A program made the position numbers and the translations under genes. 64,000 nt of DNA from positions 1,696,001 to 1,760,000 of the forward strand of contig CP009479.1 of NCBI GenBank assembly GCA_000965745.1. Direction: 5' to 3'. The DNA is from an uncultured archaeon (lineage in GTDB: Archaea > Thermoplasmatota > Thermoplasmata > Thermoplasmatales > Thermoplasmataceae). This document shows positions 1-64,000 of this stretch, piece by piece. The notes beneath the pieces are model-generated. The model was given only the letters and a program-made list of their open reading frames with translations, did no database searches and had not been told where the DNA came from. Within the stretch, counting starts at the first letter, position 1; the number at the start of each line of letters is the position of its first letter.

Positions 1-1
1 T

Positions 2-715
2 AACATTGTAGGTTCCGTTTTTAACAAAGTGAAAGGAACCAAGCGACGTATTCCCCGACAGACTGACATAAACGTTGCTGTGGCCATCAGAAATGTTTCC
101 GGTTATGTAATTAACAGAAGAGAGGTTCTTCGGTTTTACATAAAAGCTGTAGTTGCTTGTTCCATCAAGATATGAAGTGGCCACAGATGAAAAGGTGTTT
201 CCTGAACCTGCAGAACTTATGGAATCTTTGACCGCGCCAAGATTCCCGATGACCATGCCTGCTGTTCCGGCATTGGCAGCGAACAGTGTGCTGTTGTTTC
301 CGGGAAGCGATTGTGACACAATTGCCAGGATTGAATTATTAAGCGTGAAGCCTGAAGAACCGAGTGATGAAATGCTGAAGTTGGATACGCTGTAAACAGT
401 TTGAGACATGTAAGAGGTGTAAGGGGTGATCTGCAAAGGGCTGCTGGAATTTGCATAAGTTGCATTTGCAAACAGTTCGATCTCATTTATGGTGAATGGA
501 AGGACCGCACCTGCAGAACCGTTTGAAACGAATAGGTATATGGCTGTGGAATTCAAGTGGGCTTCTGCCACTACCTCCGAGTGAAGTGGAACATAACTGA
601 AGGGATTCGCTTCAGACTGAGAGGAAGTGTATTGGGAAGCAAGCAGGTATGTTGCTGGCACAACAATCGCGACTGCAGCCACTATGACAATTATCTTTGT
701 TAGCAGCGGGTTCAT
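2..715 (-). CDS. Secreted/membrane-anchored hypothetical protein (3' end truncated by window edge)
   Basis: Read manually, not in ORF track: ATG at 715, MNPLLTKIIVIVAAVAIVVPATYLLASQ..., hydrophobic N-terminus, Ser/Thr/Asn-rich with several N-X-S/T sequons, open to position 2. Confidence 0.75.
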   Translation of the reverse strand, partial: MNPLLTKIIVIVAAVAIVVPATYLLASQYTSSQSEANPFSYVPLHSEVVAEAHLNSTAIYLFVSNGSAGAVLPFTINEIELFANATYANSSSPLQITPYTSYMSQTVYSVSNFSISSLGSSGFTLNNSILAIVSQSLPGNNSTLFAANAGTAGMVIGNLGAVKDSISSAGSGNTFSSVATSYLDGTSNYSFYVKPKNLSSVNYITGNISDGHSNVYVSLSGNTSLGSFHFVKNGTYNV

Positions 716-752
716 GGAATCCAATCAGAAACAGGTACTTAAACCGGACGAT

Positions 753-2120
753 TTATGCCGCAGACGCGCCAGAAACCATCAGGTCTGAGATTTTATCAAA
801 ATCCCAGCTTCCGGAGATTTTGCTTTTCCCAAAATTGAGGTCTCCCAGGTACCCCTTTTCCATCATCATCCGTACAATATGGACTGCGTAGGCTGGGGCA
901 CCAGTTGCCCCCGGAGAGTTGTAATTGAGGATATGCACAGACCTTTTGCCGAATTCAACTATGGCCTCAGGCACAAATCCGGACTTGTCGATAAGCGACC
1001 CCCTTACACCTGAAAAACCCCTGCTGGAAAGAAATCCTGTCTCGATTCCGGGAATGAACTCTCTGACCCTTCTCGCCATTTCTGACTTATAGAATGAACT
1101 TTTCCACTCCGATGATACCAGCGATACAAATTCTCTGTTGAAAACCAGGTTCAGCTTTGGCCTGATGGGCCTTTCCATGAGTGAGGACAATATGTTGCCG
1201 TCTGCAGGAGAGATTCCTTCATACACTTCCGGCCCTCCAACCAGAACTGCGTTTGGCCCGATCTCCTTCAAGCCATTCGCCCTGCTAATGAAATGGGGAT
1301 CAAGAAACGGGTATTTCGTATGGCGTGGAACGGAATATATATTCCTGCTGATTAGCCCGCCGTATTCCGGCACTACCCTCCAGTATTCCCCCCTGAAGAA
1401 AAGAACAGAGTAGTTGGCTGCATAACCCATTCCATGTGCAATTTTGAGGGCAGACCCGCCAGCGGCATTCATGACTAAACCGGCGGATATTCCGGTCGTC
1501 CTGCCATTGATGATGCATTTGATCAAGCAGCCGTCGCTATTCTCTTCTATTGCCAAAACCTCTGCGTTGCTGGTAATTAATGATTTGCTGTTTCCCGACC
1601 TCATGAAGAGCGCTTTTGTCAGGGCACCAAATTCGGTTGAAACATCCGTCTTTGAATAGAATGCTCCATCACACTTCACTTCCGGCTCTATTCCAGAAAC
1701 CTGTTCGCCTGTAAGTATGGAAAAATCATCACTGGAAAGCCCGTTCTGCAATGACCATTCGGAGTATCTTTCAAGTGCCTTCATATCCTCCTCTGACTTC
1801 GCAACTTCTATGGTGCCGCATTCCAGCCATGGAGACCCGGATGCGTGTGCAAGCTCCTTCCACAGTGAGTATGAAATCCCAGCTGATCTGGCCTGTACAC
1901 GCTTCCTGGACGGATCAAGATAGAAAGGGCGGTGAATGACCCCGGTGTTCCTGGAAGATGTGTGAACTGCAACATCGCTCTCTTTCTCAATCAGGATAAC
2001 ACTCTCTTCACGTAGAGATGTGATCCAGTGGTAAAGAGATGCTCCGAGGACGCCCCCGCCTATTATTGCAATATCGTATCTTTTTTCTTCTGTCACGGAG
2101 CTGGTCAACTTAAGCACCAC
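753..2120 (-). CDS. FAD-dependent oxidoreductase, L-2-hydroxyglutarate oxidase (LhgO)-like
   Basis: IIGGGVLG dinucleotide motif, SSRNTGVIH, FRGEYW, PFLDPHF, SPGATGA, all typical of the LhgO family. Confidence 0.8.
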   Translation of the reverse strand: MVLKLTSSVTEEKRYDIAIIGGGVLGASLYHWITSLREESVILIEKESDVAVHTSSRNTGVIHRPFYLDPSRKRVQARSAGISYSLWKELAHASGSPWLECGTIEVAKSEEDMKALERYSEWSLQNGLSSDDFSILTGEQVSGIEPEVKCDGAFYSKTDVSTEFGALTKALFMRSGNSKSLITSNAEVLAIEENSDGCLIKCIINGRTTGISAGLVMNAAGGSALKIAHGMGYAANYSVLFFRGEYWRVVPEYGGLISRNIYSVPRHTKYPFLDPHFISRANGLKEIGPNAVLVGGPEVYEGISPADGNILSSLMERPIRPKLNLVFNREFVSLVSSEWKSSFYKSEMARRVREFIPGIETGFLSSRGFSGVRGSLIDKSGFVPEAIVEFGKRSVHILNYNSPGATGAPAYAVHIVRMMMEKGYLGDLNFGKSKISGSWDFDKISDLMVSGASAA

Positions 2121-2184
2121 AAGCCGTCTGGCATATAGAATATGCCAATCCAGTTATCAATATTCCGCCGCAGGCAGGGGGCTG

Positions 2185-3339
2185 CTATGCCGAAATGTAC
2201 AGTTTAGTCGGGGAGAACTCGTAGTGACCAAGGACTTCATTAGCGGTTAATCTGCCTGATGCGGTCCTGAGGGTGAGCTCGTGAAGTTTTACTGCAGCCT
2301 CGTCCAGGTTGAACTCGAAACGCAGGAGCCCGGATATGTCAAGGTCTATGTGTTCAGACATTGTCAGGGCAGTTTTCGGGTTAGCAGTTATCTTGACGAC
2401 TGGCTCAATCGGGTTTCCCACTATATTGCCCTGTCCAGTGGTAAACAGGTGAACAACAGCCCCAGCTGCTGAAAAAAGGGTTACGCATTCAGCAGCGGCA
2501 GAGGATGAATTCATGAAATTCAGCCCTTTCCTGGTTGGCTCATCCGCGTAATCAAGAACATCAACTATAGGAAGATTTCCTGCTTTCTGTATGTTCCCAA
2601 GCGCCTTTTCTTCTATTGTGGTCAGTCCACCCTTAATGTTTCCCTGTGTGGGCTGTGAACCTAAAAGATCAGCACCTTCCCTTCTAATTTCTTCCTGGTA
2701 CCTGTTGAAAATATCCATGAACTTATCTCTGATTGACGGGTCTGCTATCCTCTCCGCAAGAATATTCTCGGCACCGGTGATCTCGGAGGTTTCCCCGAAA
2801 ATAAGGGTAGCACCCTGATCCTTCAGTATTTCAAACGTCCTTCCAACCGTGGGGTTGGACGCAAGCCCGGAGGTTGTATCACTCTCACCGCACTTCGTGC
2901 TGATTACAAGGTCTGCGACATCCTGCTCTTTCTTTACAATATCAGATGCATCCTGAACCATTTCCTTTGCCCACCTGGAAGCTTTCTCAACAACCTTCAG
3001 GTCTCCTTTCCCCTCTATTCCGATAGCTTCCACGTGCTTGCCGGTTTGCGAAATACTGTCAGCTATCCTCTGTGTCCAATTGTCTTCAATGCCTATTACA
3101 ATAGCAGAGGCAACATTCGGGTTTCTTCCCATTCCACCCAGTGTTTTGAAAAGGAGTTCAAGGTCCCTGCCGAACTGCAACCTCCCGTAAGGGTGTGGGA
3201 TTGCCCTTGTTCCGGATATGTGCTTTTCCACATTCTGTGCAGCAGCGTTTGATATGTCATCAACAGGTATAATCAGCACGTGATTCCTGACACCGACTCT
3301 TCCATTCTCCCTCTCATACCCTAAAAATGAATGGTTCAG
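2185..3339 (-). CDS. UxaA-family lyase large subunit, (2R)-sulfolactate sulfo-lyase beta (SuyB)-like
   Basis: GYERENGRVGVRNHVLIIPVDD, HPYGRLQFG, NPNV, KCGESDTTSGLASNP, GGLTTIEEKALG, FTTGQG; frame extends 60 nt upstream of the ORF-track start to a CTG at 3339. Confidence 0.8.
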   Translation of the reverse strand: MNHSFLGYERENGRVGVRNHVLIIPVDDISNAAAQNVEKHISGTRAIPHPYGRLQFGRDLELLFKTLGGMGRNPNVASAIVIGIEDNWTQRIADSISQTGKHVEAIGIEGKGDLKVVEKASRWAKEMVQDASDIVKKEQDVADLVISTKCGESDTTSGLASNPTVGRTFEILKDQGATLIFGETSEITGAENILAERIADPSIRDKFMDIFNRYQEEIRREGADLLGSQPTQGNIKGGLTTIEEKALGNIQKAGNLPIVDVLDYADEPTRKGLNFMNSSSAAAECVTLFSAAGAVVHLFTTGQGNIVGNPIEPVVKITANPKTALTMSEHIDLDISGLLRFEFNLDEAAVKLHELTLRTASGRLTANEVLGHYEFSPTKLYISA

Positions 3340-3340
3340 A

Positions 3341-3634
3341 TTACCACCTCATGGACTTAATGTTATGCGTGTGGACATGGTTTCCCGGCTGTATTTCATG
3401 AATCGCCCTTCCAATCTCCTGGCCATACTCAATTACAGGCTGGTCGCCGGAAATTCTTGTTATGGACAATTTGTGCCCAAGCGGAATTCCTTCACTCACC
3501 TCAACAGTCAGGGTTGCTCCAACATCCAGGTACTTACCCTGGGCAGTTGTGCCCTTCTCAAGATCGACAGTAGCCACCCCGACATGATCACGGGAGTTAT
3601 GCACAAGAAATACAACATTTTCCATGATGATCAT
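3341..3634 (-). CDS. SAF-domain small subunit of UxaA-family lyase (SuyA-like)
   Basis: DHVGVA...IPLGHK...VIEYGQEIG...GNHVHTHNIKS SAF motif; directly upstream of the large subunit. Confidence 0.85.
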   Translation of the reverse strand: MIIMENVVFLVHNSRDHVGVATVDLEKGTTAQGKYLDVGATLTVEVSEGIPLGHKLSITRISGDQPVIEYGQEIGRAIHEIQPGNHVHTHNIKSMRW

Positions 3635-3966
3635 ATTTATAATTTTAAATGGTATTAAAACTTATTTTAACGTGACTTACTAAATATTTCTAAAATCAAA
3701 AAGGTTAATAGCTTGTTGAACGGTTCAGAAGCAGGAATATTGAGGATTATCTTAAATTTCACATATTGATATTATAAGTTATTTGACCAACTCATTCATC
3801 CGTTCTTACCCGCTGATGTACAGTTCGATTTTCGGTATGGCTGAAAAATAACATAAACCTTGGTTTTTTCTGATTATGCATTATATCAGGTCCAACCGAA
3901 ATTGCTATTTATTGTATATATTTCTAAAAGTGATATTTTAAATAATGAGTATGAAATAATCAACCA

Positions 3967-4623
3967 ATGGAAAACAAGAGTACACTCACTGAAGCAGCGT
4001 ACAGACACATATTTGAAGGTATCGTTACCGGAAAGTACAGGGTGGGTCAAACACTAAGCATCGACAAACTATCTGCAACACTCAACATGAGCAAAACTCC
4101 CATAAGAGAGGCACTCGTGGAACTCGAGGGGGAAGGCCTGGTTTACAGGAGAAGCAGGTACTACAACGTTATGTATCTGTCAAAGGAAGACGTCATTGAC
4201 CTGTATGAAACTAGAATCATACTCGAGGCTGAGGCTGCAAGGCTCTCCTCACTGAGGGCCACGGATCAGCAGATCGAGGATATGAGAAGCACACTTAAAG
4301 TGATAAACGATTTGACAAACCAGGAAAACCCCGACCCGTTGCTTTTAACAGAAATGAATGGGAAGTTTCACTGGCTGATCGCATCATCCTGCGGAAATAA
4401 GACGATAGCAAAATACTGCACTGACATACGGTTACGGCTTAAAGCCGTCCGGACAAGCCTCTTCACCAGCATGGACAGGAGGGAGGATGAAATCAGGGAA
4501 CATGAACACATCTTCAAGGCCATTGAGAAGAGAGACGCCGATGAGGCTGTCAAAAGAATGCTCCAACATGAGAGGAACGTGATGAAATTCGTGGACAGGG
4601 TAGTTCTTCCAGAATTATTCTGA
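3967..4623 (+). CDS. GntR/FadR-family (FCD domain) transcriptional regulator
   Basis: N-terminal wHTH (LNMSKTPIREAL..LEGEGLV), FCD motifs (LYETRIILE, NGKFH, EHEHIF); divergent from the SAF/UxaA operon. Confidence 0.9.
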   Translation: MENKSTLTEAAYRHIFEGIVTGKYRVGQTLSIDKLSATLNMSKTPIREALVELEGEGLVYRRSRYYNVMYLSKEDVIDLYETRIILEAEAARLSSLRATDQQIEDMRSTLKVINDLTNQENPDPLLLTEMNGKFHWLIASSCGNKTIAKYCTDIRLRLKAVRTSLFTSMDRREDEIREHEHIFKAIEKRDADEAVKRMLQHERNVMKFVDRVVLPELF

Positions 4624-4719
4624 TTCCTGTTTATTTCTTCCTTATAAAATAAGAATTCATGTTTTCCATGATCATGCATCGATAAGGTTTAATCCTATTT
4701 TCGCTAGGTACATGTAATA

Positions 4720-5700
4720 ATGGATGCTGTGGAGTACCTTACCGGACGAAGGCTTAAGATGCACGAAGTCTACACCAGTGAGATTTCGATCTCCTTCTGT
4801 GCATCTGCAAGAATTCCCGGTAAGAGCCTATTGGACTCCCTAAGAAGCATTAATATAATAGCAAATGAAACAGGCTTCCCGTATGAAATTATACTTGTAT
4901 CTCCCCCCGGAAACAAGCAGATTCGCGACTCACTAAAGTCCATACTCTCTGATCTGGACAATTTCTACATCCTGAAGCAGAACACAAGCAGCAACGGACA
5001 TGCTATGAGGATGGGCTTTGAGTCCAGTTCAAACAGGTTCTTCATTCCATTCAATGCAGACCTAGTTTATGACATTCGTTACGCAGACCTCATTCATTCT
5101 TTTCTGATGAAGAGGGAGAAGAAACTGTTTCTCTCGGAACTCCCGGTTATTCACAGAGATCTGATAACTGATGTTGGGGGATACCGTGATCTTTCGCATG
5201 GACACGACATAGACCTGTACAGCAGGATCGCGATGATGTATGGTGTTGTTGCCTATCCTGCCATGTTCAACAGGATCCCACTGGTTTCACCCCCTCCCAG
5301 CGAAGATACTCTGCCAGGCACATATGGCAGGGGCCACTCCAGCATCCGGATGCTCATGGATCATATAATTGCCTGCAACTATGACGTTGATGACCTTATG
5401 GTCCTGTACACGGAAGGCAGGGGCCAGGAGAGATTGACCATGCGTATCTACTTTTCAATTCTCTATGCGATATCCAGGATCTCCAGGGTAAAACCATACA
5501 GGTTCGATCGGAACAATTACCTGATCCTGATGGAGAATGTTTTTGAATCTCTGGTATTGAAGGACTTTGCAAGATACGGGATGGAGGATGTGAAAGCCAA
5601 CATGATGCTGACAAAGGAGGAAATCAACTACCTCAAGGCCAGAAGCAGGCTTTACAGGGACGTTATCTACTCGATCAACCAGTACGTTATTGAGGTATGA
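4720..5700 (+). CDS. Divergent glycosyltransferase family 2-like protein
   Basis: YEIILV, FNADLVY (DxD-like), DVGGYRDLSHGHDIDLYSR resembling GT2 'GGY...ED.DL..R'. Confidence 0.55.
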   Translation: MDAVEYLTGRRLKMHEVYTSEISISFCASARIPGKSLLDSLRSINIIANETGFPYEIILVSPPGNKQIRDSLKSILSDLDNFYILKQNTSSNGHAMRMGFESSSNRFFIPFNADLVYDIRYADLIHSFLMKREKKLFLSELPVIHRDLITDVGGYRDLSHGHDIDLYSRIAMMYGVVAYPAMFNRIPLVSPPPSEDTLPGTYGRGHSSIRMLMDHIIACNYDVDDLMVLYTEGRGQERLTMRIYFSILYAISRISRVKPYRFDRNNYLILMENVFESLVLKDFARYGMEDVKANMMLTKEEINYLKARSRLYRDVIYSINQYVIEV

Positions 5701-5743
5701 CCCGGGGCCTTTAATCCATTTTTTAAAGAAAAATAATAATAAT

Positions 5744-8650
5744 ATGGGCTTATCCCTTTTTGTGCATTTACTTAATAAATTCATATTAGTGTACATTTTT
5801 ATATTGTTATTAGCCCCGGTTGGTCATTTACCTTCTTCCGGTAGGTCCGGCAATCTCGGGCCGTATGGAATAAGTAGCTTCAGCACAACCGGTTTTCAGA
5901 ATATTTCAAACAGCACCGTGATAGGAAACAATCTTTCACGATCCTACTACAGGATTTCAGGAAACCTCAGGATCGCGAAAAACGCTTCCCTAGAGCTGAT
6001 AAACACGGTCCTCATTTTCTCATTTCTTTCGGGGAACCATTCGTCCCTGCTTGTCCAAGGAAAACTGTCACTCTACAACTCAGAAATAACCATGTCTCAG
6101 CCCAATGGAGACCCCAATGCCCTCCAATTATCGGTTGCGGGGCAGAACAATACTGGCGCGAAGGTGGAATTGGTCAGCTCATCTGTAATGATTAACGGCA
6201 GTGTGAACGTCACGGGGTCAGACTTTTATGCCATTAATTCCACCATGACTTCACTCGGTCCGGGCAACTACCTTGGAACATCATTCTGGAACAGCACAGT
6301 ATATACTTACAACAGCACGTTTTCGGGTGAGAGGAGAGGGCATCCTGTCAGTGAATACACTTCCGGGAAATCCTACGGGCCAAACAGCTGGTACAGCAAT
6401 ATCGGGGACATTCCGCTGCATGGGATGGTAACAAAATCACCCGGCACTCTTGTCAATGAATTCAGGATTAAGCTCACGTACGGAGGCTACACTTACGGAA
6501 ATGCCTCTTACCTTCTGTTCAACGTTTCTGGGAAAACGGCTATGGAATACACACTCAAAAGCACGGGTTACACATTCAATGAAACAACGGTTGTATTGAC
6601 TTCACAAATTAACAGTACCCTGCCGGATGCGGGCTCGCTGGTGAATAACGGCAATTTCAGTGCATTCTTCACACTTGTTCCGTATCATACTAACACAACA
6701 ATATTCAACATCAGCATAACATTCCTCTCCAACGATTCAGTAGCACTTTACGGTGAGCAGTTCTATGGGCCGGTCCTGCATAATACCGAATATTATGCGG
6801 TAAAAAGCGGGTTCATGCTGAACTATGGCGGTAAGTATGTCTATGGCAGGATGCTTAACCCCGAAAAGAATTCATTCTTCCTGTGGAACGGGTCAAACCT
6901 CTACTTTGTTGGTTCCTACGCAATAGACCCGGGTGAGCAGGGGGTTTCAGCGCCGTTTGAGATTTACAGTTCAGGGGTCTATGTCTACTCCCTTCAGAAA
7001 ATAGTGGACATTGCGCCCGAGGGCATCCTCAACGGCACAGTCAATGCTGTCAGGGCGGATAACATAAATTCATCCCTCAATACCTACGCCAATCTGCACA
7101 ATGAAAACATGCTTGTCTCGCTGTCCAGGTTCGGGCTGGCTTACGGCAACCAATCATCATCGGGCTCAATCGTGCTGCCCCTTTTGAGGGTTGCAGAAAC
7201 TCAGTCATCTGCAAATTACTGCGGAAACTATGTCGATGTCACTGATGGACAGTACAGTTATTTCTCAGAAAACTCCTCATTCGTGTTTCTACACAATGCT
7301 ACATCCTTTGATGCCCACATTGTTATCCCACTGCTTTCCGCCGGCATAACACATGGTGCAGCAGTCTACGGGGACCCTGTCAATTTTACTCTGGAGGTTA
7401 CCTCGCTGTATGCACCTGCAAACAATGTCACCTTGAACGTCGGTGTATACAACTCGACACCAGTCCTGGATATCAGGAAGATAAATACAAATCTCACCAG
7501 CAATAACACTGAAATCTTCAACTGGACGATGAAGCCACGGCCTGCGCTGAGCCCGGGGGAGTACTCCCTGGTTGTTAAATTCTCGGGCATAAGCTATGCA
7601 TATAACAGGAACAGCACCCTTGTCAACCAGTCCCTTACACTCTTCTCGAACGTTAATCTGGGACTGGCTTACAATTACTCCTGGGAAGGGAACGCCAGCA
7701 GCATATCGCTAAACACTACGTTGTCAAACAGGGGCACTCAGTATGCAAACAACACAGCGCTGTTGGTCTATTTTTACGCCAAAACAGAGTTTCTCGGAGT
7801 GTATTCAACGTACATGGATGTCGGGCCGGGGCAGAAGATTACGAGGAATATTCTTTTTCAAGCAAATGTTCAGATAACCAACGCGACAATTGAGCTTGAA
7901 ACAAACAGCTCGATTCTACCCTACAGTGGGCCGGTTCTGAGAATCCCTGCACAGTTTAAATGGAATGGCGGAAGCCCGCCACGGCACTTTACTGTCAGGA
8001 TCGTCAGCAAAGGGCTTCCAGAGGGTACCATGTGGTCGGTAGTTTCCAACAACACGCTGTTCCAGACGCTCTCAACACATATGACCCTGACACTGCCGTC
8101 CGGAAGCAACAGTATAAAGGTGGGGAGTCCGGCTGGATATCATCCTGAGACAAAAGAAATGCACCTGGACCTGTCGGCGAATACCACCGTGTACATCACG
8201 TTTCTAGAGAACCTTTATGCTGTAACGTTCACGGTGTCGGGCAAAGTCCCTTATTCGGGCTGGGGAATAACATTTGGAAACCACACCTATGTACTTGACA
8301 ATGGCACATTTGCATTTGACGTTCCGGATGGAATATACAACTACACAGTAACAACGGGCCCCGGGTTTTCTGCCTATGAGAGCAATGGAACCTTCACTGT
8401 CGACAACGGCAACGTATCAGTCAGTATCATCATCCATGCTGACAAGAGAACCGATAATAATGGCAATCTCTTGAGGACGGTTGAGGAAATCTCCATAGTA
8501 GCAGGTATTTTTGGCGTGCCTGCCGGCAGCCTTTACTACAGGGGGATGAGGAAATCGGCATATCTCTGCGAGAAATGCTGGCGATCCCGCTCCTCGCGAT
8601 TTGGCAGATGCAGTTGCTCTCTGGAGAACGAAAAAAATAACGGGGAGTGA
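5744..8650 (+). CDS. Large membrane-anchored cell-surface glycoprotein
   Basis: N-terminal hydrophobic segment, dense N-X-S/T sequons, 'SKGLPEGTMWSV' and 'VPDGIYNYTV' Thermoplasmatales surface repeats, C-terminal TM then Cys-rich tail; ATG 5744 preferred over 5690. Confidence 0.75.
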   Translation: MGLSLFVHLLNKFILVYIFILLLAPVGHLPSSGRSGNLGPYGISSFSTTGFQNISNSTVIGNNLSRSYYRISGNLRIAKNASLELINTVLIFSFLSGNHSSLLVQGKLSLYNSEITMSQPNGDPNALQLSVAGQNNTGAKVELVSSSVMINGSVNVTGSDFYAINSTMTSLGPGNYLGTSFWNSTVYTYNSTFSGERRGHPVSEYTSGKSYGPNSWYSNIGDIPLHGMVTKSPGTLVNEFRIKLTYGGYTYGNASYLLFNVSGKTAMEYTLKSTGYTFNETTVVLTSQINSTLPDAGSLVNNGNFSAFFTLVPYHTNTTIFNISITFLSNDSVALYGEQFYGPVLHNTEYYAVKSGFMLNYGGKYVYGRMLNPEKNSFFLWNGSNLYFVGSYAIDPGEQGVSAPFEIYSSGVYVYSLQKIVDIAPEGILNGTVNAVRADNINSSLNTYANLHNENMLVSLSRFGLAYGNQSSSGSIVLPLLRVAETQSSANYCGNYVDVTDGQYSYFSENSSFVFLHNATSFDAHIVIPLLSAGITHGAAVYGDPVNFTLEVTSLYAPANNVTLNVGVYNSTPVLDIRKINTNLTSNNTEIFNWTMKPRPALSPGEYSLVVKFSGISYAYNRNSTLVNQSLTLFSNVNLGLAYNYSWEGNASSISLNTTLSNRGTQYANNTALLVYFYAKTEFLGVYSTYMDVGPGQKITRNILFQANVQITNATIELETNSSILPYSGPVLRIPAQFKWNGGSPPRHFTVRIVSKGLPEGTMWSVVSNNTLFQTLSTHMTLTLPSGSNSIKVGSPAGYHPETKEMHLDLSANTTVYITFLENLYAVTFTVSGKVPYSGWGITFGNHTYVLDNGTFAFDVPDGIYNYTVTTGPGFSAYESNGTFTVDNGNVSVSIIIHADKRTDNNGNLLRTVEEISIVAGIFGVPAGSLYYRGMRKSAYLCEKCWRSRSSRFGRCSCSLENEKNNGE

Positions 8651-8683
8651 AAGGGTAAAATAGAAAAGTGGCAATAATGTGGC

Positions 8684-9139
8684 GTGGGAATATTACACAG
8701 AGCCCTTTTCATTGACAGGGATGGAACAATCAACAAGGACTGCCCCTACTGCATAGACCCTGACGACCTTGTGCTTTATGACGACACTGTGCGATTGATG
8801 AAACAGTACAAGAAGAACGGTTATCTCATAATAGTCGTGACAAACCAGTCGGGTATAGCGAGAGGATATTTCAGCGAAGAGCAACTGAAGCTATTTAACG
8901 ACAGGATGACTGAAGAACTTTTCAAGAGGGGGGTGGAAATCGATGACATATATTACTGCCCCCATCACCCCGATGATAACTGCAACTGCAGAAAACCCAA
9001 AACAGGGATGGTCGAGAGGGCGGTCAAGGAACATGATATCCTTCTTTCCCATTCCATCTTGGTGGGAGACAGGGACGACACCGACGGGGAAATGGCAAGA
9101 AAACTTGGCATCCATTTCAGGCAGGTAAATTATCCATGA
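8684..9139 (+). CDS. gmhB: HAD-IIIA phosphatase, D,D-heptose 1,7-bisphosphate phosphatase-like
   Basis: DRDGTIN, VTNQSGIARG, CPHHP..CNCRKP, VGD. Confidence 0.75.
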   Translation: MGILHRALFIDRDGTINKDCPYCIDPDDLVLYDDTVRLMKQYKKNGYLIIVVTNQSGIARGYFSEEQLKLFNDRMTEELFKRGVEIDDIYYCPHHPDDNCNCRKPKTGMVERAVKEHDILLSHSILVGDRDDTDGEMARKLGIHFRQVNYP

Positions 9140-9191
9140 TAGTGCATGACCGACAATAATTAATAGTGGGGAATATGATCGTCCCCAAGGC

Positions 9192-9665
9192 ATGCAGAGT
9201 GATCAACCCACAGTTGAATCCGGAGATTTTCTCGACCAGCTGAGCTGGGGATTCGTCAGGAGAAACATAGTCAGGGGGTTCAAATTTGCTGTTGCCGGAG
9301 GAACCGGTTTTCTTATAGCAGAGGGCCTGATTTTCATGGGTCTGGTGCTTGTGGGGGATAATTACCTTCTCCAGATCAACGCTGTAGCCGCAATACTGAG
9401 CATAGCCGGGGGGTTCTTTATCAACGAGCACTGGACATCACGCAACGAGGGTGACCATGGCGGCAGTGTCGGCGGCTTGCTTTTCAGGCTGTTCAAATTT
9501 GAACTTGTTTACGGCCTCGGCAACATCATATCAATCGCTGTGCAGCTGTTTCTGTTCTATTACTTCTCAGTTTATCCGCTCATTGGGAACATCGCCGGAG
9601 CAGTTGCCGCGCTTCCAGCCAATTATTTCGTCAGCATGGTTGTTGTCTGGAGAATAAAGCTCTAG
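9192..9665 (+). CDS. GtrA-family membrane protein
   Basis: Four TM segments, KFAVAG, FFINEHWT, NYFVS..VVW. Confidence 0.8.
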   Translation: MQSDQPTVESGDFLDQLSWGFVRRNIVRGFKFAVAGGTGFLIAEGLIFMGLVLVGDNYLLQINAVAAILSIAGGFFINEHWTSRNEGDHGGSVGGLLFRLFKFELVYGLGNIISIAVQLFLFYYFSVYPLIGNIAGAVAALPANYFVSMVVVWRIKL

Positions 9666-12472
9666 AATTTCGGATCATTCTGCGGAGTTGAATTGAGCTC
9701 CTCCAGTATAACGTCACCGAGGATGTCCCCGAAATTGTTGCTGTCATTTCTTACATCCTCTATGAACTTCTCATTGTCCTCCCTGTACTCAAGGAATCTC
9801 TGGAATTTTCTTCTTTCAAACTCGAAGTGCTGGGCGTGGTAGGTTGGAGTGTCAACATACATGTCGATCTTGCCTGTGTTGACTGCGGGCCTGAGATAGA
9901 CATAAAGCACAATAGTTTCTATATTCTCCTCCTTCACCCCTCTCTGAACTGAAAGCATCTTCCTGTAGAGTGAAAGCTGCCTGCGATAGTTCGTATCGGC
10001 AGAGTCGCTATTCTTCCTGTACCTCAATTCTTCCTCGATCCTTCTGGAGGTCTTGAAATCCACGATAATGTAATGCTGCTCGCCATTTTCCTCGAAACTG
10101 TATATTGCGTCTATGAACCCTTTCACCTTGAGGCCTGAAACAGGCAGGCTGAATACTGACTCGGCATCGCTGTTCATCGCAGCCTCCGCCTCAACTCTTC
10201 CGACCTTGTGCTGGCTCATGACAGAATTGTGAAAAGTGAGGAAGTTGTCAAAGGCCATTTTCTCTTCCGGTGTGGGATTCTCAGGCACCTTTTTCCCTCC
10301 AGACCTGATAAAAGCCTCAATGAGTGTGTGAATCTTAGTCCCCATATCCATGGATTCGCTCCTGAAGGGAACTCTGAGAATGTATTGTTTGAGAAGTTCC
10401 ATGGGCCGGTCGACTTTGCTGAGTAGCGAATGGCTGATATTTCCGGGTGAGGAGAAATAATTCCCTATTGCTTCCCTCAACCAGTTCATCCTCCCCTCCA
10501 TTGCTGCCTTAGCCTCTTCGTACCTTCCCTCAACAAAGAGAGAGTATGCCAGTATGTGCCTGGACTTGAAGGGATCATCAATCTTCTGTCCTGAAAGATC
10601 AAGGTCTTTCACTTCAGGCGTCCCGACCTCGAACCTCTGGGCGGCCTTGGGATCCACTACCAGCAGGAGCCTTTGCTTTGCCCTGGTGACTGCCACGAAA
10701 TCGACCCTGAGGTTCTCAAGGCTCAACTCACTCTCATCACTTGTAATACCCCTTGACGCAAGGATTGCATTGACAACAGAATCAAGCGTTGATAGCCTGC
10801 GGTTACTAGTCTGGACGGGCCAGTATATCACGTTGTCAAATTCCAGCCCTTTTGCCTTGTGAACAGTGGTTACAACAAGGTTTGATTTGCCGGTGAGTTC
10901 GATCTGGCCTTCATTGGCAAGCCTCAGGAAGTCCATGTACGAATCCAGAGTCCCGTTTATTTCATCAAAATATTCTGTAGTAGATTTGTACATCCCCTTT
11001 GCAGTGTTGTAGTATTTCTTGCCCATGGCCACGGACTTCGGGATGATGATCTCCTGGAAGAGGTCCTCTATTCCGGTGTGGTCTTTTCCATATCTCTCCA
11101 GCTTCTTGACAAATTCAGTGAGGTCAATTATGCTGATGGCCTCGCTGTAGTTCTTGTACTGAATAATCCTGCAGATCTCAAAAGCCTCCTTGAGTGTGAA
11201 CCCGGAAAAAGGTGAAAATATGCATTCTCTCAGCGAGTCGGTTGATCTTTCAATAAACCCCCTCAGGAAAGTGACAATGTCCCTTCTTGCTGAAAAGGAG
11301 AACCTCGAGGATGATGTGCTCTCATAGTCGATACCATTGATATCCAGCATGTGTGTGATCCTGTCCGCCTGCGCGTTGTTCCTGACTATTATTGCAGTCT
11401 TCTCCTCGGAAAACTGTGGGACTTTGTCCTTAAGGTACTTCAGGGAATCGAGGATTGATATTTCCGGCTTCCTCGTTATTATTCTGCTTATCTCACCCTT
11501 TTCCTCCGTTGCGGATGCATAATCAGGAAGTTCGTGGTAGCTCTGCGGGTCCGGGACGTTCTTAAGGAAAAACTCCTTCGCATAGGAAACAAGATTGCTA
11601 CCGGACCTGAAGTTCCTGACCAGATTAAGCGGGTTCAGGCTTTTCTCGGAGCTGAAGCGCCTGAAATTTCTTACGTTTCCCCCCTGAAATCCGAAAATTG
11701 CCTGTTTTACATCGCCAACCAGGAAGAATTTCTCCCCGGACTTGTCAATTATCCGGGCCTCCATGTCATTGATGTCCTGGAGCTCATCGACGAAGACATA
11801 GCGGTATTTCCTGGTCTGTGACAATTTGAGGTACTCTATCAGCATGTCCTCGTAATCTATCGTATCGGTGGACTTGACCTTCTCATAGTCCCTGAATGCT
11901 TCCTGGAAGAATTTCAGGAGGTGTTCCGCCTCATTAAGCTGCTCTTCATACTTCTCCCAGTTTCTGGAATAATTTGACCCGAGTATCTCTTCAAGGTGTC
12001 TCATCACAGAAATCGGGTTTATATCGTTCGGGGTTACGCCGTAGCTCTTGATGTACCTGATCGCATTGACAAATTTTCCGACAGTCGGGATTGAGCCGTA
12101 TTCATCATTGAGTATGGTCTCCTTCGGGTAATTGAGGGCCTTGTTGTCCACTATGCTCCTCATTACGGCATATCTCGCAAGATTGTCACTTATCACTCGC
12201 AGTTCCCTGTTTCCATTGTTGAGGACTGAGAATGCATAACTGTGGAATGTGTGAACCTCGGGGAGAGCTGATGAAATTTTGTATTCCATGAGCTTCTGGA
12301 ATATCCTCTTTTCCATTTCGTCCGCAGCCCTTTCGGTAAAAGTAATGCAGAGCATATCCTCAGGGCTCACTCCCTGCTTAATATAATCGCAAATTGCCTC
12401 TGAAAGCTGGTGCGTCTTTCCCGAACCGGGATTTGCAACCAGCATGTAGTTGGAAGAAGGATTGTATTCCAT
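9662..12472 (-). CDS. UvrD/AddA-like SF1 helicase fused to C-terminal PD-(D/E)XK nuclease
   Basis: ANPGSGKT, ITFTERAADEM, VDELQD, VGDVKQAIFGFQG, NFRS, TVHKAKGLEF, VAVTRAK; C-terminal GTKIH, GFIDAI, VDFKT, QLSLY; start at MEYNP (12472) preferred. Confidence 0.9.
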   Translation of the reverse strand: MEYNPSSNYMLVANPGSGKTHQLSEAICDYIKQGVSPEDMLCITFTERAADEMEKRIFQKLMEYKISSALPEVHTFHSYAFSVLNNGNRELRVISDNLARYAVMRSIVDNKALNYPKETILNDEYGSIPTVGKFVNAIRYIKSYGVTPNDINPISVMRHLEEILGSNYSRNWEKYEEQLNEAEHLLKFFQEAFRDYEKVKSTDTIDYEDMLIEYLKLSQTRKYRYVFVDELQDINDMEARIIDKSGEKFFLVGDVKQAIFGFQGGNVRNFRRFSSEKSLNPLNLVRNFRSGSNLVSYAKEFFLKNVPDPQSYHELPDYASATEEKGEISRIITRKPEISILDSLKYLKDKVPQFSEEKTAIIVRNNAQADRITHMLDINGIDYESTSSSRFSFSARRDIVTFLRGFIERSTDSLRECIFSPFSGFTLKEAFEICRIIQYKNYSEAISIIDLTEFVKKLERYGKDHTGIEDLFQEIIIPKSVAMGKKYYNTAKGMYKSTTEYFDEINGTLDSYMDFLRLANEGQIELTGKSNLVVTTVHKAKGLEFDNVIYWPVQTSNRRLSTLDSVVNAILASRGITSDESELSLENLRVDFVAVTRAKQRLLLVVDPKAAQRFEVGTPEVKDLDLSGQKIDDPFKSRHILAYSLFVEGRYEEAKAAMEGRMNWLREAIGNYFSSPGNISHSLLSKVDRPMELLKQYILRVPFRSESMDMGTKIHTLIEAFIRSGGKKVPENPTPEEKMAFDNFLTFHNSVMSQHKVGRVEAEAAMNSDAESVFSLPVSGLKVKGFIDAIYSFEENGEQHYIIVDFKTSRRIEEELRYRKNSDSADTNYRRQLSLYRKMLSVQRGVKEENIETIVLYVYLRPAVNTGKIDMYVDTPTYHAQHFEFERRKFQRFLEYREDNEKFIEDVRNDSNNFGDILGDVILEELNSTPQNDPKF

Positions 12473-12665
12473 GCTGATTCTGCCATGCCTACTACGTATT
12501 AAGAGATTATCAGGGCCCATGGAAATGGGGAATGCAACCACTTATCGGCCTAGAATAAGGGCATACTTCGCGTTGCATTGAAAGATACCAAATGTTATGG
12601 CCATACAACTTCTGCCCTAACCTTTCAGGCGCCATGTTCATGCGTCTGATTCAGCATCAATAAGC

Positions 12666-13112
12666 ATGGCCAAGAGATCCATTCCAATCCTTACACTGAT
12701 TGCCGTTGAAGCCATAACCGCAAGTCTGGGCATAATCTCGGGGATTGTTCTTCTGTCGGACCCCTCCGGGGATACAATGGGAATGGGCTTCATGATACCG
12801 ATGATTCCATTAATCAGCGATTTCACCGCAGTTGGTGCCTGGCTTCTCATTGTGTTTGGGATATTTCCCGGGGTGCTTGCATACGGTCTTTGGGCAGGAA
12901 GGAGCTGGAGCCTGTTCGGCTCATTTTTCCTCGGTGCCATTGAGATTGTCTGGATAGCTGTCCAGGTCATATTGCTGTATAGTGTTGGTTTCAGCATCTG
13001 GCAGGCAATTATTCCGTTGATGGCTGTATTCGCAATCTTCATGTTTTTTGCACCAGGAATAAGGGCACATTTTCCATACTGGCAAAGAAAAAGGCTTGCG
13101 GACCGAAGATGA
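12666..13112 (+). CDS. Hypothetical four-TM membrane protein
   Basis: Four hydrophobic segments, DPSG..MG motif. Confidence 0.7.
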   Translation: MAKRSIPILTLIAVEAITASLGIISGIVLLSDPSGDTMGMGFMIPMIPLISDFTAVGAWLLIVFGIFPGVLAYGLWAGRSWSLFGSFFLGAIEIVWIAVQVILLYSVGFSIWQAIIPLMAVFAIFMFFAPGIRAHFPYWQRKRLADRR

Positions 13113-13241
13113 AAGAATTCCTGTAATGAAATGACCCATGAAGGCCGTGGGTTGTGAAACGCAGCCTTCTTTCCACGGGGCAATGAATAAGGGTGATTTG
13201 GCCAATCAGATCTGAGAAAGATAATCTGGATTCTGGTAAGG

Positions 13242-13817
13242 CTAGAGCTCCTTCAGGATATCCTCTGTTATCCTGACCCTGCCAATTCTTTTCAGCACAT
13301 AGTTTATGGCGTTATGGTGTGCTTCCTCAGACAGGTCTGTCATGGCATCCTCGGGGAAAATCTGGTTAAAGCCGTATTCGTATGCGAACCTGGCAGTGCT
13401 CTCTACTCCGTATGTTGTTGCAATCCCGCCAAGCACTATGGTGTCTATCCCTCTTCTCCTGAGTTGCAGTTCCAGGTCTGTTCCGTAGAAAGCCCCCCAC
13501 TGCCTCTTGGTTATGACCACATCCCCATCCTTTGGCCCGATTTCAGGAACAATATCGGCCCAGTCTGCGGGAATATCGCCTCTGCCACTCATCTGGCTGT
13601 CACTCTTTACCTTCAATGCAGTGCCCGGTGTAAAATTCACATGGACAAGAAACACAGGCATGCTGTTCTTCCTGAACGCGTCTGCAAGCATGGATGCATT
13701 TTTCACTACCTCATTGGTCGGCAACGGTTTCCCTTCCCTGCCAACAATTCCCTTCTGAAGGTCAATGAGAACAAGTGCTGTGGTTTCTTTGTTTATGTTG
13801 AGTGCTTCCTGCGTCAT
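13242..13817 (-). CDS. Isochorismatase-family hydrolase (YecD-like)
   Basis: LIDLQKGI, KRQWGAFYGTDL, GIATTYGVESTAR. Confidence 0.9.
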   Translation of the reverse strand: MTQEALNINKETTALVLIDLQKGIVGREGKPLPTNEVVKNASMLADAFRKNSMPVFLVHVNFTPGTALKVKSDSQMSGRGDIPADWADIVPEIGPKDGDVVITKRQWGAFYGTDLELQLRRRGIDTIVLGGIATTYGVESTARFAYEYGFNQIFPEDAMTDLSEEAHHNAINYVLKRIGRVRITEDILKEL

Positions 13818-13917
13818 GCTCGGTAATTGAGAACTCCGTTAAAGCAGTTTGTTGCCATGAAAAAAGTATTTAAATTTTCTCAAGAGGCTGAAAAATCCGG
13901 TTTTCCGAGAGAAAAGA

Positions 13918-15135
13918 ATGAATAAGAGATGGGATTCTCCGATTACGGAAAGCAAGGACATCATACTTTCACTGGCGTTCGTCACATTCTACGTGAATTC
14001 AGCGGTTCGTTTCTTCATACCTGCGGTAATGCCACTGATAATCATCTCTCTCCACGTGTCCCTCGCGTATGCTGCGGTTCTGGTTACATCCTACTGGGTG
14101 GGATACACGATCATGCAGATACCCTCCGGGATAATCAACGATAAATTCACATCCTCAAGGGTAAACAAGGTATCTTTCCTGGCAATGTCCGCCGTCTTCA
14201 CCCTGTTCTACTTTTACATGGGCAATTTTACTGCCCTTCTCTTGATTCAGTTCTCGCTGGGCATTCTTTCAGCCCTTGTGTACATATCAGATGTAAGCCT
14301 CATTCAGACCTGGTTTACGCACAGGCAGAGAACAATATCAGTTGGGATCTACCAGACAGCGTTTTTCCTCGGCGCATCCCTGGGTGAGTACATAACTATA
14401 ACACTTGCCTCGGTGTCGGTGAACCTCCCTATTCTCGTCATATCCATATTCCTCTTTGCTCTCGGTTTTGTGAATCTTGTATTCATAAAGGACCCGGAAC
14501 ACGTCCAGAGGCGTGTTAGAAAACGCATCAAAGTTTCTATCTCATCAGGAATTGCCTATGTTAGCCTGATCAGGTTCTCTGCGAGTTTTGTCTATCTGGG
14601 TTTCCTGTCTCTATTTACAACATACCTTGTTACAAGCGGGAAAATATCATACGCGGGAAGCGCAAACTATTCATGGCTTGCCGCAGTCGCCGGGCTGGTC
14701 GGTTCTCCCCTTGGCGGGATATTGACTGACAGATACGCAAAGACAAAGCTTTACCCGGCACTCATTTCAAACGTTCTGATAGCCTTCCTTGTTATTTTGA
14801 TCGCATTTGTGACAAACATCACCATTATAGTCCCGCTGGCCCTCATGATGGGATTCCTCTACGGTATCTACGCATCACCCTCAATGAGCCTGGCGACTGA
14901 ACTGAGTAAGAGTGATGAAGAGATCGGTTCAGCAAGCGGATTTCTCAATTTCTCGGCACAGATAGGCGGCAGTGTTTCACCACTCATAATTGGTTTCATG
15001 GCTGAGGCAACGGGGAACTATTCACTCTCATTTGTCATCATTGGAGTAATCTCCCTGATTTTCCTCTCCCCACTCGCAATGCTTATCAGGAGTAAAAAGG
15101 AAGGCACAATTTATGTCAGGACTGCAGAAGAGTGA
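13918..15135 (+). CDS. MFS transporter
   Basis: About 12 TM segments, QIPSGIINDKF and GGILTDRY loop motifs. Confidence 0.9.
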   Translation: MNKRWDSPITESKDIILSLAFVTFYVNSAVRFFIPAVMPLIIISLHVSLAYAAVLVTSYWVGYTIMQIPSGIINDKFTSSRVNKVSFLAMSAVFTLFYFYMGNFTALLLIQFSLGILSALVYISDVSLIQTWFTHRQRTISVGIYQTAFFLGASLGEYITITLASVSVNLPILVISIFLFALGFVNLVFIKDPEHVQRRVRKRIKVSISSGIAYVSLIRFSASFVYLGFLSLFTTYLVTSGKISYAGSANYSWLAAVAGLVGSPLGGILTDRYAKTKLYPALISNVLIAFLVILIAFVTNITIIVPLALMMGFLYGIYASPSMSLATELSKSDEEIGSASGFLNFSAQIGGSVSPLIIGFMAEATGNYSLSFVIIGVISLIFLSPLAMLIRSKKEGTIYVRTAEE

Positions 15136-15187
15136 AAGAAGCTGCAAAAATGCCAAACTAATTTAGCCTAAACTGATTATATTAATT

Positions 15188-16096
15188 ATGCCGAAGAAAA
15201 ATGATGACGAATGGTTCAAATCCAAATGGGGAAGCGATGACCAGCTTGGGACCCTGAACCTGCTAAACCAGGACAAAGTCCTGGAAACATTGAAACTTGT
15301 CAGAACCGGAAAGGTCATCCAGCTCGGGCACCAGATGTACAACGGCATGCCGGGAAGGCACGCTTTCCACGGCCCTTTCTATTACCTCATATCACAGAGA
15401 GTGTACGACAACAGGCCTCCCTTCAGGGAGCCAACCAAAAACGGATTCGGCGGAGCACTTGGAAGGGTGGAGATGAGCGACCATACTGGGACGCATCTTG
15501 ACGCGCTGAACCACATCTCCAAGGATGAAAAGTACTACAACGGGATAGATTCACATGAGGTCACCGGGAACACCGGCACATCAAAACTGGGAATTGATAC
15601 CTCTCCAGCCATAGTCACACGCGGAGTAATGGTGGATGTCACCAAGGGCGCCAACAATATCGCAGAAAGGGGAAAGCCCATATCAGTAAAGCAGGTTGAG
15701 GAATTTCTAGACGCACACTTTCTTGATGTGGTTGCGGGAGATGCAATATTCTTCTACACTGGTGTGTCAAGGCTCTGGGACAATTCTGACCAGTACAATT
15801 CCTATTTTGAATCTTCTCCCGGGATAGGCATGGAACTCGCGAAATGGATTGCGTCAAAAGGTGCTTCGGTTTCAGGAGCTGATGTGCCGTCTTCTGAGGT
15901 CGTACCTGCGGAAAAGCCCGGTGAAAGGTTGCCTGTTCACCAGGAACTGATCACGAAGAACGGAATCAGGCTAATAGACAACATAAAGCTAGACGAGCTT
16001 GCAAAGGAGAAGGTGTATGAGTTCCTTTTTGTGTGTTCACCACTGAGAATCAAGGGAGGAACTGCGTCACCGGTTGTACCTCTTGCAATATTCTAA
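15188..16096 (+). CDS. Cyclase-family (kynurenine formamidase-like) metal hydrolase
   Basis: WGSDDQLGTLN, HTGTHLDA, VHQELI, PLRIKGGTASPV. Confidence 0.88.
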   Translation: MPKKNDDEWFKSKWGSDDQLGTLNLLNQDKVLETLKLVRTGKVIQLGHQMYNGMPGRHAFHGPFYYLISQRVYDNRPPFREPTKNGFGGALGRVEMSDHTGTHLDALNHISKDEKYYNGIDSHEVTGNTGTSKLGIDTSPAIVTRGVMVDVTKGANNIAERGKPISVKQVEEFLDAHFLDVVAGDAIFFYTGVSRLWDNSDQYNSYFESSPGIGMELAKWIASKGASVSGADVPSSEVVPAEKPGERLPVHQELITKNGIRLIDNIKLDELAKEKVYEFLFVCSPLRIKGGTASPVVPLAIF

Positions 16097-16259
16097 TTTT
16101 TACACACCTTGATTCTTATGCCGGATTAAGTGCAAAGTGTGAGATGGACAATATCAGTGCATTCCTGAATAGTTAGACTTTACCTATTATGGATGCCATT
16201 TTCAACCTTTTAGTTTCCAAAGAGAAAGTATTATATGTTACCAATTCCCATGATAGGCC

Positions 16260-19076
16260 ATGACCATTGGAGACGAAGGCAGCAAAAGGCCTGAACCGGT
16301 GGTTGGAGGCCAGAGGCCGAGCGGACCTAACAGGACAATGACGGCAATAGTCGCAATTTTGGTTGTCATCATTGTTGTTATGTCTGTTCTGTATCTCACA
16401 AAACCAACATCAAGCACAGCCCCTTCAGTAAATCAGTCTGTATCCGGCGATTTATCCGCCACAGTGGGGACACCTTTTCATTACACTGTAAATGTGGGGA
16501 CCTCCTTCAAAACGGTGCAGGTATTCTTTGGAGATGGTAGCTCAGTAACAGTCCCGTACAGCGGGAGCAACTACGTAAATGTCACGCACACTTATATGCA
16601 GCCGGGGCAAGGCATTGTGTCCTACCAGGTTACATATAACAACGGAGCAACTGCAGTTGCTGCAGGAAACCTTTACCCCATCAAGGTACTGGCTTCTGCG
16701 ACTACTGTATCGAATCAGCAGTCTCTCGGTGTTGTGAACTATAACTACGGTGCATCCAGCCCGAGCATAGCTTCCGGACAGCCTGTATTCAAAGTGGGAT
16801 CATTTGTGAACTTCACCGTTGGATACTTTGGAGAGCCGGCCAACTCCAGCTACCAGATTGTAATGCAGAATATTTCTGTCAGCTATGGAAGTGGAAAGGA
16901 GTATTCCATGCCGTATAACTGGAATGACAGCCAGCAGATGTATCTGGCGGGAACTCATCCCGATCTGAACTTCACGTTCAACAATTCAGGTGTTTACAGC
17001 GTGAACGTAATAACATACACTGCTGAGGTCAACGGCACAACCGGCAAGATCCTTTCACCGCTATCCGCTACCAGCTACTTCTACAACGTTGCCATATTTG
17101 ACAACGGAGCCATCAGCGGAGTATCTACAAGCGGAGTTTTCACAAGGGTTGCAACTACACCATACGACTCTCTGGATCCAGCAATCGGATATGGAGTGAA
17201 TGACTATCAGATCACGCTAGCAACATACCAGACACTTGTTACTTGGAACGGATCCCATTCTACCCAGTTCAAGCCGGAACTGGCTTCGCAGCTTCCCAGC
17301 ACATCCAACGGCGAAATCAACACCAACTACGCCAACTATACCCGCACTTACATGAACGGTGCCGGCGTACAGGTGACCTACAACGTGAACATCACCCCGG
17401 GTGAAAACTACACTTTCCAGATAAGGAACAATGCAACCTGGCAGGATGGAACTCCTGTTACGGCATGGGACGTGATGTACTCATTCACGAGGACGCTGCT
17501 GTTCGACCAGGGCTCTCCGGGAACACCGGGCTGGATTCTGGCACAGTATCTGCTGCCCGGCGGTAAGCTATCCGCCAACACGTTCTACAACATCACGCAG
17601 AACATGACTGTAGACAACTCATCCAACTCGATAACACTGCACTTCCAGGTTCCTATGAGCACTGACCTTGCTTTCAACCTGGTAGCCGCAATTGGATCTC
17701 AGATTACAAGCGCTTCATGGCTTGAAGCCCATGGAGCCGGAATAACATGGAATGCAAGTGGTTTCCAGGCATACCAGAGCCATGGGCTTGTTGCAAACTA
17801 CCTGACCTATCCGCAGAATCATGTGATGTCAGATGGACCGTTTGAGATAGCATACATCGTACCATCCTCGGAAGTTGTGTTGGTGCCTAATCCGCACTAT
17901 GTTGCTCCGGGACCCTGGATGCCCAAGGCGACCGTTTCAAAGGTTATACTGATGTACACATCGCAGATATCATCCATGCAGCTCATGATGCAGTCTGGCC
18001 AGGCTAACAGCGCTGCCATACCGTCGGCAAACTGGCAGGGAGTCCAGAGCCTTCAGGCGCAGGGAAAAGCTAACGTCTATAACTTCACCATGCTTGGTAT
18101 CTACTACTTTTCATACAACATGAACATAAACATTACAGGCATGCACAAATTCGCCAGCCAGGCAAACGTTCCGCAGTACCTCTTCACAAATCTGACGGCG
18201 AGGAGGGCTTTCTCGTATTCCTTTGACTATTCCTATTACATCAGCCACCAGGTTGGGAATGCCATATATGGAATAGATTTCGCAAGTGAGTACGCGGGAA
18301 TGCTGCCAAAGGGCATGCTTGGATATCAGTCCATCGCTGACCTGAATGCGAGCACCGGAGGACAGGTTCCGTACTTCAACCTGCAGGTTGCAAAACAGAA
18401 CTGGAATAACCTCGTTAATGGTACGTTCAACAAGAACAGCCCGGACCCAATTACATGGTCCCCATCTCAGAATGAGTTCCTGTACAATGGCCATCCGCTG
18501 AGCATACCAATTGCAATATTTGCAGGAATTCCACAGGAAGTTGCTGGAGCAAGCACTTGGGAGTCCTACCTGCAGCAGGTCATTCCTGGAATAACTCTGC
18601 CGCAGCTGGTGCTTTCAGCGAACATTGTGATATCTGCGACAGCCCCGAACGGTGGAACGCCATGGCCAATATGGTCTGCAACCTGGTATCCGGACTATCC
18701 GTACCCGAGCGACTACCTTGGCCCGATGGCTGAACCTACAAACAATACGTTCATACCGGGGCCAAACAGCTTCACGCCATACACACTGACGCAGACTGGC
18801 CACATAAACCAGGCAGCAAATGCAACAGCGATGGTGAACTGGTACGAGGCAGGATACTATGAGGCAAACACGACACAGGCACTTGTGTATTTCCACAAGA
18901 TGAATGCAATGCTCGTTAACATGACCGCAATGCTGTTCCTTGAGCAGCTCAACGGATTCTGGGTCATGAGCCCCAACGTTAACGGGACATATGTGAACCT
19001 GTACCAGTCGAACCTCATGTATTCGAGTGGTGGAGACTTATTACTTAACTGGATAAGGATGAATACAACATCCTAA
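16260..19076 (+). CDS. ABC solute-binding protein family 5 with N-terminal TM and PKD-like domain (paralog 1)
   Basis: N-terminal TM, FFGDG...HTY PKD motif, SLDPA, WQDGTPVTAWDVMYSFTR, WYPDYPYP. Confidence 0.85.
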   Translation: MTIGDEGSKRPEPVVGGQRPSGPNRTMTAIVAILVVIIVVMSVLYLTKPTSSTAPSVNQSVSGDLSATVGTPFHYTVNVGTSFKTVQVFFGDGSSVTVPYSGSNYVNVTHTYMQPGQGIVSYQVTYNNGATAVAAGNLYPIKVLASATTVSNQQSLGVVNYNYGASSPSIASGQPVFKVGSFVNFTVGYFGEPANSSYQIVMQNISVSYGSGKEYSMPYNWNDSQQMYLAGTHPDLNFTFNNSGVYSVNVITYTAEVNGTTGKILSPLSATSYFYNVAIFDNGAISGVSTSGVFTRVATTPYDSLDPAIGYGVNDYQITLATYQTLVTWNGSHSTQFKPELASQLPSTSNGEINTNYANYTRTYMNGAGVQVTYNVNITPGENYTFQIRNNATWQDGTPVTAWDVMYSFTRTLLFDQGSPGTPGWILAQYLLPGGKLSANTFYNITQNMTVDNSSNSITLHFQVPMSTDLAFNLVAAIGSQITSASWLEAHGAGITWNASGFQAYQSHGLVANYLTYPQNHVMSDGPFEIAYIVPSSEVVLVPNPHYVAPGPWMPKATVSKVILMYTSQISSMQLMMQSGQANSAAIPSANWQGVQSLQAQGKANVYNFTMLGIYYFSYNMNINITGMHKFASQANVPQYLFTNLTARRAFSYSFDYSYYISHQVGNAIYGIDFASEYAGMLPKGMLGYQSIADLNASTGGQVPYFNLQVAKQNWNNLVNGTFNKNSPDPITWSPSQNEFLYNGHPLSIPIAIFAGIPQEVAGASTWESYLQQVIPGITLPQLVLSANIVISATAPNGGTPWPIWSATWYPDYPYPSDYLGPMAEPTNNTFIPGPNSFTPYTLTQTGHINQAANATAMVNWYEAGYYEANTTQALVYFHKMNAMLVNMTAMLFLEQLNGFWVMSPNVNGTYVNLYQSNLMYSSGGDLLLNWIRMNTTS

Positions 19077-19077
19077 C

Positions 19078-19103
19078 CTATTTTTTTTAAAACCACATTT
19101 TTT
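19078..19103 (+). terminator. Putative archaeal oligo-T terminator
   Basis: T8 run and a further T run right after the SBP stop codon. Confidence 0.5.
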
Positions 19104-19162
19104 AGAATCCATATCCTGTCAGGCGAATATTCATAAGTTAACTGTCAATTCTTGCAACTATC

Positions 19163-20296
19163 ATGCCGGCCCACGCAAAGGAATTCTTTGAGGCTAACCT
19201 GGATGAAATTATATCTGATATTCGTGAGCTAGTCACCTGTGAATCTCCTTCCAACGATCCTGAAGCACTACTGAAATGCTCAAGGCTTATCGAGTCAATA
19301 GTTGAAAAAAGGCTTTCAACAAAGGCAGAAAAGGTGGAAGTCAAGGGGAAGAGCCCGATCCTGGTCTTCAGATTTCCGGGAAATACAAATTCCATGCCTG
19401 CACTGCTTCTCACACATTATGACACGGTGCATTCCATGGGCGTAATCAACGAATTTCCATTCTCATACAAATCGGGAATACTTCAGGGGCCTGGTGTATT
19501 CGACATGAAGACAGGGCTGGTGCAAGGGATATGGGCCTTGAAGTACCTGTGGGATAACGGCCTCATAACCAGGCCGGTCATACTCATGAGCACTCCGGAC
19601 GAGGAAACCGGGAGCAAAGGTTCAAGAAAAACCATCGAAGAAATTGCTGGTCAATGCGAATATGCTGTGGTGCTGGAGGCAAGCGCTGAAGGCATGATTA
19701 AAACCGGTAGAAAAGGCACTGGCCGTTTTACTGTAAAGGTGGTCGGAAAAGCCGCTCACGCTGGCCTTGAGCCGGAAAAGGGAATCAACTCCATTGAAGA
19801 GATGTCGCATATTGTCCTGGAGCTTCAGAAGCTGAATGATAACAAAGAGGGGACAACGGTAAACGTCGGAACAATTCATGGTGGGACGACCTCCAACGTT
19901 GTTCCCGCGGAAGCGGAGATTACTGTAGATATAAGGGTTTGGTCACTGGAAGAGGCTCAACGCATAACTTCCGTATTCAACAGCCTCAAGCCAGCAAACA
20001 AGAATGCCCGGATATCAGTGACCGGGGAGTTCGATCGCCCTCCGATGATCTCAAGCGAGAAAACAAGGAAACTGGTCGACGTGATCAAGGAGATCTCTTT
20101 CGAAATGGGCAAGAAGCTAGAAGACACCTCTGTAGGCGGGGCAAGTGACGGGAACCTGGTTGCACCACTGGGAGTTCCCGTTATAGATGGGTTTGGAGCA
20201 GTTGGTGGAGGTGCACATTCAAGGTCCGAGTGGGTGGATGTAAGTGAAATACCTTTCAGGGCAGCACTGCTGGCAAGAGTGGTAACACAGATCTAA
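19163..20296 (+). CDS. M20-family metallopeptidase (glutamate carboxypeptidase G2-like)
   Basis: HYDTV, GPGVFDMKTG, PDEETGS, AAHAG, GGASDGN, GAHS. Confidence 0.88.
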   Translation: MPAHAKEFFEANLDEIISDIRELVTCESPSNDPEALLKCSRLIESIVEKRLSTKAEKVEVKGKSPILVFRFPGNTNSMPALLLTHYDTVHSMGVINEFPFSYKSGILQGPGVFDMKTGLVQGIWALKYLWDNGLITRPVILMSTPDEETGSKGSRKTIEEIAGQCEYAVVLEASAEGMIKTGRKGTGRFTVKVVGKAAHAGLEPEKGINSIEEMSHIVLELQKLNDNKEGTTVNVGTIHGGTTSNVVPAEAEITVDIRVWSLEEAQRITSVFNSLKPANKNARISVTGEFDRPPMISSEKTRKLVDVIKEISFEMGKKLEDTSVGGASDGNLVAPLGVPVIDGFGAVGGGAHSRSEWVDVSEIPFRAALLARVVTQI

Positions 20297-20480
20297 GCGG
20301 TACGGTCTCGCTCTCTGGTTTCAACCTATATTGGTGGAAATAGATCGGTGTTAGTAAACATCTCAACATTATGTTCATTCCGATATTCGTTAATCATATG
20401 ACGAATTCCTCTCTAAAGCCTTTGCAATGGCGTATATCCCCACACATAGATTTAAGTATGACAATTTTTATGAAGGCGCT

Positions 20481-22274
20481 ATGGCAAAATTGCACCATAA
20501 ATTTCTGATAGTTTGGGTAGCAGCGGCTTTTCTTGCAGTAAACTTTATTGCAGTAGCTCATGCGGCCACCCAGCCTGCACCCAGTGGAGAGCTGGTCATA
20601 GGAACAGCTCTTGACACAACATTAAGTGATCTTAATCCACTGACAACAGGGAACAGTCTAGCCAGCGATCTCGTGAAACAGATGTACGCTGATAATCTGA
20701 TGTACATGTGGCCGGATGGAAACCTTACACCATGGCTGGCAAACAGTTACACAGTTACTGAACACAGCAATGGATCTGAATCAATACAGTACAACTTGAA
20801 TCCCAACGCTGATTGGGTAAGTGGTTCAAACGTGACAGGGCCGTTAACATCGAAGGATGTCAAATTCACCTTTGACCTGTTAATGGCAAACAACACGCTT
20901 GACAGCACTGGTGTGACTTCAAATCTAACCTCAGTTGTTGCACCCAACAACACAACAGTTGTGTTCAATTTCAACGCTTCCAGCCCGCTTTGGCTCACAT
21001 ACACATCGCAGCAGGTCATACTCCCATCTTCATGGGCATCCTATGATAATGGAAATCTCGCCTCCCTCGGAGGATTCACCAACCTGAAGGCAAAGATAGG
21101 ACAGGAAATAACAGCAGGTCCTTTCTACCTTAGTAAGTCAACACAGCAGGGAGCAACCCTGACGGCAAACACTCACTTCTGGATGGGTTCACCCAAAATC
21201 GCCAAGGTTTACTTCGAGCAGTTCAAATCGACAGCGGCTTCAACAGAGGCACTGAAAACCGGTGCAATAGCAGCTGAATTCCCGTCGCTGAGCGATTACA
21301 ACTCTCTGTCACTAACAGCAAACATAACAAATGTAGTGTTTCCCGAGCCCTGGATATTCAACCTTTGGATGAATGACCAGGTAAGTCCGTTCAACAACAC
21401 ACACCTTAGGCAAGGATTCGCATACGCAATCAACAAACAGCAGATCATAAAGAAGGCAGAAGACGGCCAGGGGGCTGCCGGACCAAGCAACACATCATAC
21501 GGTGGACTTCCAACAGTGCTTAAGCAGGACTGGGCATCTGGCCTGACATACTACGCCTATAATGTCACCAAGGCAAAACAGGAAATCACAATGGCTGGAT
21601 ACAATCTGAGCAACTCAGGATATTTCACCAACAATACAACCGGTGCTACCCTGAACGTAACAATAGTTGACCCGCCAATCGCAGACTGGGAGGCCGCGGC
21701 GACATTCATCGTAGCAGACCTTCAGGCTGTGGGCGTGAAAGCATCTCTGCAGATAACCCCGATAAGCACATGGGCCTCGGATGTCTTTAACATAAGCAAC
21801 TTCCAGAGCGGAATAATGACATATTTCGGATATGTTCCTTCCTACACCAATGCTTACTATGACCTTGCTGACCTTTACTCGTATGACGGAGGAAGCAACT
21901 TCAATGTCGAGAACTTCAACAGTTCTACTCTGAACAGCTATTTCCAGAATGCATCCAGGACGACAAACACATCAGTGATAAGCTCAAATCTATCTAATGC
22001 ACAGCATCTGATCGACAGTCAGGTCCCAGTAATACAGATAGGAAACGCCTACAACTACTATGCCTACAACAACAAGCAGGTACAGGGATTCGTTTCTAAC
22101 CTGACAATCAACGACCCGTACAACCTGATGCAGGTATATGCCGTAAAGGGAGCGACTGGACCAGGTCTCTCTGGCACAACACTGTATGAAATAATCGGTG
22201 GCGTCGTAGCTGCAATTGTCATCATAGGTGGAGTTGCATACGGGGTTAGGAAAAGAGGCAAGAAGGAAGACTGA
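20481..22274 (+). CDS. Peptide ABC transporter solute-binding protein (family 5), C-terminally anchored
   Basis: Signal peptide, LNPL, TSKDVKFTF, AGPF, C-terminal TM plus basic tail; TTTAAG box about 25 nt before ATG 20481. Confidence 0.88.
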   Translation: MAKLHHKFLIVWVAAAFLAVNFIAVAHAATQPAPSGELVIGTALDTTLSDLNPLTTGNSLASDLVKQMYADNLMYMWPDGNLTPWLANSYTVTEHSNGSESIQYNLNPNADWVSGSNVTGPLTSKDVKFTFDLLMANNTLDSTGVTSNLTSVVAPNNTTVVFNFNASSPLWLTYTSQQVILPSSWASYDNGNLASLGGFTNLKAKIGQEITAGPFYLSKSTQQGATLTANTHFWMGSPKIAKVYFEQFKSTAASTEALKTGAIAAEFPSLSDYNSLSLTANITNVVFPEPWIFNLWMNDQVSPFNNTHLRQGFAYAINKQQIIKKAEDGQGAAGPSNTSYGGLPTVLKQDWASGLTYYAYNVTKAKQEITMAGYNLSNSGYFTNNTTGATLNVTIVDPPIADWEAAATFIVADLQAVGVKASLQITPISTWASDVFNISNFQSGIMTYFGYVPSYTNAYYDLADLYSYDGGSNFNVENFNSSTLNSYFQNASRTTNTSVISSNLSNAQHLIDSQVPVIQIGNAYNYYAYNNKQVQGFVSNLTINDPYNLMQVYAVKGATGPGLSGTTLYEIIGGVVAAIVIIGGVAYGVRKRGKKED

Positions 22275-22307
22275 TAATGAACGGATATGATATCGAGCGT
22301 GTAAGAT

Positions 22308-23309
22308 ATGATTACTAAAAGATATCTGATAACCCGTTCAATCTATGCTATTGCAACGACCTTCGTTGCAATAGTAATAAATTTTTTATTACCAAGATTA
22401 ACACCAGGAAACCCGGCGGTTACTGCCCTTGCAACAACATATCATTATTTGCCGCCTGGAAAATTGAAATTGCTTGAATCCCAGTTTGGCCTCACTAACG
22501 CACCGTTGTATGTACAGTTTGAAACTTATTTCTGGAACCTTCTGCATGGCAATCTGGGATTTTCTTTCCATTATTACCCTGAGACCGTGACGCAGGTTAT
22601 AGCACAGCATCTTCCATGGACTCTTTTCCTTCTGGGAACCGCCACCCTTATCTCATCATTCCTCGGTGTTGTCATCGGCAGGATCACTGGCTGGATGAGC
22701 GGCACTAAGGGAGAGACAACCCTTTCTTCCATATTTATCGCCCTCACCTCACTTCCCTACTTCTGGTTTGCAATCATCCTGCAGCTGGTTCTCGCTGTGG
22801 ACCTCGTCATAAACGGGTTCAGGTTTTTCCCCATCAATGGTTCTTACTCAGTATTTGTTACCCCGGGTGTAAACCTTCCCTTCATCATTAGTGCATTAAG
22901 GCACAGCCTTTTGCCGCTGATCTCAATTGTGGTCACGGCTTTCCCCGGGTTCGCCCTCACAATGCGTAATACCATGGTGAATCTCAATAAAGAGGATTAT
23001 ATAACGATGGCAAAGGCCAAGGGGTTAAGGGAGTCGCATATTGTAAAGAAATACGCGGCACGAAATGCGGTCCTTCCGGTTTCAACACACATTGTCCTGG
23101 CCTTCGGATATATAGTGGCAGGCGCTTTCTTTGTGGAGATTGTTTTCGGTTACCAGGGGATTGGCTACGTGCTCTATGAAGCCGTAACATCACAGGATTT
23201 CCCACTGACGGATGGAATTTTCCTCGTTATAACTCTAACAGTCATAATCGCGAATTTTGCGGCAGACCTGCTCTATGCATACCTTGATCCAAGGGTACAG
23301 TTAAGGTGA
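22308..23309 (+). CDS. dppB: Peptide ABC transporter permease (DppB/OppB)
   Basis: PGNP, LPWTLFL, EDYITMAKAKGL, YAYLDPRV. Confidence 0.9.
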   Translation: MITKRYLITRSIYAIATTFVAIVINFLLPRLTPGNPAVTALATTYHYLPPGKLKLLESQFGLTNAPLYVQFETYFWNLLHGNLGFSFHYYPETVTQVIAQHLPWTLFLLGTATLISSFLGVVIGRITGWMSGTKGETTLSSIFIALTSLPYFWFAIILQLVLAVDLVINGFRFFPINGSYSVFVTPGVNLPFIISALRHSLLPLISIVVTAFPGFALTMRNTMVNLNKEDYITMAKAKGLRESHIVKKYAARNAVLPVSTHIVLAFGYIVAGAFFVEIVFGYQGIGYVLYEAVTSQDFPLTDGIFLVITLTVIIANFAADLLYAYLDPRVQLR

Positions 23310-23315
23310 GGCAAA

Positions 23316-24209
23316 GTGATAGGAAATTATCAAAATGAAACAGAAATAAAGAAGAAAGGCGGGCTTGTGGGTTCTGAAAACCTACTTGTGTCCCTTTTCA
23401 GGAATAAGAAGAGCAGAGCAGGACTCATAGTGTTTGTAATCTTTGCCTTTATTGGAATAGTTGGCCCTTTCCTTGCTCCCTACAGTGCATCATACACAGG
23501 AGGAGCTAATTTCCAGCCGCCTACGAATGCACACCTGCTTGGCACCGATTATATCGGCCACGATGTACTGTCATGGTTCCTTGTGGGGACCGGCGTATCG
23601 CTTTACGTAGGGTTGACGGTAGCCCTGATATCCGTTGCAATAGGGTCGATCGTGGGTCTGGCTTCAGGATATTATGGAGGCATCGTGGACAGCGCATTGA
23701 TGAGAGTAGTAGACATTCTACTCATTCTACCTGGATTCCCGCTTCTTGTCATCCTGTCGGCATATCTTCCCCCAACAAACACTACCACGATCCTCATTCT
23801 GGCAATATTAAGCTGGCCCTTCATGTCAAGGGTGATCAGGTCTCAGGTACTGACTCTAAAGGAACGCCCCTTCATCAAGGCGGCTGTTCTTTCAGGCATG
23901 TCCGGCTCAAAGATCATCTTCAAGGAGATATTCAAGCATGTGATGCCACTGATCGCGATCAACACCGTCTACCTCATGGTTGCAGCAATCGTGGCTCAGG
24001 CAGGATTGGCATTCTTTGGACTTGGAGACCTCAATTCAGTTAATTGGGGCACGTCATTATACTGGGCCCAGACCGAAGATGCTGTGATCTACAATGCCTG
24101 GTGGTGGATTGTTCCCCCCGGAATCTCCATTGCAGTGCTTGGTATAGCAGCTAATCTTTTCGGGTCAGGGCTCACGGAAGTGTCAGGTGAAAAGGCAGGT
24201 GAAATCTGA
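23316..24209 (+). CDS. dppC: Peptide ABC transporter permease (DppC/OppC)
   Basis: HLLGTDYIGHDV, FIKAA..SG, AWWWIVPPG. Confidence 0.9.
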   Translation: MIGNYQNETEIKKKGGLVGSENLLVSLFRNKKSRAGLIVFVIFAFIGIVGPFLAPYSASYTGGANFQPPTNAHLLGTDYIGHDVLSWFLVGTGVSLYVGLTVALISVAIGSIVGLASGYYGGIVDSALMRVVDILLILPGFPLLVILSAYLPPTNTTTILILAILSWPFMSRVIRSQVLTLKERPFIKAAVLSGMSGSKIIFKEIFKHVMPLIAINTVYLMVAAIVAQAGLAFFGLGDLNSVNWGTSLYWAQTEDAVIYNAWWWIVPPGISIAVLGIAANLFGSGLTEVSGEKAGEI

Positions 24210-25180
24210 TGAATGACTTATTGTCCATAAGAGGTCTAGAAACAGTGTTTGACACCAAGAGGGGAACAGTCAAGGCCCTGCGTTCGCTGGATCTTGATAT
24301 CCACAAGGGGGAAACTCTGGCCCTGGTCGGGGAATCCGGCTCTGGAAAATCCACTCTCGGGCTCTCGATAATGAGGCTTATAGAAAGTCCGGGCAGGATT
24401 GCAGAAGGAAGTATAATACTACACGCTACTGAAGATGTGGATGTCACTTCCCTTAAGGGTGGCAAACTGAGGAGATTCAGGTGGAAGAAGGTTGCAATGG
24501 TATTCCAGTCCGCCATGAATGTCCTTAATCCGGTAATGAGAATAGAAGACCAGTTCATAGACGCATTAGAGGCACATGATATTGACAAGTCAGAAATCTC
24601 CGGAAGGATAGACCATTATCTGAAGCTTGCGGGCCTTGGGCCCAAGGTAAGGAGGCTTTACCCGCATGAACTGAGTGGCGGGATGAGACAGAGAGTGAAT
24701 ATCGCCCTTGCACTCAGCTGCGAACCGGATCTACTTATTGCGGATGAACCTACTACCGCACTGGATGTTGTGGTCCAGAAGGAGATACTGAAATCCCTGA
24801 ACACATTGAAGAAACAGCTCGGGCTTACCATAATTTTCATTACCCATGATATATCGGTGGCCGCTTCCGTGGCAGACAGGATGGCCATTTTCTATGCAGG
24901 CAGGATTGTGGAGATAGGGCCTAAGGAAGAGGTCATAAACAGGCCGAGGCATCCGTACTCCAAGGCACTTCTTTCATCCATAATCACCCTGAATACAAAG
25001 CGGGGTCAGGATCTCATTTCGCTAAAGGGGAATCCGCCTGATCTGATCACGCCCATTGAAGGCTGCAGTTTCCACAACAGATGCCCTTCTGCCCGACCAG
25101 AATGCCTGAAATACAAACCGGTTGAGAGTTTAGTATCGTCCGACCACTACGTAGAGTGTCTATACCCGATTGGTGAATAG
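24209..25180 (+). CDS. dppD: Peptide ABC transporter ATPase (DppD/OppD)
   Basis: GESGSGKS, LSGGMRQR, ADEPTTALD, C-terminal oligo_HPY with Cys cluster. Confidence 0.92.
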   Translation: MNDLLSIRGLETVFDTKRGTVKALRSLDLDIHKGETLALVGESGSGKSTLGLSIMRLIESPGRIAEGSIILHATEDVDVTSLKGGKLRRFRWKKVAMVFQSAMNVLNPVMRIEDQFIDALEAHDIDKSEISGRIDHYLKLAGLGPKVRRLYPHELSGGMRQRVNIALALSCEPDLLIADEPTTALDVVVQKEILKSLNTLKKQLGLTIIFITHDISVAASVADRMAIFYAGRIVEIGPKEEVINRPRHPYSKALLSSIITLNTKRGQDLISLKGNPPDLITPIEGCSFHNRCPSARPECLKYKPVESLVSSDHYVECLYPIGE

Positions 25181-25192
25181 GATTGATGTTTC

Positions 25193-26203
25193 ATGTTTGC
25201 TAAATCAGAAAGGAAAGTTGAAGAGAACGTTTCAAGCAGCTCGGTCTCAGGCACTGATGTCATGAGATTCGAGAATGTGACAAAGATTTACAAAAGCGGC
25301 CCCATCGTGAATTATGCACTTGACGACGTGAGCTTCAGCCTTAGAAAGGGGGAGACCATCTCCATAGTCGGGGAAAGTGGCAGCGGCAAAACAACCTTGG
25401 GAATGGCAGCGATAAATTTATTGAACTATGACAGGGGAACAATCTATTTTGAAAACATGCCGGTAAAAAAACTCAACAGGAAACAGAGAAAGAAATTCAG
25501 GGCTGGTTCACAGATGATTTTCCAGGATCCATATGGATCTCTTAACCCATACAATTCGGTATATGACTCTGTAGTAGCTCCTCTAAACAGTTTCAGGCCA
25601 GATTTGTCTCGTTCACAGAAAAGGGAGGAGGTCCTCAAAATGCTTGACAAAGTAGGGCTAAGGCCTGCGGAGTCATACATTGACGAATTTCCGAAGAAAC
25701 TGTCAGGTGGCCAGAGGCAGAGAGTCTCGATAGCCCGTGCATTGATCATGCGCCCTGAGCTCATCATCGCCGATGAACCAACTTCTATGCTCGACGTGTC
25801 TGTCAGTTCAACCGTTATGACACTGCTGAATCATCTTAAAGAGGAGATGAATTTCTCCATGCTGTACATCTCCCACGAGCTAGCAACAGCACGTTACATT
25901 TCCGAAAGAATGGCGGTTATGAACCTTGGAAGGATAGTAGAAATCGGAGGGTCAGACAGCATCGTGGATCACCCTTTGCACCCGTACACGAAGCTACTGC
26001 TCACCTCGATGCCCGATGTCAATAACAGCAACTCGGAGGAAATGGACGTGACACTGGATTTCGACATCTACAATGGAGGGATAAAGGGCTGCAGTTTCGC
26101 TACCATGTGCCCCTTTGTCAGGGAGAACTGCAAAGAATCAAGGCCCGAATTGAACAAAGTGGAAGAAGACCACTACGTCGCCTGTTTCTACCCGTTGACA
26201 TAA
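25193..26203 (+). CDS. dppF: Peptide ABC transporter ATPase (DppF/OppF)
   Basis: GESGSGKT, FQDPYGSLNP, LSGGQRQR, ADEPTSMLD, HPYT. Confidence 0.92.
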   Translation: MFAKSERKVEENVSSSSVSGTDVMRFENVTKIYKSGPIVNYALDDVSFSLRKGETISIVGESGSGKTTLGMAAINLLNYDRGTIYFENMPVKKLNRKQRKKFRAGSQMIFQDPYGSLNPYNSVYDSVVAPLNSFRPDLSRSQKREEVLKMLDKVGLRPAESYIDEFPKKLSGGQRQRVSIARALIMRPELIIADEPTSMLDVSVSSTVMTLLNHLKEEMNFSMLYISHELATARYISERMAVMNLGRIVEIGGSDSIVDHPLHPYTKLLLTSMPDVNNSNSEEMDVTLDFDIYNGGIKGCSFATMCPFVRENCKESRPELNKVEEDHYVACFYPLT

Positions 26204-26267
26204 CGAAGGCCTTAGTAATGCATTCAAGGTACAATTCCAGCATTTTTCCTGGAGCAGGAGGGTAAGG

Positions 26268-26822
26268 ATGCAGTCAGATACGGCCGTTGTTATATTGGGA
26301 ATGAGGGTTGGATTGGGCGGCCCCGGGGAAGAACTTGCAGGAAGGATCAGGGTTGCCATGTCAGTCGCATCAAGGATCGACCCAGAATACATAGTACTGA
26401 CCGGAGGGGTTACAAGCCATGAGACCTCAAGCTCCGAAGCCGAAGAGATGTTCACACACATCATAGAGAATTACCCTGAGAGTGACAACACATTTATCCT
26501 GGAGGATGAGGCTCTCGATACTCTTGGGAATGGCATTTTCACACGTGAGAAGCTGAAGGAATACCCTGAGATAACTAAATTACACATTGTCACCAGTTGC
26601 TACCATCTTCACAGAAGCCAATTTATCTTTGCCAGGAGTTTTTCGAACGAATACCTGACCATTGTCGAAGAATGCTTCGACTGCGACTCCAATAACGCAA
26701 CAATGGAGCAGCAAAAGCTGGCCGAAGCCCATGAATTTTTCAGGAGGGCGGAGGAGTCAGGGACCTGCTATATGGATGCACTGCTGGAAACTGAGATATA
26801 CCTTGGAAAGAAGGTATATTGA
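26268..26822 (+). CDS. YdcF/DUF218 (SanA/ElyC-like) family protein
   Basis: VILG, VLTGG, SEAEEM, LEDEALDTLGN, VTSCYHLHRS. Confidence 0.8.
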   Translation: MQSDTAVVILGMRVGLGGPGEELAGRIRVAMSVASRIDPEYIVLTGGVTSHETSSSEAEEMFTHIIENYPESDNTFILEDEALDTLGNGIFTREKLKEYPEITKLHIVTSCYHLHRSQFIFARSFSNEYLTIVEECFDCDSNNATMEQQKLAEAHEFFRRAEESGTCYMDALLETEIYLGKKVY

Positions 26823-26839
26823 ATTTCAGGACAGTTCCT

Positions 26840-28075
26840 CTACGGCCTCCTTTTCTTCATGTAATAATAAGAGGAACCTCCTGCCACTGCAGCAACAGGG
26901 ACGGCCATGACTGCGATGGATGTGGGCTGTCCAAGGCCAAGGATGTTTAATCCCTGACTGCCGACATATATTGTCATGTTGTAATATGCAGTTCCATTGC
27001 TTCCCGCTGCCTTGAGCTCAATGTTGTTATTTCCGTCACTGACTGCAACATCAGTGATCTGGGAAGATGAGACTTCTTTGCCATTCAGGTACCAGGTGTA
27101 TGAATAATTCCCGAATCCCACACCATCGGGGTATGAGGATATAAGCTTAATATCTGCAGCCTTTGAAACTGAAACATGAGTCTTATTCAGAACTTCAGAA
27201 CCAGCAAGGCCCGTAATGTGGACAGTTTTCTGTGAAGAGATCGTCGGCATATGAATGTAGATAGCGGAAACGTTCTTTCCGTGCAGTGTGAGCATACCGA
27301 AGAAGCTGATGTTCTGGTCTGTGCCTGGATAATATGTCCAAATAGCAGCAGGATCGGTCTGCACGACCTGTCCGTTGCCAATGTAGAGCATTGCATGGCC
27401 ATTTCCGACGCCTCCATCAGCTATTACATCACCGGGGGAGATTATGTATTGCGGAAGAATGCTGTCATTTGTCACATAGAAAACCGAAGCGTGGGGGGAA
27501 CCCGTGTAATTGCCGGATGTACCGTTAAAGCCGGGAATGGGCTGGTACATCATTATCTTCTCCTGTGTTGCATTATTTGGAAATACCGGGAGGTCGTATC
27601 CTGCAAGATAGTCTGCAAGCCTGTAGACACCAACTATTCCGTAGCTTCCCGGGAAACCGGACTGGTATGTGCTCAGGTTGTCCCCGGGCGGATTGGAAGC
27701 CAGTGCAGTAAGCCCACCTGCAATAAGGGCTTCAGAGACAAAATGCGCACAGTCCTCCGAATTAAAATAATCCATGTTGTTTTGCATTATCGACTGGTTG
27801 ATTCCTGCAGGGTAATTGATGTTGTGAAAATAGCCCTTATGGACCATTTCAGCATAATTTACAGCAGCTGAAGTGTTGTAGTAATATCCCTGATAATAGT
27901 AACTGTTGCTGTTTGACAGTGAATAAGTGGATGCAATCGGTGCAGTTTTATTCCCCTGATAGTGCACAACGGCAAATGAAAAGACCAGCACGAGGCAGAG
28001 CATGGCGGTAATGGAAACTGTTATTGTGACGGGAATCCTGTTTATGGAACCGGTAGAAGCACTCCGGAACTTCAT
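26840..28075 (-). CDS. Exported, membrane-anchored putative amidase (Amidase_6 / NlpC-P60-superfamily domain plus PKD-like domain)
   Basis: N-terminal TM; YNTSAAVNYA...EDCAHFVSEALIAGG (catalytic Cys), PGDVI...GHAMLYIG (His); YSYTWYLNG Ig/PKD-like segment; C-terminal TM plus KKRR; TAAATATA box upstream of ATG 28075. Confidence 0.7.
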   Translation of the reverse strand: MKFRSASTGSINRIPVTITVSITAMLCLVLVFSFAVVHYQGNKTAPIASTYSLSNSNSYYYQGYYYNTSAAVNYAEMVHKGYFHNINYPAGINQSIMQNNMDYFNSEDCAHFVSEALIAGGLTALASNPPGDNLSTYQSGFPGSYGIVGVYRLADYLAGYDLPVFPNNATQEKIMMYQPIPGFNGTSGNYTGSPHASVFYVTNDSILPQYIISPGDVIADGGVGNGHAMLYIGNGQVVQTDPAAIWTYYPGTDQNISFFGMLTLHGKNVSAIYIHMPTISSQKTVHITGLAGSEVLNKTHVSVSKAADIKLISSYPDGVGFGNYSYTWYLNGKEVSSSQITDVAVSDGNNNIELKAAGSNGTAYYNMTIYVGSQGLNILGLGQPTSIAVMAVPVAAVAGGSSYYYMKKRRP

Positions 28076-28270
28076 AGCGCATTGATCACTGTAAATATAT
28101 TTAGAACTTGCCACCGCGATGGGTTCACAATAAAATAATGGCTTGGATGAGACGAGCACAGGAAAGACCGAACTTAATGTGGAATGTTATCTTATGTGGC
28201 GAACACCTGCCTCTTGATACCAGCGGAAGTTCAAGGCAAGTAATATATAATAACTTATTTTAAGCCAACA

Positions 28271-29671
28271 ATGAGGGCGGGGCAGTTCATTCAGTGCGGC
28301 ATCAGGGGTTTTGAAAGAGAAGAAAGTCTAAGGCACATTTCGAGACTTCTGCCTGCATCCATTTCACTATTCAGGGGAGATTACAGGGATGAGGAAGACC
28401 TTCAGGCCCTCATCAGGCAGATAAACAGAATCTACAAAGTGGACAATGCCACTCCCGAGCCGTATATTGCAATCGACCAGGAAGGGGGAAACGTCGTAAG
28501 GCTACCCTGGCTAAACTACAGCCCCGGAAATTACCTCCTGGGAAGATTGGACAACACCAACCTTACAAAATTCGCTGGCATGCTGGCCGGTTATGACCTT
28601 TATTCCAGGGGGATCAGGTGGAATCTTGCCCCTGTTCTCGACGTACTTAACTCATACAACCCAGTGCTTCTGGAAAGAAGCTTCGGGGAGGACATCGACC
28701 TCATTGCAAGGCACGGTGAAGCTTATATCAGGGGACTCCAAAGCTATGGTGTGGGTGGGACGGCAAAACATTTCCCGGGGCATGGTGGAGTTCTCGAGGA
28801 CTCCCATTTAGAACTCCCCAAGGACAGGAGACCTCTCAGCAGCATAATGAATGATGCTTACCCGTTCAGGAAGGCCATAGAGGCAGGAGTGAAATCAGTG
28901 ATGATGTCTCATGTTCTTTATGAATCATTAGACCCTGATTTTCCCGCTTCCCTTTCCCCTAAAATATATGATCTGGCCAGGAATGAGTTCGGCTTTAGAG
29001 GATTGATTGTTACGGATTCGGTTGATATGCTGGCAATAAAGGATAATTTTTCACCCCAGGAGATCGTAAAATATTCGCTTGGAAATGGTGCAGACCTGCT
29101 TGAATGTGCTGACCTCGGCACTTCACTTGAGCTGTCCGGGCATGTTCTCAGTGTAGACAGCGAGAAGCTGAAAAGGAAAGTTGAACATATAGCAGGTTTC
29201 CCCCCAAAACCGACACTTAGTTTCAAGCCGCCGGAGGTAATAATGACCTCACTATCAGTATTGTCGAATGAATTTATCAGGGGCGTGCCACTGGACCCAT
29301 CCGAACCTGTAAAGATCTTCTTCCTTGACACGAATCCTGACAGCAACGTAGCAGAGCCTTTCTCTTCCTTTGAATTCATAATGAAACAGCTTGGGGATTT
29401 GCACATGGATATTGACATTGGAAACTCAAAGGATTTTGAGGGCTTCAACGGAAAGGAGCAGCAGATGATACTCGTGGGCAGGAATGAGCACATGAAGGAT
29501 AGAATCCAGGATATCAGGGAAAAAACTGCAGAAAACAGCGCTGTATACATTTCAACTAGTATCTCCAAGGATACCGGAACTGTACCGGATACAATTGGGT
29601 ACATCGCCGCTTTTTCCACAAAGGGATATAGCATCTTAGGGGCTATTTACAAGGCTATGGGCCTGATGTGA
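28271..29671 (+). CDS. nagZ: GH3 beta-N-acetylglucosaminidase
   Basis: IAIDQEGGNV.RL, APVLDV, RSFG, NagZ signature KHFPGHG.V.EDSH, TDSVDM nucleophile. Confidence 0.92.
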   Translation: MRAGQFIQCGIRGFEREESLRHISRLLPASISLFRGDYRDEEDLQALIRQINRIYKVDNATPEPYIAIDQEGGNVVRLPWLNYSPGNYLLGRLDNTNLTKFAGMLAGYDLYSRGIRWNLAPVLDVLNSYNPVLLERSFGEDIDLIARHGEAYIRGLQSYGVGGTAKHFPGHGGVLEDSHLELPKDRRPLSSIMNDAYPFRKAIEAGVKSVMMSHVLYESLDPDFPASLSPKIYDLARNEFGFRGLIVTDSVDMLAIKDNFSPQEIVKYSLGNGADLLECADLGTSLELSGHVLSVDSEKLKRKVEHIAGFPPKPTLSFKPPEVIMTSLSVLSNEFIRGVPLDPSEPVKIFFLDTNPDSNVAEPFSSFEFIMKQLGDLHMDIDIGNSKDFEGFNGKEQQMILVGRNEHMKDRIQDIREKTAENSAVYISTSISKDTGTVPDTIGYIAAFSTKGYSILGAIYKAMGLM

Positions 29672-29683
29672 AGTCCGGAGCGA

Positions 29684-30775
29684 TCAATAAATTAGATGAT
29701 TTGACCTGATCTCGAGAAATTCATTGAGATCATCGGCCCATCCTTCCACAAGTTCCGCGAACGGGGCATCTCTCCCCCTTGCCTCCAGAAGGCGGTTCGA
29801 GCCGTACAGGAGGCGGATCCAGTCCTCTCTCAGTTCACATTTTTCCGATTCAAGAAGGTCGTACAGTATTCCTGCCCATACTGAAAGGGGATCATAATCC
29901 CGCCTGTCTGTTATGTGGATGTAATATCCCTGGACCCTTCTCCCCTTTAATGGGCCAAGCAGGGGCGTGAATTCGGTCTCTCTCATCATTATTCCCGGGA
30001 ACTCGGTTTTTATCAACGACCACAGTCCGGGAAAACCAACAATGGAGAACGGATGGGGAGTACCACGGCCCAGGCTGGCATTAATACTTTCAAGTAGGCA
30101 CATTCCCGAATAATTGATAACTGAATCCACAGTCGGAAGGTTCCATGAAATCGGAATGTACGAGGGAACAAGTTCATCATAGTACGCCTTTCGTTTATAC
30201 CCGGTCATCCTGATTATTGTGGGTTCGGCCCCAATATTCCGGTCAAACAGGTGAGCCAGCTCACCGATGGTCATGCCGTATCTCACGGGAATTGTGTCGA
30301 TGCCGACGAAAGACCCGTACTTAGGCTCTAACATGGGCCCACTGACGGTGTTGGAATTCAATGGATTCGGCCTGTCAAGAAGCATAAAGCTTGTTGACTT
30401 CTTCTTTGCTGCTTCCATCACTCTGTAAAGCGTGGAGAGGTATGTATAAAAGCGGACTCCTGCGTCCTGCACATCAAAAATCAGTGTATCAATATCGTCG
30501 AGCTCAGAAACGTCCATTTCCTTTGAATCCTCCTTGTAAAGCGATCTCACCGGTATTCCATGGTAATCTTCATCGGGAACGTTCTCGCCATTTGCAAAAG
30601 TGCTGTAGAATCCATGTTCAGGAGAAAATATCTTGACAATATTGGCCCCATTTCTTCGAAGGTAGTCAACGTTCTGGACAAGGCCAAGGGTGACACCTGT
30701 TATGTTTGTGACCATGCCAATCCTGCCACTGTCCCTTGCCGGATGAAAATTCTCCAGGCCGAATCTGAAACTCAT
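29684..30775 (-). CDS. namZ: Exo-beta-N-acetylmuramidase (DUF1343/GH171)
   Basis: TNITG, FSPEHGF, SLY, FDVQDAGVRFYTYLST, LDRPNPL, RYGMTIGELA, SLGRGT. Confidence 0.9.
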   Translation of the reverse strand: MSFRFGLENFHPARDSGRIGMVTNITGVTLGLVQNVDYLRRNGANIVKIFSPEHGFYSTFANGENVPDEDYHGIPVRSLYKEDSKEMDVSELDDIDTLIFDVQDAGVRFYTYLSTLYRVMEAAKKKSTSFMLLDRPNPLNSNTVSGPMLEPKYGSFVGIDTIPVRYGMTIGELAHLFDRNIGAEPTIIRMTGYKRKAYYDELVPSYIPISWNLPTVDSVINYSGMCLLESINASLGRGTPHPFSIVGFPGLWSLIKTEFPGIMMRETEFTPLLGPLKGRRVQGYYIHITDRRDYDPLSVWAGILYDLLESEKCELREDWIRLLYGSNRLLEARGRDAPFAELVEGWADDLNEFLEIRSNHLIY

Positions 30776-31009
30776 TGGGCACTCACAGAGCGTAAATGGA
30801 TATTAAGTCAGTCCTGCGTGGTTCTTATCAGTACGGTCTGAATAACCTCTCTTTTTGCACCAGTAATACTAGACATTGTTTATTTAGGCTGAACAATTGA
30901 TCCAATCAGGGGTGCCTGCTCTACGAACACATCTGTAAAATTCGGTTCGCTTGTTTCAGAGGGAAAAAAACGGGGAAAAGGTTTTCTCAACATTAAAGAC
31001 GGAATTATA

Positions 31010-32083
31010 GTGTCCATCACTTCTTCCCCCAGGGAAGGCTTCGAAATTGAGGACTATTCAGAAAATACCGTAGTCCCGGGGCTCATAGACATTCATACCC
31101 ATGGTTACAGGGGTACCGATTCAATGGGCTCGGATTTGAATTCCATATTGAAGTGGGCATCAGACATAACTTCTCACGGAGTGACTGGTATACTTCCTAC
31201 TTCTGTATCTGCCAGCCACAGGAATGTTGTTCACTTTCTTGATCGGATAAGTGATGTAATCGAGGAATCCAACCATAATCACGGGGCCGAAATACTGGGG
31301 TCCAGGCTTGAAGGCCCATACATAAACAGAATCAAGGCTGGTGCCCACAGGAGGGAATATATACGAACTCCAAGCGAATTCGAGATCAATGATATTTCCA
31401 GCTTTCATTCAGCCAACCTGAAGATAGTTGACCTCGCACCTGAGATTTCAGGCGCAACGGAAGCAATGAAGAAACTGGTCAGGAAGGGAATTATTATTTC
31501 AGCCGGCCACACAAACGCCAATTTCGAACAGGCAAAATCATTCTTTTCAAGCGGAGTAAGGCTGCTGACCCACTTCTACAACGCAATGTCCGGCTTTCAT
31601 CACAGGGACGTTGGGATGGTAGGCGCCGGCCTTCTGCTTCCGAACTTCAGCCTCGAACTGATTTCTGATTTCAAACACACCGCCCCGGAGGCGATAGACA
31701 TCGCCGTAAAAAACAAAACCTGGAGAAACATAATACTCATTACAGATTCTATGTCCGCCACCGACCTGGGTGACGGGAATTACAAACTTGGAGACCTTGA
31801 AGCGGAGGTGGTGGATGCAACCTGCTACATCAAGGGTACGAGGACACTTGCGGGAAGCACACTCACACTGGACAAGGGAATAAAGAACCTGTTTGAGCAT
31901 GGTTACGACCTGAGTGAAGTAATCGGATCAGCCACGAAGAATCCCGCAGAGCTTCTGGGCCTGAATGACAGGGGAGTCCTTGAACCCGGTTATCGGGGTG
32001 ACCTTTGCCTCCTCGATAACGAGATGAATGTAGTTGCAACCTACGTAAGGGGAGAGCAGGTTTTTGATTCGGAGAAACCCTGA
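31010..32083 (+). CDS. nagA: N-acetylglucosamine-6-phosphate deacetylase (true start probably further upstream)
   Basis: PGLIDIHTHG, LEGPYI..KAGAH, APE, AGHT, THFYNAM, ITDSM, LAGS, NPA. Confidence 0.93.
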   Translation: MSITSSPREGFEIEDYSENTVVPGLIDIHTHGYRGTDSMGSDLNSILKWASDITSHGVTGILPTSVSASHRNVVHFLDRISDVIEESNHNHGAEILGSRLEGPYINRIKAGAHRREYIRTPSEFEINDISSFHSANLKIVDLAPEISGATEAMKKLVRKGIIISAGHTNANFEQAKSFFSSGVRLLTHFYNAMSGFHHRDVGMVGAGLLLPNFSLELISDFKHTAPEAIDIAVKNKTWRNIILITDSMSATDLGDGNYKLGDLEAEVVDATCYIKGTRTLAGSTLTLDKGIKNLFEHGYDLSEVIGSATKNPAELLGLNDRGVLEPGYRGDLCLLDNEMNVVATYVRGEQVFDSEKP

Positions 32084-32095
32084 AAATAAATTCTC

Positions 32096-33118
32096 CTACA
32101 TGAGGAGATACGATGATTTTTCAGATTCAGGCAACCCCGTTACTCTTTGATCAAGCTCCCTTGCCAGAAGATCAATCTCCCGCATTCCAAGATTCTTCCC
32201 GTTCTGGCTTAAAACGGTCTGTACAGACCCCAAAACAGCATGGTACCCGAACAGGGGGCTTTCCATTTCCACATTCTCGATCTTGTCGGTGATCTCATTA
32301 ACAAAAGTTTCCCAGTAAATTTTCCCTGCCCTGAAGACCCCACCATATCCGCTAACCGGTAGTGGACCTTCCGCACCTAGTAAATTCTGAAGTGAGATGA
32401 CTGACCTGGCCGCCTCCGATGCAGCCTCTTCAAGTATGTGAGCTGAAAGTTCATCCCCACTGCTGGCAAGGGACGACACCACTCTTGCGAGGGAGGCAAT
32501 CCTTCTGACATTGATCCTTTCACTGTAGACTTCATTGACGAGCCCTCTCGGTTCAGCCACAGAGAATTCATTCATAACCGCTTCCAGTAATTCCTTTGAG
32601 TGTAATGTTCTCCCATCGGCAATCTTAGCGGATTCCTGGATCGCTCTCCTCCCAATGTAGAACGCCCCCCCTTCATCACCGATAAACCACCCCCATCCGC
32701 TGCACCTCTCAAAACGGTCCCCCTTCCTGCCGTAAGCTATCATCCCGGTCCCCGGTGCAGCAATTATTCCATCCCGGTCCGGGAATCGGCACCTGAATCC
32801 GGCTTCGCCGTCATTAAGCAGCGAATATCTGCCCTGAAGCTTGTAGGAGGATATGAAATCATCAATTATCTCGGTGGATTTTGCGGAATCCTTGACGCCA
32901 GCCATGGCGAAGGTAAAGTAATCAACCTCCGCCCAGCTGACGCCGCTCCTCCGAAGGGCATCATCGATCGCTGACTTGACATTTAACCTGGCCGCCTCTA
33001 TTCCAACATTCCTGAAATTTGAGGGCCCATTGACGCCAATCTGCAGAATCCTGCCGGAATCATCATAGGCAACAGCAATTGTTTTGGTAGCACCTCCGTC
33101 CAGGGAGACAAAAATCAT
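32096..33118 (-). CDS. BadF/BadG/BcrA/BcrD-type N-acetyl-amino-sugar kinase (GlcNAc/MurNAc kinase, MurK-like)
   Basis: DGGATKT, GPSN, ND, GTG, GWGWFIGDEGGAFYIG; amino-sugar gene context. Confidence 0.82.
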   Translation of the reverse strand: MIFVSLDGGATKTIAVAYDDSGRILQIGVNGPSNFRNVGIEAARLNVKSAIDDALRRSGVSWAEVDYFTFAMAGVKDSAKSTEIIDDFISSYKLQGRYSLLNDGEAGFRCRFPDRDGIIAAPGTGMIAYGRKGDRFERCSGWGWFIGDEGGAFYIGRRAIQESAKIADGRTLHSKELLEAVMNEFSVAEPRGLVNEVYSERINVRRIASLARVVSSLASSGDELSAHILEEAASEAARSVISLQNLLGAEGPLPVSGYGGVFRAGKIYWETFVNEITDKIENVEMESPLFGYHAVLGSVQTVLSQNGKNLGMREIDLLARELDQRVTGLPESEKSSYLLM

Positions 33119-33178
33119 TCATCAGTGAGGTGTAGTGCAATTATACATTTTTGGTTGACAAAAAGCTGCCAGGCGGCG

Positions 33179-34267
33179 CTATTCGATATTTCTGAATACT
33201 GCGTTGTGGAACAGCCTCCTGAACCTAAGGATGCCGATGTTGTCCCTTGTTGGGTAAACGCGGTTGCTCAGTACAGTTACGGCAATTTTCCTTTTTATAT
33301 CTATCACCAGGGATGTGCCGGTAAATCCCGTGTGTCCGATAGTGCCAAAGTCCGCATAGTCGCCCATGAATGACGAGAACCCGAAAGAATCACTCGGATT
33401 CCTTGGTCTGGGCAGCTTTATCATCCATCCAAGCCCAAAAGTTCCTCCAAGGTACTCATTGGCCGGCGAGGACATAAGGTTCAGTGTACTGGAAGAGAAA
33501 AGCCTGCATTCAAGAAGGGCATTGGTAAACCTGGACATGTCTTCAAGATTGCTGAAGAGGCCTGCGTGGCCTGCAACTCCGCCAAGATAGAACGCATTTT
33601 CATCGTGCACTTTGCCCCATACGAGGCCACGTTCTTCTGTCATCTCTGTAGGGGCAACCGTATCTTTGGAAAAATCCGGGTTGAAGGACGAACTCTTCAT
33701 TCCAAGAGGATCGAATATCTCTTCACGGGCAAGCACATCGAGACGCTTTCCGGATATGTGCTCAAGGAGGAATGCGAGGGTCATGAAGTTCAAGTCACTG
33801 TACTCCTCTTTTGTATACATGCTGGCAGATGCTGCGAAACCCTTTATTCCAGTGAGATAACCTTCCCTGTTTTGCCCAAAAGAGTACAGCGGGTAATGCC
33901 ATATCAGTCCCGAAGAGTGTGAAAGAAGGGATTTGACAGTCAGCTGTCCAGCTCTGCCAGAATCTGCAAACAGCCCTAGTGATGCAAGGGAGTCATCGAG
34001 CGCAATCTTCCCCCGGTCTAACATTTTCATGACAAGCGTGGTCGTGACTACAGGTTTTGTCAGTGAAGCCATATCAAAAATCGTCTCTTTGTTGAAATGA
34101 AATTCAGGACTGCCAATGTTTCCTTCTGCAAATGCAAATTCGCTTCTTCCCTCAATAGTCACGGAAGCTGCCATTCCCGGTGAAACTGCCGGGATATGTT
34201 CCTTTATCAGGGACCGCAATTCGAGAGTTGCCTCCTTTCTCAATCTTATTCCTGCCAGATCACTCAT
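33179..34267 (-). CDS. amiE: Beta-lactamase-fold serine hydrolase, AmiE/YbbE-like MurNAc-L-Ala amidase
   Basis: FDMASLTK (SxxK), YSDLNF, GKVHDENAFYLGGVAGHAGLFS (YbbE/AmiE subfamily motif), GHTGFTGT; clustered with nagZ/namZ/murQ. Confidence 0.72.
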   Translation of the reverse strand: MSDLAGIRLRKEATLELRSLIKEHIPAVSPGMAASVTIEGRSEFAFAEGNIGSPEFHFNKETIFDMASLTKPVVTTTLVMKMLDRGKIALDDSLASLGLFADSGRAGQLTVKSLLSHSSGLIWHYPLYSFGQNREGYLTGIKGFAASASMYTKEEYSDLNFMTLAFLLEHISGKRLDVLAREEIFDPLGMKSSSFNPDFSKDTVAPTEMTEERGLVWGKVHDENAFYLGGVAGHAGLFSNLEDMSRFTNALLECRLFSSSTLNLMSSPANEYLGGTFGLGWMIKLPRPRNPSDSFGFSSFMGDYADFGTIGHTGFTGTSLVIDIKRKIAVTVLSNRVYPTRDNIGILRFRRLFHNAVFRNIE

Positions 34268-34296
34268 CCTCCTATCTCAATTCGAAACAGACTGCC

Positions 34297-35280
34297 TCAC
34301 TTCACAACTTTAGTCAACTTTTCGGGCTTGTCAGGGTTCAGGCCCATGCTGTTTGCTTTGTAGTACGCGAGTAGTTGTATCGGAATAGAATACCTTATTG
34401 GGGCAAACATACCTGGATCGTATGGAAGCTTTACCGTATCCATTTCTGCTGATCCCATCGTAATGATGCTGCTCGTGTATTTTTTCATCTCTGAAATGAC
34501 CGGTGAATAGCCATCATAGGCATCTCTCAGTATCATCACCGAGGTATCTGCATCAAGTGTCTGTATCGGGCCGTGCAGATATTCACGTATCTGGTACGCT
34601 TCCGTCAGAAGGTTGCCGGTTTCCCTGAATTTAAGTGCTCCTTCGAGTGCAGTGCCAAACATGTACCCATTTCCAAGAAACACTATTCGGCTTTTCAGGG
34701 CCCTGGAAAGGTGCTCATATTCTCCGGTGTGTGAAGTGGCATTATCTGCCCAGGATGCTATTTCTGTAACATAACTCATCGGGTCCATGCCGTGAAGATG
34801 GCCCTGGATCAAGGCTACAGCTGTCAGCTGGGCAACATAACTCTTCGTTGCAGCTATTGCAGTTTCACTGCCTGCAGATGTTAACACGGATATGTCTGCT
34901 TTATGGGCCAGTGAGCTATTTTCCTCATTCGTTATTCCGATCACCCTTGCACCGCAGACAGCAGAAAGGTTGAGTGCATTCAGTGCATCAGCACTTTCTC
35001 CAGATTGGCTCATAACAACTACTGCCACTTTCTTCTCCGGTTTTCCTGGAATGTAATTTTCAAAATCAGGCGCCTTGACCAGTACTGCCGGCACATCCTC
35101 CTTCAGCAGGGATATTTGCAGAGAAAGGCCTGCATGATAGCTCGTGCCGCTGCCTGTTATGATCACATAATCGGAGCCAAGAAGGGCGTCTGCTGCTTCA
35201 CCTGCTGATTTCCGCACGGATTCAACAGTTCTCAGTATGGATTTTCCATCCTGTTTTATTTCATCAAGCATAACAGACAT
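34297..35280 (-). CDS. Double-SIS glucosamine-6-phosphate deaminase (isomerising; GlmD/NagB-II type)
   Basis: GlmS isomerase-like motifs GSGTSYHA, SQSGES, ATKSY, EGALKFRE, EYLHGP, NPDKPEKLTKVV, with no glutaminase domain. Confidence 0.8.
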   Translation of the reverse strand: MSVMLDEIKQDGKSILRTVESVRKSAGEAADALLGSDYVIITGSGTSYHAGLSLQISLLKEDVPAVLVKAPDFENYIPGKPEKKVAVVVMSQSGESADALNALNLSAVCGARVIGITNEENSSLAHKADISVLTSAGSETAIAATKSYVAQLTAVALIQGHLHGMDPMSYVTEIASWADNATSHTGEYEHLSRALKSRIVFLGNGYMFGTALEGALKFRETGNLLTEAYQIREYLHGPIQTLDADTSVMILRDAYDGYSPVISEMKKYTSSIITMGSAEMDTVKLPYDPGMFAPIRYSIPIQLLAYYKANSMGLNPDKPEKLTKVVK

Positions 35281-35342
35281 TGTTAGGCTTAACCCTCAAA
35301 CAGCTTAAAATTTCACATTCGATCGGAAGCAATATTTCCGAT

Positions 35343-36455
35343 TCAGAGGTTCTTTATTTCATTCAACAATTGAAAGTAGTTATCTCCAGGGAGAATTTTT
35401 CCGAGGACAGCAGGCTTTCCGCCACTTGCCTCAGTGTTGCCAATTCTGTTATGCAGGGTCTGGTTTGCGATAACAGCGAATCCGACACCTTCCCTTGCCT
35501 TGTCGTCTATGCCATGATCGCTGAATCTCTCAACCTTGACTGAAAACAGATCTGCGAGGTCTTTCATAAGTACCGGATTAAAGCTGCCTCCACCGCCTAC
35601 GATTATTGTCCCAATCCTGTGTGGGATAAACCTGTCCATTTGGTCCTTGATGGATTCTGCCGTGAATCTGGTCAGGGTCCTGATCACATCTTTCTGCGGC
35701 ACATCTTCTTCTGAAATCCTCTTCTGTACATAATCTTCTGTGAAATATTCCCTGCCAGTACTTTTTGGAGGACTTTTCCTGAAGTAATCATCGTCCAGGA
35801 GTTTCATGAGCAATGCTTCATTTATAGAGCCTCCCCCGGCAAACTCCCCATTCTCATCATAATCGCGGCCGGTAAATTTCTTCATGAAGGTATCGATGAG
35901 CATATTTCCCGGCCCGGTGTCAAATGCAATTAATCTATCGCCAATGTATGTGATGTTGGAAATTCCACCTATGTTCAGAGTAACAGTTCCTTCCTCCCCG
36001 AACAATAGCTTGTCGGAAAGTGGAATGAGTGGCGCTCCATCACCACCCATGCTCAGGTCGGTTGTCCTGAAATCGAAAATAACCGTTTTCCGGGTTCTGG
36101 AGAAAATCTCAGAGGGCTCTCCGATCTGAAGTGTCCCTTTATCACGTTTGCCGAGTGATGGACCATGAAATACGGTATACCCGGAAAATGCCACAACATC
36201 ATAATCCCAGTCGAGTATCCCGAGCGACTCTCCCACAAACCGGCCAAGGTACCAGTGGGCTTCGCTGAATTCCTCACTGGTCAACGGTTTCATGGTTGAA
36301 ACTTTGAGCAGCATTTCCCTGAGTGAATCGCTGAATGGAAATTCAACATGCTGCAGCACCCTGACTCTAGTGGTCTCATCCCACCCGTTGATTTCCAGAA
36401 GCGAAATGCTCAATCCATCAGTGGATGTTCCGGTTACGACAGAGGCAAACTTCAA
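35343..36455 (-). CDS. anmK: Anhydro-N-acetylmuramic acid kinase
   Basis: GTSTDG, TLQIG, DFR..D..MGGDGAPL, LNIGGISNIT, AFDTGPGNMLID, PPKSTGREYF, GGGSFN. Confidence 0.92.
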   Translation of the reverse strand: MKFASVVTGTSTDGLSISLLEINGWDETTRVRVLQHVEFPFSDSLREMLLKVSTMKPLTSEEFSEAHWYLGRFVGESLGILDWDYDVVAFSGYTVFHGPSLGKRDKGTLQIGEPSEIFSRTRKTVIFDFRTTDLSMGGDGAPLIPLSDKLLFGEEGTVTLNIGGISNITYIGDRLIAFDTGPGNMLIDTFMKKFTGRDYDENGEFAGGGSINEALLMKLLDDDYFRKSPPKSTGREYFTEDYVQKRISEEDVPQKDVIRTLTRFTAESIKDQMDRFIPHRIGTIIVGGGGSFNPVLMKDLADLFSVKVERFSDHGIDDKAREGVGFAVIANQTLHNRIGNTEASGGKPAVLGKILPGDNYFQLLNEIKNL

Positions 36456-36544
36456 TGATCACAATATACGGCAGAATGTAAAAATGCTTTGAATAATCAA
36501 TTCAGATAAATTATTAATGCATAGTTAACCTCATAGGTAAGGAA

Positions 36545-37366
36545 ATGGAAGGCACAGAAGACAACAATACATTTTCGAGGAACATAGACCAATGGAATAC
36601 GCCTGAAATTCTCAAGTTCATCCATCTATCAGACATCGATGCCTATGAAGCGGTTTCTGCAGCAATGGAACAGATAACGGAAGCAACGGAGAAGATAGTT
36701 GAAAGGCTTGATGATGGCGGAAGAGTCATCTATGCGGGAGCCGGGACAAGCGGAAGGCTGGCTGCTCAGGACGTCGCTGAACTCTGGCCAACATACGGTA
36801 TAGGTTCGACACTCTTTGACTACATAATAGCCGGGGGCAGGGAGGCAATCAGCCACTCAGTCGAAGGTGCAGAAGACAGCCTGCAGGAATCGGTTGACCT
36901 TTTGAAGCAGAAAGGTTTGGGGAAAAATGATGTTGTCTTCGGAATAACAGCTTCCGGAACTACCCCGTTTGTCTTATCTGCACTTGAATATGCCAGGTCG
37001 GTGGGCGCCCTGTCAGTCGGAATGACGAATAACAGGTGCAGGCCTGTTGAGGAGATCGCAAAGATTGCAATAGTTCTGAACACCGGACCTGAGGTTATAC
37101 AGGGGTCTACAAGGATGAAAGCTGGAACATCACAGAAAATGGTCCTGAGCATGATTTCCACAGCAGTTGCCATCAAGCTTGGCTACACCCACAGGAACAC
37201 CATGTCCAACATGGGCGCATGGTACAACCAGAAGCTCCAGAGGAGGGCAGTGAAGATGGTTGTCCAGGAGTTTGGCGTGAGTGAAGCAGATGCAAGGAAG
37301 CTGCTTGAAGACCACTCCTACAGGATCGCGGAGGTATTTTCGCTCCTAAGCAGAAAAAAGGGCTGA
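36545..37366 (+). CDS. murQ: N-acetylmuramic acid 6-phosphate etherase
   Basis: GAGTSGRL, DVAELWPTY, EGAED, GITASGTTPFV, TGPEVIQGSTRMKAGTSQK. Confidence 0.93.
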   Translation: MEGTEDNNTFSRNIDQWNTPEILKFIHLSDIDAYEAVSAAMEQITEATEKIVERLDDGGRVIYAGAGTSGRLAAQDVAELWPTYGIGSTLFDYIIAGGREAISHSVEGAEDSLQESVDLLKQKGLGKNDVVFGITASGTTPFVLSALEYARSVGALSVGMTNNRCRPVEEIAKIAIVLNTGPEVIQGSTRMKAGTSQKMVLSMISTAVAIKLGYTHRNTMSNMGAWYNQKLQRRAVKMVVQEFGVSEADARKLLEDHSYRIAEVFSLLSRKKG

Positions 37367-37426
37367 AAGGAAGTTATGCGTGATACACACATCGAAAATA
37401 CCGGTGCCCAAACGAATGCAGAATGA

Positions 37427-38533
37427 ATGGCGGCAAAAAACATGATTCTATCGTATTGCTTCAGAGACTCGAACGGAGATATAATTGAGTCCTGCAACCA
37501 GACGTATCCTCTTCTTCCCGCCTCAAACATTAAGGTCGTCTCCGGCTATACGGCTTACAGGATGCTCGGAAGAGACTTTGAGTTCAGGACCGATTTCTCC
37601 CTCCATGATAAAGATATGCTGATACACGGTGATCCAACGCCATTGCTGAGCAGGCAGAAGCTCAGGGAAATACTAGTGGCGTCCGGGTTAGACAGGAAAG
37701 ACCTTGAAAGGGTGCTTTTCAAAGATGATATATTTGACGACAGGGAATTTGCGGATGGCTGGAGTATAGAAGACATAGGCTTCTGCTACCAGGCCCGGGT
37801 TGTCCCTTTCTCAGTCGACGAGGGGTGCTACTGTAAAGAACAGGGTGGGTGTGATGGAAGTGCGCCCCTCCATGATGTCGCCAAACAATCGGTAAATGAC
37901 CAGCTGGCAAATTTTGCCAGGGAGATATCCAGTATTGTTTCAGCGAACAACGAAATAGAATACGGCCGGTTCACCCATAATTCCAGCAATCCTCATTTCG
38001 TTTACAGGGAGAGCCTGCTGGATATTCTAGACCACATTGAAGTTTACAGCTGCAATTTTTCAATAGAGGTGCTTACAAAATATCTGTCCTACAGAAAGAC
38101 TGGCAGGGGTTCATGGGAGGACTCTGCAGAAATAATATCGGATTACATGAAATCGCTGGGGCTGGATGCATCAGGCATAAGAATCGTCGACGGGTCCGGC
38201 CTTTCAAGGTCAAACCTGATGAGTACGGAATTTCTTTCAGATCTGGCACACAAAATCATCGAGAATGGTGACAACGAATTCATGAAACTTCTGCCCTCTC
38301 CGGGAAGGGGAACATTGAGGGGCAGGCTGGACAAGCTTTCAAATTTAGGCCTGCACGCCAAAACAGGCTCTCTCGAATATTGTGGAAGCCTGACAGGCTA
38401 CCTGGAGAAGCCTGGAGTCTTTTTCAGCATAATCATAAACAACTCTCTGGAGAATGGGAAAAAGATCATAAACAAGATAGACAACCTCCTGGTGGATTTC
38501 CTTGGCAGAAACGGGATTCAATTGGAAGGTTAG
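37427..38533 (+). CDS. dacB: Peptidase S13 D-Ala-D-Ala carboxypeptidase/endopeptidase (PBP4-like), no signal peptide
   Basis: PASNIK (SxxK), GDP, SCN (SxN), DGSGLSRSN, GTL..R, AKTGSL (KTG). Confidence 0.88.
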   Translation: MAAKNMILSYCFRDSNGDIIESCNQTYPLLPASNIKVVSGYTAYRMLGRDFEFRTDFSLHDKDMLIHGDPTPLLSRQKLREILVASGLDRKDLERVLFKDDIFDDREFADGWSIEDIGFCYQARVVPFSVDEGCYCKEQGGCDGSAPLHDVAKQSVNDQLANFAREISSIVSANNEIEYGRFTHNSSNPHFVYRESLLDILDHIEVYSCNFSIEVLTKYLSYRKTGRGSWEDSAEIISDYMKSLGLDASGIRIVDGSGLSRSNLMSTEFLSDLAHKIIENGDNEFMKLLPSPGRGTLRGRLDKLSNLGLHAKTGSLEYCGSLTGYLEKPGVFFSIIINNSLENGKKIINKIDNLLVDFLGRNGIQLEG

Positions 38534-39261
38534 GTTATTTCCACGAGCTCTCTCTGCTCAACCTTCTCTATTTTAACGTCATGCGGAAATCTGGAAGCCT
38601 TCAGCAGGCTCGATGAGACCACTCCCACCCAGCCTTCTTTCTCGACCCGGTACATCGTAACATATTCATTGTCAAACCTGCTGTCCCCGTAGTAAAAGAG
38701 CCTCCCCTTCCTGGTGACCTTGTCAACAGCAAGGACAAATATGTTGTTCGTTGTTTTTACAAAATCAAACCTTCCTGAATCCTCTAGGGTTTTTCGTATC
38801 TTTTCTTCAATATCTCCCTCCTGCCTCATCAGGTACTCAAGAAAGAACTCACTGTCCGGCTGATTGTCAAGATTACCTTCATTGAGGGCGCCGGCTATGT
38901 TCTCTTTCCTGTATGAGCCATTATGAACGAGATAGACGTCGTACTCAGTGTTGCTTCGGTGATGGGGGTGCGAGTCAAGCATTCCGACCGGTTCACCTGC
39001 GGCTGCCTTTCGTGCATGGACAACAAGTATCCCACTTTCGGGGAACTCAGGTTTTCTGCTGTTGAAAATAGGCTCCCGGTACCTTCTGAAATCTATTGAG
39101 TTTTGGTCCATAGCCACATATCCCCAGCCATCGTCGTGGGACGGGTCACCTTTTCTGTCTTCAGGGAACAGTGGATCATGCCTGCATACTTCTACAAGCG
39201 ATTCAAAAACATCATTCGCATCAGATTTGAAATCCCCAAACATCGTAAACATTCTACACAA
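38530..39261 (-). CDS. Class II glutamine amidotransferase-like Ntn hydrolase (YafJ/EgtC-like)
   Basis: TTG start at 39261 gives M-C-R-M (N-terminal nucleophile Cys), HDDGWG, HARKA, HPH, HNGS, DSE. Confidence 0.8.
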   Translation of the reverse strand: MCRMFTMFGDFKSDANDVFESLVEVCRHDPLFPEDRKGDPSHDDGWGYVAMDQNSIDFRRYREPIFNSRKPEFPESGILVVHARKAAAGEPVGMLDSHPHHRSNTEYDVYLVHNGSYRKENIAGALNEGNLDNQPDSEFFLEYLMRQEGDIEEKIRKTLEDSGRFDFVKTTNNIFVLAVDKVTRKGRLFYYGDSRFDNEYVTMYRVEKEGWVGVVSSSLLKASRFPHDVKIEKVEQRELVEIT

Positions 39262-39369
39262 TTCAGAGCGCCCGGTCTTGAGAAGCATTCCATTGGATAA
39301 ATATGATCCTGCCCGTGGTTGTTGTCTCATTCTGGAAATGAATATTAATGCAAACACACATGATCAACA

Positions 39370-40191
39370 ATGAGGATACTGATCTCGGTTGATGCAGAGG
39401 GGCTTCAGGGCATAACGTTCGGTACGCAGGTTCTTCCCGGGATGCCCGATTATTATCTGGCAAGAGAGACAATGGCACAGTCGGTAAACAGCGTGGGACG
39501 GGGAATTAGGTCAAGCGGTGTCGCCGAGAAGGTTACTGTTGTAGATTCACACGATGGAAGCAGGAATATACTTGCAGAATCACTCGACCCGGGAATTTCA
39601 TTGATAACTGGGGGACCTAAGCCCTTGAGCATGGTCGAGGGAGCCAGGAAAACTGATAAAATGTTCTTACTGGGTTATCACCCCAGGGCAGGAACTGAAG
39701 CCGGTGTACTTGACCACACCTATTCCACCAATGTTCACAGGCTCAGGATAAACGGGGAAGAAATGGGGGAGATTGGCCTGAGTGCCTCAGTTGCCGGCCA
39801 TTTTGGAGTCCCCGTTACTTTGTTGGCAGGAGACAGGGCTGCGGTTGGGGAAGGTGAGAAGATTATCAATGACGCTGAATTTGTAGTCCTGAAAGATGGC
39901 ATATCCAGGTACTCTGCAGAAACTTCAGTTCCAGTTGATGCCGAATCGATGCTGGAGAAATCTGCGCTTAAAGGTGCCAGGAGAAAGGGAACTCCTTTCG
40001 TCATTGATGGCAGCGTGGAAGTTTCATTAGAATTCCAGAACACGGGGATGGCGGACAACTGCATGATGCTTCCCGGTACGGTCAGAAAGGACGGCTATAC
40101 AGTACAGGCTGAAGCAAAGGATATCGTTGAGGCATACAGGATTTTCAGGGTGCTTGTATCGCTGTCATCATTTGATCATGGTGGTTATTGA
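39370..40191 (+). CDS. dppA: M55-family D-aminopeptidase (Bacillus DppA type)
   Basis: ISVDAEG, DSHDG, KPLSMVEG, GYH, HTYS, GE, GD. Confidence 0.9.
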   Translation: MRILISVDAEGLQGITFGTQVLPGMPDYYLARETMAQSVNSVGRGIRSSGVAEKVTVVDSHDGSRNILAESLDPGISLITGGPKPLSMVEGARKTDKMFLLGYHPRAGTEAGVLDHTYSTNVHRLRINGEEMGEIGLSASVAGHFGVPVTLLAGDRAAVGEGEKIINDAEFVVLKDGISRYSAETSVPVDAESMLEKSALKGARRKGTPFVIDGSVEVSLEFQNTGMADNCMMLPGTVRKDGYTVQAEAKDIVEAYRIFRVLVSLSSFDHGGY

Positions 40192-40203
40192 AGGGAGCCG
40201 ACA

Positions 40204-40908
40204 TCAATATGGCAGGCTGATCCTTGTGGATCTGTCGATTCTGCCTATTTTTTCAAATATTTTCAAAAGAAGCTGTGAATATTCACTACCATCAGACAGA
40301 TCACTGTAGGTAACTCCGCCGTTGTGGAGGTTCGCATGGATTATCGTGTTGTTCCCAAGATAGAGGCCAACGTGTCCTTCAAAGAAGACAAGGTCGCCTG
40401 ATTCAGCGTCTTCAAACGAGTCGACTGTTAATGAATTATCCCTCTGCCAACCCGCATTTCTCGGAATTTCAATCCCATTGAACCTGAAAAGCCTCTGCGT
40501 GAAGCCTGAGCAGTCATAGCCCAGATCGGACGTGCCTCCCCAGAGGTATGGGACTGTCAGGAACTCATGGGCAGACTCTGAAGGTTCAAGCCTTTCTTCA
40601 AGTTTCATCAGCAGGTTTTCGGGGATATCATGTTCGGAAATATCATCATCGTTGACACAGGACCCGAATGAAAAGATCATTCTCGTTGAGCGATAATTTC
40701 TCCTAATCCTGTAATTTTTCTTTCTGCCTTCCGATACCAGGGTTCTGAGGACGTATCCTTTCAGCTTGTCCGCCCCTTCCACGTAAAGGTAATCATCGGA
40801 TTCTGAAATCACCTTGACTTCTTCGCCGAATATTAGCTGAGAGTCCCTTTCACTGTGAAAGTCTGCCCCGACCCTGACATCTGCAACGCTGAAGGAAATG
40901 TATGACAT
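40204..40908 (-). CDS. NlpC/P60 (C40) peptidase, YkfC-like gamma-D-glutamyl-diamino acid endopeptidase
   Basis: SH3-like N-terminus (SQLIFGEEV), PYLWGG, DCSGF, PRNAGWQ, GDLVFF.GHVGLY, IIHA; no signal peptide; TTTTAA about 25 nt before ATG 40908. Confidence 0.85.
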   Translation of the reverse strand: MSYISFSVADVRVGADFHSERDSQLIFGEEVKVISESDDYLYVEGADKLKGYVLRTLVSEGRKKNYRIRRNYRSTRMIFSFGSCVNDDDISEHDIPENLLMKLEERLEPSESAHEFLTVPYLWGGTSDLGYDCSGFTQRLFRFNGIEIPRNAGWQRDNSLTVDSFEDAESGDLVFFEGHVGLYLGNNTIIHANLHNGGVTYSDLSDGSEYSQLLLKIFEKIGRIDRSTRISLPY

Positions 40909-41001
40909 GCCTGCGGTCATTCTCAGGACGCCTTAAAAGCTTTTTACCCGATTCTTCACTCTCCTGATGCAACTTAAATAAGATGGCAAAGATACTGTGG
41001 C

Positions 41002-42279
41002 ATGTCTGGCAGACTGCATATCCCTCCACCTTTCCAGGAAAGAGAAGGCCGCCTGTATCTTGATGGCCTTGACCTTGTTGAAATAGCTTCCAGGTATGGA
41101 ACGCCCGTTTACGTCACTTCATCAGGAAGGATCAGGGAGAATTACAGGAGAATTTACAGTGCATTCAAGGAGAGGTATGATAATTTTTCCGTGAAATACG
41201 CAGTCAAAGCAAATTCAAATCCACACATAATCTCGGTCCTGGCAGAAGAAGGGGCAGGAGCTGATGTCTCCAACCTGAACGAGCTTCTTATTGCAGAAAA
41301 GTCAGGCATTCCCGCAAAGCAGATCCTCATGTCGCCCAACAACCTCAGCAGGGAGGAACTTGCTAAAGCCTCCAGCAGGGGTGTTGCGATTAACTTTGAC
41401 GACATAGGCCAAATGGAAATCATTTCAGACAGCCTTCCGAGTTTAGTTTCGTTCAGGGTAAACCCCGGCATCGGCAGGGGAGAATTTCCCGGAACAGTAA
41501 CTGCGGGCCCGGACGCCAAGTTTGGAATCCCTGAGGATCACGTTATTGAAGCGTACAGGAAAGCGAAGGATCACGGTGTCAGAAGATTCGGCATCCAGAT
41601 GATGACCGGTTCCAACGTTCTGGATTCCGGCTATTTTGGTGCGATAACATCAAAATTATTTGACATAACAAGAAGAATAAGCGATCATGCAGGCATTGAT
41701 TTTGAATTCGTGGACATAGGTGGAGGCTTTGGCGTCCCATACAGGCCTGATGAAAAGGCACTCCCGATCGATGTTGTGGCCGGGGAAGTGTCCAGAGGCC
41801 TGAAGGATAAGTTCGCTTCCGTTGGAAAACCTCTCCCTGCACTCTTTGTGGAGCCTGGCAGGTATCTTGTTGCGGATTCGACGGTGCTGCTCGGCAGAAT
41901 AACAAACGTGAAGTCATATGGAAAGACATTCATCGGGACTGATGTGGGGATGAATACGCTACTGAGGCCCGCACTTTATGGAGCATACCATCCGGTTTCG
42001 ATTGCCAACAAGCTCGATCATGAAGCCAAAATCACTGCAGATGTTGTAGGGCAGATCTGTGAAAACACTGACCGGATTGCCCTTGACAGACGCCTCCCCG
42101 ATGTTGAGGAGGGAGATATACTGGCAGTTTTCAATGCCGGGGCATACGGATTCAGCATGAGCAACCAGTTTAATGGCCACGGAAAGCCCGCTGAAGTCCT
42201 GGTCTCCGACGGTAAAGACAAGCTCATAAGGAGAAGGGAAAACATAGATGATCTACTGCAGACCGTGGTCCACGATTAA
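41002..42279 (+). CDS. lysA: Diaminopimelate decarboxylase
   Basis: YGTP, YAVKAN (PLP Lys), RVNP, KFG, DIGGGFG, EPGRYLV, RPALY, GQICENTD, GAYG. Confidence 0.92.
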   Translation: MSGRLHIPPPFQEREGRLYLDGLDLVEIASRYGTPVYVTSSGRIRENYRRIYSAFKERYDNFSVKYAVKANSNPHIISVLAEEGAGADVSNLNELLIAEKSGIPAKQILMSPNNLSREELAKASSRGVAINFDDIGQMEIISDSLPSLVSFRVNPGIGRGEFPGTVTAGPDAKFGIPEDHVIEAYRKAKDHGVRRFGIQMMTGSNVLDSGYFGAITSKLFDITRRISDHAGIDFEFVDIGGGFGVPYRPDEKALPIDVVAGEVSRGLKDKFASVGKPLPALFVEPGRYLVADSTVLLGRITNVKSYGKTFIGTDVGMNTLLRPALYGAYHPVSIANKLDHEAKITADVVGQICENTDRIALDRRLPDVEEGDILAVFNAGAYGFSMSNQFNGHGKPAEVLVSDGKDKLIRRRENIDDLLQTVVHD

Positions 42280-42326
42280 AAAAATTGAAAATATGATTTA
42301 AAAAAATATAAAAAATATTTTATTGG
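42280..42326 (-). terminator. T-rich terminator region of the SBP gene (between convergent lysA and SBP)
   Basis: Multiple A runs on the + strand (T runs on -) after the SBP stop. Confidence 0.45.
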
Positions 42327-45122
42327 TTACGTGTAGGACAGGTACTGATACAGCATTATGTTGTCCCCGGCAACCATGATATTCTCCTCGTACGTTGTGA
42401 TCGCAGTCGGATTAATCTGAGGGCTTATCTCCCTCCACTGGATTTCCTGAACGATCGGAATGGTCAGCGTCAGATTCACGAACTCGCCGTTCATTTTCTG
42501 GAACCAGTACTTGGACTGATCCGGAGTGAGTGCTGCCGATCCATTGTTGTAATCATTCACAAGGCTCTGCAGGGACATGGCCTCAGTCTTGTTCTGGTAT
42601 GAATTCGACGTGTTGCCATAGATCCAGTACGGAGTCATGTCAGACGGCCCGACGAAGGTGGACCCGTTTGTAGGCAGTGCTATTGGAGCCAGGTAGTCCG
42701 TGGGGTACGGGTAATCCGGATACCAGTCCTGGATGAATATCGGCATCGGGTTCCCGTTCGGAACGTCGTATGCATTCCTGACTATCCCAGTTACCTGCTG
42801 TATAGTCAGTTTAATGCCAGTCAGGTTGGAGACTGCACTTGCCCATACCGGCAGCATGCCTATATCTGAGGTCTTCTGCGTAAGGATAAATACCGGTATC
42901 TGGACCTGTTTGCTGTTGTACATTGCCTTTCCGCCTGAATATGTTATTCCGAGGTTATTGGACCCATTAAGGAAGTAGTTCCAGTATTGTTTGGCAAGCG
43001 TAGGACTGAAGTAAGGCACCGCCGAACCAGATGCATTCAGCTGAGCCGGTGACTGTGCATACAGCATTCCTGCTGGGAGTGCTCCCGCGAAGCTCTGTCC
43101 GAATTTTGTGTGGTAAATAGAGTTTCCCAGTTCGTAATTAAGGTAGTACTGGTCATTGAATGCATATGAAAGTGCTTTCCTCACATTCAGGTCAGAGAAC
43201 AGATTTGAGGGCATATTGGCCTGAGAATCAATGTTCTTTGTCAGCATGGTTGTGTTAACATTGGCATTGAATGCGTACCACCATATCCCAAGGGATGGAT
43301 ATCCATAAGGCTTTGCCGCTCCACTGTTGTTCAGTGCCTGGACATCATTCCAGTTTGCTGTCGGGATGCTTGTTCCCTGAGCCTGTCCTGATTTGACTGC
43401 CAGGTAAGCCTGTGAAGGCGAGTTGATGTAGTTTATCACAATCTCGTGTATCTTCGGCTTGGGGTCCCAGGACCCTGGTGACGTGAATTCCGGATTTGCA
43501 ACCAGAACAACCTGTGAGCTCGGGCTGATATATGCTATCTTATATGGCCCCGTGGCCAGTACATGGTTCTCCACATACTGGTTGTAATTCCCCGAATCTG
43601 CCTGCGACTGGTAGTTCTTGAATCCCTGCGGTGACCACTTTATCCCCGCACCATGTGCTTCAAGCCACTTTGCACTTGTAATCCATGTTCCGCTGGTTTC
43701 CAGTATCTGGAAAACAAGGGCTGCAGGCATTGAGTTCTGGAAATGGAATGTTATTGAGTTTGTATTGTTGTTCACTGTCATGTTGTTCGTGATGTTGTAG
43801 AATGTATTGCTTGAGAAATAGTCTCCCGGAAGCAGATACTGTGCCTGAATCCATCCCGGTGTCCCTGGTGATCCGCCGTCAAAGAGCAGAGTCCTGGTGA
43901 ATGAGTACATTACATCCCATGCCGTAACAGGAGATCCATCCTGGAATGAGGCGTTCTGCCTTATCTGGAATGTAAAGTTCTGTGACGGCCTGAGGTGAAC
44001 AGTGTATGTGGTTCCCCACGGGGTTGTCTCAGTGTAGTTCTTTGAGTTGTTGTTAACCATGCCGTTTGCCATTGACGGCACTGCAGTGGCGAGGGCAGGC
44101 AGGAATGAAGTTGCCGATGACTTGTTGAAAGTAAGCAGCCATTGAGCTGTGTTGTCCAGTATGCTGTATCCAAGAAGATCATAGTTGATAGCCGGGTCGA
44201 GTGTTGTATAACCTCCAGGTGCAACCTGATCGTTCACAAAGATGGAGTTGCTGGTTGGAGGCTGATAAAGTACCGCGTTTTTAAACACCGGCACATCAGT
44301 GTAGTAATTTGTGCTGTGAAGCCCCATGGATACGTTAAGCGCGCCTGTGGTTGTGTTGGCAACATCTGCAGTGTACGTTGTGACTTCTATCACATAGTAC
44401 CCTTCCTTCATTCCACTCATGTTGAGAAGTGAAGATGAGGATGGAAGCTCATATACACCGGAACTCGAATTGAACGAATAACCAAGCTGTTCAGATCTCA
44501 TGATGGATCCGTTAAGGTACAAATTGGCTGTCTGGCTGACAACCTGGAAACTCGAATTTGAAGGCTGTGTGAAATATCCTATCAGGAATGATGCATGTGA
44601 GCCCGGGGAAAAGACCGTGGTCTGATTGATCTCAGGCTGACTTGACCCGGACTGAACCAGGTTTACAAGACCTATCGATGAATACTGGTCCAGTGATGAA
44701 CTGGTGGCTATGACCTTCACCATTGAACCGCTTCCCTCATACACTGAATTTCCAAAGTTGATTGTGTAGTATATGTAATAGGTTCCAGGGTGTTCATAGA
44801 CGTGCGAAACAGATATGTTGGTAGTTCCGGAATAGTATATCTTAGTCTGTGTGTGGTCTCCAAAATAGACAGTCATGTCCTTGAATACTCCATTAGCATG
44901 CACTGTGAAATTATACGTGCTGCCCGTGGCTGTTGACGATGCAGCGCTGGCTACATTCGCGGAACTTCCCCGGGCCGTAGAATGACCGAAATTCAGTACG
45001 GCAAGTCCGGCGATTATGATGACCAGCACCACAATTACCGCAAGGAGCGCCCTGCTCCCTGAACCTCTCCCCGCTGGTGGTCCAGCCGGGCCAGGTACAA
45101 TCGGATCTTTTGTATCTGTCAT
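42327..45122 (-). CDS. ABC solute-binding protein family 5 with TM and PKD-like domain (paralog 2)
   Basis: YFGD...HVY, TLDPA, FQDGSPVTAWDVMYSFTRTLLFD, WYPDYPYP. Confidence 0.85.
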   Translation of the reverse strand: MTDTKDPIVPGPAGPPAGRGSGSRALLAVIVVLVIIIAGLAVLNFGHSTARGSSANVASAASSTATGSTYNFTVHANGVFKDMTVYFGDHTQTKIYYSGTTNISVSHVYEHPGTYYIYYTINFGNSVYEGSGSMVKVIATSSSLDQYSSIGLVNLVQSGSSQPEINQTTVFSPGSHASFLIGYFTQPSNSSFQVVSQTANLYLNGSIMRSEQLGYSFNSSSGVYELPSSSSLLNMSGMKEGYYVIEVTTYTADVANTTTGALNVSMGLHSTNYYTDVPVFKNAVLYQPPTSNSIFVNDQVAPGGYTTLDPAINYDLLGYSILDNTAQWLLTFNKSSATSFLPALATAVPSMANGMVNNNSKNYTETTPWGTTYTVHLRPSQNFTFQIRQNASFQDGSPVTAWDVMYSFTRTLLFDGGSPGTPGWIQAQYLLPGDYFSSNTFYNITNNMTVNNNTNSITFHFQNSMPAALVFQILETSGTWITSAKWLEAHGAGIKWSPQGFKNYQSQADSGNYNQYVENHVLATGPYKIAYISPSSQVVLVANPEFTSPGSWDPKPKIHEIVINYINSPSQAYLAVKSGQAQGTSIPTANWNDVQALNNSGAAKPYGYPSLGIWWYAFNANVNTTMLTKNIDSQANMPSNLFSDLNVRKALSYAFNDQYYLNYELGNSIYHTKFGQSFAGALPAGMLYAQSPAQLNASGSAVPYFSPTLAKQYWNYFLNGSNNLGITYSGGKAMYNSKQVQIPVFILTQKTSDIGMLPVWASAVSNLTGIKLTIQQVTGIVRNAYDVPNGNPMPIFIQDWYPDYPYPTDYLAPIALPTNGSTFVGPSDMTPYWIYGNTSNSYQNKTEAMSLQSLVNDYNNGSAALTPDQSKYWFQKMNGEFVNLTLTIPIVQEIQWREISPQINPTAITTYEENIMVAGDNIMLYQYLSYT

Positions 45123-45262
45123 TTGTTATCATGGGGGTAAAAAGTTCCAATATATAAAATTCTGTTTTCGTTTCTATAATCCGAATATCGTTATAAACCA
45201 GTCAGTCAGAGAGAGGTTACGAAATAATATAATGCCGCCTATCCATGTAATCCCTGATTAAC

Positions 45263-46198
45263 ATGAGCATCAAATCAATTGACGGCTGGAATTTTGACAG
45301 AATACATTTTTCCTGGAAACCCTCCATGGAACCAATTGATAGCGTTAAAGACGGTGAGGAATTCGAGGTAAGCGTGCCGGATTCATCAACAATGCAGGTT
45401 AAGGAAGACTGGACTACCAGTGATATGGATCATCTGGATACCAGCAAATTCGATGGAGCAGTAGGCCCTGTTTACGTTGAAGGCGCCGAGGCCGGAGATG
45501 TTCTGGAGGTAGAAATCGTGGATATAAAAACCGGAAGATGGGGATGGACATCCATTCAACCAGACTTTGGCTTCATCAAGAAAAGGTTCCAGAACAGGCT
45601 GATCATCTGGAAGATACAGGACGGGGTTGCTTATACAGATGATGATTTTCTCAAAGGTGTCAGGATAGAGGCAAAACCGTTCCTCGGAGTTACAGGCGTA
45701 GCACCTGGGAGCGGGGAGTACGGCATGATACCGCCTCAGTACTTCGGGGGCAACATGGATAACCATCTTCTTGTCAAGGGTGCAAAATTGTATCTTCCGG
45801 TTCACCAGAAAGGCGCCCTCCTATCCGTCTCAGATCCACATGCTTCCCAGGGCGATGGTGAGGTTTGTGGGACGGCAATAGAGACAAGCGCCAATGTAAC
45901 TCTCCGGGTGAGCGTCCTGAAGGGCAGGAATATGAAATTTCCCAGGGCTGTTTCACCCTATACAGACACTGATGAAAAAATCGTGGCTATGGGGATTGCC
46001 CCCGATCTTAAGGAGGCCGCATCAATTGCCGTCGACAGCATGATCGAGGAGTTGCAGACGAAAGGGTTTACCGATGAGGAGGCTTATGCCCTGATGAGCG
46101 TGGCTGGCGACCTCAGGATCTCCGAGGTTGTCGATGAGCCCAACTTTGTTGTATCTGCAACCATGGCTGCCAGGTACGCCAGAAGGGAGCGGGATTAA
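45263..46198 (+). CDS. Acetamidase/formamidase family protein
   Basis: GPVYVEGAEAGD, PFLGV, GGNMD, DPHASQGDGEVCGTAIE. Confidence 0.9.
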   Translation: MSIKSIDGWNFDRIHFSWKPSMEPIDSVKDGEEFEVSVPDSSTMQVKEDWTTSDMDHLDTSKFDGAVGPVYVEGAEAGDVLEVEIVDIKTGRWGWTSIQPDFGFIKKRFQNRLIIWKIQDGVAYTDDDFLKGVRIEAKPFLGVTGVAPGSGEYGMIPPQYFGGNMDNHLLVKGAKLYLPVHQKGALLSVSDPHASQGDGEVCGTAIETSANVTLRVSVLKGRNMKFPRAVSPYTDTDEKIVAMGIAPDLKEAASIAVDSMIEELQTKGFTDEEAYALMSVAGDLRISEVVDEPNFVVSATMAARYARRERD

Positions 46199-48832
46199 CT
46201 ATCCCGGAATCCCTCCCTTCCTGTATTTTACAAGTTTTACAATTTCCATCCAGAAAGATGACAGTACAGAGGCTGCAATGATCATCAGCCAGTCCGGAAC
46301 CGTCAGGGAAGCTGTGCTGAGCAGCACCTGCAGTTCCGGAAATATTGTTATCACTGCCAGTGCCATGACCACTCCAACTCCCCAGAGAACTATTATCCTG
46401 TTTGAGAAAAACCCTTTCCTTAGAACAGGCTCCCTTTCCGTCCGCAGATTCTGTGCCAGGAAAACGTGTGAGAGGACCCATGTCGCGAATGCCGCCGTCT
46501 GTGCTTCTATTACGTTTCCGGTAACAAAGTAGGAGTACAGATAGATGAATGTCACAGCAACTACAAGCCCGGCAGATCCAAAGATTATGCCGGTCTTCAT
46601 GCTTCTGCCCAGGAACTTGCTTCCTGTTCCATGGGGAGGCTGGTCCATTATTCCGCTCTCTCCGCGTTCGGAGACGAATCCACCCAGAGCCGCCACGTCC
46701 ATGAACAGCTCGATGACAATGATCTGTATGGGTGAGAACGGAAATGGAATGGAAAGGAGCAGTGGAATTACAAAAATGGAGACAAGAGACATCTTCACCG
46801 TTATGTAGTACCTGACCCCCTTTCTCAGCGTGTGGAATATCTTCCTCCCCTCCCTCACGGCATCAACGATCGTTGAAAAGTTGTCGTCCATGAGGACCAT
46901 GTCCGAAGCTTCCTTGGCCACGTCGGTCCCGCGTATTCCCATGGATATTCCTATCTGGGCTGTCTGAAGGGCCGGCGAATCGTTAACACCGTCTCCGGTC
47001 ACCGCGACTATCTGGTCAAGCCCCTCCAGGAGTTTCACTATCCTGAGCTTGTCCTCTGATGTTATCCTGGCAAAGACCGAGACTTTTCCGAGCTCCTCAC
47101 TGAGGAGATCATCATCCATGTCCTGCAATTGGGTTCCGGTGATCACACGCCCAGTGTGGTTTATTCCCACACTGTTCGCGATGGACCTCGCTGTCCGGGG
47201 GTGGTCTCCCGTAAGCATGATCACCCTGATACCTGCGTTCTGGCATCTCCTGATGGCGCTCTTTATTTCAGGCCTCGGAGGATCAACAAAACTTATAAGG
47301 CCTGCAAAAGTCAGGTCACGTTCGAGGCTTTCCCTCGTGTCCTCCGGATCGATCCCCTCCCTGAAAGATACAGCGATGATCCTTTCGCCCATTTCAGTCA
47401 GGTATTCAACAGATTCCAGTATTCTTTCACGGTCAGCATTTGTGATTTCCCTTGCCACATTGTTCTCATAGATCCGTGCGGAACTCTCAACCACAACTTC
47501 CGGTGCACCACTGACATATATCGCGTTCTCCCTGTCCTCGCGATAAATGTAGGATGACATCTTTATCCTGTTGTCGAAGCCGAATTCCTCGATGACTTCA
47601 AACCTCGATCGAAGATGGCCTATATCCGCACCTATTCTGTTTGCATATTCCAGAACTGCCACCTCCATTGGGTCCTTGTATTTTGACGACACCCGGATGT
47701 CAGAAAGGAGTGTGCCGGTGCACAGCACTCCTATGTCCATGAATTCTGTGGGCGGAACACTGGAACTCTCCTTCATTTCCCCGTTGAAGTATGTATGCCC
47801 GACGTTCATCCTGTTCTCGGTGATTGTGCCGGTCTTGTCGGTTGCAATCACGGTGACATTCCCAAGGGTCTCCGCTGCCCTCAGGCTCCTGACTATTGCA
47901 TTCTTCCTCGACAGCGCGTAGGCACCCACTGCCAGCGTGACAGAGATGACGATGGGTAGCTCTTCCGGTACGGTGGCGAACGCCATCGAGAGTGCTGTTA
48001 TTATCATCAGGTCCAGTGGCTGACCCTCGAAGTATCCTATCAGTGGTATTGACACGCTGAAGAATATTGCAACAAACGCCAGGATGAAGGCAAGCTTATT
48101 CATCGACTCTTCAAGGGGTGTCTCAGGCTCCTCAGCTTCCTCAACCAGCTGGGATATCCTCCCGATCTCAGTATTCCTGCCCGTGCCGGTTACTATCATC
48201 TTCGCGGTTCCCTGCACCATGAGTGTCCCGGAAAATACCATGTTGAAGAGATCCGCGATCTGGCTGCCCTCCGGAATCCTGTCATAAAACTTGCTTACTG
48301 GAAAGGATTCACCCGTAAGGGAGGATTCGTCCACTTTCGTGTTGTAGGAGTCTATGAGCCTCCCATCGGCCGGGATACGGTCCCCCGCGGAAAGAATAAG
48401 GACGTCACCGGGAACAATGTACCTGCTCTTGATTTCTGTTAATTTCCGGCCCCTGTATACCACGGAGGAGAGTGAGGTGAGAGCCTTGAGCGCTTCCATG
48501 GACTTCCTTGCCCTGTTTATGTTGAACACTTCTATGATGACCACCAGCAGGACAATGACTACGATGGTGAGGGAATCGGCAGGATTGCCTATGAAGGAAT
48601 AGATGACGGCCACAACAACCAGTATTATGATCATGGGTTCCCGGATTTCCTCCAGAAGAACATCGAGGAAACCCTTCTTTTTTGCCTCGGTGAGCCGGTT
48701 CTGGCCGAACTGCTTCAGGCGTTTGTCTGCATCATCCTGAGTGAGGCCGCCCTCAGGATCAGTGTGAAGGGAGGATATGAATTCATGCAGCTCCAGGTGA
48801 GAAACTGCAACGGGATCTGCTTTATCTGTCAT
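46199..48832 (-). CDS. Type II cation-transporting P-type ATPase (Ca2+-type)
   Basis: LTGES, VPEEL, DKTGT, DPPR, TGD, TGDGVNDSPAL. Confidence 0.93.
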   Translation of the reverse strand: MTDKADPVAVSHLELHEFISSLHTDPEGGLTQDDADKRLKQFGQNRLTEAKKKGFLDVLLEEIREPMIIILVVVAVIYSFIGNPADSLTIVVIVLLVVIIEVFNINRARKSMEALKALTSLSSVVYRGRKLTEIKSRYIVPGDVLILSAGDRIPADGRLIDSYNTKVDESSLTGESFPVSKFYDRIPEGSQIADLFNMVFSGTLMVQGTAKMIVTGTGRNTEIGRISQLVEEAEEPETPLEESMNKLAFILAFVAIFFSVSIPLIGYFEGQPLDLMIITALSMAFATVPEELPIVISVTLAVGAYALSRKNAIVRSLRAAETLGNVTVIATDKTGTITENRMNVGHTYFNGEMKESSSVPPTEFMDIGVLCTGTLLSDIRVSSKYKDPMEVAVLEYANRIGADIGHLRSRFEVIEEFGFDNRIKMSSYIYREDRENAIYVSGAPEVVVESSARIYENNVAREITNADRERILESVEYLTEMGERIIAVSFREGIDPEDTRESLERDLTFAGLISFVDPPRPEIKSAIRRCQNAGIRVIMLTGDHPRTARSIANSVGINHTGRVITGTQLQDMDDDLLSEELGKVSVFARITSEDKLRIVKLLEGLDQIVAVTGDGVNDSPALQTAQIGISMGIRGTDVAKEASDMVLMDDNFSTIVDAVREGRKIFHTLRKGVRYYITVKMSLVSIFVIPLLLSIPFPFSPIQIIVIELFMDVAALGGFVSERGESGIMDQPPHGTGSKFLGRSMKTGIIFGSAGLVVAVTFIYLYSYFVTGNVIEAQTAAFATWVLSHVFLAQNLRTEREPVLRKGFFSNRIIVLWGVGVVMALAVITIFPELQVLLSTASLTVPDWLMIIAASVLSSFWMEIVKLVKYRKGGIPG

Positions 48833-48935
48833 CAGAACAGGGAAATATGTTGACTCTGTTCATAAGGGCCATACCGAACATGTTATGAAACAGTTCGATA
48901 TCTTTAAACAGGAGCATAAACCGCCACAATTCAAC

Positions 48936-50471
48936 TCATTCCGCACTGTAAATTTTTCTTCCTTTCACGTAGGTCTCAAGCACCTTCAAATTGCGAAGTT
49001 CATTGAAGTCCAGGGTCATCGGGTCCATACCCACAACGATGAAGTCGGCCATGTTTCCCTCCCTCAGGGACCCGATTTCGTCATCCAGTACAGCCTTCGC
49101 AGATCCTTCCGTGTAAAGTTCTATGGATTTGCTTACGCTGAGCCTCTCATCATCTGTAACCTGCCCGAGTAAAGTCCCTTCCGATCTCCCCCTGGTTGCT
49201 GCTGCATAAACCGTTTCCCATGGATTCAGCGGCTCAACCGGGGAATCGGTCGACAGTGCCATGTCAAGACCTCTTGAAAGGAGTGTCCTGAAAGGATATG
49301 CCATCTTTGCCCTGGATCTGCCAATCCTGTCCAGGGTCCAGAAGTCTGTAATGATGAAATGTGGCTGCACCACGAGCATCGGCGATATCAACTCAAGCTC
49401 ATCCATCTGGTCCTGCCTGATGAGTGATGCATGCTCGATCCTGTGTTTCCCCTTCAGCTTCCTGTACACTTCTATAACGTTGTCCAGGGCCTTGTCCCCT
49501 ATGGCGTGTGTGGCAATGTGCAGACCTTTTTCCTCGGCTTTTCTTGCAAGCTCCAGCATCTTCGCCTGGCCTGTTATCTCAATTCCACGGTTGTCAGGAT
49601 CATCCCTGTATGAGAACGAAAGCAGTGCGGTCTTGGTCCCCAGGGAACCATCGGCAAAGATCTTCACGCCCACCACCCTCAGCATATCATCATTCTCGAA
49701 TCCCTTGAAGTTGTCAAGTTCATCCGCATTCAGGTAGGCCCTGACCCTCACGTTGAGGCTCCCCTCTCTCCTCATGCGTTCAAGGAACTTCAGGGACCCA
49801 AGTGAGCAGCTCACGAAGCCCACAGTGGTAACTCCCAGCCTCGCAGCCTCATTGAGTGCGTCTATCAGCATAGTACAGCTCTGGTCCTCCTCGCATTTCT
49901 CCTTTATGGCGCGGTCAACGTATTCGAATGCTTTCTCCCTCACCACTCCAGTCAACTCGCCTTCACTCATCTCAAGGTCGCCGGACCTGTGAAACCTGTC
50001 TTTCAGCTCGAGCATATCAATCGCCTTGGTATTCAGCACAGCAGAATGGAGGTCCACCCTGCTCAGGTACACAGGCCTCTCCTTCTCTATCTCTTCAATA
50101 TCCATCCTGGTTGGCATCCTGTGCTCCTTGAACCTGTGCTCGTCCCAGCCATGCCCGATCACCCACCCCATCATGCCATGGGATCCCCTGATCTTTGCCT
50201 GCAGCTCAGTGATGGATGATACGCCTACGAGATCTATCTCGTTAAGGTACTCGCCAAAATTGTCCAGGTGCATGTGTGCGTCGATGAACCCCGGGAGGAT
50301 CACCCTTCCCTTCAAATCAACAACTTCAGCGTCCTTTCCGGCCTTACTGCGCATGCTGCCCTCTTTTCCAAGAGCGGTTATTCTGCCGTCCCGGACAACC
50401 ATCGCCTCGACATGCCCGATCGGATCAAACGATGTAAAAATCTTCGCGTTTGTAAAAATGGTGTCTGCCAT
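48936..50471 (-). CDS. YtcJ-like metal-dependent amidohydrolase (Amidohydro_3)
   Basis: PGFIDAHMH, KIFADGSLG, HAIGD, HRIEHAS, STDSP; start MADTIF with upstream GAGGGG. Confidence 0.88.
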   Translation of the reverse strand: MADTIFTNAKIFTSFDPIGHVEAMVVRDGRITALGKEGSMRSKAGKDAEVVDLKGRVILPGFIDAHMHLDNFGEYLNEIDLVGVSSITELQAKIRGSHGMMGWVIGHGWDEHRFKEHRMPTRMDIEEIEKERPVYLSRVDLHSAVLNTKAIDMLELKDRFHRSGDLEMSEGELTGVVREKAFEYVDRAIKEKCEEDQSCTMLIDALNEAARLGVTTVGFVSCSLGSLKFLERMRREGSLNVRVRAYLNADELDNFKGFENDDMLRVVGVKIFADGSLGTKTALLSFSYRDDPDNRGIEITGQAKMLELARKAEEKGLHIATHAIGDKALDNVIEVYRKLKGKHRIEHASLIRQDQMDELELISPMLVVQPHFIITDFWTLDRIGRSRAKMAYPFRTLLSRGLDMALSTDSPVEPLNPWETVYAAATRGRSEGTLLGQVTDDERLSVSKSIELYTEGSAKAVLDDEIGSLREGNMADFIVVGMDPMTLDFNELRNLKVLETYVKGRKIYSAE

Positions 50472-50542
50472 TCTCCCCCTCTTATGAAAAGTACCTACTA
50501 CCATATTAAGGCTTGAGGCTTAAGATGTAGGCTCAGAACAGT

Positions 50543-51031
50543 TTACTGGCGCCAGACCCTTATTCTCCAGACATAGAGCAGGCTGATGACGTAGTTCAAC
50601 GGATAAGCCGCCAGGGCTCCGCCAATGTTTGCAATGACCGGGTTGATTCCAAAGTTGTAATAGATAAGCAACTGTACAATAATTCCAACAGCACTGCCAG
50701 CCGCGTATATCAGCTCAAACTTGATGAGCCGGATTAACAGGCCCACCCTTTCCCCGCCATGATTGCCCTCATTCCTCACAGTCCACCATTCATTGGCGAG
50801 GAAGCCGAAGGCAACACTGAAGAAGACTGCCGCAACATTGATCGGGATTATGTAGTAAACTCCGAATGCGAAAAGCCCCCATGCAAGGATTGCTTCCTCA
50901 AGGCCAAAGGATATTATGCTCACAGTGGAGAATTTTGATCCTCTTATGATGTTTGAAATCAGTACCCTGTACTTTCCTTTCTCCATGAGTATCATCTCCT
51001 CTTCGGCATGTTTGAGGACCCGACGGCGCAA
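50543..51031 (-). CDS. GtrA-family membrane protein (paralog of 9192..9665)
   Basis: FLANEWWTVRNEGNHGG, KFELIY, NYVIS..YVW. Confidence 0.78.
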   Translation of the reverse strand: MRRRVLKHAEEEMILMEKGKYRVLISNIIRGSKFSTVSIISFGLEEAILAWGLFAFGVYYIIPINVAAVFFSVAFGFLANEWWTVRNEGNHGGERVGLLIRLIKFELIYAAGSAVGIIVQLLIYYNFGINPVIANIGGALAAYPLNYVISLLYVWRIRVWRQ

Positions 51032-51115
51032 CTCAAAGAACGGCCTGCCATGGGCAATATTTATTGCCGCCCAAGCTTAAAAATGTTGCAACTCAAATAT
51101 TCCATAACGTTCGAG

Positions 51116-52294
51116 TCAGCTGGAAGACTTTCCCGGCATAACTGCATTTAAGGCCTCTGCTATTTTGAGCATCTTGCTGTCGTCCCCGGGAGCTCCGCTC
51201 ACCATCAGTCCAGTCGGAAGACCGCTGGCGAATCCTGATGGAATGGATATCGATGGGGCACCCACGACGTTGAAGAGTTCCGTGTTCCTGATCAGGCTTT
51301 CCCTGTAATTTTCCTCATTACCGATAACGTCAAGTATCCTGGGCGCGGTAATGGTGGTTGTCTGCGAAACGATGACATCGTAGTCATACATGACCTCGTT
51401 GAACTGGGCAACCATCTCCTTTCTCAGGGACAGTGCCTCATCATAATCGCTCTTCTCAATACCACTCCCAGACTGCAGAACATTCCTCACATCGGGAAAA
51501 TAATCGCATGCGTGATCCTTCAGCATATCCTTGTGTGCTTCATACCCGTCCCTTGCGGACACAAGCCTCCTGACCCTGTTGCCTTCCTTCTCCAGAAGAG
51601 GTATATTGGCATATTCCGCCGTGGTCCTGCCACTCCCGGACCTGACTTTGTCGAGGAAGGACGAGAAATTCATATCACGCGATTCCCCGAGGATCCCGAT
51701 CTTTATCCCGTCCGAGCTCCAGTCCATATCCTCTATGTTTGGGAATAATTCCCTGGCAACCCATTTCAGGGTCGTAAAGTCCCTGGTGATGAGGCCGGTT
51801 GTTTCCATTATGTCTGAGAATGGAATTTCAGAATCGCTCCTGGCATACATGTTTGACGGCTTGTAGCCAATCACGCCGCAGAGGGAAGCCGGGATGCGTA
51901 TTGATCCACCTGTGTCTGTTCCCACGCCTACATCAACGTAGCCAGCCGCCACTGCAGCAGCCGATCCTCCCGATGATCCCCCGCAGATCCTGTCCATGTC
52001 GAACGGGTTCCTGCATGGCCCCATCACGGAGGATGTGCTGGTTGCACCGACCCCGAATTCATGAAGGTTTGTCTTCCCGGAAATTTCACCACCGTTGAAG
52101 AGGATTGTCTGGGCAGTTTTTGAGTGTTTATCGGCAACATGGTTGAGCATTACCCTAGAACCGGAAGTGCACCTCATGCCCTTTACCGGTATGGAGTCCT
52201 TTATCCCGAAAGTCATCCCGTTGAGGGAGCCTGAATCCCTTTCCTTCACCGATTCTATCGAAATGAAAGAGTTTGTAATGTCCCTTACACCCAT
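51116..52294 (-). CDS. Amidase-signature family amidase
   Basis: IKD, GKTNLHEF, GGSSGGSAAAV, GTDTGGSIRIPAS. Confidence 0.9.
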   Translation of the reverse strand: MGVRDITNSFISIESVKERDSGSLNGMTFGIKDSIPVKGMRCTSGSRVMLNHVADKHSKTAQTILFNGGEISGKTNLHEFGVGATSTSSVMGPCRNPFDMDRICGGSSGGSAAAVAAGYVDVGVGTDTGGSIRIPASLCGVIGYKPSNMYARSDSEIPFSDIMETTGLITRDFTTLKWVARELFPNIEDMDWSSDGIKIGILGESRDMNFSSFLDKVRSGSGRTTAEYANIPLLEKEGNRVRRLVSARDGYEAHKDMLKDHACDYFPDVRNVLQSGSGIEKSDYDEALSLRKEMVAQFNEVMYDYDVIVSQTTTITAPRILDVIGNEENYRESLIRNTELFNVVGAPSISIPSGFASGLPTGLMVSGAPGDDSKMLKIAEALNAVMPGKSSS

Positions 52295-52359
52295 GGCGAT
52301 CTATCAACGACTGGACAATGATTAATTTTGTGTAATCTAGACAACCATGCAAAAAGGTG

Positions 52360-52386
52360 TTTAAAAGAAATAAAAAATAAAAAAAA
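52360..52386 (-). terminator. Oligo-T terminator of SBP paralog 3
   Basis: Long A runs on + (T runs on -) right after the stop at 52387. Confidence 0.5.
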
Positions 52387-55182
52387 TTAGTTGTAGGAAA
52401 GGTAGTTGTAGAAGTAACTACCTGTTCCTGCAATCAGCGGGTTGTCGTTCCACTGAGTTATGGACTGTGAGTCCACGTGGGAGTTGACAACCCTGTTTAC
52501 AACACTCTGGTATAGGTATATGTCCATGGTCATGTTCACCAGTTCTTCGTTCATCCTGTGGAAGTATTTCTCACGTACTGCCTGGTTGCTGGATGCTGTC
52601 GCGTTGTTGTAGTATGACTGCATGTCTGTCAGGTGCTGTGCCTGTGCTGCATATCCGAGGTTATTCGGATTGGAGAGGTTTCCTCCGCCCATCCATCCCG
52701 GAGACATGTAAGTCTGGAATGAAAGGGAGAGGGATGGATATGCAAGCGGCCCAAGGTTGGACGACGGAGTCGTCAGTGAAGGTATCCAGTTGCCCGGGTA
52801 TATTGTCATCGGGTTCTGGCCATTCACGGACAGTGAAAGCCATTCCGGGAATGAAATCTTCACTATTGTCAGCTTGACACCGGGTATGACGTTCTGAAGG
52901 CTGGTCTGCCACGTGCTGATTGCAATTGGCGTGGAGAAATCATTCTTCAGGACGAATACAGGTATGTCAAGAGTCTGGCCGTTGTAAGTTGTAACTCCGT
53001 TTTGTACAGCTATGTTGACCTTGGCGGCATCACTGCTCATGAACTGGTCCCAGTACGTCTTCGCAAGCTGCAGGTTGAAGTAGGGCACATTTCCATTGGT
53101 CGTGCTGTTGAGGTCGGATATGCTCTGGGAGAATCCCATTCCCTGCTCCAGGAAGCCGGCGAATCTCTTGCCCACCTGAAGGTTGGGGTAAGCCGGGTTT
53201 CCGAGCTGGTGCGACAGGTAGTACTTGTAGTTGAACGAATACGCGAACGCCTTCCTTACGCTGTGGTTCGTGAACAGGTTGAATGGAAGGTTGGCCTTCG
53301 ATGTGTATGACTTGTGCAGGAATGATATGTTTATGTTTGTGTTGAAGTTGAACCAGTATATGGCAGGCGTAACAAGGCTCAGTACCTTGACTTTGCCCTG
53401 GTTCTGCATGTTCACAACGGAGCTCCAGTCTGATGTCGGCATCTGGCCTGACTGGGACTGGTTGGACTGAAGCATCAGTGAAATCGTGGACGGTGAGCTT
53501 ACGTAGTCAATGATTATCTTGCTTATCTTTGCCTTGGGGAACCAGGGACCCGGTGAAACGAAGTTCGGGTTTGATACCAGGACAATCTGCGATCCGGGTA
53601 TGACGTATGCAATCTTGTAAGGACCGTCGGACAGCACATGGTTTTCAACGTATGTATTGTAGTGTGGTGCGTTTCCCTGCTGTTCATAGTTCTTGAATCC
53701 TTTCGGAGTCCATGTTATTCCTGCTCCATGCGCCTGCAGCCAGTTTGCGCTTGTCACCTGGCTTCCATAGTTGTCGAAAGTCTGGAACACAAGGTTCGGG
53801 GACTCAGGCTGCTGGAAGTGGAACGAGATTGAATTGGTCGCGTTGTCCACAGTCATGTTGTTTGTTATGTTGTAGAACGTGTTCGTCTTGAGGTAATTGC
53901 CAGGCAGCATCAGCGGCGCCTGTATGTAAGCGGGCGTTGTCGGGGAGCCTCCTGCGAAGAGCAGTGTCCTTGTGAGTGAATACATTACGTCCCATGCTGT
54001 CACCGGCTGGCCGTTCTGCCATTTTGTGTTGTTGCTGATGTAGAACGTGTAGTTCTCATAGGGCTTCAGGTGCACCGTGTACGAAACGCCTGAAGGTGTC
54101 ATTTCGGTGTAGTTCTTTGTGTTGTTGTTGATCATGCCATTTGCAGTTGTTGGAAGCGCTGTTGCAAGCATGGGCTTGAACGTGTTCTCGCTCGATCCGT
54201 TAAACATGACAAGCTGCTGGTATGTATTCATCAGAAGCTCGTAGCTGACCGTGTCGAATACGGTTGCGGGGTCAAGCTTGGAATAACCGCCATTCTCAAG
54301 TTCGGCGTTAACAAGCACCGTTCCGCCGGTCTGTGTCATTACGCTTGCCTTCTGGAACACTGCAACATCGACATAGTATGTGGTGTTGTACTCATTTGCC
54401 TTGTCCAGAGCTCCCGTGGTGCTGTTAAGCATGGGTGCGGTCGTCGTTATTACCTTAAGCGAATACACTCCCTGTTTCAGGCCCGATACGTTCAGGAAGG
54501 AATTCCCCTCGTTGAGTATGTATCCACCCGCTGAACTGTTGAAACTGTATGCGTAGGTATCGTTCTTCACGACCGTTGTGTTCTGGATGATTGACACTTC
54601 CTGGGATATTACCTGGTAAGTCTTGTTTGCAGGCGGCGTGTAATATCCTATCCCGAAGGAAACGTGTGAGCCCGGTGAAAACACGTATGAGTTGTTCACA
54701 AGTTCACTCGATGACGAAGCCCTGTTCAATGTCAGAAGGCCAACGGACTCCTGGGGAGGCTGGGATGTCTGTGTAGCTTCAACGGGTATCAGATTGTTCG
54801 CTCCCGAATAAACCGATCCGCTGTAGTTCACCCTGTAATATATAAAATAATTTCCAGGTGCATTGTAAACGTGTGTTACGTTTAGGTCAGTAGTTCCATT
54901 GAAAGCAAATGTGTGAGAAGAACCGTCCCCGAAGTAAACCTGTACCGAGGAGAAATCCTTCTTCGTGTTTAGCAGGAAGCTGTAGGCACTGCCTACACTG
55001 ACTACCTGCTGTGCGTTAGTGACCGAAGGTGTCGCTGTGTTGTTTCTATTATGTGTTACTATTGCCAGTATCGAAAGACCTGAGACTATTACTATTACGG
55101 CCAAAATGATGGCCAATCTCTTCTTCCTGTTTGGATTCCCGTGGGAAAGTACTGGCTCGTTACTAGAGTCGTTTTTTTCCAT
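52387..55182 (-). CDS. ABC solute-binding protein family 5 with TM and PKD-like domain (paralog 3)
   Basis: YFGDG...HVY, KLDPA, WQNGQPVTAWDVMYSLTRTLLF, SDGPYKI. Confidence 0.85.
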   Translation of the reverse strand: MEKNDSSNEPVLSHGNPNRKKRLAIILAVIVIVSGLSILAIVTHNRNNTATPSVTNAQQVVSVGSAYSFLLNTKKDFSSVQVYFGDGSSHTFAFNGTTDLNVTHVYNAPGNYFIYYRVNYSGSVYSGANNLIPVEATQTSQPPQESVGLLTLNRASSSSELVNNSYVFSPGSHVSFGIGYYTPPANKTYQVISQEVSIIQNTTVVKNDTYAYSFNSSAGGYILNEGNSFLNVSGLKQGVYSLKVITTTAPMLNSTTGALDKANEYNTTYYVDVAVFQKASVMTQTGGTVLVNAELENGGYSKLDPATVFDTVSYELLMNTYQQLVMFNGSSENTFKPMLATALPTTANGMINNNTKNYTEMTPSGVSYTVHLKPYENYTFYISNNTKWQNGQPVTAWDVMYSLTRTLLFAGGSPTTPAYIQAPLMLPGNYLKTNTFYNITNNMTVDNATNSISFHFQQPESPNLVFQTFDNYGSQVTSANWLQAHGAGITWTPKGFKNYEQQGNAPHYNTYVENHVLSDGPYKIAYVIPGSQIVLVSNPNFVSPGPWFPKAKISKIIIDYVSSPSTISLMLQSNQSQSGQMPTSDWSSVVNMQNQGKVKVLSLVTPAIYWFNFNTNINISFLHKSYTSKANLPFNLFTNHSVRKAFAYSFNYKYYLSHQLGNPAYPNLQVGKRFAGFLEQGMGFSQSISDLNSTTNGNVPYFNLQLAKTYWDQFMSSDAAKVNIAVQNGVTTYNGQTLDIPVFVLKNDFSTPIAISTWQTSLQNVIPGVKLTIVKISFPEWLSLSVNGQNPMTIYPGNWIPSLTTPSSNLGPLAYPSLSLSFQTYMSPGWMGGGNLSNPNNLGYAAQAQHLTDMQSYYNNATASSNQAVREKYFHRMNEELVNMTMDIYLYQSVVNRVVNSHVDSQSITQWNDNPLIAGTGSYFYNYLSYN

Positions 55183-55412
55183 AGTATTTCACCAAACAAA
55201 ATCGGAGAAACATAATACCATTCAATAAGTAATTTGTCCTCAAAACAAATTTTTGGTATTTTACTCATTAATTTAAATACTATATCGGATAAATTTATTA
55301 TATACATTTAAGTAAGGGGTAAGAAAATTGTAGAATTGACAATCCCGTTTTATGTTTCCCGAATAAAAGATAAACAGACATTTTGAAATAAAAGGTAGCC
55401 GATCCATGACGT

Positions 55413-56609
55413 ATGTCTCAATTAAGCCTGAACAAGGAAGTGGTAGATTATCTGATCAAGGCAAGAAGACACCTGCACCAGTATCCGGAACTGAGTTTCG
55501 AGGAGCACAGGACAGCGGAATATGTTGAAAGAGAACTGGATTCAATGGGCATCCCGCACAGGAGAATGGCCAAAACAGGTGTGGTGGCAGATATCATGGG
55601 AAAGGAAAAAGGTCCCACAGTGGCACTCAGGGGCGATATGGATGCACTTCCGGTAGAGGAGGACAGTGATCTTCCATTCAAGTCAAAGAACAAAGGGAAG
55701 ATGCATGCCTGCGGACATGATCTGCATACAGCAACGATACTCGCAATAGCAAAGCAGCTTGTTGACAGCAACCTCCCCGTCAGCGGGAATGTCAGGCTCA
55801 TATTCCAGCCGAGTGAAGAGCATGCTCCCGGCGGAGCGCTAAGAATGGTTGAGGAGGGAGTAATGCAGGGCGTTGATTATGTTCTGGGGCAGCACACACA
55901 TCCTAGGATGGAAGCGGGGAAGGTCGGCCTTTACCCGTCAACGATGATGGCCTACACCGATGACTTTTATGTTGAGATAACTGGATCAGGGGGGCATGCA
56001 GGCTATCCTCAGGAAGCGCCGAACCTGGTTCTTCTTGCAGCACAGTTCATTGATACTGTCCAGTCCATAATCTCGGTCGGGAAGGATCCTTTTGACCCTG
56101 CGGTAGTGTCGTTCTGCACCATACATGGCGGGGAAAAGGAGAATATAATCGCCAGGAACATCAAGATCGGCGGGACAATAAGGACTCTTAACCTGAAAAC
56201 AAGGGAGACGATAATGAAGCGCATGGAGACTATGCTGGCAGGAATATGCAATACCTTTGGCGCGGAGTACACCATCGCCCTGGAAGAAGGTTATCCGGCT
56301 CTGACAAATGACCGGGAGGTGACTGGCATTCTTGGCGAAGTGGCAAAAGAGCTTCTTGGTGAAGAGAATGTTTCCTATCCCCTGCCCGACCTTGGCGGGG
56401 AGGACTTCGCCTACTTCACTCAGAAGGTCCCCGGAACCTACTACTATCTCGGTGTCGGAAGAAAGGAGGGAAACGATGACAACATATGGCACAGCCCCAC
56501 ATTCTTCATAAATGAGGAGGCACTGGAAATCGGCGCAACCCTCCTGTACAGGACTGCAATGAAGCTCCTGGAGAAAGAGGGTGCCGAGGGCGGTGGAAGA
56601 ATTGCATAA
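55413..56609 (+). CDS. M20D amidohydrolase/carboxypeptidase
   Basis: RRHLHQYPELSFEE, RGDMDALP, MHACGHD, FQPSEE, GGEDFAY, WHSP. Confidence 0.9.
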   Translation: MSQLSLNKEVVDYLIKARRHLHQYPELSFEEHRTAEYVERELDSMGIPHRRMAKTGVVADIMGKEKGPTVALRGDMDALPVEEDSDLPFKSKNKGKMHACGHDLHTATILAIAKQLVDSNLPVSGNVRLIFQPSEEHAPGGALRMVEEGVMQGVDYVLGQHTHPRMEAGKVGLYPSTMMAYTDDFYVEITGSGGHAGYPQEAPNLVLLAAQFIDTVQSIISVGKDPFDPAVVSFCTIHGGEKENIIARNIKIGGTIRTLNLKTRETIMKRMETMLAGICNTFGAEYTIALEEGYPALTNDREVTGILGEVAKELLGEENVSYPLPDLGGEDFAYFTQKVPGTYYYLGVGRKEGNDDNIWHSPTFFINEEALEIGATLLYRTAMKLLEKEGAEGGGRIA

Positions 56610-57792
56610 ATTCCCGAAGGAAGAGTATCTTGAAAGGATTGAGAAGCTCATGGGACTGATGGAAGAGAAGGGCGTTGACTCAGTTTACCTCTCTTCCGGG
56701 ATATCATTCGCATATTTCACGGGTTTTGCCTATCTGGCGACTGAAAGGCCGGCGTGCATGATAATAACCAAGAAGGGGGGCATCACCTTCATGGGGCCCT
56801 CCGTGGAGAAGGACCACCTTTTCAGCCAGACCGATCTTGTATCTGAAATCAGGACCTATCTCGACTACCCCGGGGATGAGCACCCGGAGGTGCTGTTCTC
56901 AAGGTGGATAAAGGAACTGAAACTGCCTTCAAGGATGGGTGTTGAATCCATGCAGTTCTACCCGTCCGCATATGGGTATGAAGGCCCAGAGATCAGGGAA
57001 GGGCTGCCAGATCTCACATTGGTGCCAATGGGGAGTGATATCTACAGGCTAAGGAGGATCAAGAGCGACAATGAGATTGAGGCCATAAGGGAGACCATAA
57101 AATGGGGCAATCTTGCACACACCTACCTGCAGGACTACTCCGCAGATAGAAGATACGAATTCGAGGTTTCAGTTGAAGCATCCCTTGAGGCATCGATCGC
57201 AATGAAGAGAACTCTCGGGAAGAGCTACACGCAGAAGAGGTTCCTCAGCACTCCAGTTGAAGCGGTCTTCATGGGCCAGCTTGGAGAGCATTCCGCATAT
57301 CCGCACTCAATCAGTGCAGACAGGCCCATGAAACATGGCGATATTCTCGGAACGTGGGCATACGCCGATGTTGAAGGCTATTTCTCGGAACTGGAGAGGA
57401 ACATGTTCCTCGGGGAGCCTGATCCCAAAACATACGAGTTTCACCAGCTTCTCCTCAAGCTCCAGCAGACAGCCTTCGATGCAATAGTTCCAGGCGCCAG
57501 GGGATCTGACGTCGACAGGGCGGTCCATAAATTTGCGAAGGATCACGACCTTGAAAAATACCTGAGGCACCATTCCGGCCATAACATAGGACTGGAGATG
57601 CACGAGGCACCTTTCCTTGATGTGGGCGACCACACGCCGATCATGCCGGGAATGGTTTTCAGCGTGGAACCGGGGATCTATGTGCCAAAGCTTGGTGGAT
57701 TCAGGCATTCAGACACAGTAGCAATGAGGGAGGATGGCCCTGAAATACTGACCTACTACCCGAGGGAGACGGTGGAACTGATTATAGAATAG
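56581..57792 (+). CDS. M24 (Xaa-Pro peptidase/creatinase-fold) protein
   Basis: Creatinase_N-like N-terminus, RRIKS..EI, GYFSELER, HHSGHNIGLEMHE, EPGIY, GFRHSDTV. Confidence 0.82.
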   Translation: MPRAVEELHKFPKEEYLERIEKLMGLMEEKGVDSVYLSSGISFAYFTGFAYLATERPACMIITKKGGITFMGPSVEKDHLFSQTDLVSEIRTYLDYPGDEHPEVLFSRWIKELKLPSRMGVESMQFYPSAYGYEGPEIREGLPDLTLVPMGSDIYRLRRIKSDNEIEAIRETIKWGNLAHTYLQDYSADRRYEFEVSVEASLEASIAMKRTLGKSYTQKRFLSTPVEAVFMGQLGEHSAYPHSISADRPMKHGDILGTWAYADVEGYFSELERNMFLGEPDPKTYEFHQLLLKLQQTAFDAIVPGARGSDVDRAVHKFAKDHDLEKYLRHHSGHNIGLEMHEAPFLDVGDHTPIMPGMVFSVEPGIYVPKLGGFRHSDTVAMREDGPEILTYYPRETVELIIE

Positions 57793-57831
57793 ACTGAGCA
57801 CCCATCACCTTATTTCTGATTGTATGCGACT

Positions 57832-59388
57832 TCATTCTGCACCGTAGCCGCCACCGCCCGGGGTCTCAACAACAACTTCATCACCGGGCATGAGGGTTGT
57901 GGTGAACTTCCCGGGCATATCTTCAATCTTTCCATCCCTTATTATCCTGATTCTTGAACCCTCTCCGGCGGTTCCCCCCTCAAGCCCCCATGGCCTGGTC
58001 CTGAACCTTTCCCCGATCACTGACAGGGAACATTCCTCCGTTACCCTGAATGACCTTACTATGCCATCTCCTCCCCTGTATCTTCCTGAACCGCCACTTC
58101 TTTCCCTGAGATTGTTCGAAGTGAAAACAAGCGGGTATTCCATCTCGGCAATCTCCACAGGTGTATTCAGCGTGTTAGTCATGTTGGAATGCACACCTGA
58201 GACTCCATTTCCTGAGGGCCTGGCACCAGACCCACCGCCAATGGTCTCGTAATAAGCCCAATAATCTCCGTTGCTCCTTCTTCCACCAAGCATTACGTTC
58301 ATCATGGTCCCTGAGGAAGCCGCCGGAACTGAACCTTCTAGGGCACTGCTCATTGCGAGCAGTACAACATCGGCCACACGCTGCGTCGTCTCGACATTCC
58401 CGCCACCCACTGCAAAAGGCTTGCCGGGATTGAGCAGCGATCCCTCAGGCGCAAAGAATTCCACAGTCTCGTAAAAGCCATGATTGGTGGGGATATCCGA
58501 ACCGATGAGGCTCCTTATCACAAAGGCAGTAGCAGAATATGCCACCCCCGGAACAGCATTGAGTGGCTTCCTGACCTGGCTGCTTGTGCCGGTGAAATCG
58601 GCCAGAACCCGGCCGTTACCGATTGAAACTCTTACCTTGAGGGGAATATTCTCCTCATCCAGTTCGAGGTAATCAACAGCCTCATAGACGCCTTCTGGCC
58701 ACCCTCCAATCTCCTTTTCCGCAAGTTCCCTGGAGTGCCCGACTGCCTGTGACCAGGCATCAAGGACATTTCCCTCGCCAAAACGCTTGAAGAGGGAGAC
58801 CACCCTGTTTATTCCCATCCTGCTGGCAGCCATCTGGGCGTTAACATCACCCACAGCAGTAAGCGGGTCCTTGAAATTCTCCCTTATGATCGACAATATT
58901 TCATTGTCCAGGATTCCACGCTTCAGGATCTTAACAGGGGGAATCACCATGCCTTCCTCATGAAGCGTTGCCGCCGATGGATTGAGGCTCCCGGGTATTG
59001 GGCCGCCCACATCCACATTATGCGCCTTGTTGATTACATACGCGAGCAGACGGTCATCAACGTAGACTGGCGCAATAACTGTAACATCATTGAGATGCGT
59101 TCCTGAGATATACGGGTCATTGAGGATAAGCATGTCTCCGTCATCAAGTGAAATTCTGTTCTTTTCCATCCACCTCATGATGTTTTCTGCGCCTATCTTG
59201 AATGATCCAAGATGCACGGGTATGTGTTCCGCCTGGGCCACAATCCTTCCCTGTAGGTCAAGGACAGCACAGCTGTGGTCCATTCTTTCCCTTATATTCG
59301 GTGATATGGCGGACCGCTTGAGTGCTATTCCCATTTCCTCTGCGATGAACTCAGTTGCCTTTCCTATCAGTTCCCATTTCACGCCCAT
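57832..59388 (-). CDS. Hydantoinase B / 5-oxoprolinase subunit
   Basis: SPNIRERMDHSC, HIPVHLGS, NDPY..GTHLND, YYETIGGG, NTPVE, ETPGGGGYG. Confidence 0.92.
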   Translation of the reverse strand: MGVKWELIGKATEFIAEEMGIALKRSAISPNIRERMDHSCAVLDLQGRIVAQAEHIPVHLGSFKIGAENIMRWMEKNRISLDDGDMLILNDPYISGTHLNDVTVIAPVYVDDRLLAYVINKAHNVDVGGPIPGSLNPSAATLHEEGMVIPPVKILKRGILDNEILSIIRENFKDPLTAVGDVNAQMAASRMGINRVVSLFKRFGEGNVLDAWSQAVGHSRELAEKEIGGWPEGVYEAVDYLELDEENIPLKVRVSIGNGRVLADFTGTSSQVRKPLNAVPGVAYSATAFVIRSLIGSDIPTNHGFYETVEFFAPEGSLLNPGKPFAVGGGNVETTQRVADVVLLAMSSALEGSVPAASSGTMMNVMLGGRRSNGDYWAYYETIGGGSGARPSGNGVSGVHSNMTNTLNTPVEIAEMEYPLVFTSNNLRERSGGSGRYRGGDGIVRSFRVTEECSLSVIGERFRTRPWGLEGGTAGEGSRIRIIRDGKIEDMPGKFTTTLMPGDEVVVETPGGGGYGAE

Positions 59389-61358
59389 CCGTCATTCCTC
59401 CTGAGATTGATTTCCCCAATCGAGCCGGCTGATGCATTCCAACCCTCGGGAACAAAGGTTGACGAATCGTAATCATCTATTGCGCATGGACCACTTACAA
59501 CTTGATCCGGGGTCAAACCGGGCCTCGCATAGGTCATGAGTGAAATCTTCTCCCCTCTGATCACCGCGTCCCTCGAGGAAACCGGATTGCTTTCTGCAGG
59601 ATCTGCTGACAACCTTGGCTTCTTTCTTTCTATTACTGCAAAAACCCTGATCGTCACGATCTCAACCTCCCTTTCCAGGCTGAACCCGTAAGTCGAGAAA
59701 TGCAGCTTAATGAATGACTCTTCAATGCTCGGCCTCGACGCATCGGATACCACGACAGTCAGTTCAGATCCCTGGCCCCTGTACCTGCAGTCCGCATATC
59801 TGAGGAACCTGCTGCCGGGATGTTTTTCCGCCAGCTCCTGCTCGATATCTTGGAAACCACTTTCAGTATCTTGAGGGAATGGGCGCCTCGACTCATACCT
59901 CCAATCCGAGAACAGGAGGCCAAGCGCACTGAACACGCCGGGTTTTGGCGCTATAACCACTTTGGTTATGCCGAGCTCATCTGCTATTCGGGCGGCATGC
60001 TGTGGCCCAGCACCGCCGAAAGCCATCAATGTAAAATCGGAAGGGTCAAGTCCACGTTCAACAGTTACGATCCTTATTGCCCTCGCCATTTCAAGGTCTG
60101 CAAGGCTGATTGCTGATTCAGCAACTTCATACGGTTCCCCAAGGTCAGACAAACCTGAAATTGCATCCTGAAAGTCTAGTGACATCCGGCCTCCGAGCAG
60201 GCTGCTCCCGATCATCCCAAGCACAAGGTTTGCATCAGTGATTGTCGGTTCAGCACCACCTTTCCCGTAGCATATCGGGCCGGGCTCTGCGCCCGCACTT
60301 ACCGGTCCAATCTTCAATGCGCCTGCCCGATCCTTCCAAATGACAGTACCTCCGCCAGCTGAGACCTCAGCCAGGTCGACAAAGGGAAATCTCACCGGGT
60401 ATCCTGAGCCTTTGGTCATCCTCCCATGGTGTGACTTGCCGCCGACTTCATATTCAGATGTGATGGAAACCTCGCCATTGACCACAGTTCCAGCCTTTGC
60501 TGTGGTGCCTCCCATATCGAAACTTATAACATTGCCGAGCCGCAGGATCCTTGAAACTTCCGATGATGCAATGACTCCTGCAGCGGGGCCGGATTCCACG
60601 ATTTGGACCGGTCTTGAAAAGACCTCGTTGATTGAAACCAGGCCTCCTGAACTTGCCATGACACTTATGCCCGGAGAGCCAAAATCCACAAGCTTCTTTT
60701 CAAGATTCCTGATGTATCTGGAAACAATAGGCATGAGCGCGGCATTGACGACTGCGGTGGATGCCCTCTCATACTCCCTCTGCTCAGGCGATATATGGGA
60801 TGAGGTTGTGACATAGCTGAAATGTCGAGAAAGGACACTGTTAGCTTCCTCCTCATTGGTGTTATTCAGATACGAGTTGATGAATGATACTGCAATCGAA
60901 CCGGGAGGTTCCTTCTTTATCTCATCCGCCAATTTTTCAACATCCTCTGTTCTCAGTTTCTTTACAACTGCACCTTTTGAATCCACCCTCTCATCGATCT
61001 CGAATCTAAGGTTTCTCTGAACTATCTGCTTTGGCTTCTCGAAAAAAAGGTCATAGAGGTTTGGCCTGTTCTGCCTGCCTATTTCAACAACATCCCTGAA
61101 CCCTCTCGTGGAAAGTAAAGCCACCCTGGGAAGCTCAAGCCCATGCTGGCCAAGAAGCGCGTTGGTTGCGATGGTGGTAGCATGTATCAGGTTTTCTAAA
61201 TCTTGGCCGGCGTATTTTCCCAGCCCATTTGCCAATCCAACCTCAGGCTCTTTTGGAGTAGTAGGGACCTTGTAGTAACCTACAATCTCATTATTTTTCT
61301 GCAGGATAATGTCGGTGAATGTTCCGCCTATATCTACTGAGGCGGTAAAGCCTGCCAT
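59379..61358 (-). CDS. Hydantoinase A / 5-oxoprolinase ATP-binding subunit
   Basis: DIGGTFTD, TTIATNA, ESGPAAG, DMGGTT, SAGAEPGP.CYG, FGGAGPQH. Confidence 0.92.
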   Translation of the reverse strand: MAGFTASVDIGGTFTDIILQKNNEIVGYYKVPTTPKEPEVGLANGLGKYAGQDLENLIHATTIATNALLGQHGLELPRVALLSTRGFRDVVEIGRQNRPNLYDLFFEKPKQIVQRNLRFEIDERVDSKGAVVKKLRTEDVEKLADEIKKEPPGSIAVSFINSYLNNTNEEEANSVLSRHFSYVTTSSHISPEQREYERASTAVVNAALMPIVSRYIRNLEKKLVDFGSPGISVMASSGGLVSINEVFSRPVQIVESGPAAGVIASSEVSRILRLGNVISFDMGGTTAKAGTVVNGEVSITSEYEVGGKSHHGRMTKGSGYPVRFPFVDLAEVSAGGGTVIWKDRAGALKIGPVSAGAEPGPICYGKGGAEPTITDANLVLGMIGSSLLGGRMSLDFQDAISGLSDLGEPYEVAESAISLADLEMARAIRIVTVERGLDPSDFTLMAFGGAGPQHAARIADELGITKVVIAPKPGVFSALGLLFSDWRYESRRPFPQDTESGFQDIEQELAEKHPGSRFLRYADCRYRGQGSELTVVVSDASRPSIEESFIKLHFSTYGFSLEREVEIVTIRVFAVIERKKPRLSADPAESNPVSSRDAVIRGEKISLMTYARPGLTPDQVVSGPCAIDDYDSSTFVPEGWNASAGSIGEINLRRNDGWA

Positions 61359-61608
61359 GCCTGGAAAACGATGTTGCACTCTTTAATTTTGTTTTTTAAA
61401 TGGACGGTGGCCGTATTGTATTCGACGAAATGTCGGGGGATTATGGAACAGTCTTACCTGCAAATATATCCTGGTGTTCGTTATTTTGCTGCATCTGCGA
61501 TTTCTGGTTGTTTCTGGAAACGAAAAATTTCGTTCCTTCTTGCCGATATACTAAAGTATAGGTTCAAACGATTACCAATTATAGCCGGAGTGACAGCGGG
61601 TAAGTAGC

Positions 61609-62520
61609 ATGAAGGAAAAAGAAAAGATGGCCAAACCTCAAAAGAAGGACAGGAAACTATTCCGAAGGGTAATACTGATTTCAGTCATTTTTTCTGCGTG
61701 GGTACTTGTAGCTGAACATAGCTCTGCGGTGATATCAAACAGCCCATTCACCAATCTGCACTTACAGTTTATTATTTCTGGAACCCTTAATTTTATTGCA
61801 AATGAACTCAAAGGGGTAATACTCGCCATAGGTTTTGTGATTAATGGCCTTACCACCACGCCTTCCAACCTGACTTATCTTGCCGGACCTATTGATATTC
61901 TGGGAATAATCCCACTGTATTCACTTGTAAAAAGGAAAACAGATTCCAGAGGGGGAGCCTTCTTTGCGTCCCTCTTGTTTCTTTTCTTCGCCGTGCTTAT
62001 TGCACCCAGCTGGTTCAGCCTGCTTTACTTATCACTTTTCCCCACGTTGTTTATGTTTGGATTGGCCCTTTACGTCAAAAAGAGGAAGATTCTCTCATTC
62101 ATTTTCATGTTCCTTGCAATGTTTGTTGTTCCAATAGCATCAGTGGCAGTGTTTGTATTCGCAATCAACGTCTTCTACCATGGATGGGACTCCGGCAGGG
62201 AAAGTTTCTTCAGGAACAGTTACAGCATGGTTCTTGAAGGAGCTTCGGGATTCATATTTGTTGTGTTTATGCTGAAATACTCATACATGTTTTTCCTAAA
62301 CCCCTTTGCTGTCAAATCGGCGGATATGGAATACTTATCATTGTATAACACCCCTCTGAGCAACCCTGTGATTACCTATCCATTTGCAAATGTCATGCCC
62401 ATAGTGCCGGAGTTTTCTAGCATCCCCAGCCTGGAACTGAGTGGCCTTGTGATAGCGGTCATAGCAGGAATGTTTGTATTGGTCAGGATAATTTCGAAGA
62501 AGGTCAGCGAAGGTGAATGA
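61609..62520 (+). CDS. Multi-pass membrane protein (possibly GT-C/DUF2079-like)
   Basis: Many hydrophobic segments; IPLYSLVKRK and LALYVKKRK resemble GT-C fold membrane proteins; beside glycosylation genes. Confidence 0.5.
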   Translation: MKEKEKMAKPQKKDRKLFRRVILISVIFSAWVLVAEHSSAVISNSPFTNLHLQFIISGTLNFIANELKGVILAIGFVINGLTTTPSNLTYLAGPIDILGIIPLYSLVKRKTDSRGGAFFASLLFLFFAVLIAPSWFSLLYLSLFPTLFMFGLALYVKKRKILSFIFMFLAMFVVPIASVAVFVFAINVFYHGWDSGRESFFRNSYSMVLEGASGFIFVVFMLKYSYMFFLNPFAVKSADMEYLSLYNTPLSNPVITYPFANVMPIVPEFSSIPSLELSGLVIAVIAGMFVLVRIISKKVSEGE

Positions 62521-62540
62521 GTCTCTGCAGAGTCATTCAT

Positions 62541-63623
62541 TTATTGTTGCTTCATGATAGAAGGATCAACCTTTCTGTACACTTCCACCGTTGATTCTGC
62601 CATTCTTTCAATGGAATATTGCCGGGAAAATTCTATTAGATTAGATGGTTTATGCAAATTCCCCATGGCTTTCTCGATATCTACCCTTATAGCATCTTCT
62701 TCCAACTTTGTGAAGAAACCTTTATTACCCAAAGTTTCTTTGAAAACCTCCAGATCGTTGACCAAAACATTGGTTCCACAAGCCATAGCTTCAATACTCG
62801 TATATCCGAAACCTTCAGCTTCTGAGAGATGCACAAGTAGGTCAGCAGACGACATGTATTGCCTTAAAACTCCTTGCTCAACGGGACCAACCATTCTGAC
62901 ATTTGACTTATCTTTGATTAAAGATCTTAATTCGTCTCTTCTTGTTCCCCATGCGTTTACAGGACCAACATGAAGGACTTGATATTGCTCATCACCTCCA
63001 ATGGCGCGGAATAGAAGGTCATATCTTTTCCTAGGGTTCAAATCCCCGACTGTAAGGATGTGTTTCTTCCCCTCTTCCCAAAGTGTGCTGTTGGGGTCTC
63101 TGTAGAATGCTTGGTGATCTATAGACTGGTTGACGACATCTATTCTATCTTTGTTTGCGCCTGCTATTTCTACAAGATCCTTTTTTCCGGATTGAGTAAA
63201 AGATATAATGTGCTCGATCCTGTTTATCTTATCAAAAATCATCTTGTTACCGCGTTCTCTGTAGTAGGTGCCTGAAAACATCTCCTTCAATTTGAGGGGT
63301 ATGATGTCATGGACAGTTAATACATTGGTTCTTGGATGTATCACCTCCGGAGATAGTGAATGCACTATATTTCCTGCGGGTCTTTTTATCCTTGTTCCCA
63401 CAACTAGGCTGAGATTCCCCAACATTGGTTTTCCTGCTATGCTATACTCTCTTTTTGTAACTTCAATGGGCTCAATAGCCACCCCTATACTTTCAAGCCC
63501 CTTCAGTAGTCGCTTTGAATATTCCCCAAGGCCTGTACCTGCGGAAGATCCTACTCTTGAAACTGAATAGATAAGGGAAATCAATGCCTTACCATGCATA
63601 AGTAGTAAATTAATTGTAACCAC
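62541..63623 (-). CDS. Glycosyltransferase family 4
   Basis: TVHDIIP, VGDLNPRKRY, SEAEGFGYTSIEAMACG. Confidence 0.9.
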   Translation of the reverse strand: MVTINLLLMHGKALISLIYSVSRVGSSAGTGLGEYSKRLLKGLESIGVAIEPIEVTKREYSIAGKPMLGNLSLVVGTRIKRPAGNIVHSLSPEVIHPRTNVLTVHDIIPLKLKEMFSGTYYRERGNKMIFDKINRIEHIISFTQSGKKDLVEIAGANKDRIDVVNQSIDHQAFYRDPNSTLWEEGKKHILTVGDLNPRKRYDLLFRAIGGDEQYQVLHVGPVNAWGTRRDELRSLIKDKSNVRMVGPVEQGVLRQYMSSADLLVHLSEAEGFGYTSIEAMACGTNVLVNDLEVFKETLGNKGFFTKLEEDAIRVDIEKAMGNLHKPSNLIEFSRQYSIERMAESTVEVYRKVDPSIMKQQ

Positions 63624-63669
63624 AATCAGTTATCACACTGTTTAATAACTTTACAAATATCTGCAACCG

Positions 63670-63999
63670 ATGAAAATACTGGTCACGGGACATAGAGGAT
63701 TCATTGGAGGGCATCTCTACTCAGAATTGAAAAAGCAAGGATACAATCCCGATGGATTTGACCTTAATGATCAACTAGTTGACCAGAAATATGACTACAT
63801 ATTCCATTTTGCTGCCAGAGGCCTCATAAGGAAGTCAATTGAGAAGCCATTTGAATATTTCCTTGATGACCTTGGCCTTACCCTCAGGATTCTTGAAATT
63901 GCAAGAAAACATGGTAGTACACTTATATTTCCGACATCAGGTTCTGTTGCTGAACCGACCAATCCATACTCCCTTTCCAAGAAACAATCTGTAGAATGG
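63670..63999 (+). CDS. NAD-dependent epimerase/dehydratase (truncated by window edge)
   Basis: Read manually: MKILVTGHRGFIGGHL..., FHFAA, PYSLSK (YxxxK). Confidence 0.85.
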   Translation, partial: MKILVTGHRGFIGGHLYSELKKQGYNPDGFDLNDQLVDQKYDYIFHFAARGLIRKSIEKPFEYFLDDLGLTLRILEIARKHGSTLIFPTSGSVAEPTNPYSLSKKQSVEW

Positions 64000-64000
64000 A

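Follow-up and report, generated by a model that had tools for sequence, protein, structure and literature searches.

A gene cluster of wall-less acidophilic Thermoplasmatales predicted to salvage bacterial peptidoglycan

The window analysed is a 64,000-nt stretch of contig CP009479.1, in which all positions given here are numbered, and between 19,163 and 42,279 it carries 21 contiguous genes, all of them uninterrupted ORFs. Gene families were assigned with Pfam and NCBIfam profiles, PDB matches and inspection of catalytic motifs. The families named in a preliminary description of this DNA were all recovered as intact genes, although two genes had been missed, one for a DUF218 protein and one for a hydrolase of the class-II glutamine-amidotransferase fold. 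Catalytic motifs were detected in the window proteins and are kept in nearly all orthologues; equivalog cut-offs were not reached by NagZ, AmiE, the SIS protein, DppA and the sugar kinase. The host genome (G000) is archaeal, as previously stated: it belongs to the Thermoplasmatales, consists of a single contig (99.4% complete, 1.1% contamination) and shares its GTDB family with Cuniculiplasma divulgatum S5 and Picrophilus oshimae. The block is part of a larger genomic neighbourhood in which further amide and peptide hydrolases are encoded.

At the left flank, peripheral to the block, lies a Pfam M20 peptidase (19163..20296, plus strand) whose best PDB match is carboxypeptidase G2 (E 3e-39). 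Its earlier placement in the peptide arm stands as far as the presence of the gene is concerned, but not as a cluster-specific function: orthologues occur in 50 of the 169 genomes of the order, 28 of them among the 136 MurQ-negative genomes, and the gene is retained in congeners without the block. Five plus-strand genes then encode an Opp-type system, in agreement with the ABC peptide importer proposed before: an OppA-type solute-binding protein (20427..22274; SBP_bac_5, E 4e-49), the permeases OppB (22308..23309; BPD_transp_1) and OppC (23316..24209; BPD_transp_1 and OppC_N), and the ATPases OppD (24209..25180) and OppF (25193..26203), both with ABC_tran and oligo_HPY domains. The OppA-type protein, with a likely start at 20481, membrane anchors at the N- and C-terminus, 20 N-glycosylation sequons and low charge, is a candidate muropeptide receptor and was present in 10 of 19 related clusters. 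OppB is up to 67% identical to the copies in related clusters. The cytoplasmic DUF218 protein that follows (26268..26822, plus strand; Pfam DUF218) is a recurrent member (11/19 related clusters).

The sole exported enzyme of the cluster is an extracellular, Amidase_6-like cysteine hydrolase of 411 aa (26840..28075, minus strand), carried on a PKD/Ig stalk and anchored at both ends. Its model (pLDDT 85) shows an NlpC/P60-CHAP fold, papain-like with a Cys-His-polar triad, and Cys109, His227 and Gln239 are invariant in 86 sequences of the family. The model could be superimposed on the endolysin Lys2972 (VIA Z 10.7, rmsd 2.4, 123 aligned) and on CwlO (VIA Z 9.3), and is also similar in fold to Tae3, a T6SS amidase effector. 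The exported amidase-like protein of the preliminary description corresponds to this membrane-tethered enzyme. Its match to Pfam Amidase_6 (PF12671; E 0.0016, 19 bits) is below the gathering score of 23.2; the Atlas Amidase_6 feature was 0.92. Among 22 genomes carrying this enzyme, 21 also have MurQ, NagZ or NamZ.

The enzymes acting on the sugars begin with NagZ, a GH3 beta-N-acetylglucosaminidase (28271..29671, plus strand; GH3 E 2e-55) with the nucleophile Asp249 and a KHFPGHG..DSH motif that fits KH(F/I)PG(H/L)GxxxxD(S/T)H; its score against NF003740 was 158 (cut-off 207). NamZ, an exo-beta-N-acetylmuramidase of the DUF1343 family (29684..30775, minus strand), has both domains (NamZ_N and NamZ_C, 7e-65) and keeps the PEHG glutamate. 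The GlcNAc-6-P deacetylase NagA (31010..32083, plus strand; TIGR00221, 264 bits, cut-off 226) shows homology reaching upstream to about 30,905. Next is a MurK-like sugar kinase of the BadF type (32096..33118, minus strand; BcrAD_BadFG), predicted to convert MurNAc and GlcNAc to their 6-phosphates, whose best PDB match was the MurNAc/GlcNAc kinase 8zo3 (112 bits, E 3e-31), followed by an archaeal hexokinase (106 bits, 2e-29). A protein of the Beta-lactamase family, AmiE/PBP4B-like (33179..34267, minus strand), was matched by no dedicated HMM and by no PDB relative at E 1e-15; it has SxxK/YSD/HTG motifs, is 30% identical to the product of the amiE-position gene in a Bacillus sonorensis murQ-nagZ-namZ locus, and its gene is linked to nagZ and murQ, so by fold, motif and linkage it is a putative muramoyl-L-Ala amidase. 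NagZ, NamZ and this AmiE-like protein all lack a signal peptide. A double-SIS protein (34297..35280, minus strand) resembling the isomerase half of GlmS scored below all cut-offs and had no glutaminase domain in the profile search; it is probably a GlcN-6-P deaminase of the NagB-II/GlmD type. The anhydro-MurNAc kinase AnmK (35343..36455, minus strand) reached 386.8 bits against an NCBIfam cut-off of 387, has catalytic Asp179 and Glu322, and PDB AnmK outscores levoglucosan kinase. Finally, MurQ (36545..37366, plus strand; PDB 4lzj, E 1e-57) is a predicted MurNAc-6-P etherase, being above the cut-offs of NF003915 and NF009222 and having both catalytic glutamates (Glu79 and Glu110, by alignment to H. 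influenzae MurQ).

On the peptide side, a shortened, cytoplasmic DD-peptidase of the DacB/PBP4 type (37427..38533, plus strand; Peptidase_S13) retains the SxxK/KTG motifs and scored 102 with TIGR00666 (cut-off 108). An Ntn-fold GATase_4 hydrolase of the YafJ/EgtC type (38530..39261, minus strand; profile match), present in 5 of the 19 related clusters, has a likely TTG start that would leave an N-terminal Cys and is a candidate gamma-glutamyl or amide hydrolase. DppA, an M55 D-aminopeptidase (39370..40191, plus strand; Peptidase_M55), is encoded next to ykfC and lysA in three other genomes (G003, G047 and G056). The YkfC-type gamma-D-Glu-diamino-acid peptidase (40204..40920, minus strand; SH3 and NlpC/P60), with a Cys137/His183 catalytic pair, is cytoplasmic by hydropathy scan and has B. 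cereus 3h41 and dipeptidyl-peptidase VI as best PDB matches. The block ends with the diaminopimelate decarboxylase LysA (41002..42279, plus strand; TIGR01048 above cut-off). An orthologue of L-Ala-D/L-Glu epimerase was not found in G000, the best match being an OSBS/MenC-type enzyme (27%), nor was any S66 (LdcA) protein above cut-off in a profile search; therefore, the peptide arm has gaps in this genome.

The absence of signal peptides was judged by a hydropathy scan, not by a dedicated signal-peptide predictor. An N-terminal hydrophobic stretch was seen in none of the archaeal copies of NagZ (20), NamZ (16), AmiE (16), DacB (14) and YkfC (16), and in 10 of 21 bacterial NamZ proteins. GH25, SLT, GH73, Amidase_2 and Amidase_3 were not found in the 5-8 genomes searched, nor an M23 motif in G000. 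The search thus gave no candidate for endolytic glycan cleavage, which leaves a gap in the predicted route between the sacculus and fragments fit for import. These results bear on the two uses suggested previously, necromass scavenging or antagonism. In the latter, the tethered enzyme would lyse living bacteria on contact and the cluster would harvest the wall, as might be expected of an exported, stalked enzyme folded like endolysins and T6SS amidase effectors, and bacteria-killing archaeal peptidoglycan hydrolases are known (PMC12352652). However, the enzyme is doubly anchored, with no recognised wall-binding domain in the profile search or the model, and it was not found in Cuniculiplasma or Picrophilus, which retain the rest of the cluster; the outer membrane would presumably protect Gram-negative neighbours. 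Antagonism is thus unlikely, and scavenging by import and subsequent dismantling is favoured, because only one of the hydrolases lies outside the cytoplasm and the searches brought up neither an endolytic lysozyme nor a family of secreted amidases.

The models PF00905, PF00912 and PF02873 (PBP transpeptidase, transglycosylase and MurB), which match 10 bacteria, had no match in G000. Its sole Mur-ligase-family gene reads as FolC, DapB and DapF were not found, and MraY, Alr and Ddl motifs did not appear in a crude scan. The host therefore has no detectable murein synthesis, as the preliminary description had assumed, and bacterial-style self-recycling was rejected. In bacteria, the DacB and DUF218 families are associated with the wall, and their presence could suggest that the host makes and recycles a murein-like polymer of its own; given the missing synthesis genes and the catabolic nature of MurQ, the probability of this is negligible.

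The block might be taken for a bacterial contaminant or for a recently inserted segment that does not function, since all the genes are of bacterial type, their distribution is patchy and the block is missing in two congeners, one of which lost 20.7 kb between M20 and lysA. However, apart from the completeness of the single contig, composition is ordinary (GC 0.474 in the cluster versus 0.464; tetranucleotide distance rank 58/111), and a separate study yielded contigs that overlap one another and together cover the region at about 99% identity. The isolate genomes LT671858.1 and AE017261.1 contain the cluster, the cultured carriers being C. divulgatum S5 and Picrophilus, and the proteome of C. 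divulgatum from a beef-extract culture includes seven of the cluster's proteins (PMC7285479 supplements). In each of the MurQ, NagZ and AmiE trees, a single branch (SH-aLRT 99-100) separates the archaeal sequences from the bacteria sampled. The segment is thus no bacterial chimera, and an artefact or recent insertion is refuted for practical purposes.

The system is order-wide and not restricted to G000. MurQ orthologues were found in 33 of the 169 genomes of the order, about a fifth; of these 33, NagZ was present in 32, NamZ in 29 and LysA in 32, compared with 4, 3 and 32 of the 136 MurQ-negative genomes, counts in which related genomes are not independent. In 19 related genomes the cluster genes stay together with their order reshuffled. 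An L-Ala-D/L-Glu epimerase-like gene was present in 15 of these 19 clusters, and relatives also add LdcA and GlcD/GlcF genes, the latter inside the cluster in three relatives and elsewhere in the genome of G000; these additions fit the same substrate, peptidoglycan. Enzymes of the GH3, NagA, BadF kinase and SIS deaminase types also take part in the utilisation of GlcNAc. Substrates could accordingly have shifted to chitin or N-glycan amino sugars, levoglucosan-type anhydrosugars or generic D-amino-acid peptides, the more so as the kinase is nearly as close to archaeal hexokinase, AnmK is related to levoglucosan kinase and the block lies among other amide and peptide hydrolases. This is improbable, as the catalytic motifs are kept and the joint retention of MurQ, NamZ, AmiE, YkfC, DacB, LysA and the epimerase would be left unexplained: they share no substrate other than peptidoglycan and remain linked despite shuffling.

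Under the salvage reading, autolysis, phage lysis or acid hydrolysis of bacteria would release soluble muropeptides, a process to which the surface NlpC/P60 enzyme may contribute through cleavage of stems or cross-links. The Opp-type transporter would import the fragments, probably with the sugar attached, since the sugar-side enzymes are cytoplasmic and the cluster has no PTS gene. In E. coli, MppA/Opp is described as transporting freed peptides only (PMC10622912), so sugar import by the cluster transporter is an assumption; an ABC precedent is Agrobacterium YejBEF-YepA (PMC9790009). In the cytoplasm, NagZ, AmiE and NamZ would remove GlcNAc, peptide and MurNAc/anhMurNAc in turn, DacB splitting DD cross-links; the three B. 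subtilis counterparts degrade intact peptidoglycan (PMC8054146). The MurK-like kinase and AnmK would yield MurNAc-6-P and GlcNAc-6-P, MurQ would release D-lactate, probably oxidised by a GlcDF-type enzyme, and NagA and the SIS deaminase would give acetate, ammonia and fructose-6-P. As PFK-A and ADP-PFK were not found in G000, fructose-6-P probably enters pentose-phosphate and biosynthetic pools rather than glycolysis. YkfC would cut the gamma-D-Glu-mDAP bond, DppA would handle D-Ala peptides, and LysA would convert mDAP to lysine, which the cell cannot make via the DAP route. For the end products proposed earlier (fructose-6-P, lactate and amino acids), the enzyme families of the route are present, but the peptide arm is incomplete.

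In B. subtilis, dppA-dppBCDE-ykfABC serves stem-peptide salvage. That system likewise has DppA, a peptide ABC importer and YkfC, and archaeal relatives also have its YkfB-like epimerase and YkfA/LdcA-like genes; G000 differs in lacking these two and in having LysA as an extra terminal step and a cytoplasmic DacB. MurQ, AmiE, NagZ and NamZ are clustered as in the B. subtilis murQ-murR-murP-amiE-nagZ-namZ operon (PMC8054146), a murQ-amiE-nagZ-namZ linkage also seen in the Bacillota and Actinomycetota loci examined. In contrast to that operon, the archaeal NagZ, AmiE and NamZ are cytoplasmic (0/52 copies with a hydrophobic N-terminus) whereas those of Bacillus are secreted, an ABC importer and two kinases stand in place of the MurP PTS and MurR, neither among the 21 genes, and the archaeal host is itself wall-less. 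AnmK, MurQ and NagA are shared with the E. coli AnmK-MurQ-NagA-NagB route, and the BadF-family kinase, nearest to 8zo3, recalls the MurK routes of Clostridium acetobutylicum and Tannerella (PMC5790795); the archaeal cluster holds both entries, replaces NagB by a SIS-type deaminase and has no return to wall synthesis. Anaerobic ciliates, also wall-less, carry nearly the same set of bacterial-derived genes (pbp4b, namZ, anmK, murQ, nagB and lysA) and are proposed to digest bacterial walls (PMC13198582). Function is a proposal in both cases, but the ciliate genes are scattered and known from transcriptomes, whereas the archaeal ones are clustered with their own importer. Woldo, Danwoldo and A. 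boonei B5ID12 (PMC12352652) are likewise archaeal proteins targeting bacterial murein, but as secreted modular killers, whereas the present cluster would perform downstream intracellular catabolism. Their association with Opp-MppA homologues was noted and scavenging left open in that paper, the text of which contains no occurrence of MurQ, recycling or catabol and does not describe an intracellular catabolic pathway. The class of weaponised archaeal peptidoglycan hydrolases (Strock 2025) is defined by a catalytic plus a wall-binding domain, secretion and the killing of bacteria; compared with this definition, the tethered enzyme showed two anchors and no recognised binding domain. A literature search found no paper describing such a pathway in archaea.

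Judged from sequence, the block most probably (probability about 0.85) encodes catabolic salvage of foreign bacterial peptidoglycan, an old bacterial acquisition rewired for low external pH. The catabolic use of bacterial walls claimed at the outset, as opposed to own-wall recycling, agrees with an archaeal host lacking murein synthesis and a non-chimeric segment. In the literature, C. divulgatum is characterised as a scavenging organism whose lysine pathway is incomplete (PMC5155288). The acidophilic archaea that carry the cluster, two cultured species among them, probably feed on bacterial wall debris.

The region at 19,163-42,279 of the window contains 21 ORFs in succession, all of them intact. 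The preliminary description had reported about 20 contiguous genes here, most with murein-processing motifs, and every family that it named was borne out by Pfam and NCBIfam, with DUF218 and a GATase_4 (Ntn-fold) hydrolase as additional members. MurQ, NagA and LysA passed the curated NCBIfam cut-offs, AnmK and DacB fell 0.2 and 6 bits below theirs, respectively, and NagZ, AmiE, the SIS protein, DppA and the kinase were assigned at the family level. Catalytic motifs were kept in the block proteins and in almost all orthologues. The closest solved structures were H. influenzae MurQ for MurQ, Pseudomonas AnmK for AnmK, the MurNAc/GlcNAc kinase 8zo3 for the BadF-type kinase, and B. cereus 3h41 and dipeptidyl-peptidase VI for YkfC. 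A split GlmS formed by the SIS and GATase_4 proteins was rejected, as the GATase is of the YafJ/EgtC type and is found in 5 of 19 related clusters versus 12 of 19 for SIS. As no full-length GlmS was detected in the host genome, only the SIS gene of the cluster and a 22% paralogue, salvaged amino sugar might also feed the host's own glycans. Homology to NagA extends some 35 codons further upstream than the called GTG (30,893-31,010), in a frame without ATG, GTG or TTG that has ATT at 30,896 and ATC at 30,905; a non-canonical start or a truncated N-terminus is possible, and a Logan contig is identical to the window in this region. No Rfam families were found in the window.

A single contig of 2,226,687 bases makes up the host genome (99.4% complete, 1.1% contaminated), and its sole small-subunit rRNA scores best as archaeal. 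Transpeptidase, transglycosylase and MurB were not found in it, and its only Mur-ligase-family gene reads as FolC. DapB and DapF were not found either, and therefore LysA has no evident endogenous substrate. The same GTDB family includes G032, a genome with MurQ encoded on LT671858.1 (Cuniculiplasma divulgatum S5), and G022, whose MurQ carries the NCBI name Picrophilus oshimae; the Picrophilus cluster as in G022 is also present on AE017261.1, which we take to be P. torridus DSM 9790. The DNA of the window occurs in soil metagenomes from three studies, and no RNA datasets were listed among those with it.

The block is not a bacterial chimera: the GC and tetranucleotide composition of the block is typical of the host genome, one metagenome contig, possibly from the source sample, spans 14,001-34,000, and contigs from an independent study cover the same stretch, overlapping one another, at about 99% identity. 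Two runs from one independent study show contig breaks at 20,322-20,351, where the summed depth, which does not equal the share of cells, drops from roughly 120-150 on the flank to roughly 65-80 within the cluster. This hints weakly that only some strains carry the block.

The boundaries were compared with those in relatives. The flanks are shared, at 70-79% DNA identity, by the congener G002 (96% complete), in which M20 directly adjoins lysA; in the congener G001, M20 is followed by the formamidase gene. In G003 the cluster genes are retained, and dppA-ykfC-lysA occupy the right-hand site as in the host. Most simply, the block is ancestral and was lost in some lineages. Its variable core spans about 20,300-41,000, and no direct repeats were found at the block ends. 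As M20 is present in 50 genomes of the order, 28 of them without MurQ, it is regarded as a flank gene, which may or may not contribute to the pathway; M20 as a stand-in for the missing epimerase was not supported, given that it co-occurs with the epimerase and is also present without MurQ. The cluster lies within a wider amide and peptide hydrolase region (13,918-19,076 and 42,327-61,379), syntenic in congeners, that includes cyclase, formamidase, amidohydrolase, amidase, M20, M24 and hydantoinase A/B genes. Three orphan SBP_bac_5 proteins of 930 aa, without adjoining permease genes (16,260-19,076; 42,327-45,122; 52,387-55,182), belong to an expanded family with at least seven copies in the host genome. 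ORFs of 326 aa (4,720-5,700) and 986 aa (5,690-8,650), both without a Pfam match, lie upstream of a UvrD helicase-PD-(D/E)XK nuclease gene (9,662-12,541).

Of the 169 genomes of the order, 33 had MurQ orthologues, spread over 12 of 37 genera and three families. NagZ, NamZ, LysA and the tethered hydrolase described below were present in 32, 29, 32 and 20 of these 33 genomes and in 4, 3, 32 and 2 of the 136 MurQ-negative ones, respectively, counts that are given without a statistical test because kin are not independent. In the synteny survey across the order that the preliminary description had proposed, the cluster genes stayed together, in differing order, in 19 related genomes. An L-Ala-D/L-Glu epimerase-like enzyme is an extra in 15 of these 19 clusters. 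Relatives further carry a GNAT and an S15 peptidase, three have GlcD/GlcF-type oxidase genes, and LdcA is present in Cuniculiplasma. Peptide-only modules (epimerase-dacB-lysA-dppA-ykfC) were seen in two genomes, and MurQ was found in neither. Among 401 genomes drawn from the phylum, MurQ was found in four that lie outside the order, as bacterial-type copies, and this cluster was not in the DNA fetched around them. In 3 of 3 genomes from a distant family of Thermoplasmatota, a bacterial-type murQ adjoins a PTS IIB-like gene (L143:11724-15112; L144:9079-12489), apparently a separate acquisition. A second murQ in the genome G023, of bacterial type, lies behind an Opp operon of its own and groups with Bacillota (L033:6048-12742).

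In phylogenetic trees, archaeal MurQ, NagZ and AmiE each lay on one side of a branch (SH-aLRT 99-100) relative to the bacteria sampled. Archaeal NamZ fell into two groups where long branches meet, and a single NamZ origin was not shown. The named outgroups were bacterial matches from a profile search of genome contigs with the NagZ alignment, bacteria only among the matches listed; as this sample was small and NagZ-biased and the tree method quick, no donor is named. In the MurQ tree, G110 groups with the host, away from its genus-mates G032 and G111, and some placements that cross genera hint at transfer within the order.

An N-terminal hydrophobic stretch was absent from all archaeal NagZ (n = 20), NamZ (n = 16), AmiE (n = 16), DacB (n = 14) and YkfC (n = 16) proteins. 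Among bacterial copies, it was present in 10 of 21 NamZ and 18 of 70 NagZ, and in B. subtilis the three exo-enzymes NagZ, AmiE and NamZ are secreted and jointly digest intact peptidoglycan (PMC8054146). Only OppA and the tethered hydrolase encoded at 26,840-28,075 carry two anchors and the make-up of the host's other surface proteins (low charge, Ser/Thr/Asn-rich, sequon-rich). The tethered hydrolase family comprises 87 proteins, its few named members being archaeal, in which Cys109, His227 and Gln239 are invariant. The structural model had a pLDDT of 85 (38 when folded from 4 sequences), and its residues 64-280 match CHAP and NlpC/P60 peptidoglycan hydrolases, followed by a PKD/Ig domain. Foldseek on the pLDDT 85 model returned matches to the Ig/PKD stalk only, and the Atlas assigns the protein towards Amidase_6. 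Searches of 5-8 genomes for GH25, SLT, GH73, Amidase_2 and Amidase_3 gave no match.

The cluster would work in the manner of the murQ-amiE-nagZ-namZ and dpp-ykf systems of Bacillus. However, it is not a member of the self-recycling systems, because, unlike in Bacillus, the archaeal host has no wall, the cluster has no PTS and the enzymes are not secreted. The identity of the families, their clustering and localisation and the lack of wall synthesis are established. A salvage system for foreign (bacterial) peptidoglycan is the best explanation, with a probability of about 85%. The anatomy fits import first, followed by dismantling inside the cell, every enzyme activity and the transporter cargo being predicted. 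Fragments would be taken up by the ABC importer, NagZ, AmiE, NamZ and DacB would act in the cytoplasm, two kinases would converge on MurQ, followed by NagA and the SIS deaminase, and YkfC, DppA and LysA would process the stem peptide.

The pathway had been described as near-complete; an epimerase orthologue, LdcA and an endolytic glycanase were not found in the host genome. Because PFK-A and ADP-PFK were not found there, and transketolase, transaldolase and FBP aldolase/phosphatase motifs are present, the gene content suggests that fructose-6-P would more likely spare gluconeogenesis than fuel glycolysis. GlcD/GlcF orthologues, for lactate, are encoded elsewhere in the genome. An OSBS/N-acylamino-acid-racemase-type gene (L038:10908-12818; genome 1,686,908-1,688,818) is divergent from a paralogue of the cluster GATase_4 gene, and at the Cuniculiplasma cluster edge a similar enolase-family gene and M20 come after dacB-GNAT-GATase; the OSBS-type enzyme may offer a route for D- to L-amino-acid conversion.

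Proteins listed in a C. divulgatum proteome include CSP5_1664, 1665, 1668, 1677, 1679, 1681 and 1683, with beta-lactamase-family, GlmS-like, Ala-Glu epimerase, Xaa-Pro dipeptidyl-peptidase, dipeptidyl-peptidase VI, LysA and DUF1343 annotations (PMC7285479). The spacing of these numbers agrees with the gene order in G032, and their mapping to the cluster is based on gene order and annotation. CSP5_1663, 1666, 1667, 1675, 1676 and 1678 were not among the proteome entries covered, which does not speak against their presence. The string 'muram' does not occur in the main text of that article.

No description of such a pathway in archaea was found in the literature searched, most subscription journals being outside its coverage, in keeping with the preliminary description, which knew of no full archaeal pathway. 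A similar borrowed gene set has been proposed for ciliates (PMC13198582). Strock et al. (2025) asked if bacterial peptidoglycan is a food for archaea or only a target of attack, and left scavenging open (PMC12352652); the cluster would supply the missing downstream pathway for that question, which is testable by growth, isotope and enzyme assays because the cluster is present in the cultured C. divulgatum S5 and Picrophilus. We consider it reasonably probable that about one-fifth of Thermoplasmatales import sugar-bearing muropeptides from neighbouring bacteria by a dedicated, long-resident pathway, break down glycan as well as stem peptide in the cytoplasm and gain lysine from mDAP, and that many also display an archaea-specific tethered NlpC/P60 hydrolase that opens bacterial walls. 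If true, it would be the first pathway for peptidoglycan catabolism in archaea and would provide a route for bacterial necromass turnover in acidic habitats. It would also give roles to DUF218, the GATase_4 hydrolase and the new tethered NlpC/P60 family, point to a supplement for the medium of members not yet in culture, and give the 'scavenger' lifestyle of the Thermoplasmatales a concrete substrate.

Follow-up and report, generated by a model that had tools for sequence, protein, structure and literature searches.

A predicted cytoplasmic amino-sugar pathway with two kinase entry routes in a probable peptidoglycan-scavenging island of a Thermoplasmata archaeon

The window analyzed here (the whole 64,000-nucleotide stretch) comes from an archaeal genome (G000) that is a 2.23-Mb single contig, 99.4% complete, with an archaeal SSU rRNA (1524 bits). 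It contains a wall-sugar island situated between an M20 peptidase gene and lysA, of which positions 28271-37366 encode NagZ, NamZ, NagA, a BadF-type kinase, a PBP4B-like protein, a SIS protein, AnmK and MurQ (Table 1). The first-pass annotation had reported anmK and a BadF-type amino-sugar kinase in a window devoid of PTS genes; the family matches in Table 1 bear this out, and no PTS gene lies inside the window. Its further claim that the organism lacks a PTS agrees with zero genome-wide matches to PTS_EIIC (PF02378), the sole PTS family scanned. Profile searches of the whole genome also found a single Mur_ligase_M protein, and nothing of the SEDS family above cut-off.

Table 1. Features of the wall-sugar island, with positions counted from the first nucleotide of the window.
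Feature	Position	Strand	Basis and predicted role
Wall-sugar island as a unit	20297..41001	.	20.7 kb
Opp-type ABC importer	20427..26203	+	Pfam matches; SBP_bac_5, two permeases, two ATPases
NagZ-type GH3 beta-N-acetylglucosaminidase	28271..29671	+	PF00933 E 1.8e-55; predicted to remove non-reducing-end GlcNAc
NamZ exo-beta-N-acetylmuramidase	29684..30775	-	NamZ_N E 7e-65, NamZ_C E 2.6e-27
NagA, GlcNAc-6-P deacetylase	30893..32083	+	TIGR00221 264 bits vs cut-off 226
Clade-A BadF/ASKHA sugar kinase	32096..33118	-	PF01869 E 1.8e-41; predicted MurNAc and GlcNAc 6-kinase
PBP4B-like serine hydrolase, beta-lactamase fold	33179..34267	-	PF00144 E 5.6e-47
Two-SIS-domain protein	34297..35280	-	GlmS isomerase half; predicted GlcN-6-P deaminase (GlmD/NagB-II type)
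AnmK	35343..36455	-	PF03702 E 7.6e-79; predicted 1,6-anhydro-MurNAc kinase, accessory entry route
MurQ, MurNAc-6-P etherase	36545..37366	+	NF003915 314 bits vs cut-off 168; predicted convergence point of both routes

The island is absent from both same-genus genomes (G285 and G213). On contig C3 of G285 the M20 gene stops at 6164 and lysA follows from 6278, with the island missing between them, and in G213 the gap at the island site is larger and has a different end point. The minus-strand genes anmK, SIS, PBP4B-like and kinase follow one another head to tail with gaps of 62, 29 and 60 bp, short enough that a single transcript for all four is probable, with murQ diverging from anmK beyond an 89-bp spacer. 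None of the annotated genes was recognised as a MurR regulator.

NagZ carries the motif KHFPGHGGVLEDSH at residue 166, and NamZ is matched over both of its domains (PF07075, 218.6 bits; PF20732, 96.9 bits), the latter family being exo-beta-N-acetylmuramidases for which a catalytic Glu and an Arg have been named (PMC8054146). The first-pass annotation had these two enzymes alternately removing GlcNAc and MurNAc; both are indeed present, but alternation also requires a MurNAc-L-Ala amidase (PMC8054146), and here it would take place in the cytoplasm. As Amidase_2 and Amidase_3 are absent from the genome by profile search, the only amidase candidates are the PBP4B-like protein or a surface hydrolase. 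The PBP4B-like protein possesses an S-x-x-K motif and scores 132 bits against the PBP4B model, which is below cut-off. AmiE of Bacillus subtilis has a beta-lactamase fold, and the PBP4B-like protein would on that basis be its counterpart; by this analogy it is the probable candidate for the MurNAc-L-Ala amidase. Its gene, which sits between those of the kinase and the SIS protein, went unmentioned in the first-pass annotation.

A check for N-terminal hydrophobic segments found no signal peptide on NagZ, NamZ, the PBP4B-like protein, S13 or P60, which places the sugar arm in the cytoplasm. Such a segment is present on the binding protein of the Opp-type importer, and the same type of transporter was found in related clusters. 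This importer probably feeds wall fragments, a cargo that we infer, to the arm.

At the lower end of the arm, MurQ also exceeds the cut-off of NF009222 (282 bits versus 255) and matches the structures 4lzj and 1nri (E 1e-57), relative to which it keeps the Glu of the SE-x-PPT-type loop (D-x-x-E-x-x-PT) and that of EGAED, the catalytic residues E83 and E114 in E. coli numbering. The NagA ligands (HxH, Glu, His, His, Asp) align with those of T. maritima NagA (1o12). The listed nagA ORF starts at GTG 31010, and a conserved N-terminal peptide that aligns with orthologs extends in frame from 30893, a canonical start codon being absent at the orthologous position. The SIS protein matches the GlmS model TIGR01135 at positions 253-604 only, lacks the glutaminase domain, and keeps the GTSY and SQSGE loops together with equivalents of K485, E488, H504 and K603. 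It falls far below the equivalog cut-offs (NagB_SO3506, 107 bits versus 430; GlmD, 106 versus 580), and its deaminase role is predicted from context. No match in the genome reaches the cut-off for full-length GlmS; the proteins found have either the SIS domains only or, separately, the amidotransferase.

The Pfam match of AnmK spans residues 2-356 of a 370-residue protein, which scores 386.8 bits against NF007148 (cut-off 387) and below the cut-offs of the remaining AnmK equivalog models. It matches the AnmK structure 3qbw with E 4.6e-47, and its nearest non-archaeal relatives are bacterial. Residues S12, D14, T97, R129, N168, D182, D191 and E326 (PaAnmK numbering) are retained, among them the general base (D182) and the substrate contacts T97, R129 and N168, all identical in the alignment. 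From these features it is predicted to act on anhydro-MurNAc, which its closeness to murQ supports.

The kinase is the only BadF-family protein encoded in the genome. Its best PDB matches are 8zo3 (E 3e-31), which from the PDB molecule name we take to be the Clostridium acetobutylicum MurNAc/GlcNAc kinase, and the hexokinase 2e2n (E 2e-29). A profile of its clade, hereafter clade A, scores 149.8 bits for 8zo3 and 148.2 for the Sulfolobus hexokinase 2e2n, so near to equal that MurNAc use is not decidable from sequence, and the same profile barely detects T. forsythia MurK/K1058 (E 1e-4 to 6e-3). In the kinase tree clade A is a small Thermoplasmata clade beside archaeal hexokinase/NagK-like kinases, with Sulfolobaceae kinases in its sister clade, and the kinase therefore appears to be derived from an archaeal sugar kinase. 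Orthology to bacterial MurK was considered and rejected, 8zo3 and 2e2n being equidistant and the sister clade, like the closest relatives, archaeal; the 'MurK-type' label of the first-pass annotation holds as a functional analogy only and not as family membership.

The ASKHA phosphate motifs and catalytic Asp are kept, and DGGATKT, N102-D103, GTG and GYGGV are invariant across clade A and align with 8zo3. Nineteen conserved positions, including R36, K76, R111 and R170, separate clade A from its sister clade, and E105 and R170 are in common with 8zo3. Room for the lactyl group was judged by small residues at the positions where ROK kinases carry Glu or His; a small S/G-G-W-G stretch ahead of GDEG occurs in the kinase and likewise in 8zo3, 2e2n and human NagK. 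According to the T. forsythia MurK study (PMC10465942), human NagK and Sulfolobus hexokinase likewise have an open lactyl-admitting pocket, and hence an open pocket does not discriminate MurK. The MurNAc role of the kinase is thus predicted from its genomic context.

In a class sample of 301 genomes MurQ was found in 13, NamZ and the clade-A kinase in 10 each, and AnmK in 8, with all NamZ, AnmK and clade-A kinase genomes falling inside the MurQ set. Every genome possessing the clade-A kinase (10 of 10) also has MurQ, the kinase gene lying no more than ~10 kb from murQ. AnmK, on the other hand, occurs in 8 of the 13 MurQ genomes, its gene lying no further than 2 kb from murQ in 7 of the 8, and five AnmK-less ones (G025, G091, G141, G207 and G243) pair MurQ and NamZ with a cluster kinase. 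Three configurations were seen: kinase only, kinase plus AnmK, and AnmK only. A species-level survey of 10-kb neighbourhoods found wall-sugar genes at 26 of 39 clade-A loci and MurQ at 17, AnmK being also present at only one of these 17. At the 18 sister-clade loci surveyed none of MurQ, NamZ or NagZ was nearby. Wall-cluster context occurs in each main branch of clade A in the kinase tree, the earliest-branching one included, and in most related clusters the kinase adjoins the PBP4B-like gene. The remaining 13 clade-A loci lack wall genes within 10 kb, one adjoining sugar-nucleotide genes and PGK. This distribution points to the kinase as the core route of entry, with AnmK as an optional accessory module.

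Taken together, the locus probably represents a cytoplasmic arm for amino sugars within a peptidoglycan-scavenging island, the host being a Thermoplasmata archaeon that makes no peptidoglycan of its own. In the scheme that we propose, with substrate specificities that we infer for every enzyme, wall fragments would be imported, probably by the Opp-type ABC transporter of the island, and inside the cell GlcNAc and MurNAc would be released by NagZ, a MurNAc-L-Ala amidase, for which the PBP4B-like protein is the probable candidate, and NamZ, while lytic-transglycosylase products would yield 1,6-anhydro-MurNAc through the same cytoplasmic hydrolases. The clade-A kinase would phosphorylate MurNAc and GlcNAc at O6, and AnmK would open the ring of anhydro-MurNAc and phosphorylate it. 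Both routes would arrive at MurNAc-6-P, from which MurQ would form GlcNAc-6-P and D-lactate; NagA would then remove acetate, and the GlmS-isomerase-like SIS protein would convert GlcN-6-P to fructose-6-P. Most likely, then, two kinases, one bacterial-type and one archaeal-derived, admit two chemical forms of MurNAc. That two routes converge on MurQ, NagA and a deaminase had been proposed in the first pass, and the intact kinases, their catalytic residues and the tie between the kinase clade and MurQ favour this; the ranking is revised, the kinase being core and AnmK optional. It is plausible that the archaeon uses both Gram-negative anhydro products and muramidase products.

As an alternative, the BadF kinase could be GlcNAc-only, or a kinase of hexoses in general, and serve the GlcNAc that NagZ sets free, with AnmK as the sole source of MurNAc-6-P and thereby a single MurNAc route. 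Its equal resemblance to the Sulfolobus hexokinase and the MurNAc/GlcNAc kinase would fit, as would its archaeal NagK/hexokinase-like nearest relatives and the sister-clade kinases that adjoin a SIS deaminase in MurQ-less genomes, in appearance a GlcNAc-only module. We nevertheless regard it as unlikely, as it would leave MurQ and NamZ without product flow in the five AnmK-less genomes (5 of the 13 with MurQ; the EIIC search covered G000 alone and found none). The near-absence of AnmK from the MurQ-linked species loci and the 19 clade-distinguishing positions, along with the two residues common to 8zo3, also speak against it. A larger substrate is less probable still, namely that MurNAc-peptides or disaccharides are phosphorylated before the amidase or glycosidase acts. 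Human NagK, with the same open pocket, phosphorylates muramyl dipeptides according to the T. forsythia MurK study (PMC10465942), all of the hydrolases here are cytoplasmic, and the PBP4B-like hydrolase adjoins the kinase in most clusters, but NagZ, NamZ and the candidate amidase can yield free monosaccharides in that same compartment.

The arm might also serve mainly to salvage GlcN-6-P for the archaeon's own glycans instead of carbon and nitrogen catabolism, which would suit a genome where nothing reaches the GlmS cut-off. In five island-less relatives, however, full-length GlmS is likewise missing and the same SIS-only housekeeping protein is retained, making GlmS absence a family trait independent of the island; moreover, the island has its own additional deaminase-type SIS gene and is missing from the two same-genus genomes, and we give salvage a slim chance, marginally below that of the larger substrates. 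Finally, the AnmK homolog could be a kinase of levoglucosan or another anhydro-sugar with no tie to cell walls, as levoglucosan kinase matches almost as well (E 1e-41 versus 5e-47 for AnmK) and keeps the AnmK conserved residues, including the equivalents of R129 and T97 (DFR, GQT). Yet the protein is of AnmK-like length (370 residues) and lacks the levoglucosan-kinase insertions, its score lies at the NCBIfam AnmK equivalog cut-off, and murQ is within 2 kb in 7 of the 8 archaeal genomes, leaving this reading a negligible probability.

The predicted wall-fragment pathway can be set against several known systems. The murQ-murR-murP-amiE-nagZ-namZ(ybbC) operon of B. subtilis contains the same NagZ, NamZ and MurQ set, and its NagZ, AmiE and NamZ act sequentially (PMC8054146). 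There the three hydrolases are secreted and the MurP PTS phosphorylates during uptake, whereas the island has hydrolases without signal peptides, no PTS EIIC, soluble kinases, no MurR seen and an archaeal host. Recycling in E. coli and Pseudomonas (AmpG, NagZ, AmpD, AnmK, MurQ, NagA) likewise runs from cytoplasmic NagZ through AnmK and MurQ to NagA, acting on imported anhydro-muropeptides, and the AnmK catalytic residues are conserved in the archaeon. In contrast to these bacteria it lacks an AmpD-type amidase (Amidase_2), and no AmpG-like permease was recognised (an MFS protein near the island matches anion-symporter subfamilies); its purpose would be feeding rather than recycling of its own wall. 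As predicted for clade A, the MurK kinases of C. acetobutylicum (8zo3) and T. forsythia (PMC10465942) are BadF/ASKHA proteins that provide PTS-independent MurNAc-6-P and are linked to murQ, yet the clade-A C-terminus is ~35-40 residues longer and the proteins are not orthologous. The broad-specificity hexokinase of Sulfolobus tokodaii (2e2n) is an archaeal BadF-type protein as close to the kinase as 8zo3, while the sister clade with its Sulfolobaceae kinases, unlike clade A, is beside the wall-sugar genes at none of its 18 loci.

The closest parallels are ciliates and ticks with the same acquired genes, a toolkit nearly identical to that of the island. Anaerobic ciliates without peptidoglycan have laterally acquired wall-sugar genes, and the pbp4b, NamZ, anmK, murQ and lysA held by wall-less eukaryotes have been read as digestion of bacterial walls (PMC13198582). 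For tick AnmK, a preprint reports anhMurNAc kinase activity and retention of critical residues (bioRxiv 10.64898/2026.03.13.711553). These are scattered eukaryotic acquisitions, whereas the archaeon has one compact island and a kinase of archaeal descent.

Bacteria are known to use the MurQ pathway to recycle or eat peptidoglycan, and in the literature library searched no paper on MurQ or AnmK in archaea was found. If the present reading is true, a complete, compact MurQ pathway conserved in several Thermoplasmata lineages would mean that archaea of acid habitats eat bacterial walls, a large detrital pool of carbon and nitrogen. Bacteria use a PTS or MurK for the kinase step, while these archaea appear to have re-tooled a sugar kinase of their own. 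We go further and suggest, at about even odds, that clade-A kinases evolved independently into a family of MurNAc kinases, out of an archaeal hexokinase/GlcNAc-kinase lineage, as Thermoplasmata built a wall-eating island from acquired bacterial anmK, murQ and namZ; in that case the archaeon's MurQ pathway would operate without a PTS and wholly in the cytoplasm, taking both lysozyme-type and lytic-transglycosylase-type fragments. The kinase step would be a natural experiment in the evolution of MurNAc specificity, with R36, K76, E105, R111 and R170 as candidate residues, and the three configurations suggest entry routes fitted to the fragments from each lineage's bacterial neighbours. For disposal of the D-lactate that MurQ would form, a D-lactate-dehydrogenase-like pair of FAD and Fe-S proteins is encoded elsewhere in the genome, and also inside a related cluster.

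The first-pass annotation had noted both anmK and a BadF-type amino-sugar kinase gene and no PTS gene in the window, and family scans bear this out, with no PTS EIIC match anywhere in the source genome (a single contig of 2.23 Mb, 46% GC). Upstream of the sugar genes lie the importer listed in the table, a DUF218 protein and a membrane-anchored protein, while S13, Ntn-type amidohydrolase, M55 and NlpC/P60 peptidases are encoded downstream, as is lysA. On the minus strand anmK, the SIS gene, the PBP4B-like gene and the BadF kinase gene run head to tail with gaps of 62, 29 and 60 bp, because of which both kinase genes probably share one transcript; an 89-bp divergent spacer separates the anmK end of this run from murQ. 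No 9-mer that could represent a shared operator motif was common to three or more of the island's intergenic spacers.

Sugar-arm genes and associated importer in the window
Feature	Position	Strand	Basis or location
NagZ (GH3)	28271-29671	+	ORF listing and family scans
NamZ	29684-30775	-	ORF listing and family scans
NagA	31010-32083	+	ORF listing and family scans
BadF-type kinase	32096-33118	-	ORF listing and family scans
PBP4B-like beta-lactamase-fold protein	33179-34267	-	ORF listing and family scans
Two-SIS protein that matches just the isomerase half of GlmS	34297-35280	-	ORF listing and family scans
AnmK	35343-36455	-	ORF listing and family scans
MurQ	36545-37366	+	ORF listing and family scans
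Opp-type ABC importer	20427-26203		upstream of sugar genes

The SSU rRNA of the genome is archaeal (1524 bits), the GC content of the region equals that of the whole genome, and the closest homologs of the kinase and of AnmK, where their source is named, belong to Thermoplasmata or Thermoplasmataceae. Only one Mur_ligase_M protein is encoded in the genome, with no SEDS protein above cut-off and no match to Amidase_2 or Amidase_3; judged by this gene content, the host archaeon makes no peptidoglycan.

The enzymes of the sugar arm appear intact. MurQ keeps both catalytic glutamates, NagA its HxH, Glu, His, His and Asp ligands and NagZ the KHFPGHG-x4-DSH motif, and the SIS protein, which has no glutaminase domain, retains the equivalents of GlmS isomerase residues K485, E488, H504 and K603 together with the SQSGE phosphate loop. 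The importer's SBP_bac_5 binding protein (20427-22274) and the surface protein each have an N-terminal hydrophobic segment. NagZ, NamZ, S13, P60 and the PBP4B-like protein all lack one, from which the entire sugar arm is predicted to be cytoplasmic and dependent on imported oligomeric fragments. A nearby MFS protein was considered as an AmpG-like permease, but it matches anion-symporter subfamilies and not AmpG. By analogy with AmiE, another protein of beta-lactamase fold, the PBP4B-like protein is taken as a candidate for the missing amidase role; its S-x-x-K motif is kept, and it is a constant neighbour of the kinase in related clusters. In B. subtilis, AmiE is required between the NagZ and NamZ steps (PMC8054146).

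The 39 in-frame codons 5' of the nagA GTG at 31010 (window 30893-31009) specify a peptide in good alignment with ortholog N-termini, and from the preceding stop (30890) to 31010 there is no ATG, GTG or TTG. Either nagA is initiated in a non-canonical way, or it has lost its start codon recently and NagA would then be missing the opening strands of the small domain.

Full-length GlmS was found neither in the source genome nor in five same-family relatives, each of which, like the source genome, carries a housekeeping protein of ~345 aa with SIS domains alone, which matches positions 290-596 of GlmS (G000:C1:1835958-1836794, where G000 is the source genome; locus L005). Dependence on scavenged amino sugars through a missing GlmS is rejected, because the full-length enzyme is likewise missing from the five relatives, none of which has the island.

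The first of the two proposed entry routes into MurQ, that of 1,6-anhydro-MurNAc, would pass through AnmK. The window protein matches P. aeruginosa AnmK at E 4.6e-47 and keeps S12, D14, T97, R129, N168, D182 (the general base), D191 and E326. These residues fail to exclude levoglucosan as a substrate, as the DFR and GQT residues are also kept in levoglucosan kinase; protein length, higher similarity to AnmK and adjacency to murQ nevertheless argue for anhydro-MurNAc as the likely substrate. Of the 8 archaeal genomes with AnmK, 7 have anmK and murQ no more than 2 kb apart. The archaeal AnmKs form a group of their own at 45% identity or higher, below which come bacterial proteins at ~40%, named as Firmicutes, Thermoflavimicrobium and Scalindua/Brocadiaceae, a pattern that fits a bacterial origin of the archaeal enzyme.

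The second route, for MurNAc and GlcNAc, had been assigned to a MurK-type kinase. The BadF-type kinase is the sole BadF-family gene of the genome, a ROK glucokinase-like gene being encoded separately elsewhere. Its best PDB relatives are the Clostridium MurNAc/GlcNAc kinase MurK (8zo3, E 3e-31), on which our literature search found no paper, and the broad-specificity Sulfolobus tokodaii hexokinase (2e2n, E 2e-29). A profile of clade A, the small Thermoplasmata clade to which the kinase belongs, scores 149.8 and 148.2 bits against these two and barely detects T. forsythia MurK and K1058, so that single-sequence and profile searches alike tie 8zo3 with 2e2n and specificity could not be read from sequence. 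Nor can members of the BadF family be told apart by the pocket residues named for T. forsythia MurK (PMC10465942), an enzyme that is too distant from the window kinase for safe alignment. Nineteen positions conserved in clade A, including R36, K76, R111 and R170, differ from its sister clade; in the PDB search alignment 8zo3, unlike the hexokinase, shares E105 and R170 with the window kinase, a likeness that is no more than suggestive.

In a search of 5.8 billion proteins, clade A extends from 72% down to 39% identity, followed by a sharp drop to ~35%, and in a 50%-clustered library six representatives score better than E 1e-79, with the next at 6e-48. The next-nearest proteins, where named, are archaeal (Thermoplasmatales, Nitrososphaerota, Thermoprotei, Thermofilum and Metallosphaera). 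Trees recover clade A as a supported group (support 100 and 99), with Thermoplasma, Oxyplasma, Ferroplasmaceae and Sulfolobaceae kinases as sister clade; their labels are source names and record titles only, and Clostridium MurK, the Sulfolobus hexokinase and near copies of either are absent among the 150 representatives listed. Since the nearest relatives and the sister clade are archaeal in both searches and trees, the kinase appears to be of archaeal descent and not a transferred bacterial MurK. Membership of the MurK family therefore does not hold, given the tie between 8zo3 and 2e2n and the archaeal relatives; the protein is best described as a kinase that probably works like MurK.

The link of this kinase to MurNAc is one of genomic context. 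Among 301 Thermoplasmata genomes searched, MurQ was matched in 13, NamZ in 10, AnmK in 8 and a clade-A kinase (E <= 1e-50) in 10, and every genome with one of the latter three also has MurQ, the clade-A kinase lying within about 10 kb of murQ. Kinase and AnmK occur together in six genomes (G000, G113, G007, G042, G080 and G096). Five others (G025, G091, G141, G207 and G243) have a cluster kinase, MurQ and NamZ without AnmK; in G025 the kinase, at 34-35% identity, adjoins a SIS gene, nagA and murQ. In these five no supplier of MurNAc-6-P to MurQ other than the kinase is apparent, the check for PTS EIIC covering G000 alone. AnmK and MurQ without the kinase were found in two fragmented genomes, G032 and G088. 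On G032:C35 (locus L030, 1-20000) we observed an Opp importer, two PBP4B-like genes, nagA, P60, murQ and anmK, with no BadF kinase, NagZ or NamZ on this piece of a fragmented assembly; G032 is a possible AnmK-only variant.

Within 10-kb flanks of 39 species-level clade-A loci, wall-sugar genes are present at 26, MurQ at 17 and AnmK at 3; at sister-clade loci wall-sugar genes are present at 0 of 18, and 3 of 18 have a SIS deaminase only, which looks like a GlcNAc module. In MurQ-less relatives a sister-clade kinase directly adjoins a GlmS-isomerase-type SIS gene (G134:C1:1115642-1117628; G046:C1:1559855-1561515), seemingly a minimal pair for GlcNAc utilisation. Wall-cluster context occurs in all main clade-A branches of the kinase tree, including the earliest-branching Sysuiplasma lineage, and metagenomic contigs agree with this linkage. 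Clade-A loci outside such context form two tight subclades and single rows, with one counter-example next to sugar-nucleotide genes (NTP_transferase, epimerase) and PGK. As several of these genomes also hold an in-cluster copy, duplication followed by a change of role is suggested. Copies of this kind are found at L008 (10001-11071), L042 and L045-L053, one of them in a record labelled Marsarchaeota.

The reading in which two routes enter MurQ is well supported at the level of comparative genomics. In its enzyme logic the arm follows the bacterial MurQ pathway. In contrast to the archaeal system, B. subtilis secretes its hydrolases and relies on the MurP PTS, and E. coli recycles its own wall with AmpG and AmpD; the Clostridium and Tannerella MurK enzymes are not orthologous to the archaeal kinase. 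Among the closest parallels are wall-less anaerobic ciliates that acquired pbp4b, NamZ, anmK, murQ and lysA (PMC13198582), the other wall-less parallel being ticks, for which a preprint reports an AnmK with anhMurNAc kinase activity (bioRxiv 10.64898/2026.03.13.711553). In the literature searched we found no paper on MurQ or AnmK in archaea.

Two congeners bear on the history of the island. In G285 about 110 bp separate lysA from the M20 peptidase gene (contig C3, locus L115, 6164-6278) and 20.7 kb, window 20297-41001, is missing, whereas in G213 (contig C1, locus L116) a larger gap runs from the M20 gene to a formamidase gene, with lysA and a large binding-protein gene missing as well. A recent insertion in the source genome is weakened by these differing end points and by distant genomes in which lysA is located within the cluster, whereas in the window it flanks the island; both points favour loss from the congeners over a recent gain. 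G285, although without the island, still has lysA.

Three ~930-aa paralogs (16260-19076, 42327-45122 and 52387-55182) carry a C-terminal SBP_bac_5 domain after an N-terminal extension of ~370 aa, with a weak PKD match in one; two of the three flank the island, and G285 has two in tandem. Related Thermoplasmata clusters also hold a D-lactate-dehydrogenase-like FAD and Fe-S pair, an MR_MLE epimerase-like gene, an S15 peptidase and a Phospholipase_B-type Ntn hydrolase (L010 5440-7979; L033 12321-13388 and 15807-17495; L035 12508-13608); in the source genome the FAD and Fe-S pair lies far from the island (G000:C1:180140-182800).

What the first reader, a model, noticed from the sequence alone, without database searches (positions are those of the whole stretch)
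37427..42279. Peptide arm: stem-peptide disassembly ending in lysA, suggesting lysine is harvested from bacterial meso-DAP
Seen: DacB-like, DppA, YkfC-like and LysA genes sit side by side, with no other dap genes in the window. Established: DacB cuts D-Ala-D-Ala and D-Ala-mDAP cross-links, YkfC cuts gamma-D-Glu-mDAP, DppA cleaves D-Ala peptides, and LysA converts mDAP to L-Lys. Inference: LysA acts here as a salvage enzyme, converting scavenged mDAP into lysine, which points to mDAP-type walls as the target.
Basis: partly seen in the sequence, partly recalled or inferred. Interest (0 to 1): 0.78.

Follow-up and report, generated by a model that had tools for sequence, protein, structure and literature searches.

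The report
Archaeal lysine salvage from bacterial walls
A wall-less archaeon that has lost the known genes for making lysine keeps only the last enzyme of that pathway, placed among enzymes that cut up bacterial cell-wall peptides, so it most likely makes lysine from the diaminopimelate of dead bacteria.

Summary
Window 37427-42279 encodes an S13 DD-peptidase, an M55 D-aminopeptidase, an SH3+NlpC/P60 peptidase and a LysA above the TIGR01048 cut-off. A fifth gene, a stand-alone Ntn amidohydrolase, was not mentioned. The genes alternate strands, lack export signals, and lie in a ~27-kb murein-catabolic island with an Opp-type importer.

The salvage reading is well supported by genomics, but no substrate or flux was measured.
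- The complete 2.23-Mb archaeal genome gave no match for dapB, dapF, ddh, DapL, lysW or lysX. It has only sub-cut-off dapA paralogues.
- LysA orthologues (about 53% identity) sit in dapA-dapB-lysA-aminotransferase operons in other archaea.
- Elsewhere in the class, 25 of 27 lysA genomes have dapB. In this family the figures are 35 lysA versus 7 dapB of 61 genomes.
- All 14 MurQ-bearing genomes in the family have lysA, within 5 kb of an island gene in each. In 9 relatives the order is S13 then lysA.
- In 10 genomes without the island, lysA adjoins an APC amino-acid permease instead.

One oddity: the PLP-stacking His is Met in this archaeal LysA clade, including the copies inside dap operons.

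This scan noted LysA-linked murein salvage before, on other archaeal and bacterial DNA. I found no published description for archaea.

The parts
37427..38533 (+). Cytoplasmic S13 (PBP4/DacB-family) DD-peptidase, 368 aa, shortened form
   Evidence: PF02113 131.8 bits in two stretches, covering model positions 30-188 and 273-441. TIGR00666 scores 102 against a cut-off of 107.8. Motifs S33-N-I-K36, S208-C-N210 and K312-T-G are present. No N-terminal hydrophobic segment. It lies directly upstream of lysA in 9 relatives.
38530..39261 (-). Stand-alone class-II GATase-like Ntn amidohydrolase, 243 aa from the TTG start (M-C-R). The open frame runs on to a GTG at 39357.
   Evidence: PF13230 23.1 bits against a cut-off of 23. 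AlphaFold2 pLDDT 93. Foldseek places it with the Ntn glutaminase fold; the best stand-alone match is EgtC at E about 6e-9 and TM 0.63-0.71. A 35%-identical homologue sits in another murein island, L068.
39370..40191 (+). M55 D-aminopeptidase (DppA family), 273 aa
   Evidence: PF04951 265 bits. Full-length alignment to B. subtilis DppA 1HI9, E 1.9e-40, with D8, E10, H61, H104 and E134 conserved. NCBIfam DppA equivalog scores 188, below its cut-off of 430.
40204..40920 (-). SH3b + NlpC/P60 cysteine peptidase, YkfC / gamma-D-Glu-diamino-acid endopeptidase type, 238 aa
   Evidence: PF18348 + PF00877. The best solved relative is B. cereus YkfC 3H41, E 2.7e-17. C137, H183 and H195 are present. No signal peptide. 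It is divergent from lysA across 81 bp.
41002..42279 (+). LysA, meso-diaminopimelate decarboxylase (archaeal clade with Met in place of the PLP-stacking His), 425 aa
   Evidence: TIGR01048 386 bits against 298. The best solved relatives are all DAPDCs: 2P3E, 1TWI, 2YXX. K69, R287, R322, Y326 and E354 are kept; position 201 is Met instead of His. Single copy in the genome.
42327..45122 (-). Membrane-anchored 931-aa family-5 solute-binding protein with no permease gene next to it, convergent with lysA
   Evidence: PF00496 138 bits. N-terminal TM anchor. Kept next to lysA in two genomes of the same genus.
19163..37366 (.). Remainder of the island: M20 peptidase, Opp-type ABC importer (20427-26203), DUF218, surface Cys-His protein, NagZ, NamZ, NagA-like, BadF-type kinase, PBP4B-like, SIS deaminase-like, AnmK, MurQ
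   Evidence: Pfam and NCBIfam assignments.

Best explanation
The stretch is the peptide branch of a cytoplasmic catabolic island for bacterial murein fragments. LysA is its last step.

Proposed route:
1. Muropeptides or free stem peptides enter through the neighbouring Opp-type ABC system and its anchored binding proteins.
2. Inside the cell, the S13 DD-peptidase trims D-Ala-D-Ala ends or opens D-Ala-mDAP cross-links.
3. The YkfC-like NlpC/P60 peptidase cuts gamma-D-Glu|mDAP.
4. The M55 D-aminopeptidase, and probably the Ntn amidohydrolase, remove remaining D-residues or amide groups.
5. LysA decarboxylates the D-centre of the freed meso-DAP to give L-lysine.

The genome has neither the DAP nor the LysW/aminoadipate route to lysine. 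LysA is therefore a retained remnant of a lost dap operon that now works as a salvage enzyme.

Shown here: gene identities, catalytic residues, absence of export signals, absence of the other lysine-pathway genes, and conserved linkage in relatives.

Inferred: the substrates, the order of steps and the flow of mDAP into lysine.
For: 1. Identity. LysA scores above the TIGR01048 cut-off. The residues shown in T. maritima DAPDC to hold the distal carboxylate (R249, R285) and the distal amino group (E315), together with the PLP lysine, are all conserved here as R287, R322, E354 and K69.

2. The clade is a real DAP-pathway LysA. Orthologues at 52-53% identity with the same motifs lie in dapA-dapB-(lysC)-lysA-aminotransferase operons in other archaea.

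3. The rest of the pathway is missing here.
- dapB, dapF, ddh, DapL, lysW and lysX gave no match in a 99.4%-complete single-contig genome.
- The dapA-like genes are sub-cut-off paralogues, only 28-30% identical to operon dapA.

4. Decoupling is specific to this family.
- In a class-wide sample, 25 of 27 lysA-positive genomes outside the family have dapB, often adjacent.
- Within the family, 35 of 61 genomes have lysA but only 7 have a dapB-like gene and none has dapF.

5. Linkage to the island.
- All 14 MurQ-positive family genomes also have S13, NlpC/P60 and lysA.
- lysA is within 5 kb of an island gene in all 13 relatives.
- The order is S13 then lysA, co-directional with gaps of about 65-90 bp, in 9 genomes of 4 genera.

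6. The peptidases keep their catalytic motifs and lack N-terminal hydrophobic segments.

7. A genome of the same genus that lacks the island also lacks lysA (G009).
Against: - No enzyme activity, expression or isotope data exist.
- lysA also occurs in 21 family genomes without MurQ. It is therefore not tied to the island alone. In 10 of these genomes it adjoins an APC permease.
- The PLP-stacking His (TmDAPDC H179) is Met201 here, and the motif reads CENTD rather than CES/TxD. Kinetics or specificity could therefore differ from studied DAPDCs.
- Two steps needed to free mDAP from a MurNAc-tetrapeptide have no assigned enzyme. No Amidase_2 family protein and no S66 LD-carboxypeptidase was found.
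- The five genes alternate strands, and I saw no shared operator in the intergenic regions.
Confidence: 0.66

Rival explanations
1. Proton-consuming or bioenergetic decarboxylation. LysA serves mainly to consume a cytoplasmic proton and to dispose of mDAP. It could be coupled to substrate/product exchange through an APC transporter, as in Cad, Adi and Gad acid-resistance systems. On this reading lysine supply is a by-product.
For: In 10 family genomes from 4 genera, lysA adjoins a ~590-aa APC-superfamily permease. The own genome has an orthologue elsewhere. An earlier scan note describes the family as acid-loving.
Against: - The permease has no affinity to known antiporter subfamilies above noise. 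Its best match is the generic TIGR00909 at 162 bits against a cut-off of 557.
- In this genome the permease lies 1.7 Mb from lysA.
- An organism without any lysine pathway has an obvious use for the lysine.
- Environmental mDAP is scarce compared with Glu, Arg and Lys.
Confidence: 0.1
2. Ordinary biosynthetic LysA, fed by an unrecognised route to DAP in this genome. Its position among murein genes would then be incidental.
For: - One dapA-family gene scores 184.6 bits, best to dapA, just under the 206 cut-off.
- Several generic class-I aminotransferases are present.
- Seven family genomes have a stand-alone dapB-like gene.
Against: - dapB, dapF, ddh and DapL gave no match in a complete genome.
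- The dapA-like gene is only 28-30% identical to operon dapA, whereas lysA is 53% identical to operon lysA.
- dapB-like and lysA do not co-vary in the family: only 3 genomes have both, against 35 with lysA. Outside the family they co-occur almost perfectly.
- Linkage to S13 and NlpC/P60 recurs in 7 genera.
Confidence: 0.07
3. The enzyme acts on a different substrate, for example another D-amino acid or a DAP derivative from murein. The cause would be its altered active site.
For: Position 201 is Met where the PLP-stacking His normally sits, and position 355 is Asn where Ser or Thr is usual. Both changes hold across the clade. DAPDC relatives such as D-Orn/D-Lys decarboxylase exist.
Against: - The same Met/CENTD variants occur in LysAs encoded inside dapA-dapB operons.
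- The distal-carboxylate Arg pair and the Glu are kept.
- The DokD model scores only 128 bits against a cut-off of 700.
Confidence: 0.08
4. Chance neighbourhood. lysA is a decaying or function-less remnant that happens to lie in an accessory island.
For: The genes alternate strands, and no shared regulatory motif was seen.
Against: - The reading frame is intact and the catalytic residues are conserved.
- Orthologues are 45-70% identical across the family.
- Adjacency to S13 or NlpC/P60 has been rebuilt in different arrangements in several LysA lineages.
Confidence: 0.04

Closest known systems
E. coli murein-peptide recycling and catabolism: Opp/MppA import, LdcA, MpaA, YcjG, PepD, with freed mDAP open to LysA (from my own knowledge of the literature)
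   Same: Stem peptides are imported by an Opp-type ABC system with a dedicated binding protein. The gamma-D-Glu-mDAP bond is cleaved in the cytoplasm, and the free mDAP can become lysine through LysA.
   Different: - E. coli makes its own DAP and murein, and mainly re-uses the tripeptide.
- In the archaeon no murein is made, no DAP pathway was found, and neither an AmpD/AmiD-type amidase nor LdcA was found.
- The gamma-D-Glu-mDAP cut is assigned to an NlpC/P60 enzyme here rather than to the M14 enzyme MpaA.
- lysA is physically embedded in the island.
Bacillus ykfABCD/dppA locus: YkfC gamma-D-Glu-diamino-acid endopeptidase (3H41) and DppA D-aminopeptidase (1HI9)
   Same: The NlpC/P60 protein finds YkfC 3H41 as its best solved relative and has an SH3b domain and the Cys-His-His triad. 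The M55 protein aligns over its full length with DppA. Both lie near a Dpp/Opp importer.
   Different: - One SH3b domain is detected here.
- No YkfA-type LD-carboxypeptidase was found in the genome and no YkfB-type dipeptide epimerase lies in the island.
- The Bacillus locus, as I recall it, carries no lysA.
- The host here is an archaeon.
Biosynthetic archaeal LysA in dapA-dapB-lysA-aminotransferase operons (loci L060, L062, L063)
   Same: Same LysA clade, at 52-53% identity, with the same Met and CENTD motifs.
   Different: In those genomes LysA is the last step of de novo synthesis. Here, and in most of this family, the partner genes are gone and lysA has moved next to murein peptidases or a permease.
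Bacterivorous anaerobic ciliates that acquired pbp4b, NamZ, anmK, murQ and lysA by lateral transfer (PMC13198582)
   Same: A consumer without murein carries the same set of murein-sugar enzymes, a DD-peptidase and lysA.
   Different: The ciliates are eukaryotes and their genes are scattered. That paper treats lysA as amino-acid biosynthesis and does not link it to murein peptides.

Membership tests
Diaminopimelate decarboxylase LysA (TIGR01048; fold-type III PLP decarboxylase) | Score above the curated equivalog cut-off | tested here: met
   386.3 bits against 297.9. The top 15 solved relatives are all DAPDCs.
Diaminopimelate decarboxylase LysA | PLP-binding Lys, two Arg for the distal carboxylate, and Glu from the partner subunit for the distal amino group (TmDAPDC K46, R249, R285, E315; PMC8277567) | tested here: met
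   K69, R287 (in EPGR), R322 (in RPALY) and E354 (in CENTD), by alignment to 2P3E and 1TWI and by motif mapping.
Diaminopimelate decarboxylase LysA | His stacking on the PLP ring (TmDAPDC H179, in the HxHxGS motif) | tested here: not met
   Met201, in GIQMMTGSN. The same Met is found throughout the archaeal clade, including copies inside dap operons. I therefore read it as a clade variant, not a loss of function.
Diaminopimelate decarboxylase LysA | Decarboxylates meso-DAP to L-lysine | not testable with these tools
   Needs an enzyme assay.
Peptidase S13 (PBP4/DacB, R39, PBP4a) | SxxK, SxN and KTG active-site motifs | tested here: met
   S33-N-I-K36, S208-C-N210 and K312-T-G.
Peptidase S13 (PBP4/DacB) | Exported three-domain protein of about 460-490 aa | tested here: not met
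   The protein is 368 aa. About 85 model positions (189-272) are not matched. There is no N-terminal hydrophobic segment. It scores below the TIGR00666 cut-off, 102 against 107.8.
YkfC-type gamma-D-Glu-diamino-acid endopeptidase (NlpC/P60 with SH3b) | N-terminal SH3b domain plus an NlpC/P60 domain with the Cys-His-His triad | tested here: met
   PF18348 + PF00877. C137, H183 and H195. 3H41 is the best solved relative.
YkfC-type endopeptidase | Specificity for L-Ala-gamma-D-Glu|mDAP with a free N-terminal L-Ala | not testable with these tools
   Needs a peptide assay. The MurNAc-L-Ala amidase that would expose the L-Ala is unassigned.
M55 D-aminopeptidase DppA | Full-length M55 domain with conserved metal-site residues | tested here: met
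   PF04951 265 bits. D8, E10, H61, H104 and E134 are identical to the aligned residues of 1HI9. Which of these are the metal ligands comes from my memory.
M55 D-aminopeptidase DppA | NCBIfam DppA equivalog cut-off | tested here: not met
   188 bits against 430. It is a family member, not a demonstrated equivalog.
Class-II (Ntn) glutamine amidotransferase-like hydrolase, EgtC/YafJ type | N-terminal nucleophile Cys2 and the Ntn alpha-beta-beta-alpha fold | tested here: met
   M-C-R from the TTG start at 39261. The model has pLDDT 93. Foldseek matches PurF, EgtC and GlmS glutaminase domains at E 3e-9 to 1e-6. Pfam PF13230 sits at the threshold, 23.1 against 23.
Bacterial murein recycling pathway (AmpG/AmpD/LdcA/NagZ/AnmK/MurQ) | NagZ, AnmK and MurQ | tested here: met
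Bacterial murein recycling pathway | AmpD/AmiD-type MurNAc-L-Ala amidase and LdcA LD-carboxypeptidase | tested here: not met
   PF01510 gave no match. PF02016 gave only a 20-bit sub-cut-off match.

The most novel reading that the evidence does not exclude
In this family of wall-less archaea, mDAP decarboxylation may be more than lysine salvage. Paired with an APC transporter (10 genomes) or with the murein island (14 genomes), LysA could run a precursor/product exchange that consumes a cytoplasmic proton. That would be a diaminopimelate-based acid-resistance or energy-conserving module fed by bacterial cell walls.
Probability: 0.1. Interest if true: 0.8.

Novelty: new variant of a known kind. 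Interest (0 to 1): 0.62.

Why it matters
If the reading is right, a lineage of wall-less archaea depends in part on bacterial cell walls for an essential amino acid. That would be a concrete and testable trophic link between archaea and bacteria.

It would also be a clear case of a biosynthetic end-enzyme surviving the loss of its pathway by being rewired into a catabolic island. The family-wide decoupling of lysA from dapB offers a simple genomic marker for this lifestyle. The conserved S13-then-lysA gene pair offers a minimal unit to test at the bench.

It also warns annotators that the presence of lysA does not mean lysine prototrophy.

Tried and rejected
- **Structure of the surface Cys-His protein (26840-28159).** The prediction from a 7-sequence alignment failed, with mean pLDDT 43. 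No fold search was made, and its assignment rests on sub-threshold Pfam hits only.
- **Shared operator.** Reading the island's divergent intergenic regions by eye gave nothing.
- **Permease specificity.** NCBIfam typing of the lysA-linked APC permease gave no subfamily.
- **M20 peptidase at 19163-20296 as a possible DapE.** Its best matches are glutamate-carboxypeptidase-like models, all below their cut-offs. The DapE models score lower still. Rejected as evidence for a DAP pathway.
- **MR_MLE gene 8 kb upstream of the window as a possible L-Ala-D/L-Glu epimerase.** It scores as an OSBS/NSAR-type enzyme, TIGR01928 at 405 bits. Not used.
- **dapB-like genes in 7 family genomes.** They are only 26-30% identical to operon dapB and have no dap neighbours within 1.5 kb. 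They were not counted as a pathway.
- **Literature searches.** Searches for archaeal murein scavenging with lysA, anmK or murQ found no description. The classic reports of rumen protozoa making lysine from DAP, which I recall from memory, were not retrievable.
- **LysA tree.** It is unrooted, so I draw no donor or direction from it.

Full report
**What is there.** The window lies at 1,696,001-1,760,000 of a single-contig genome of 2,226,687 bp and 46.4% G+C. The genome has an archaeal SSU rRNA. Homologue names and an earlier scan note place it in the Thermoplasmataceae.

Between 37427 and 42279 there are five genes, not four:
- an S13 DD-peptidase (37427-38533, +);
- a class-II GATase-like gene (38530-39261/39357, -);
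- an M55 D-aminopeptidase (39370-40191, +);
- an SH3_16 + NlpC/P60 peptidase (40204-40920, -);
- LysA (41002-42279, +; TIGR01048 386 bits against a cut-off of 298).

The strands alternate, so these genes are not one operon. NlpC/P60 and lysA are divergent across 81 bp.

**The enzymes look active and cytoplasmic.**
- The S13 protein keeps SxxK (S33...K36), SxN (S208-C-N210) and KTG (K312). It is a shortened form of 368 aa, and about 85 positions of the Pfam model (189-272) are not matched.
- The NlpC/P60 protein finds B. cereus YkfC (3H41) as its best solved relative and has C137, H183 and H195.
- The M55 protein aligns end to end with B. subtilis DppA (1HI9).
- The fifth gene most likely starts at the TTG that gives M-C-R. 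It folds with pLDDT 93 into an Ntn glutaminase fold. Among stand-alone proteins its closest structural match is EgtC, a gamma-glutamyl amide hydrolase.
- A 35%-identical homologue of that fifth gene sits in an independent murein island, in the order NagA, MurQ, MR_MLE, Ntn, NagZ, S15, NlpC/P60, NamZ, with an M55 gene further along the same contig. The gene therefore belongs to this kind of island.
- None of the five proteins has an N-terminal hydrophobic segment. The neighbouring binding proteins do have one.

**Surroundings.** The stretch is the right-hand part of an island running from about 19.2 kb to 46.2 kb. Upstream of the stretch, in order, the island holds:
- an M20 peptidase;
- an Opp-type ABC importer;
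- DUF218;
- a surface Cys-His protein;
- NagZ, NamZ and a NagA-like enzyme;
- a BadF-type kinase;
- a PBP4B-like protein;
- a SIS deaminase-like protein;
- AnmK and MurQ.

The five genes follow. After them come a 931-aa anchored binding protein and an FmdA-like amidase.

**Is LysA really a DAP decarboxylase?**
- All its close solved relatives are DAPDCs.
- For T. maritima DAPDC, PMC8277567 assigns K46 to PLP binding, R249 and R285 to the distal carboxylate, E315 of the partner subunit to the distal amino group, and H179 to stacking on PLP.
- The equivalents here are K69, R287, R322 and E354, all conserved. H179 is replaced by Met201, and the motif reads CENTD.
- This Met/CENTD form is typical of a large archaeal clade.
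- The same form is found in LysAs encoded inside dapA-dapB-(lysC)-lysA-aminotransferase operons, in a Conexivisphaerales genome and in Thermoplasmata genomes. Those LysAs are 52-53% identical to ours.
- By gene context, then, the clade is a genuine DAP-pathway LysA. The Met is a clade trait, not a sign of decay.

**Is there a DAP or other lysine pathway here?** The searches found none.
- dapB, dapF, ddh, DapL, LysW and LysX gave no match in a genome rated 99.4% complete.
- The two dapA-family genes score below the cut-off (184.6 and 137.6 bits against 206). They are only 28-30% identical to operon dapA, while lysA is 53% identical to operon lysA.
- lysA is therefore the only member of the operon that was kept.

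**Comparison with relatives.**
- In a class-wide sample of 101 genomes, 27 genomes outside this family have lysA. Of those, 25 also have dapB, often on the same contig within a few kb.
- Inside the family (61 genomes including this one), 35 have a lysA match, 24 of them over the cut-off. Only 7 have a dapB-like gene. That gene is a stand-alone copy, 26-30% identical to operon dapB. None of the 61 has dapF.
- MurQ occurs in 14 of the 61 genomes, spread over 7 genera. All 14 also have S13, NlpC/P60 and lysA.
- In all 13 island-bearing relatives, lysA lies within 5 kb of an island gene. In 9 genomes of 4 genera it directly follows the S13 gene on the same strand, with a gap of about 65-90 bp. In others it adjoins NlpC/P60.
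- One genome of the same genus lacks the island and lysA together (G009). Another kept M20-lysA-SBP-SBP-FmdA but lost the sugar branch and the peptidases (G028).

**A second context.**
- In 10 genomes without the island, from 4 genera, lysA adjoins a ~590-aa APC-superfamily amino-acid permease of unresolved specificity.
- On the LysA tree, the island-linked and permease-linked copies are intermingled. The neighbourhood has therefore changed several times.
- Both contexts point to an imported substrate, not to a synthesised one.

**Mechanism proposed.** Import is by the Opp-type system. DD-cleavage is by S13 and gamma-D-Glu|mDAP cleavage by the YkfC-like enzyme. M55 and the Ntn hydrolase tidy up D-residues and amides. 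LysA then decarboxylates meso-DAP to L-lysine. meso-DAP is the form found in murein, so no epimerase is needed, which fits the lack of dapF.

Two steps remain unassigned:
- the MurNAc-L-Ala amidase (no Amidase_2 family protein was found);
- the LD-carboxypeptidase (no S66 family protein was found).

Candidates for these steps are the surface Cys-His protein, the PBP4B-like protein, and the M20, amidase and FmdA-like enzymes. None was tested.

**Rivals.**
- A proton-consuming decarboxylation module is suggested by the permease pairing.
- An unrecognised biosynthetic route remains conceivable.
- The active-site variants could mean an altered substrate.
- The neighbourhood could be chance.

I rate each of these at 0.1 or less, for the reasons given in their entries.

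**Comparison with what is known.**
- The parts resemble E. coli murein-peptide catabolism and the Bacillus ykf/dppA locus. The differences are the host (an archaeon without murein or a DAP pathway), the missing AmpD and LdcA types, and a lysA built into the island.
- Anaerobic ciliates acquired pbp4b, NamZ, anmK, murQ and lysA by lateral transfer (PMC13198582). That is a parallel in a eukaryotic bacterivore.
- Full-text searches found no description of such islands in archaea.
- This scan has noted LysA in murein-salvage contexts before, on other archaeal DNA and as LysA-M19 fusions in bacteria. Those are unchecked AI notes, not independent evidence.

**Verdict.** The salvage interpretation is supported by several independent lines of genomic evidence. 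I rate it a new variant of a known kind, with interest 0.62.

Noticed in passing
window 26840-28159 (-): A 439-aa protein with an N-terminal and a C-terminal TM segment and many N-glycosylation sequons. It carries an invariant DCAHFVSEAL and a GHAMLYIG motif. Pfam hits to Amidase_6 and NlpC_P60 are sub-threshold (E 0.017 and 0.048). It may be a surface-exposed murein amidase or peptidase. In at least 5 relatives the gene order is this gene, then S13, then lysA. The structure prediction failed (pLDDT 43).
   Followed up: partly
relatives L058, L059, L050, L053, L057 and L013, L016, L020-L026, L028: In 10 family genomes without the murein island, lysA adjoins a ~590-aa APC-superfamily amino-acid permease of unknown specificity. 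The own-genome orthologue (35-42% identity) lies at about 26.2-27.8 kb of the chromosome, far from lysA.
   Followed up: partly
window 41002-42279 and proteins P0001-P0120: An archaeal LysA clade has Met in place of the PLP-stacking His (GIHMMTGSN or GIQMMTGSN) and reads CENTD. This includes copies inside dap operons. dapF was found in none of the 61 family genomes and is not in the dap operons seen (L060, L062). Which DAP isomer these enzymes take is therefore an open question.
   Followed up: partly
window 16260-19076, 42327-45122, 52387-55182: Three membrane-anchored family-5 solute-binding proteins of 931-938 aa with no permease gene next to them. Two stand beside sets of hydrolases. Same-genus relatives have two in tandem after lysA.
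   Followed up: no
L042 (G028, same genus): This genome kept M20-lysA-SBP-SBP-FmdA-like but has no MurQ, S13 or NlpC/P60 matches (96% complete). That suggests a smaller lysA module built around the M20 peptidase and the orphan binding proteins.
   Followed up: no
L068 (ENA metagenome contig): An independent murein island in the order NagA, MurQ, MR_MLE (candidate Ala-Glu epimerase), Ntn hydrolase, NagZ, S15 peptidase, SH3-NlpC/P60, NamZ, with an M55 gene further along. No lysA lies in the 12.9 kb seen.
   Followed up: no
window 45263-46198, 48936-50504, 51116-52294, 55413-56609: An FmdA/AmdA-like amidase, an Amidohydro_3 enzyme, an amidase-signature enzyme and a CpsA-like M20 carboxypeptidase flank the orphan binding proteins. 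They could deamidate or deacylate D-amino-acid peptides. None was assigned.
   Followed up: no
family genomes G006, G016, G027, G031, G035, G046, G050 (L032-L037): A stand-alone dapB-like gene (147-166 bits), 26-30% identical to operon dapB, with no dap neighbours. Four of the seven genomes lack lysA, so its role is unclear.
   Followed up: partly
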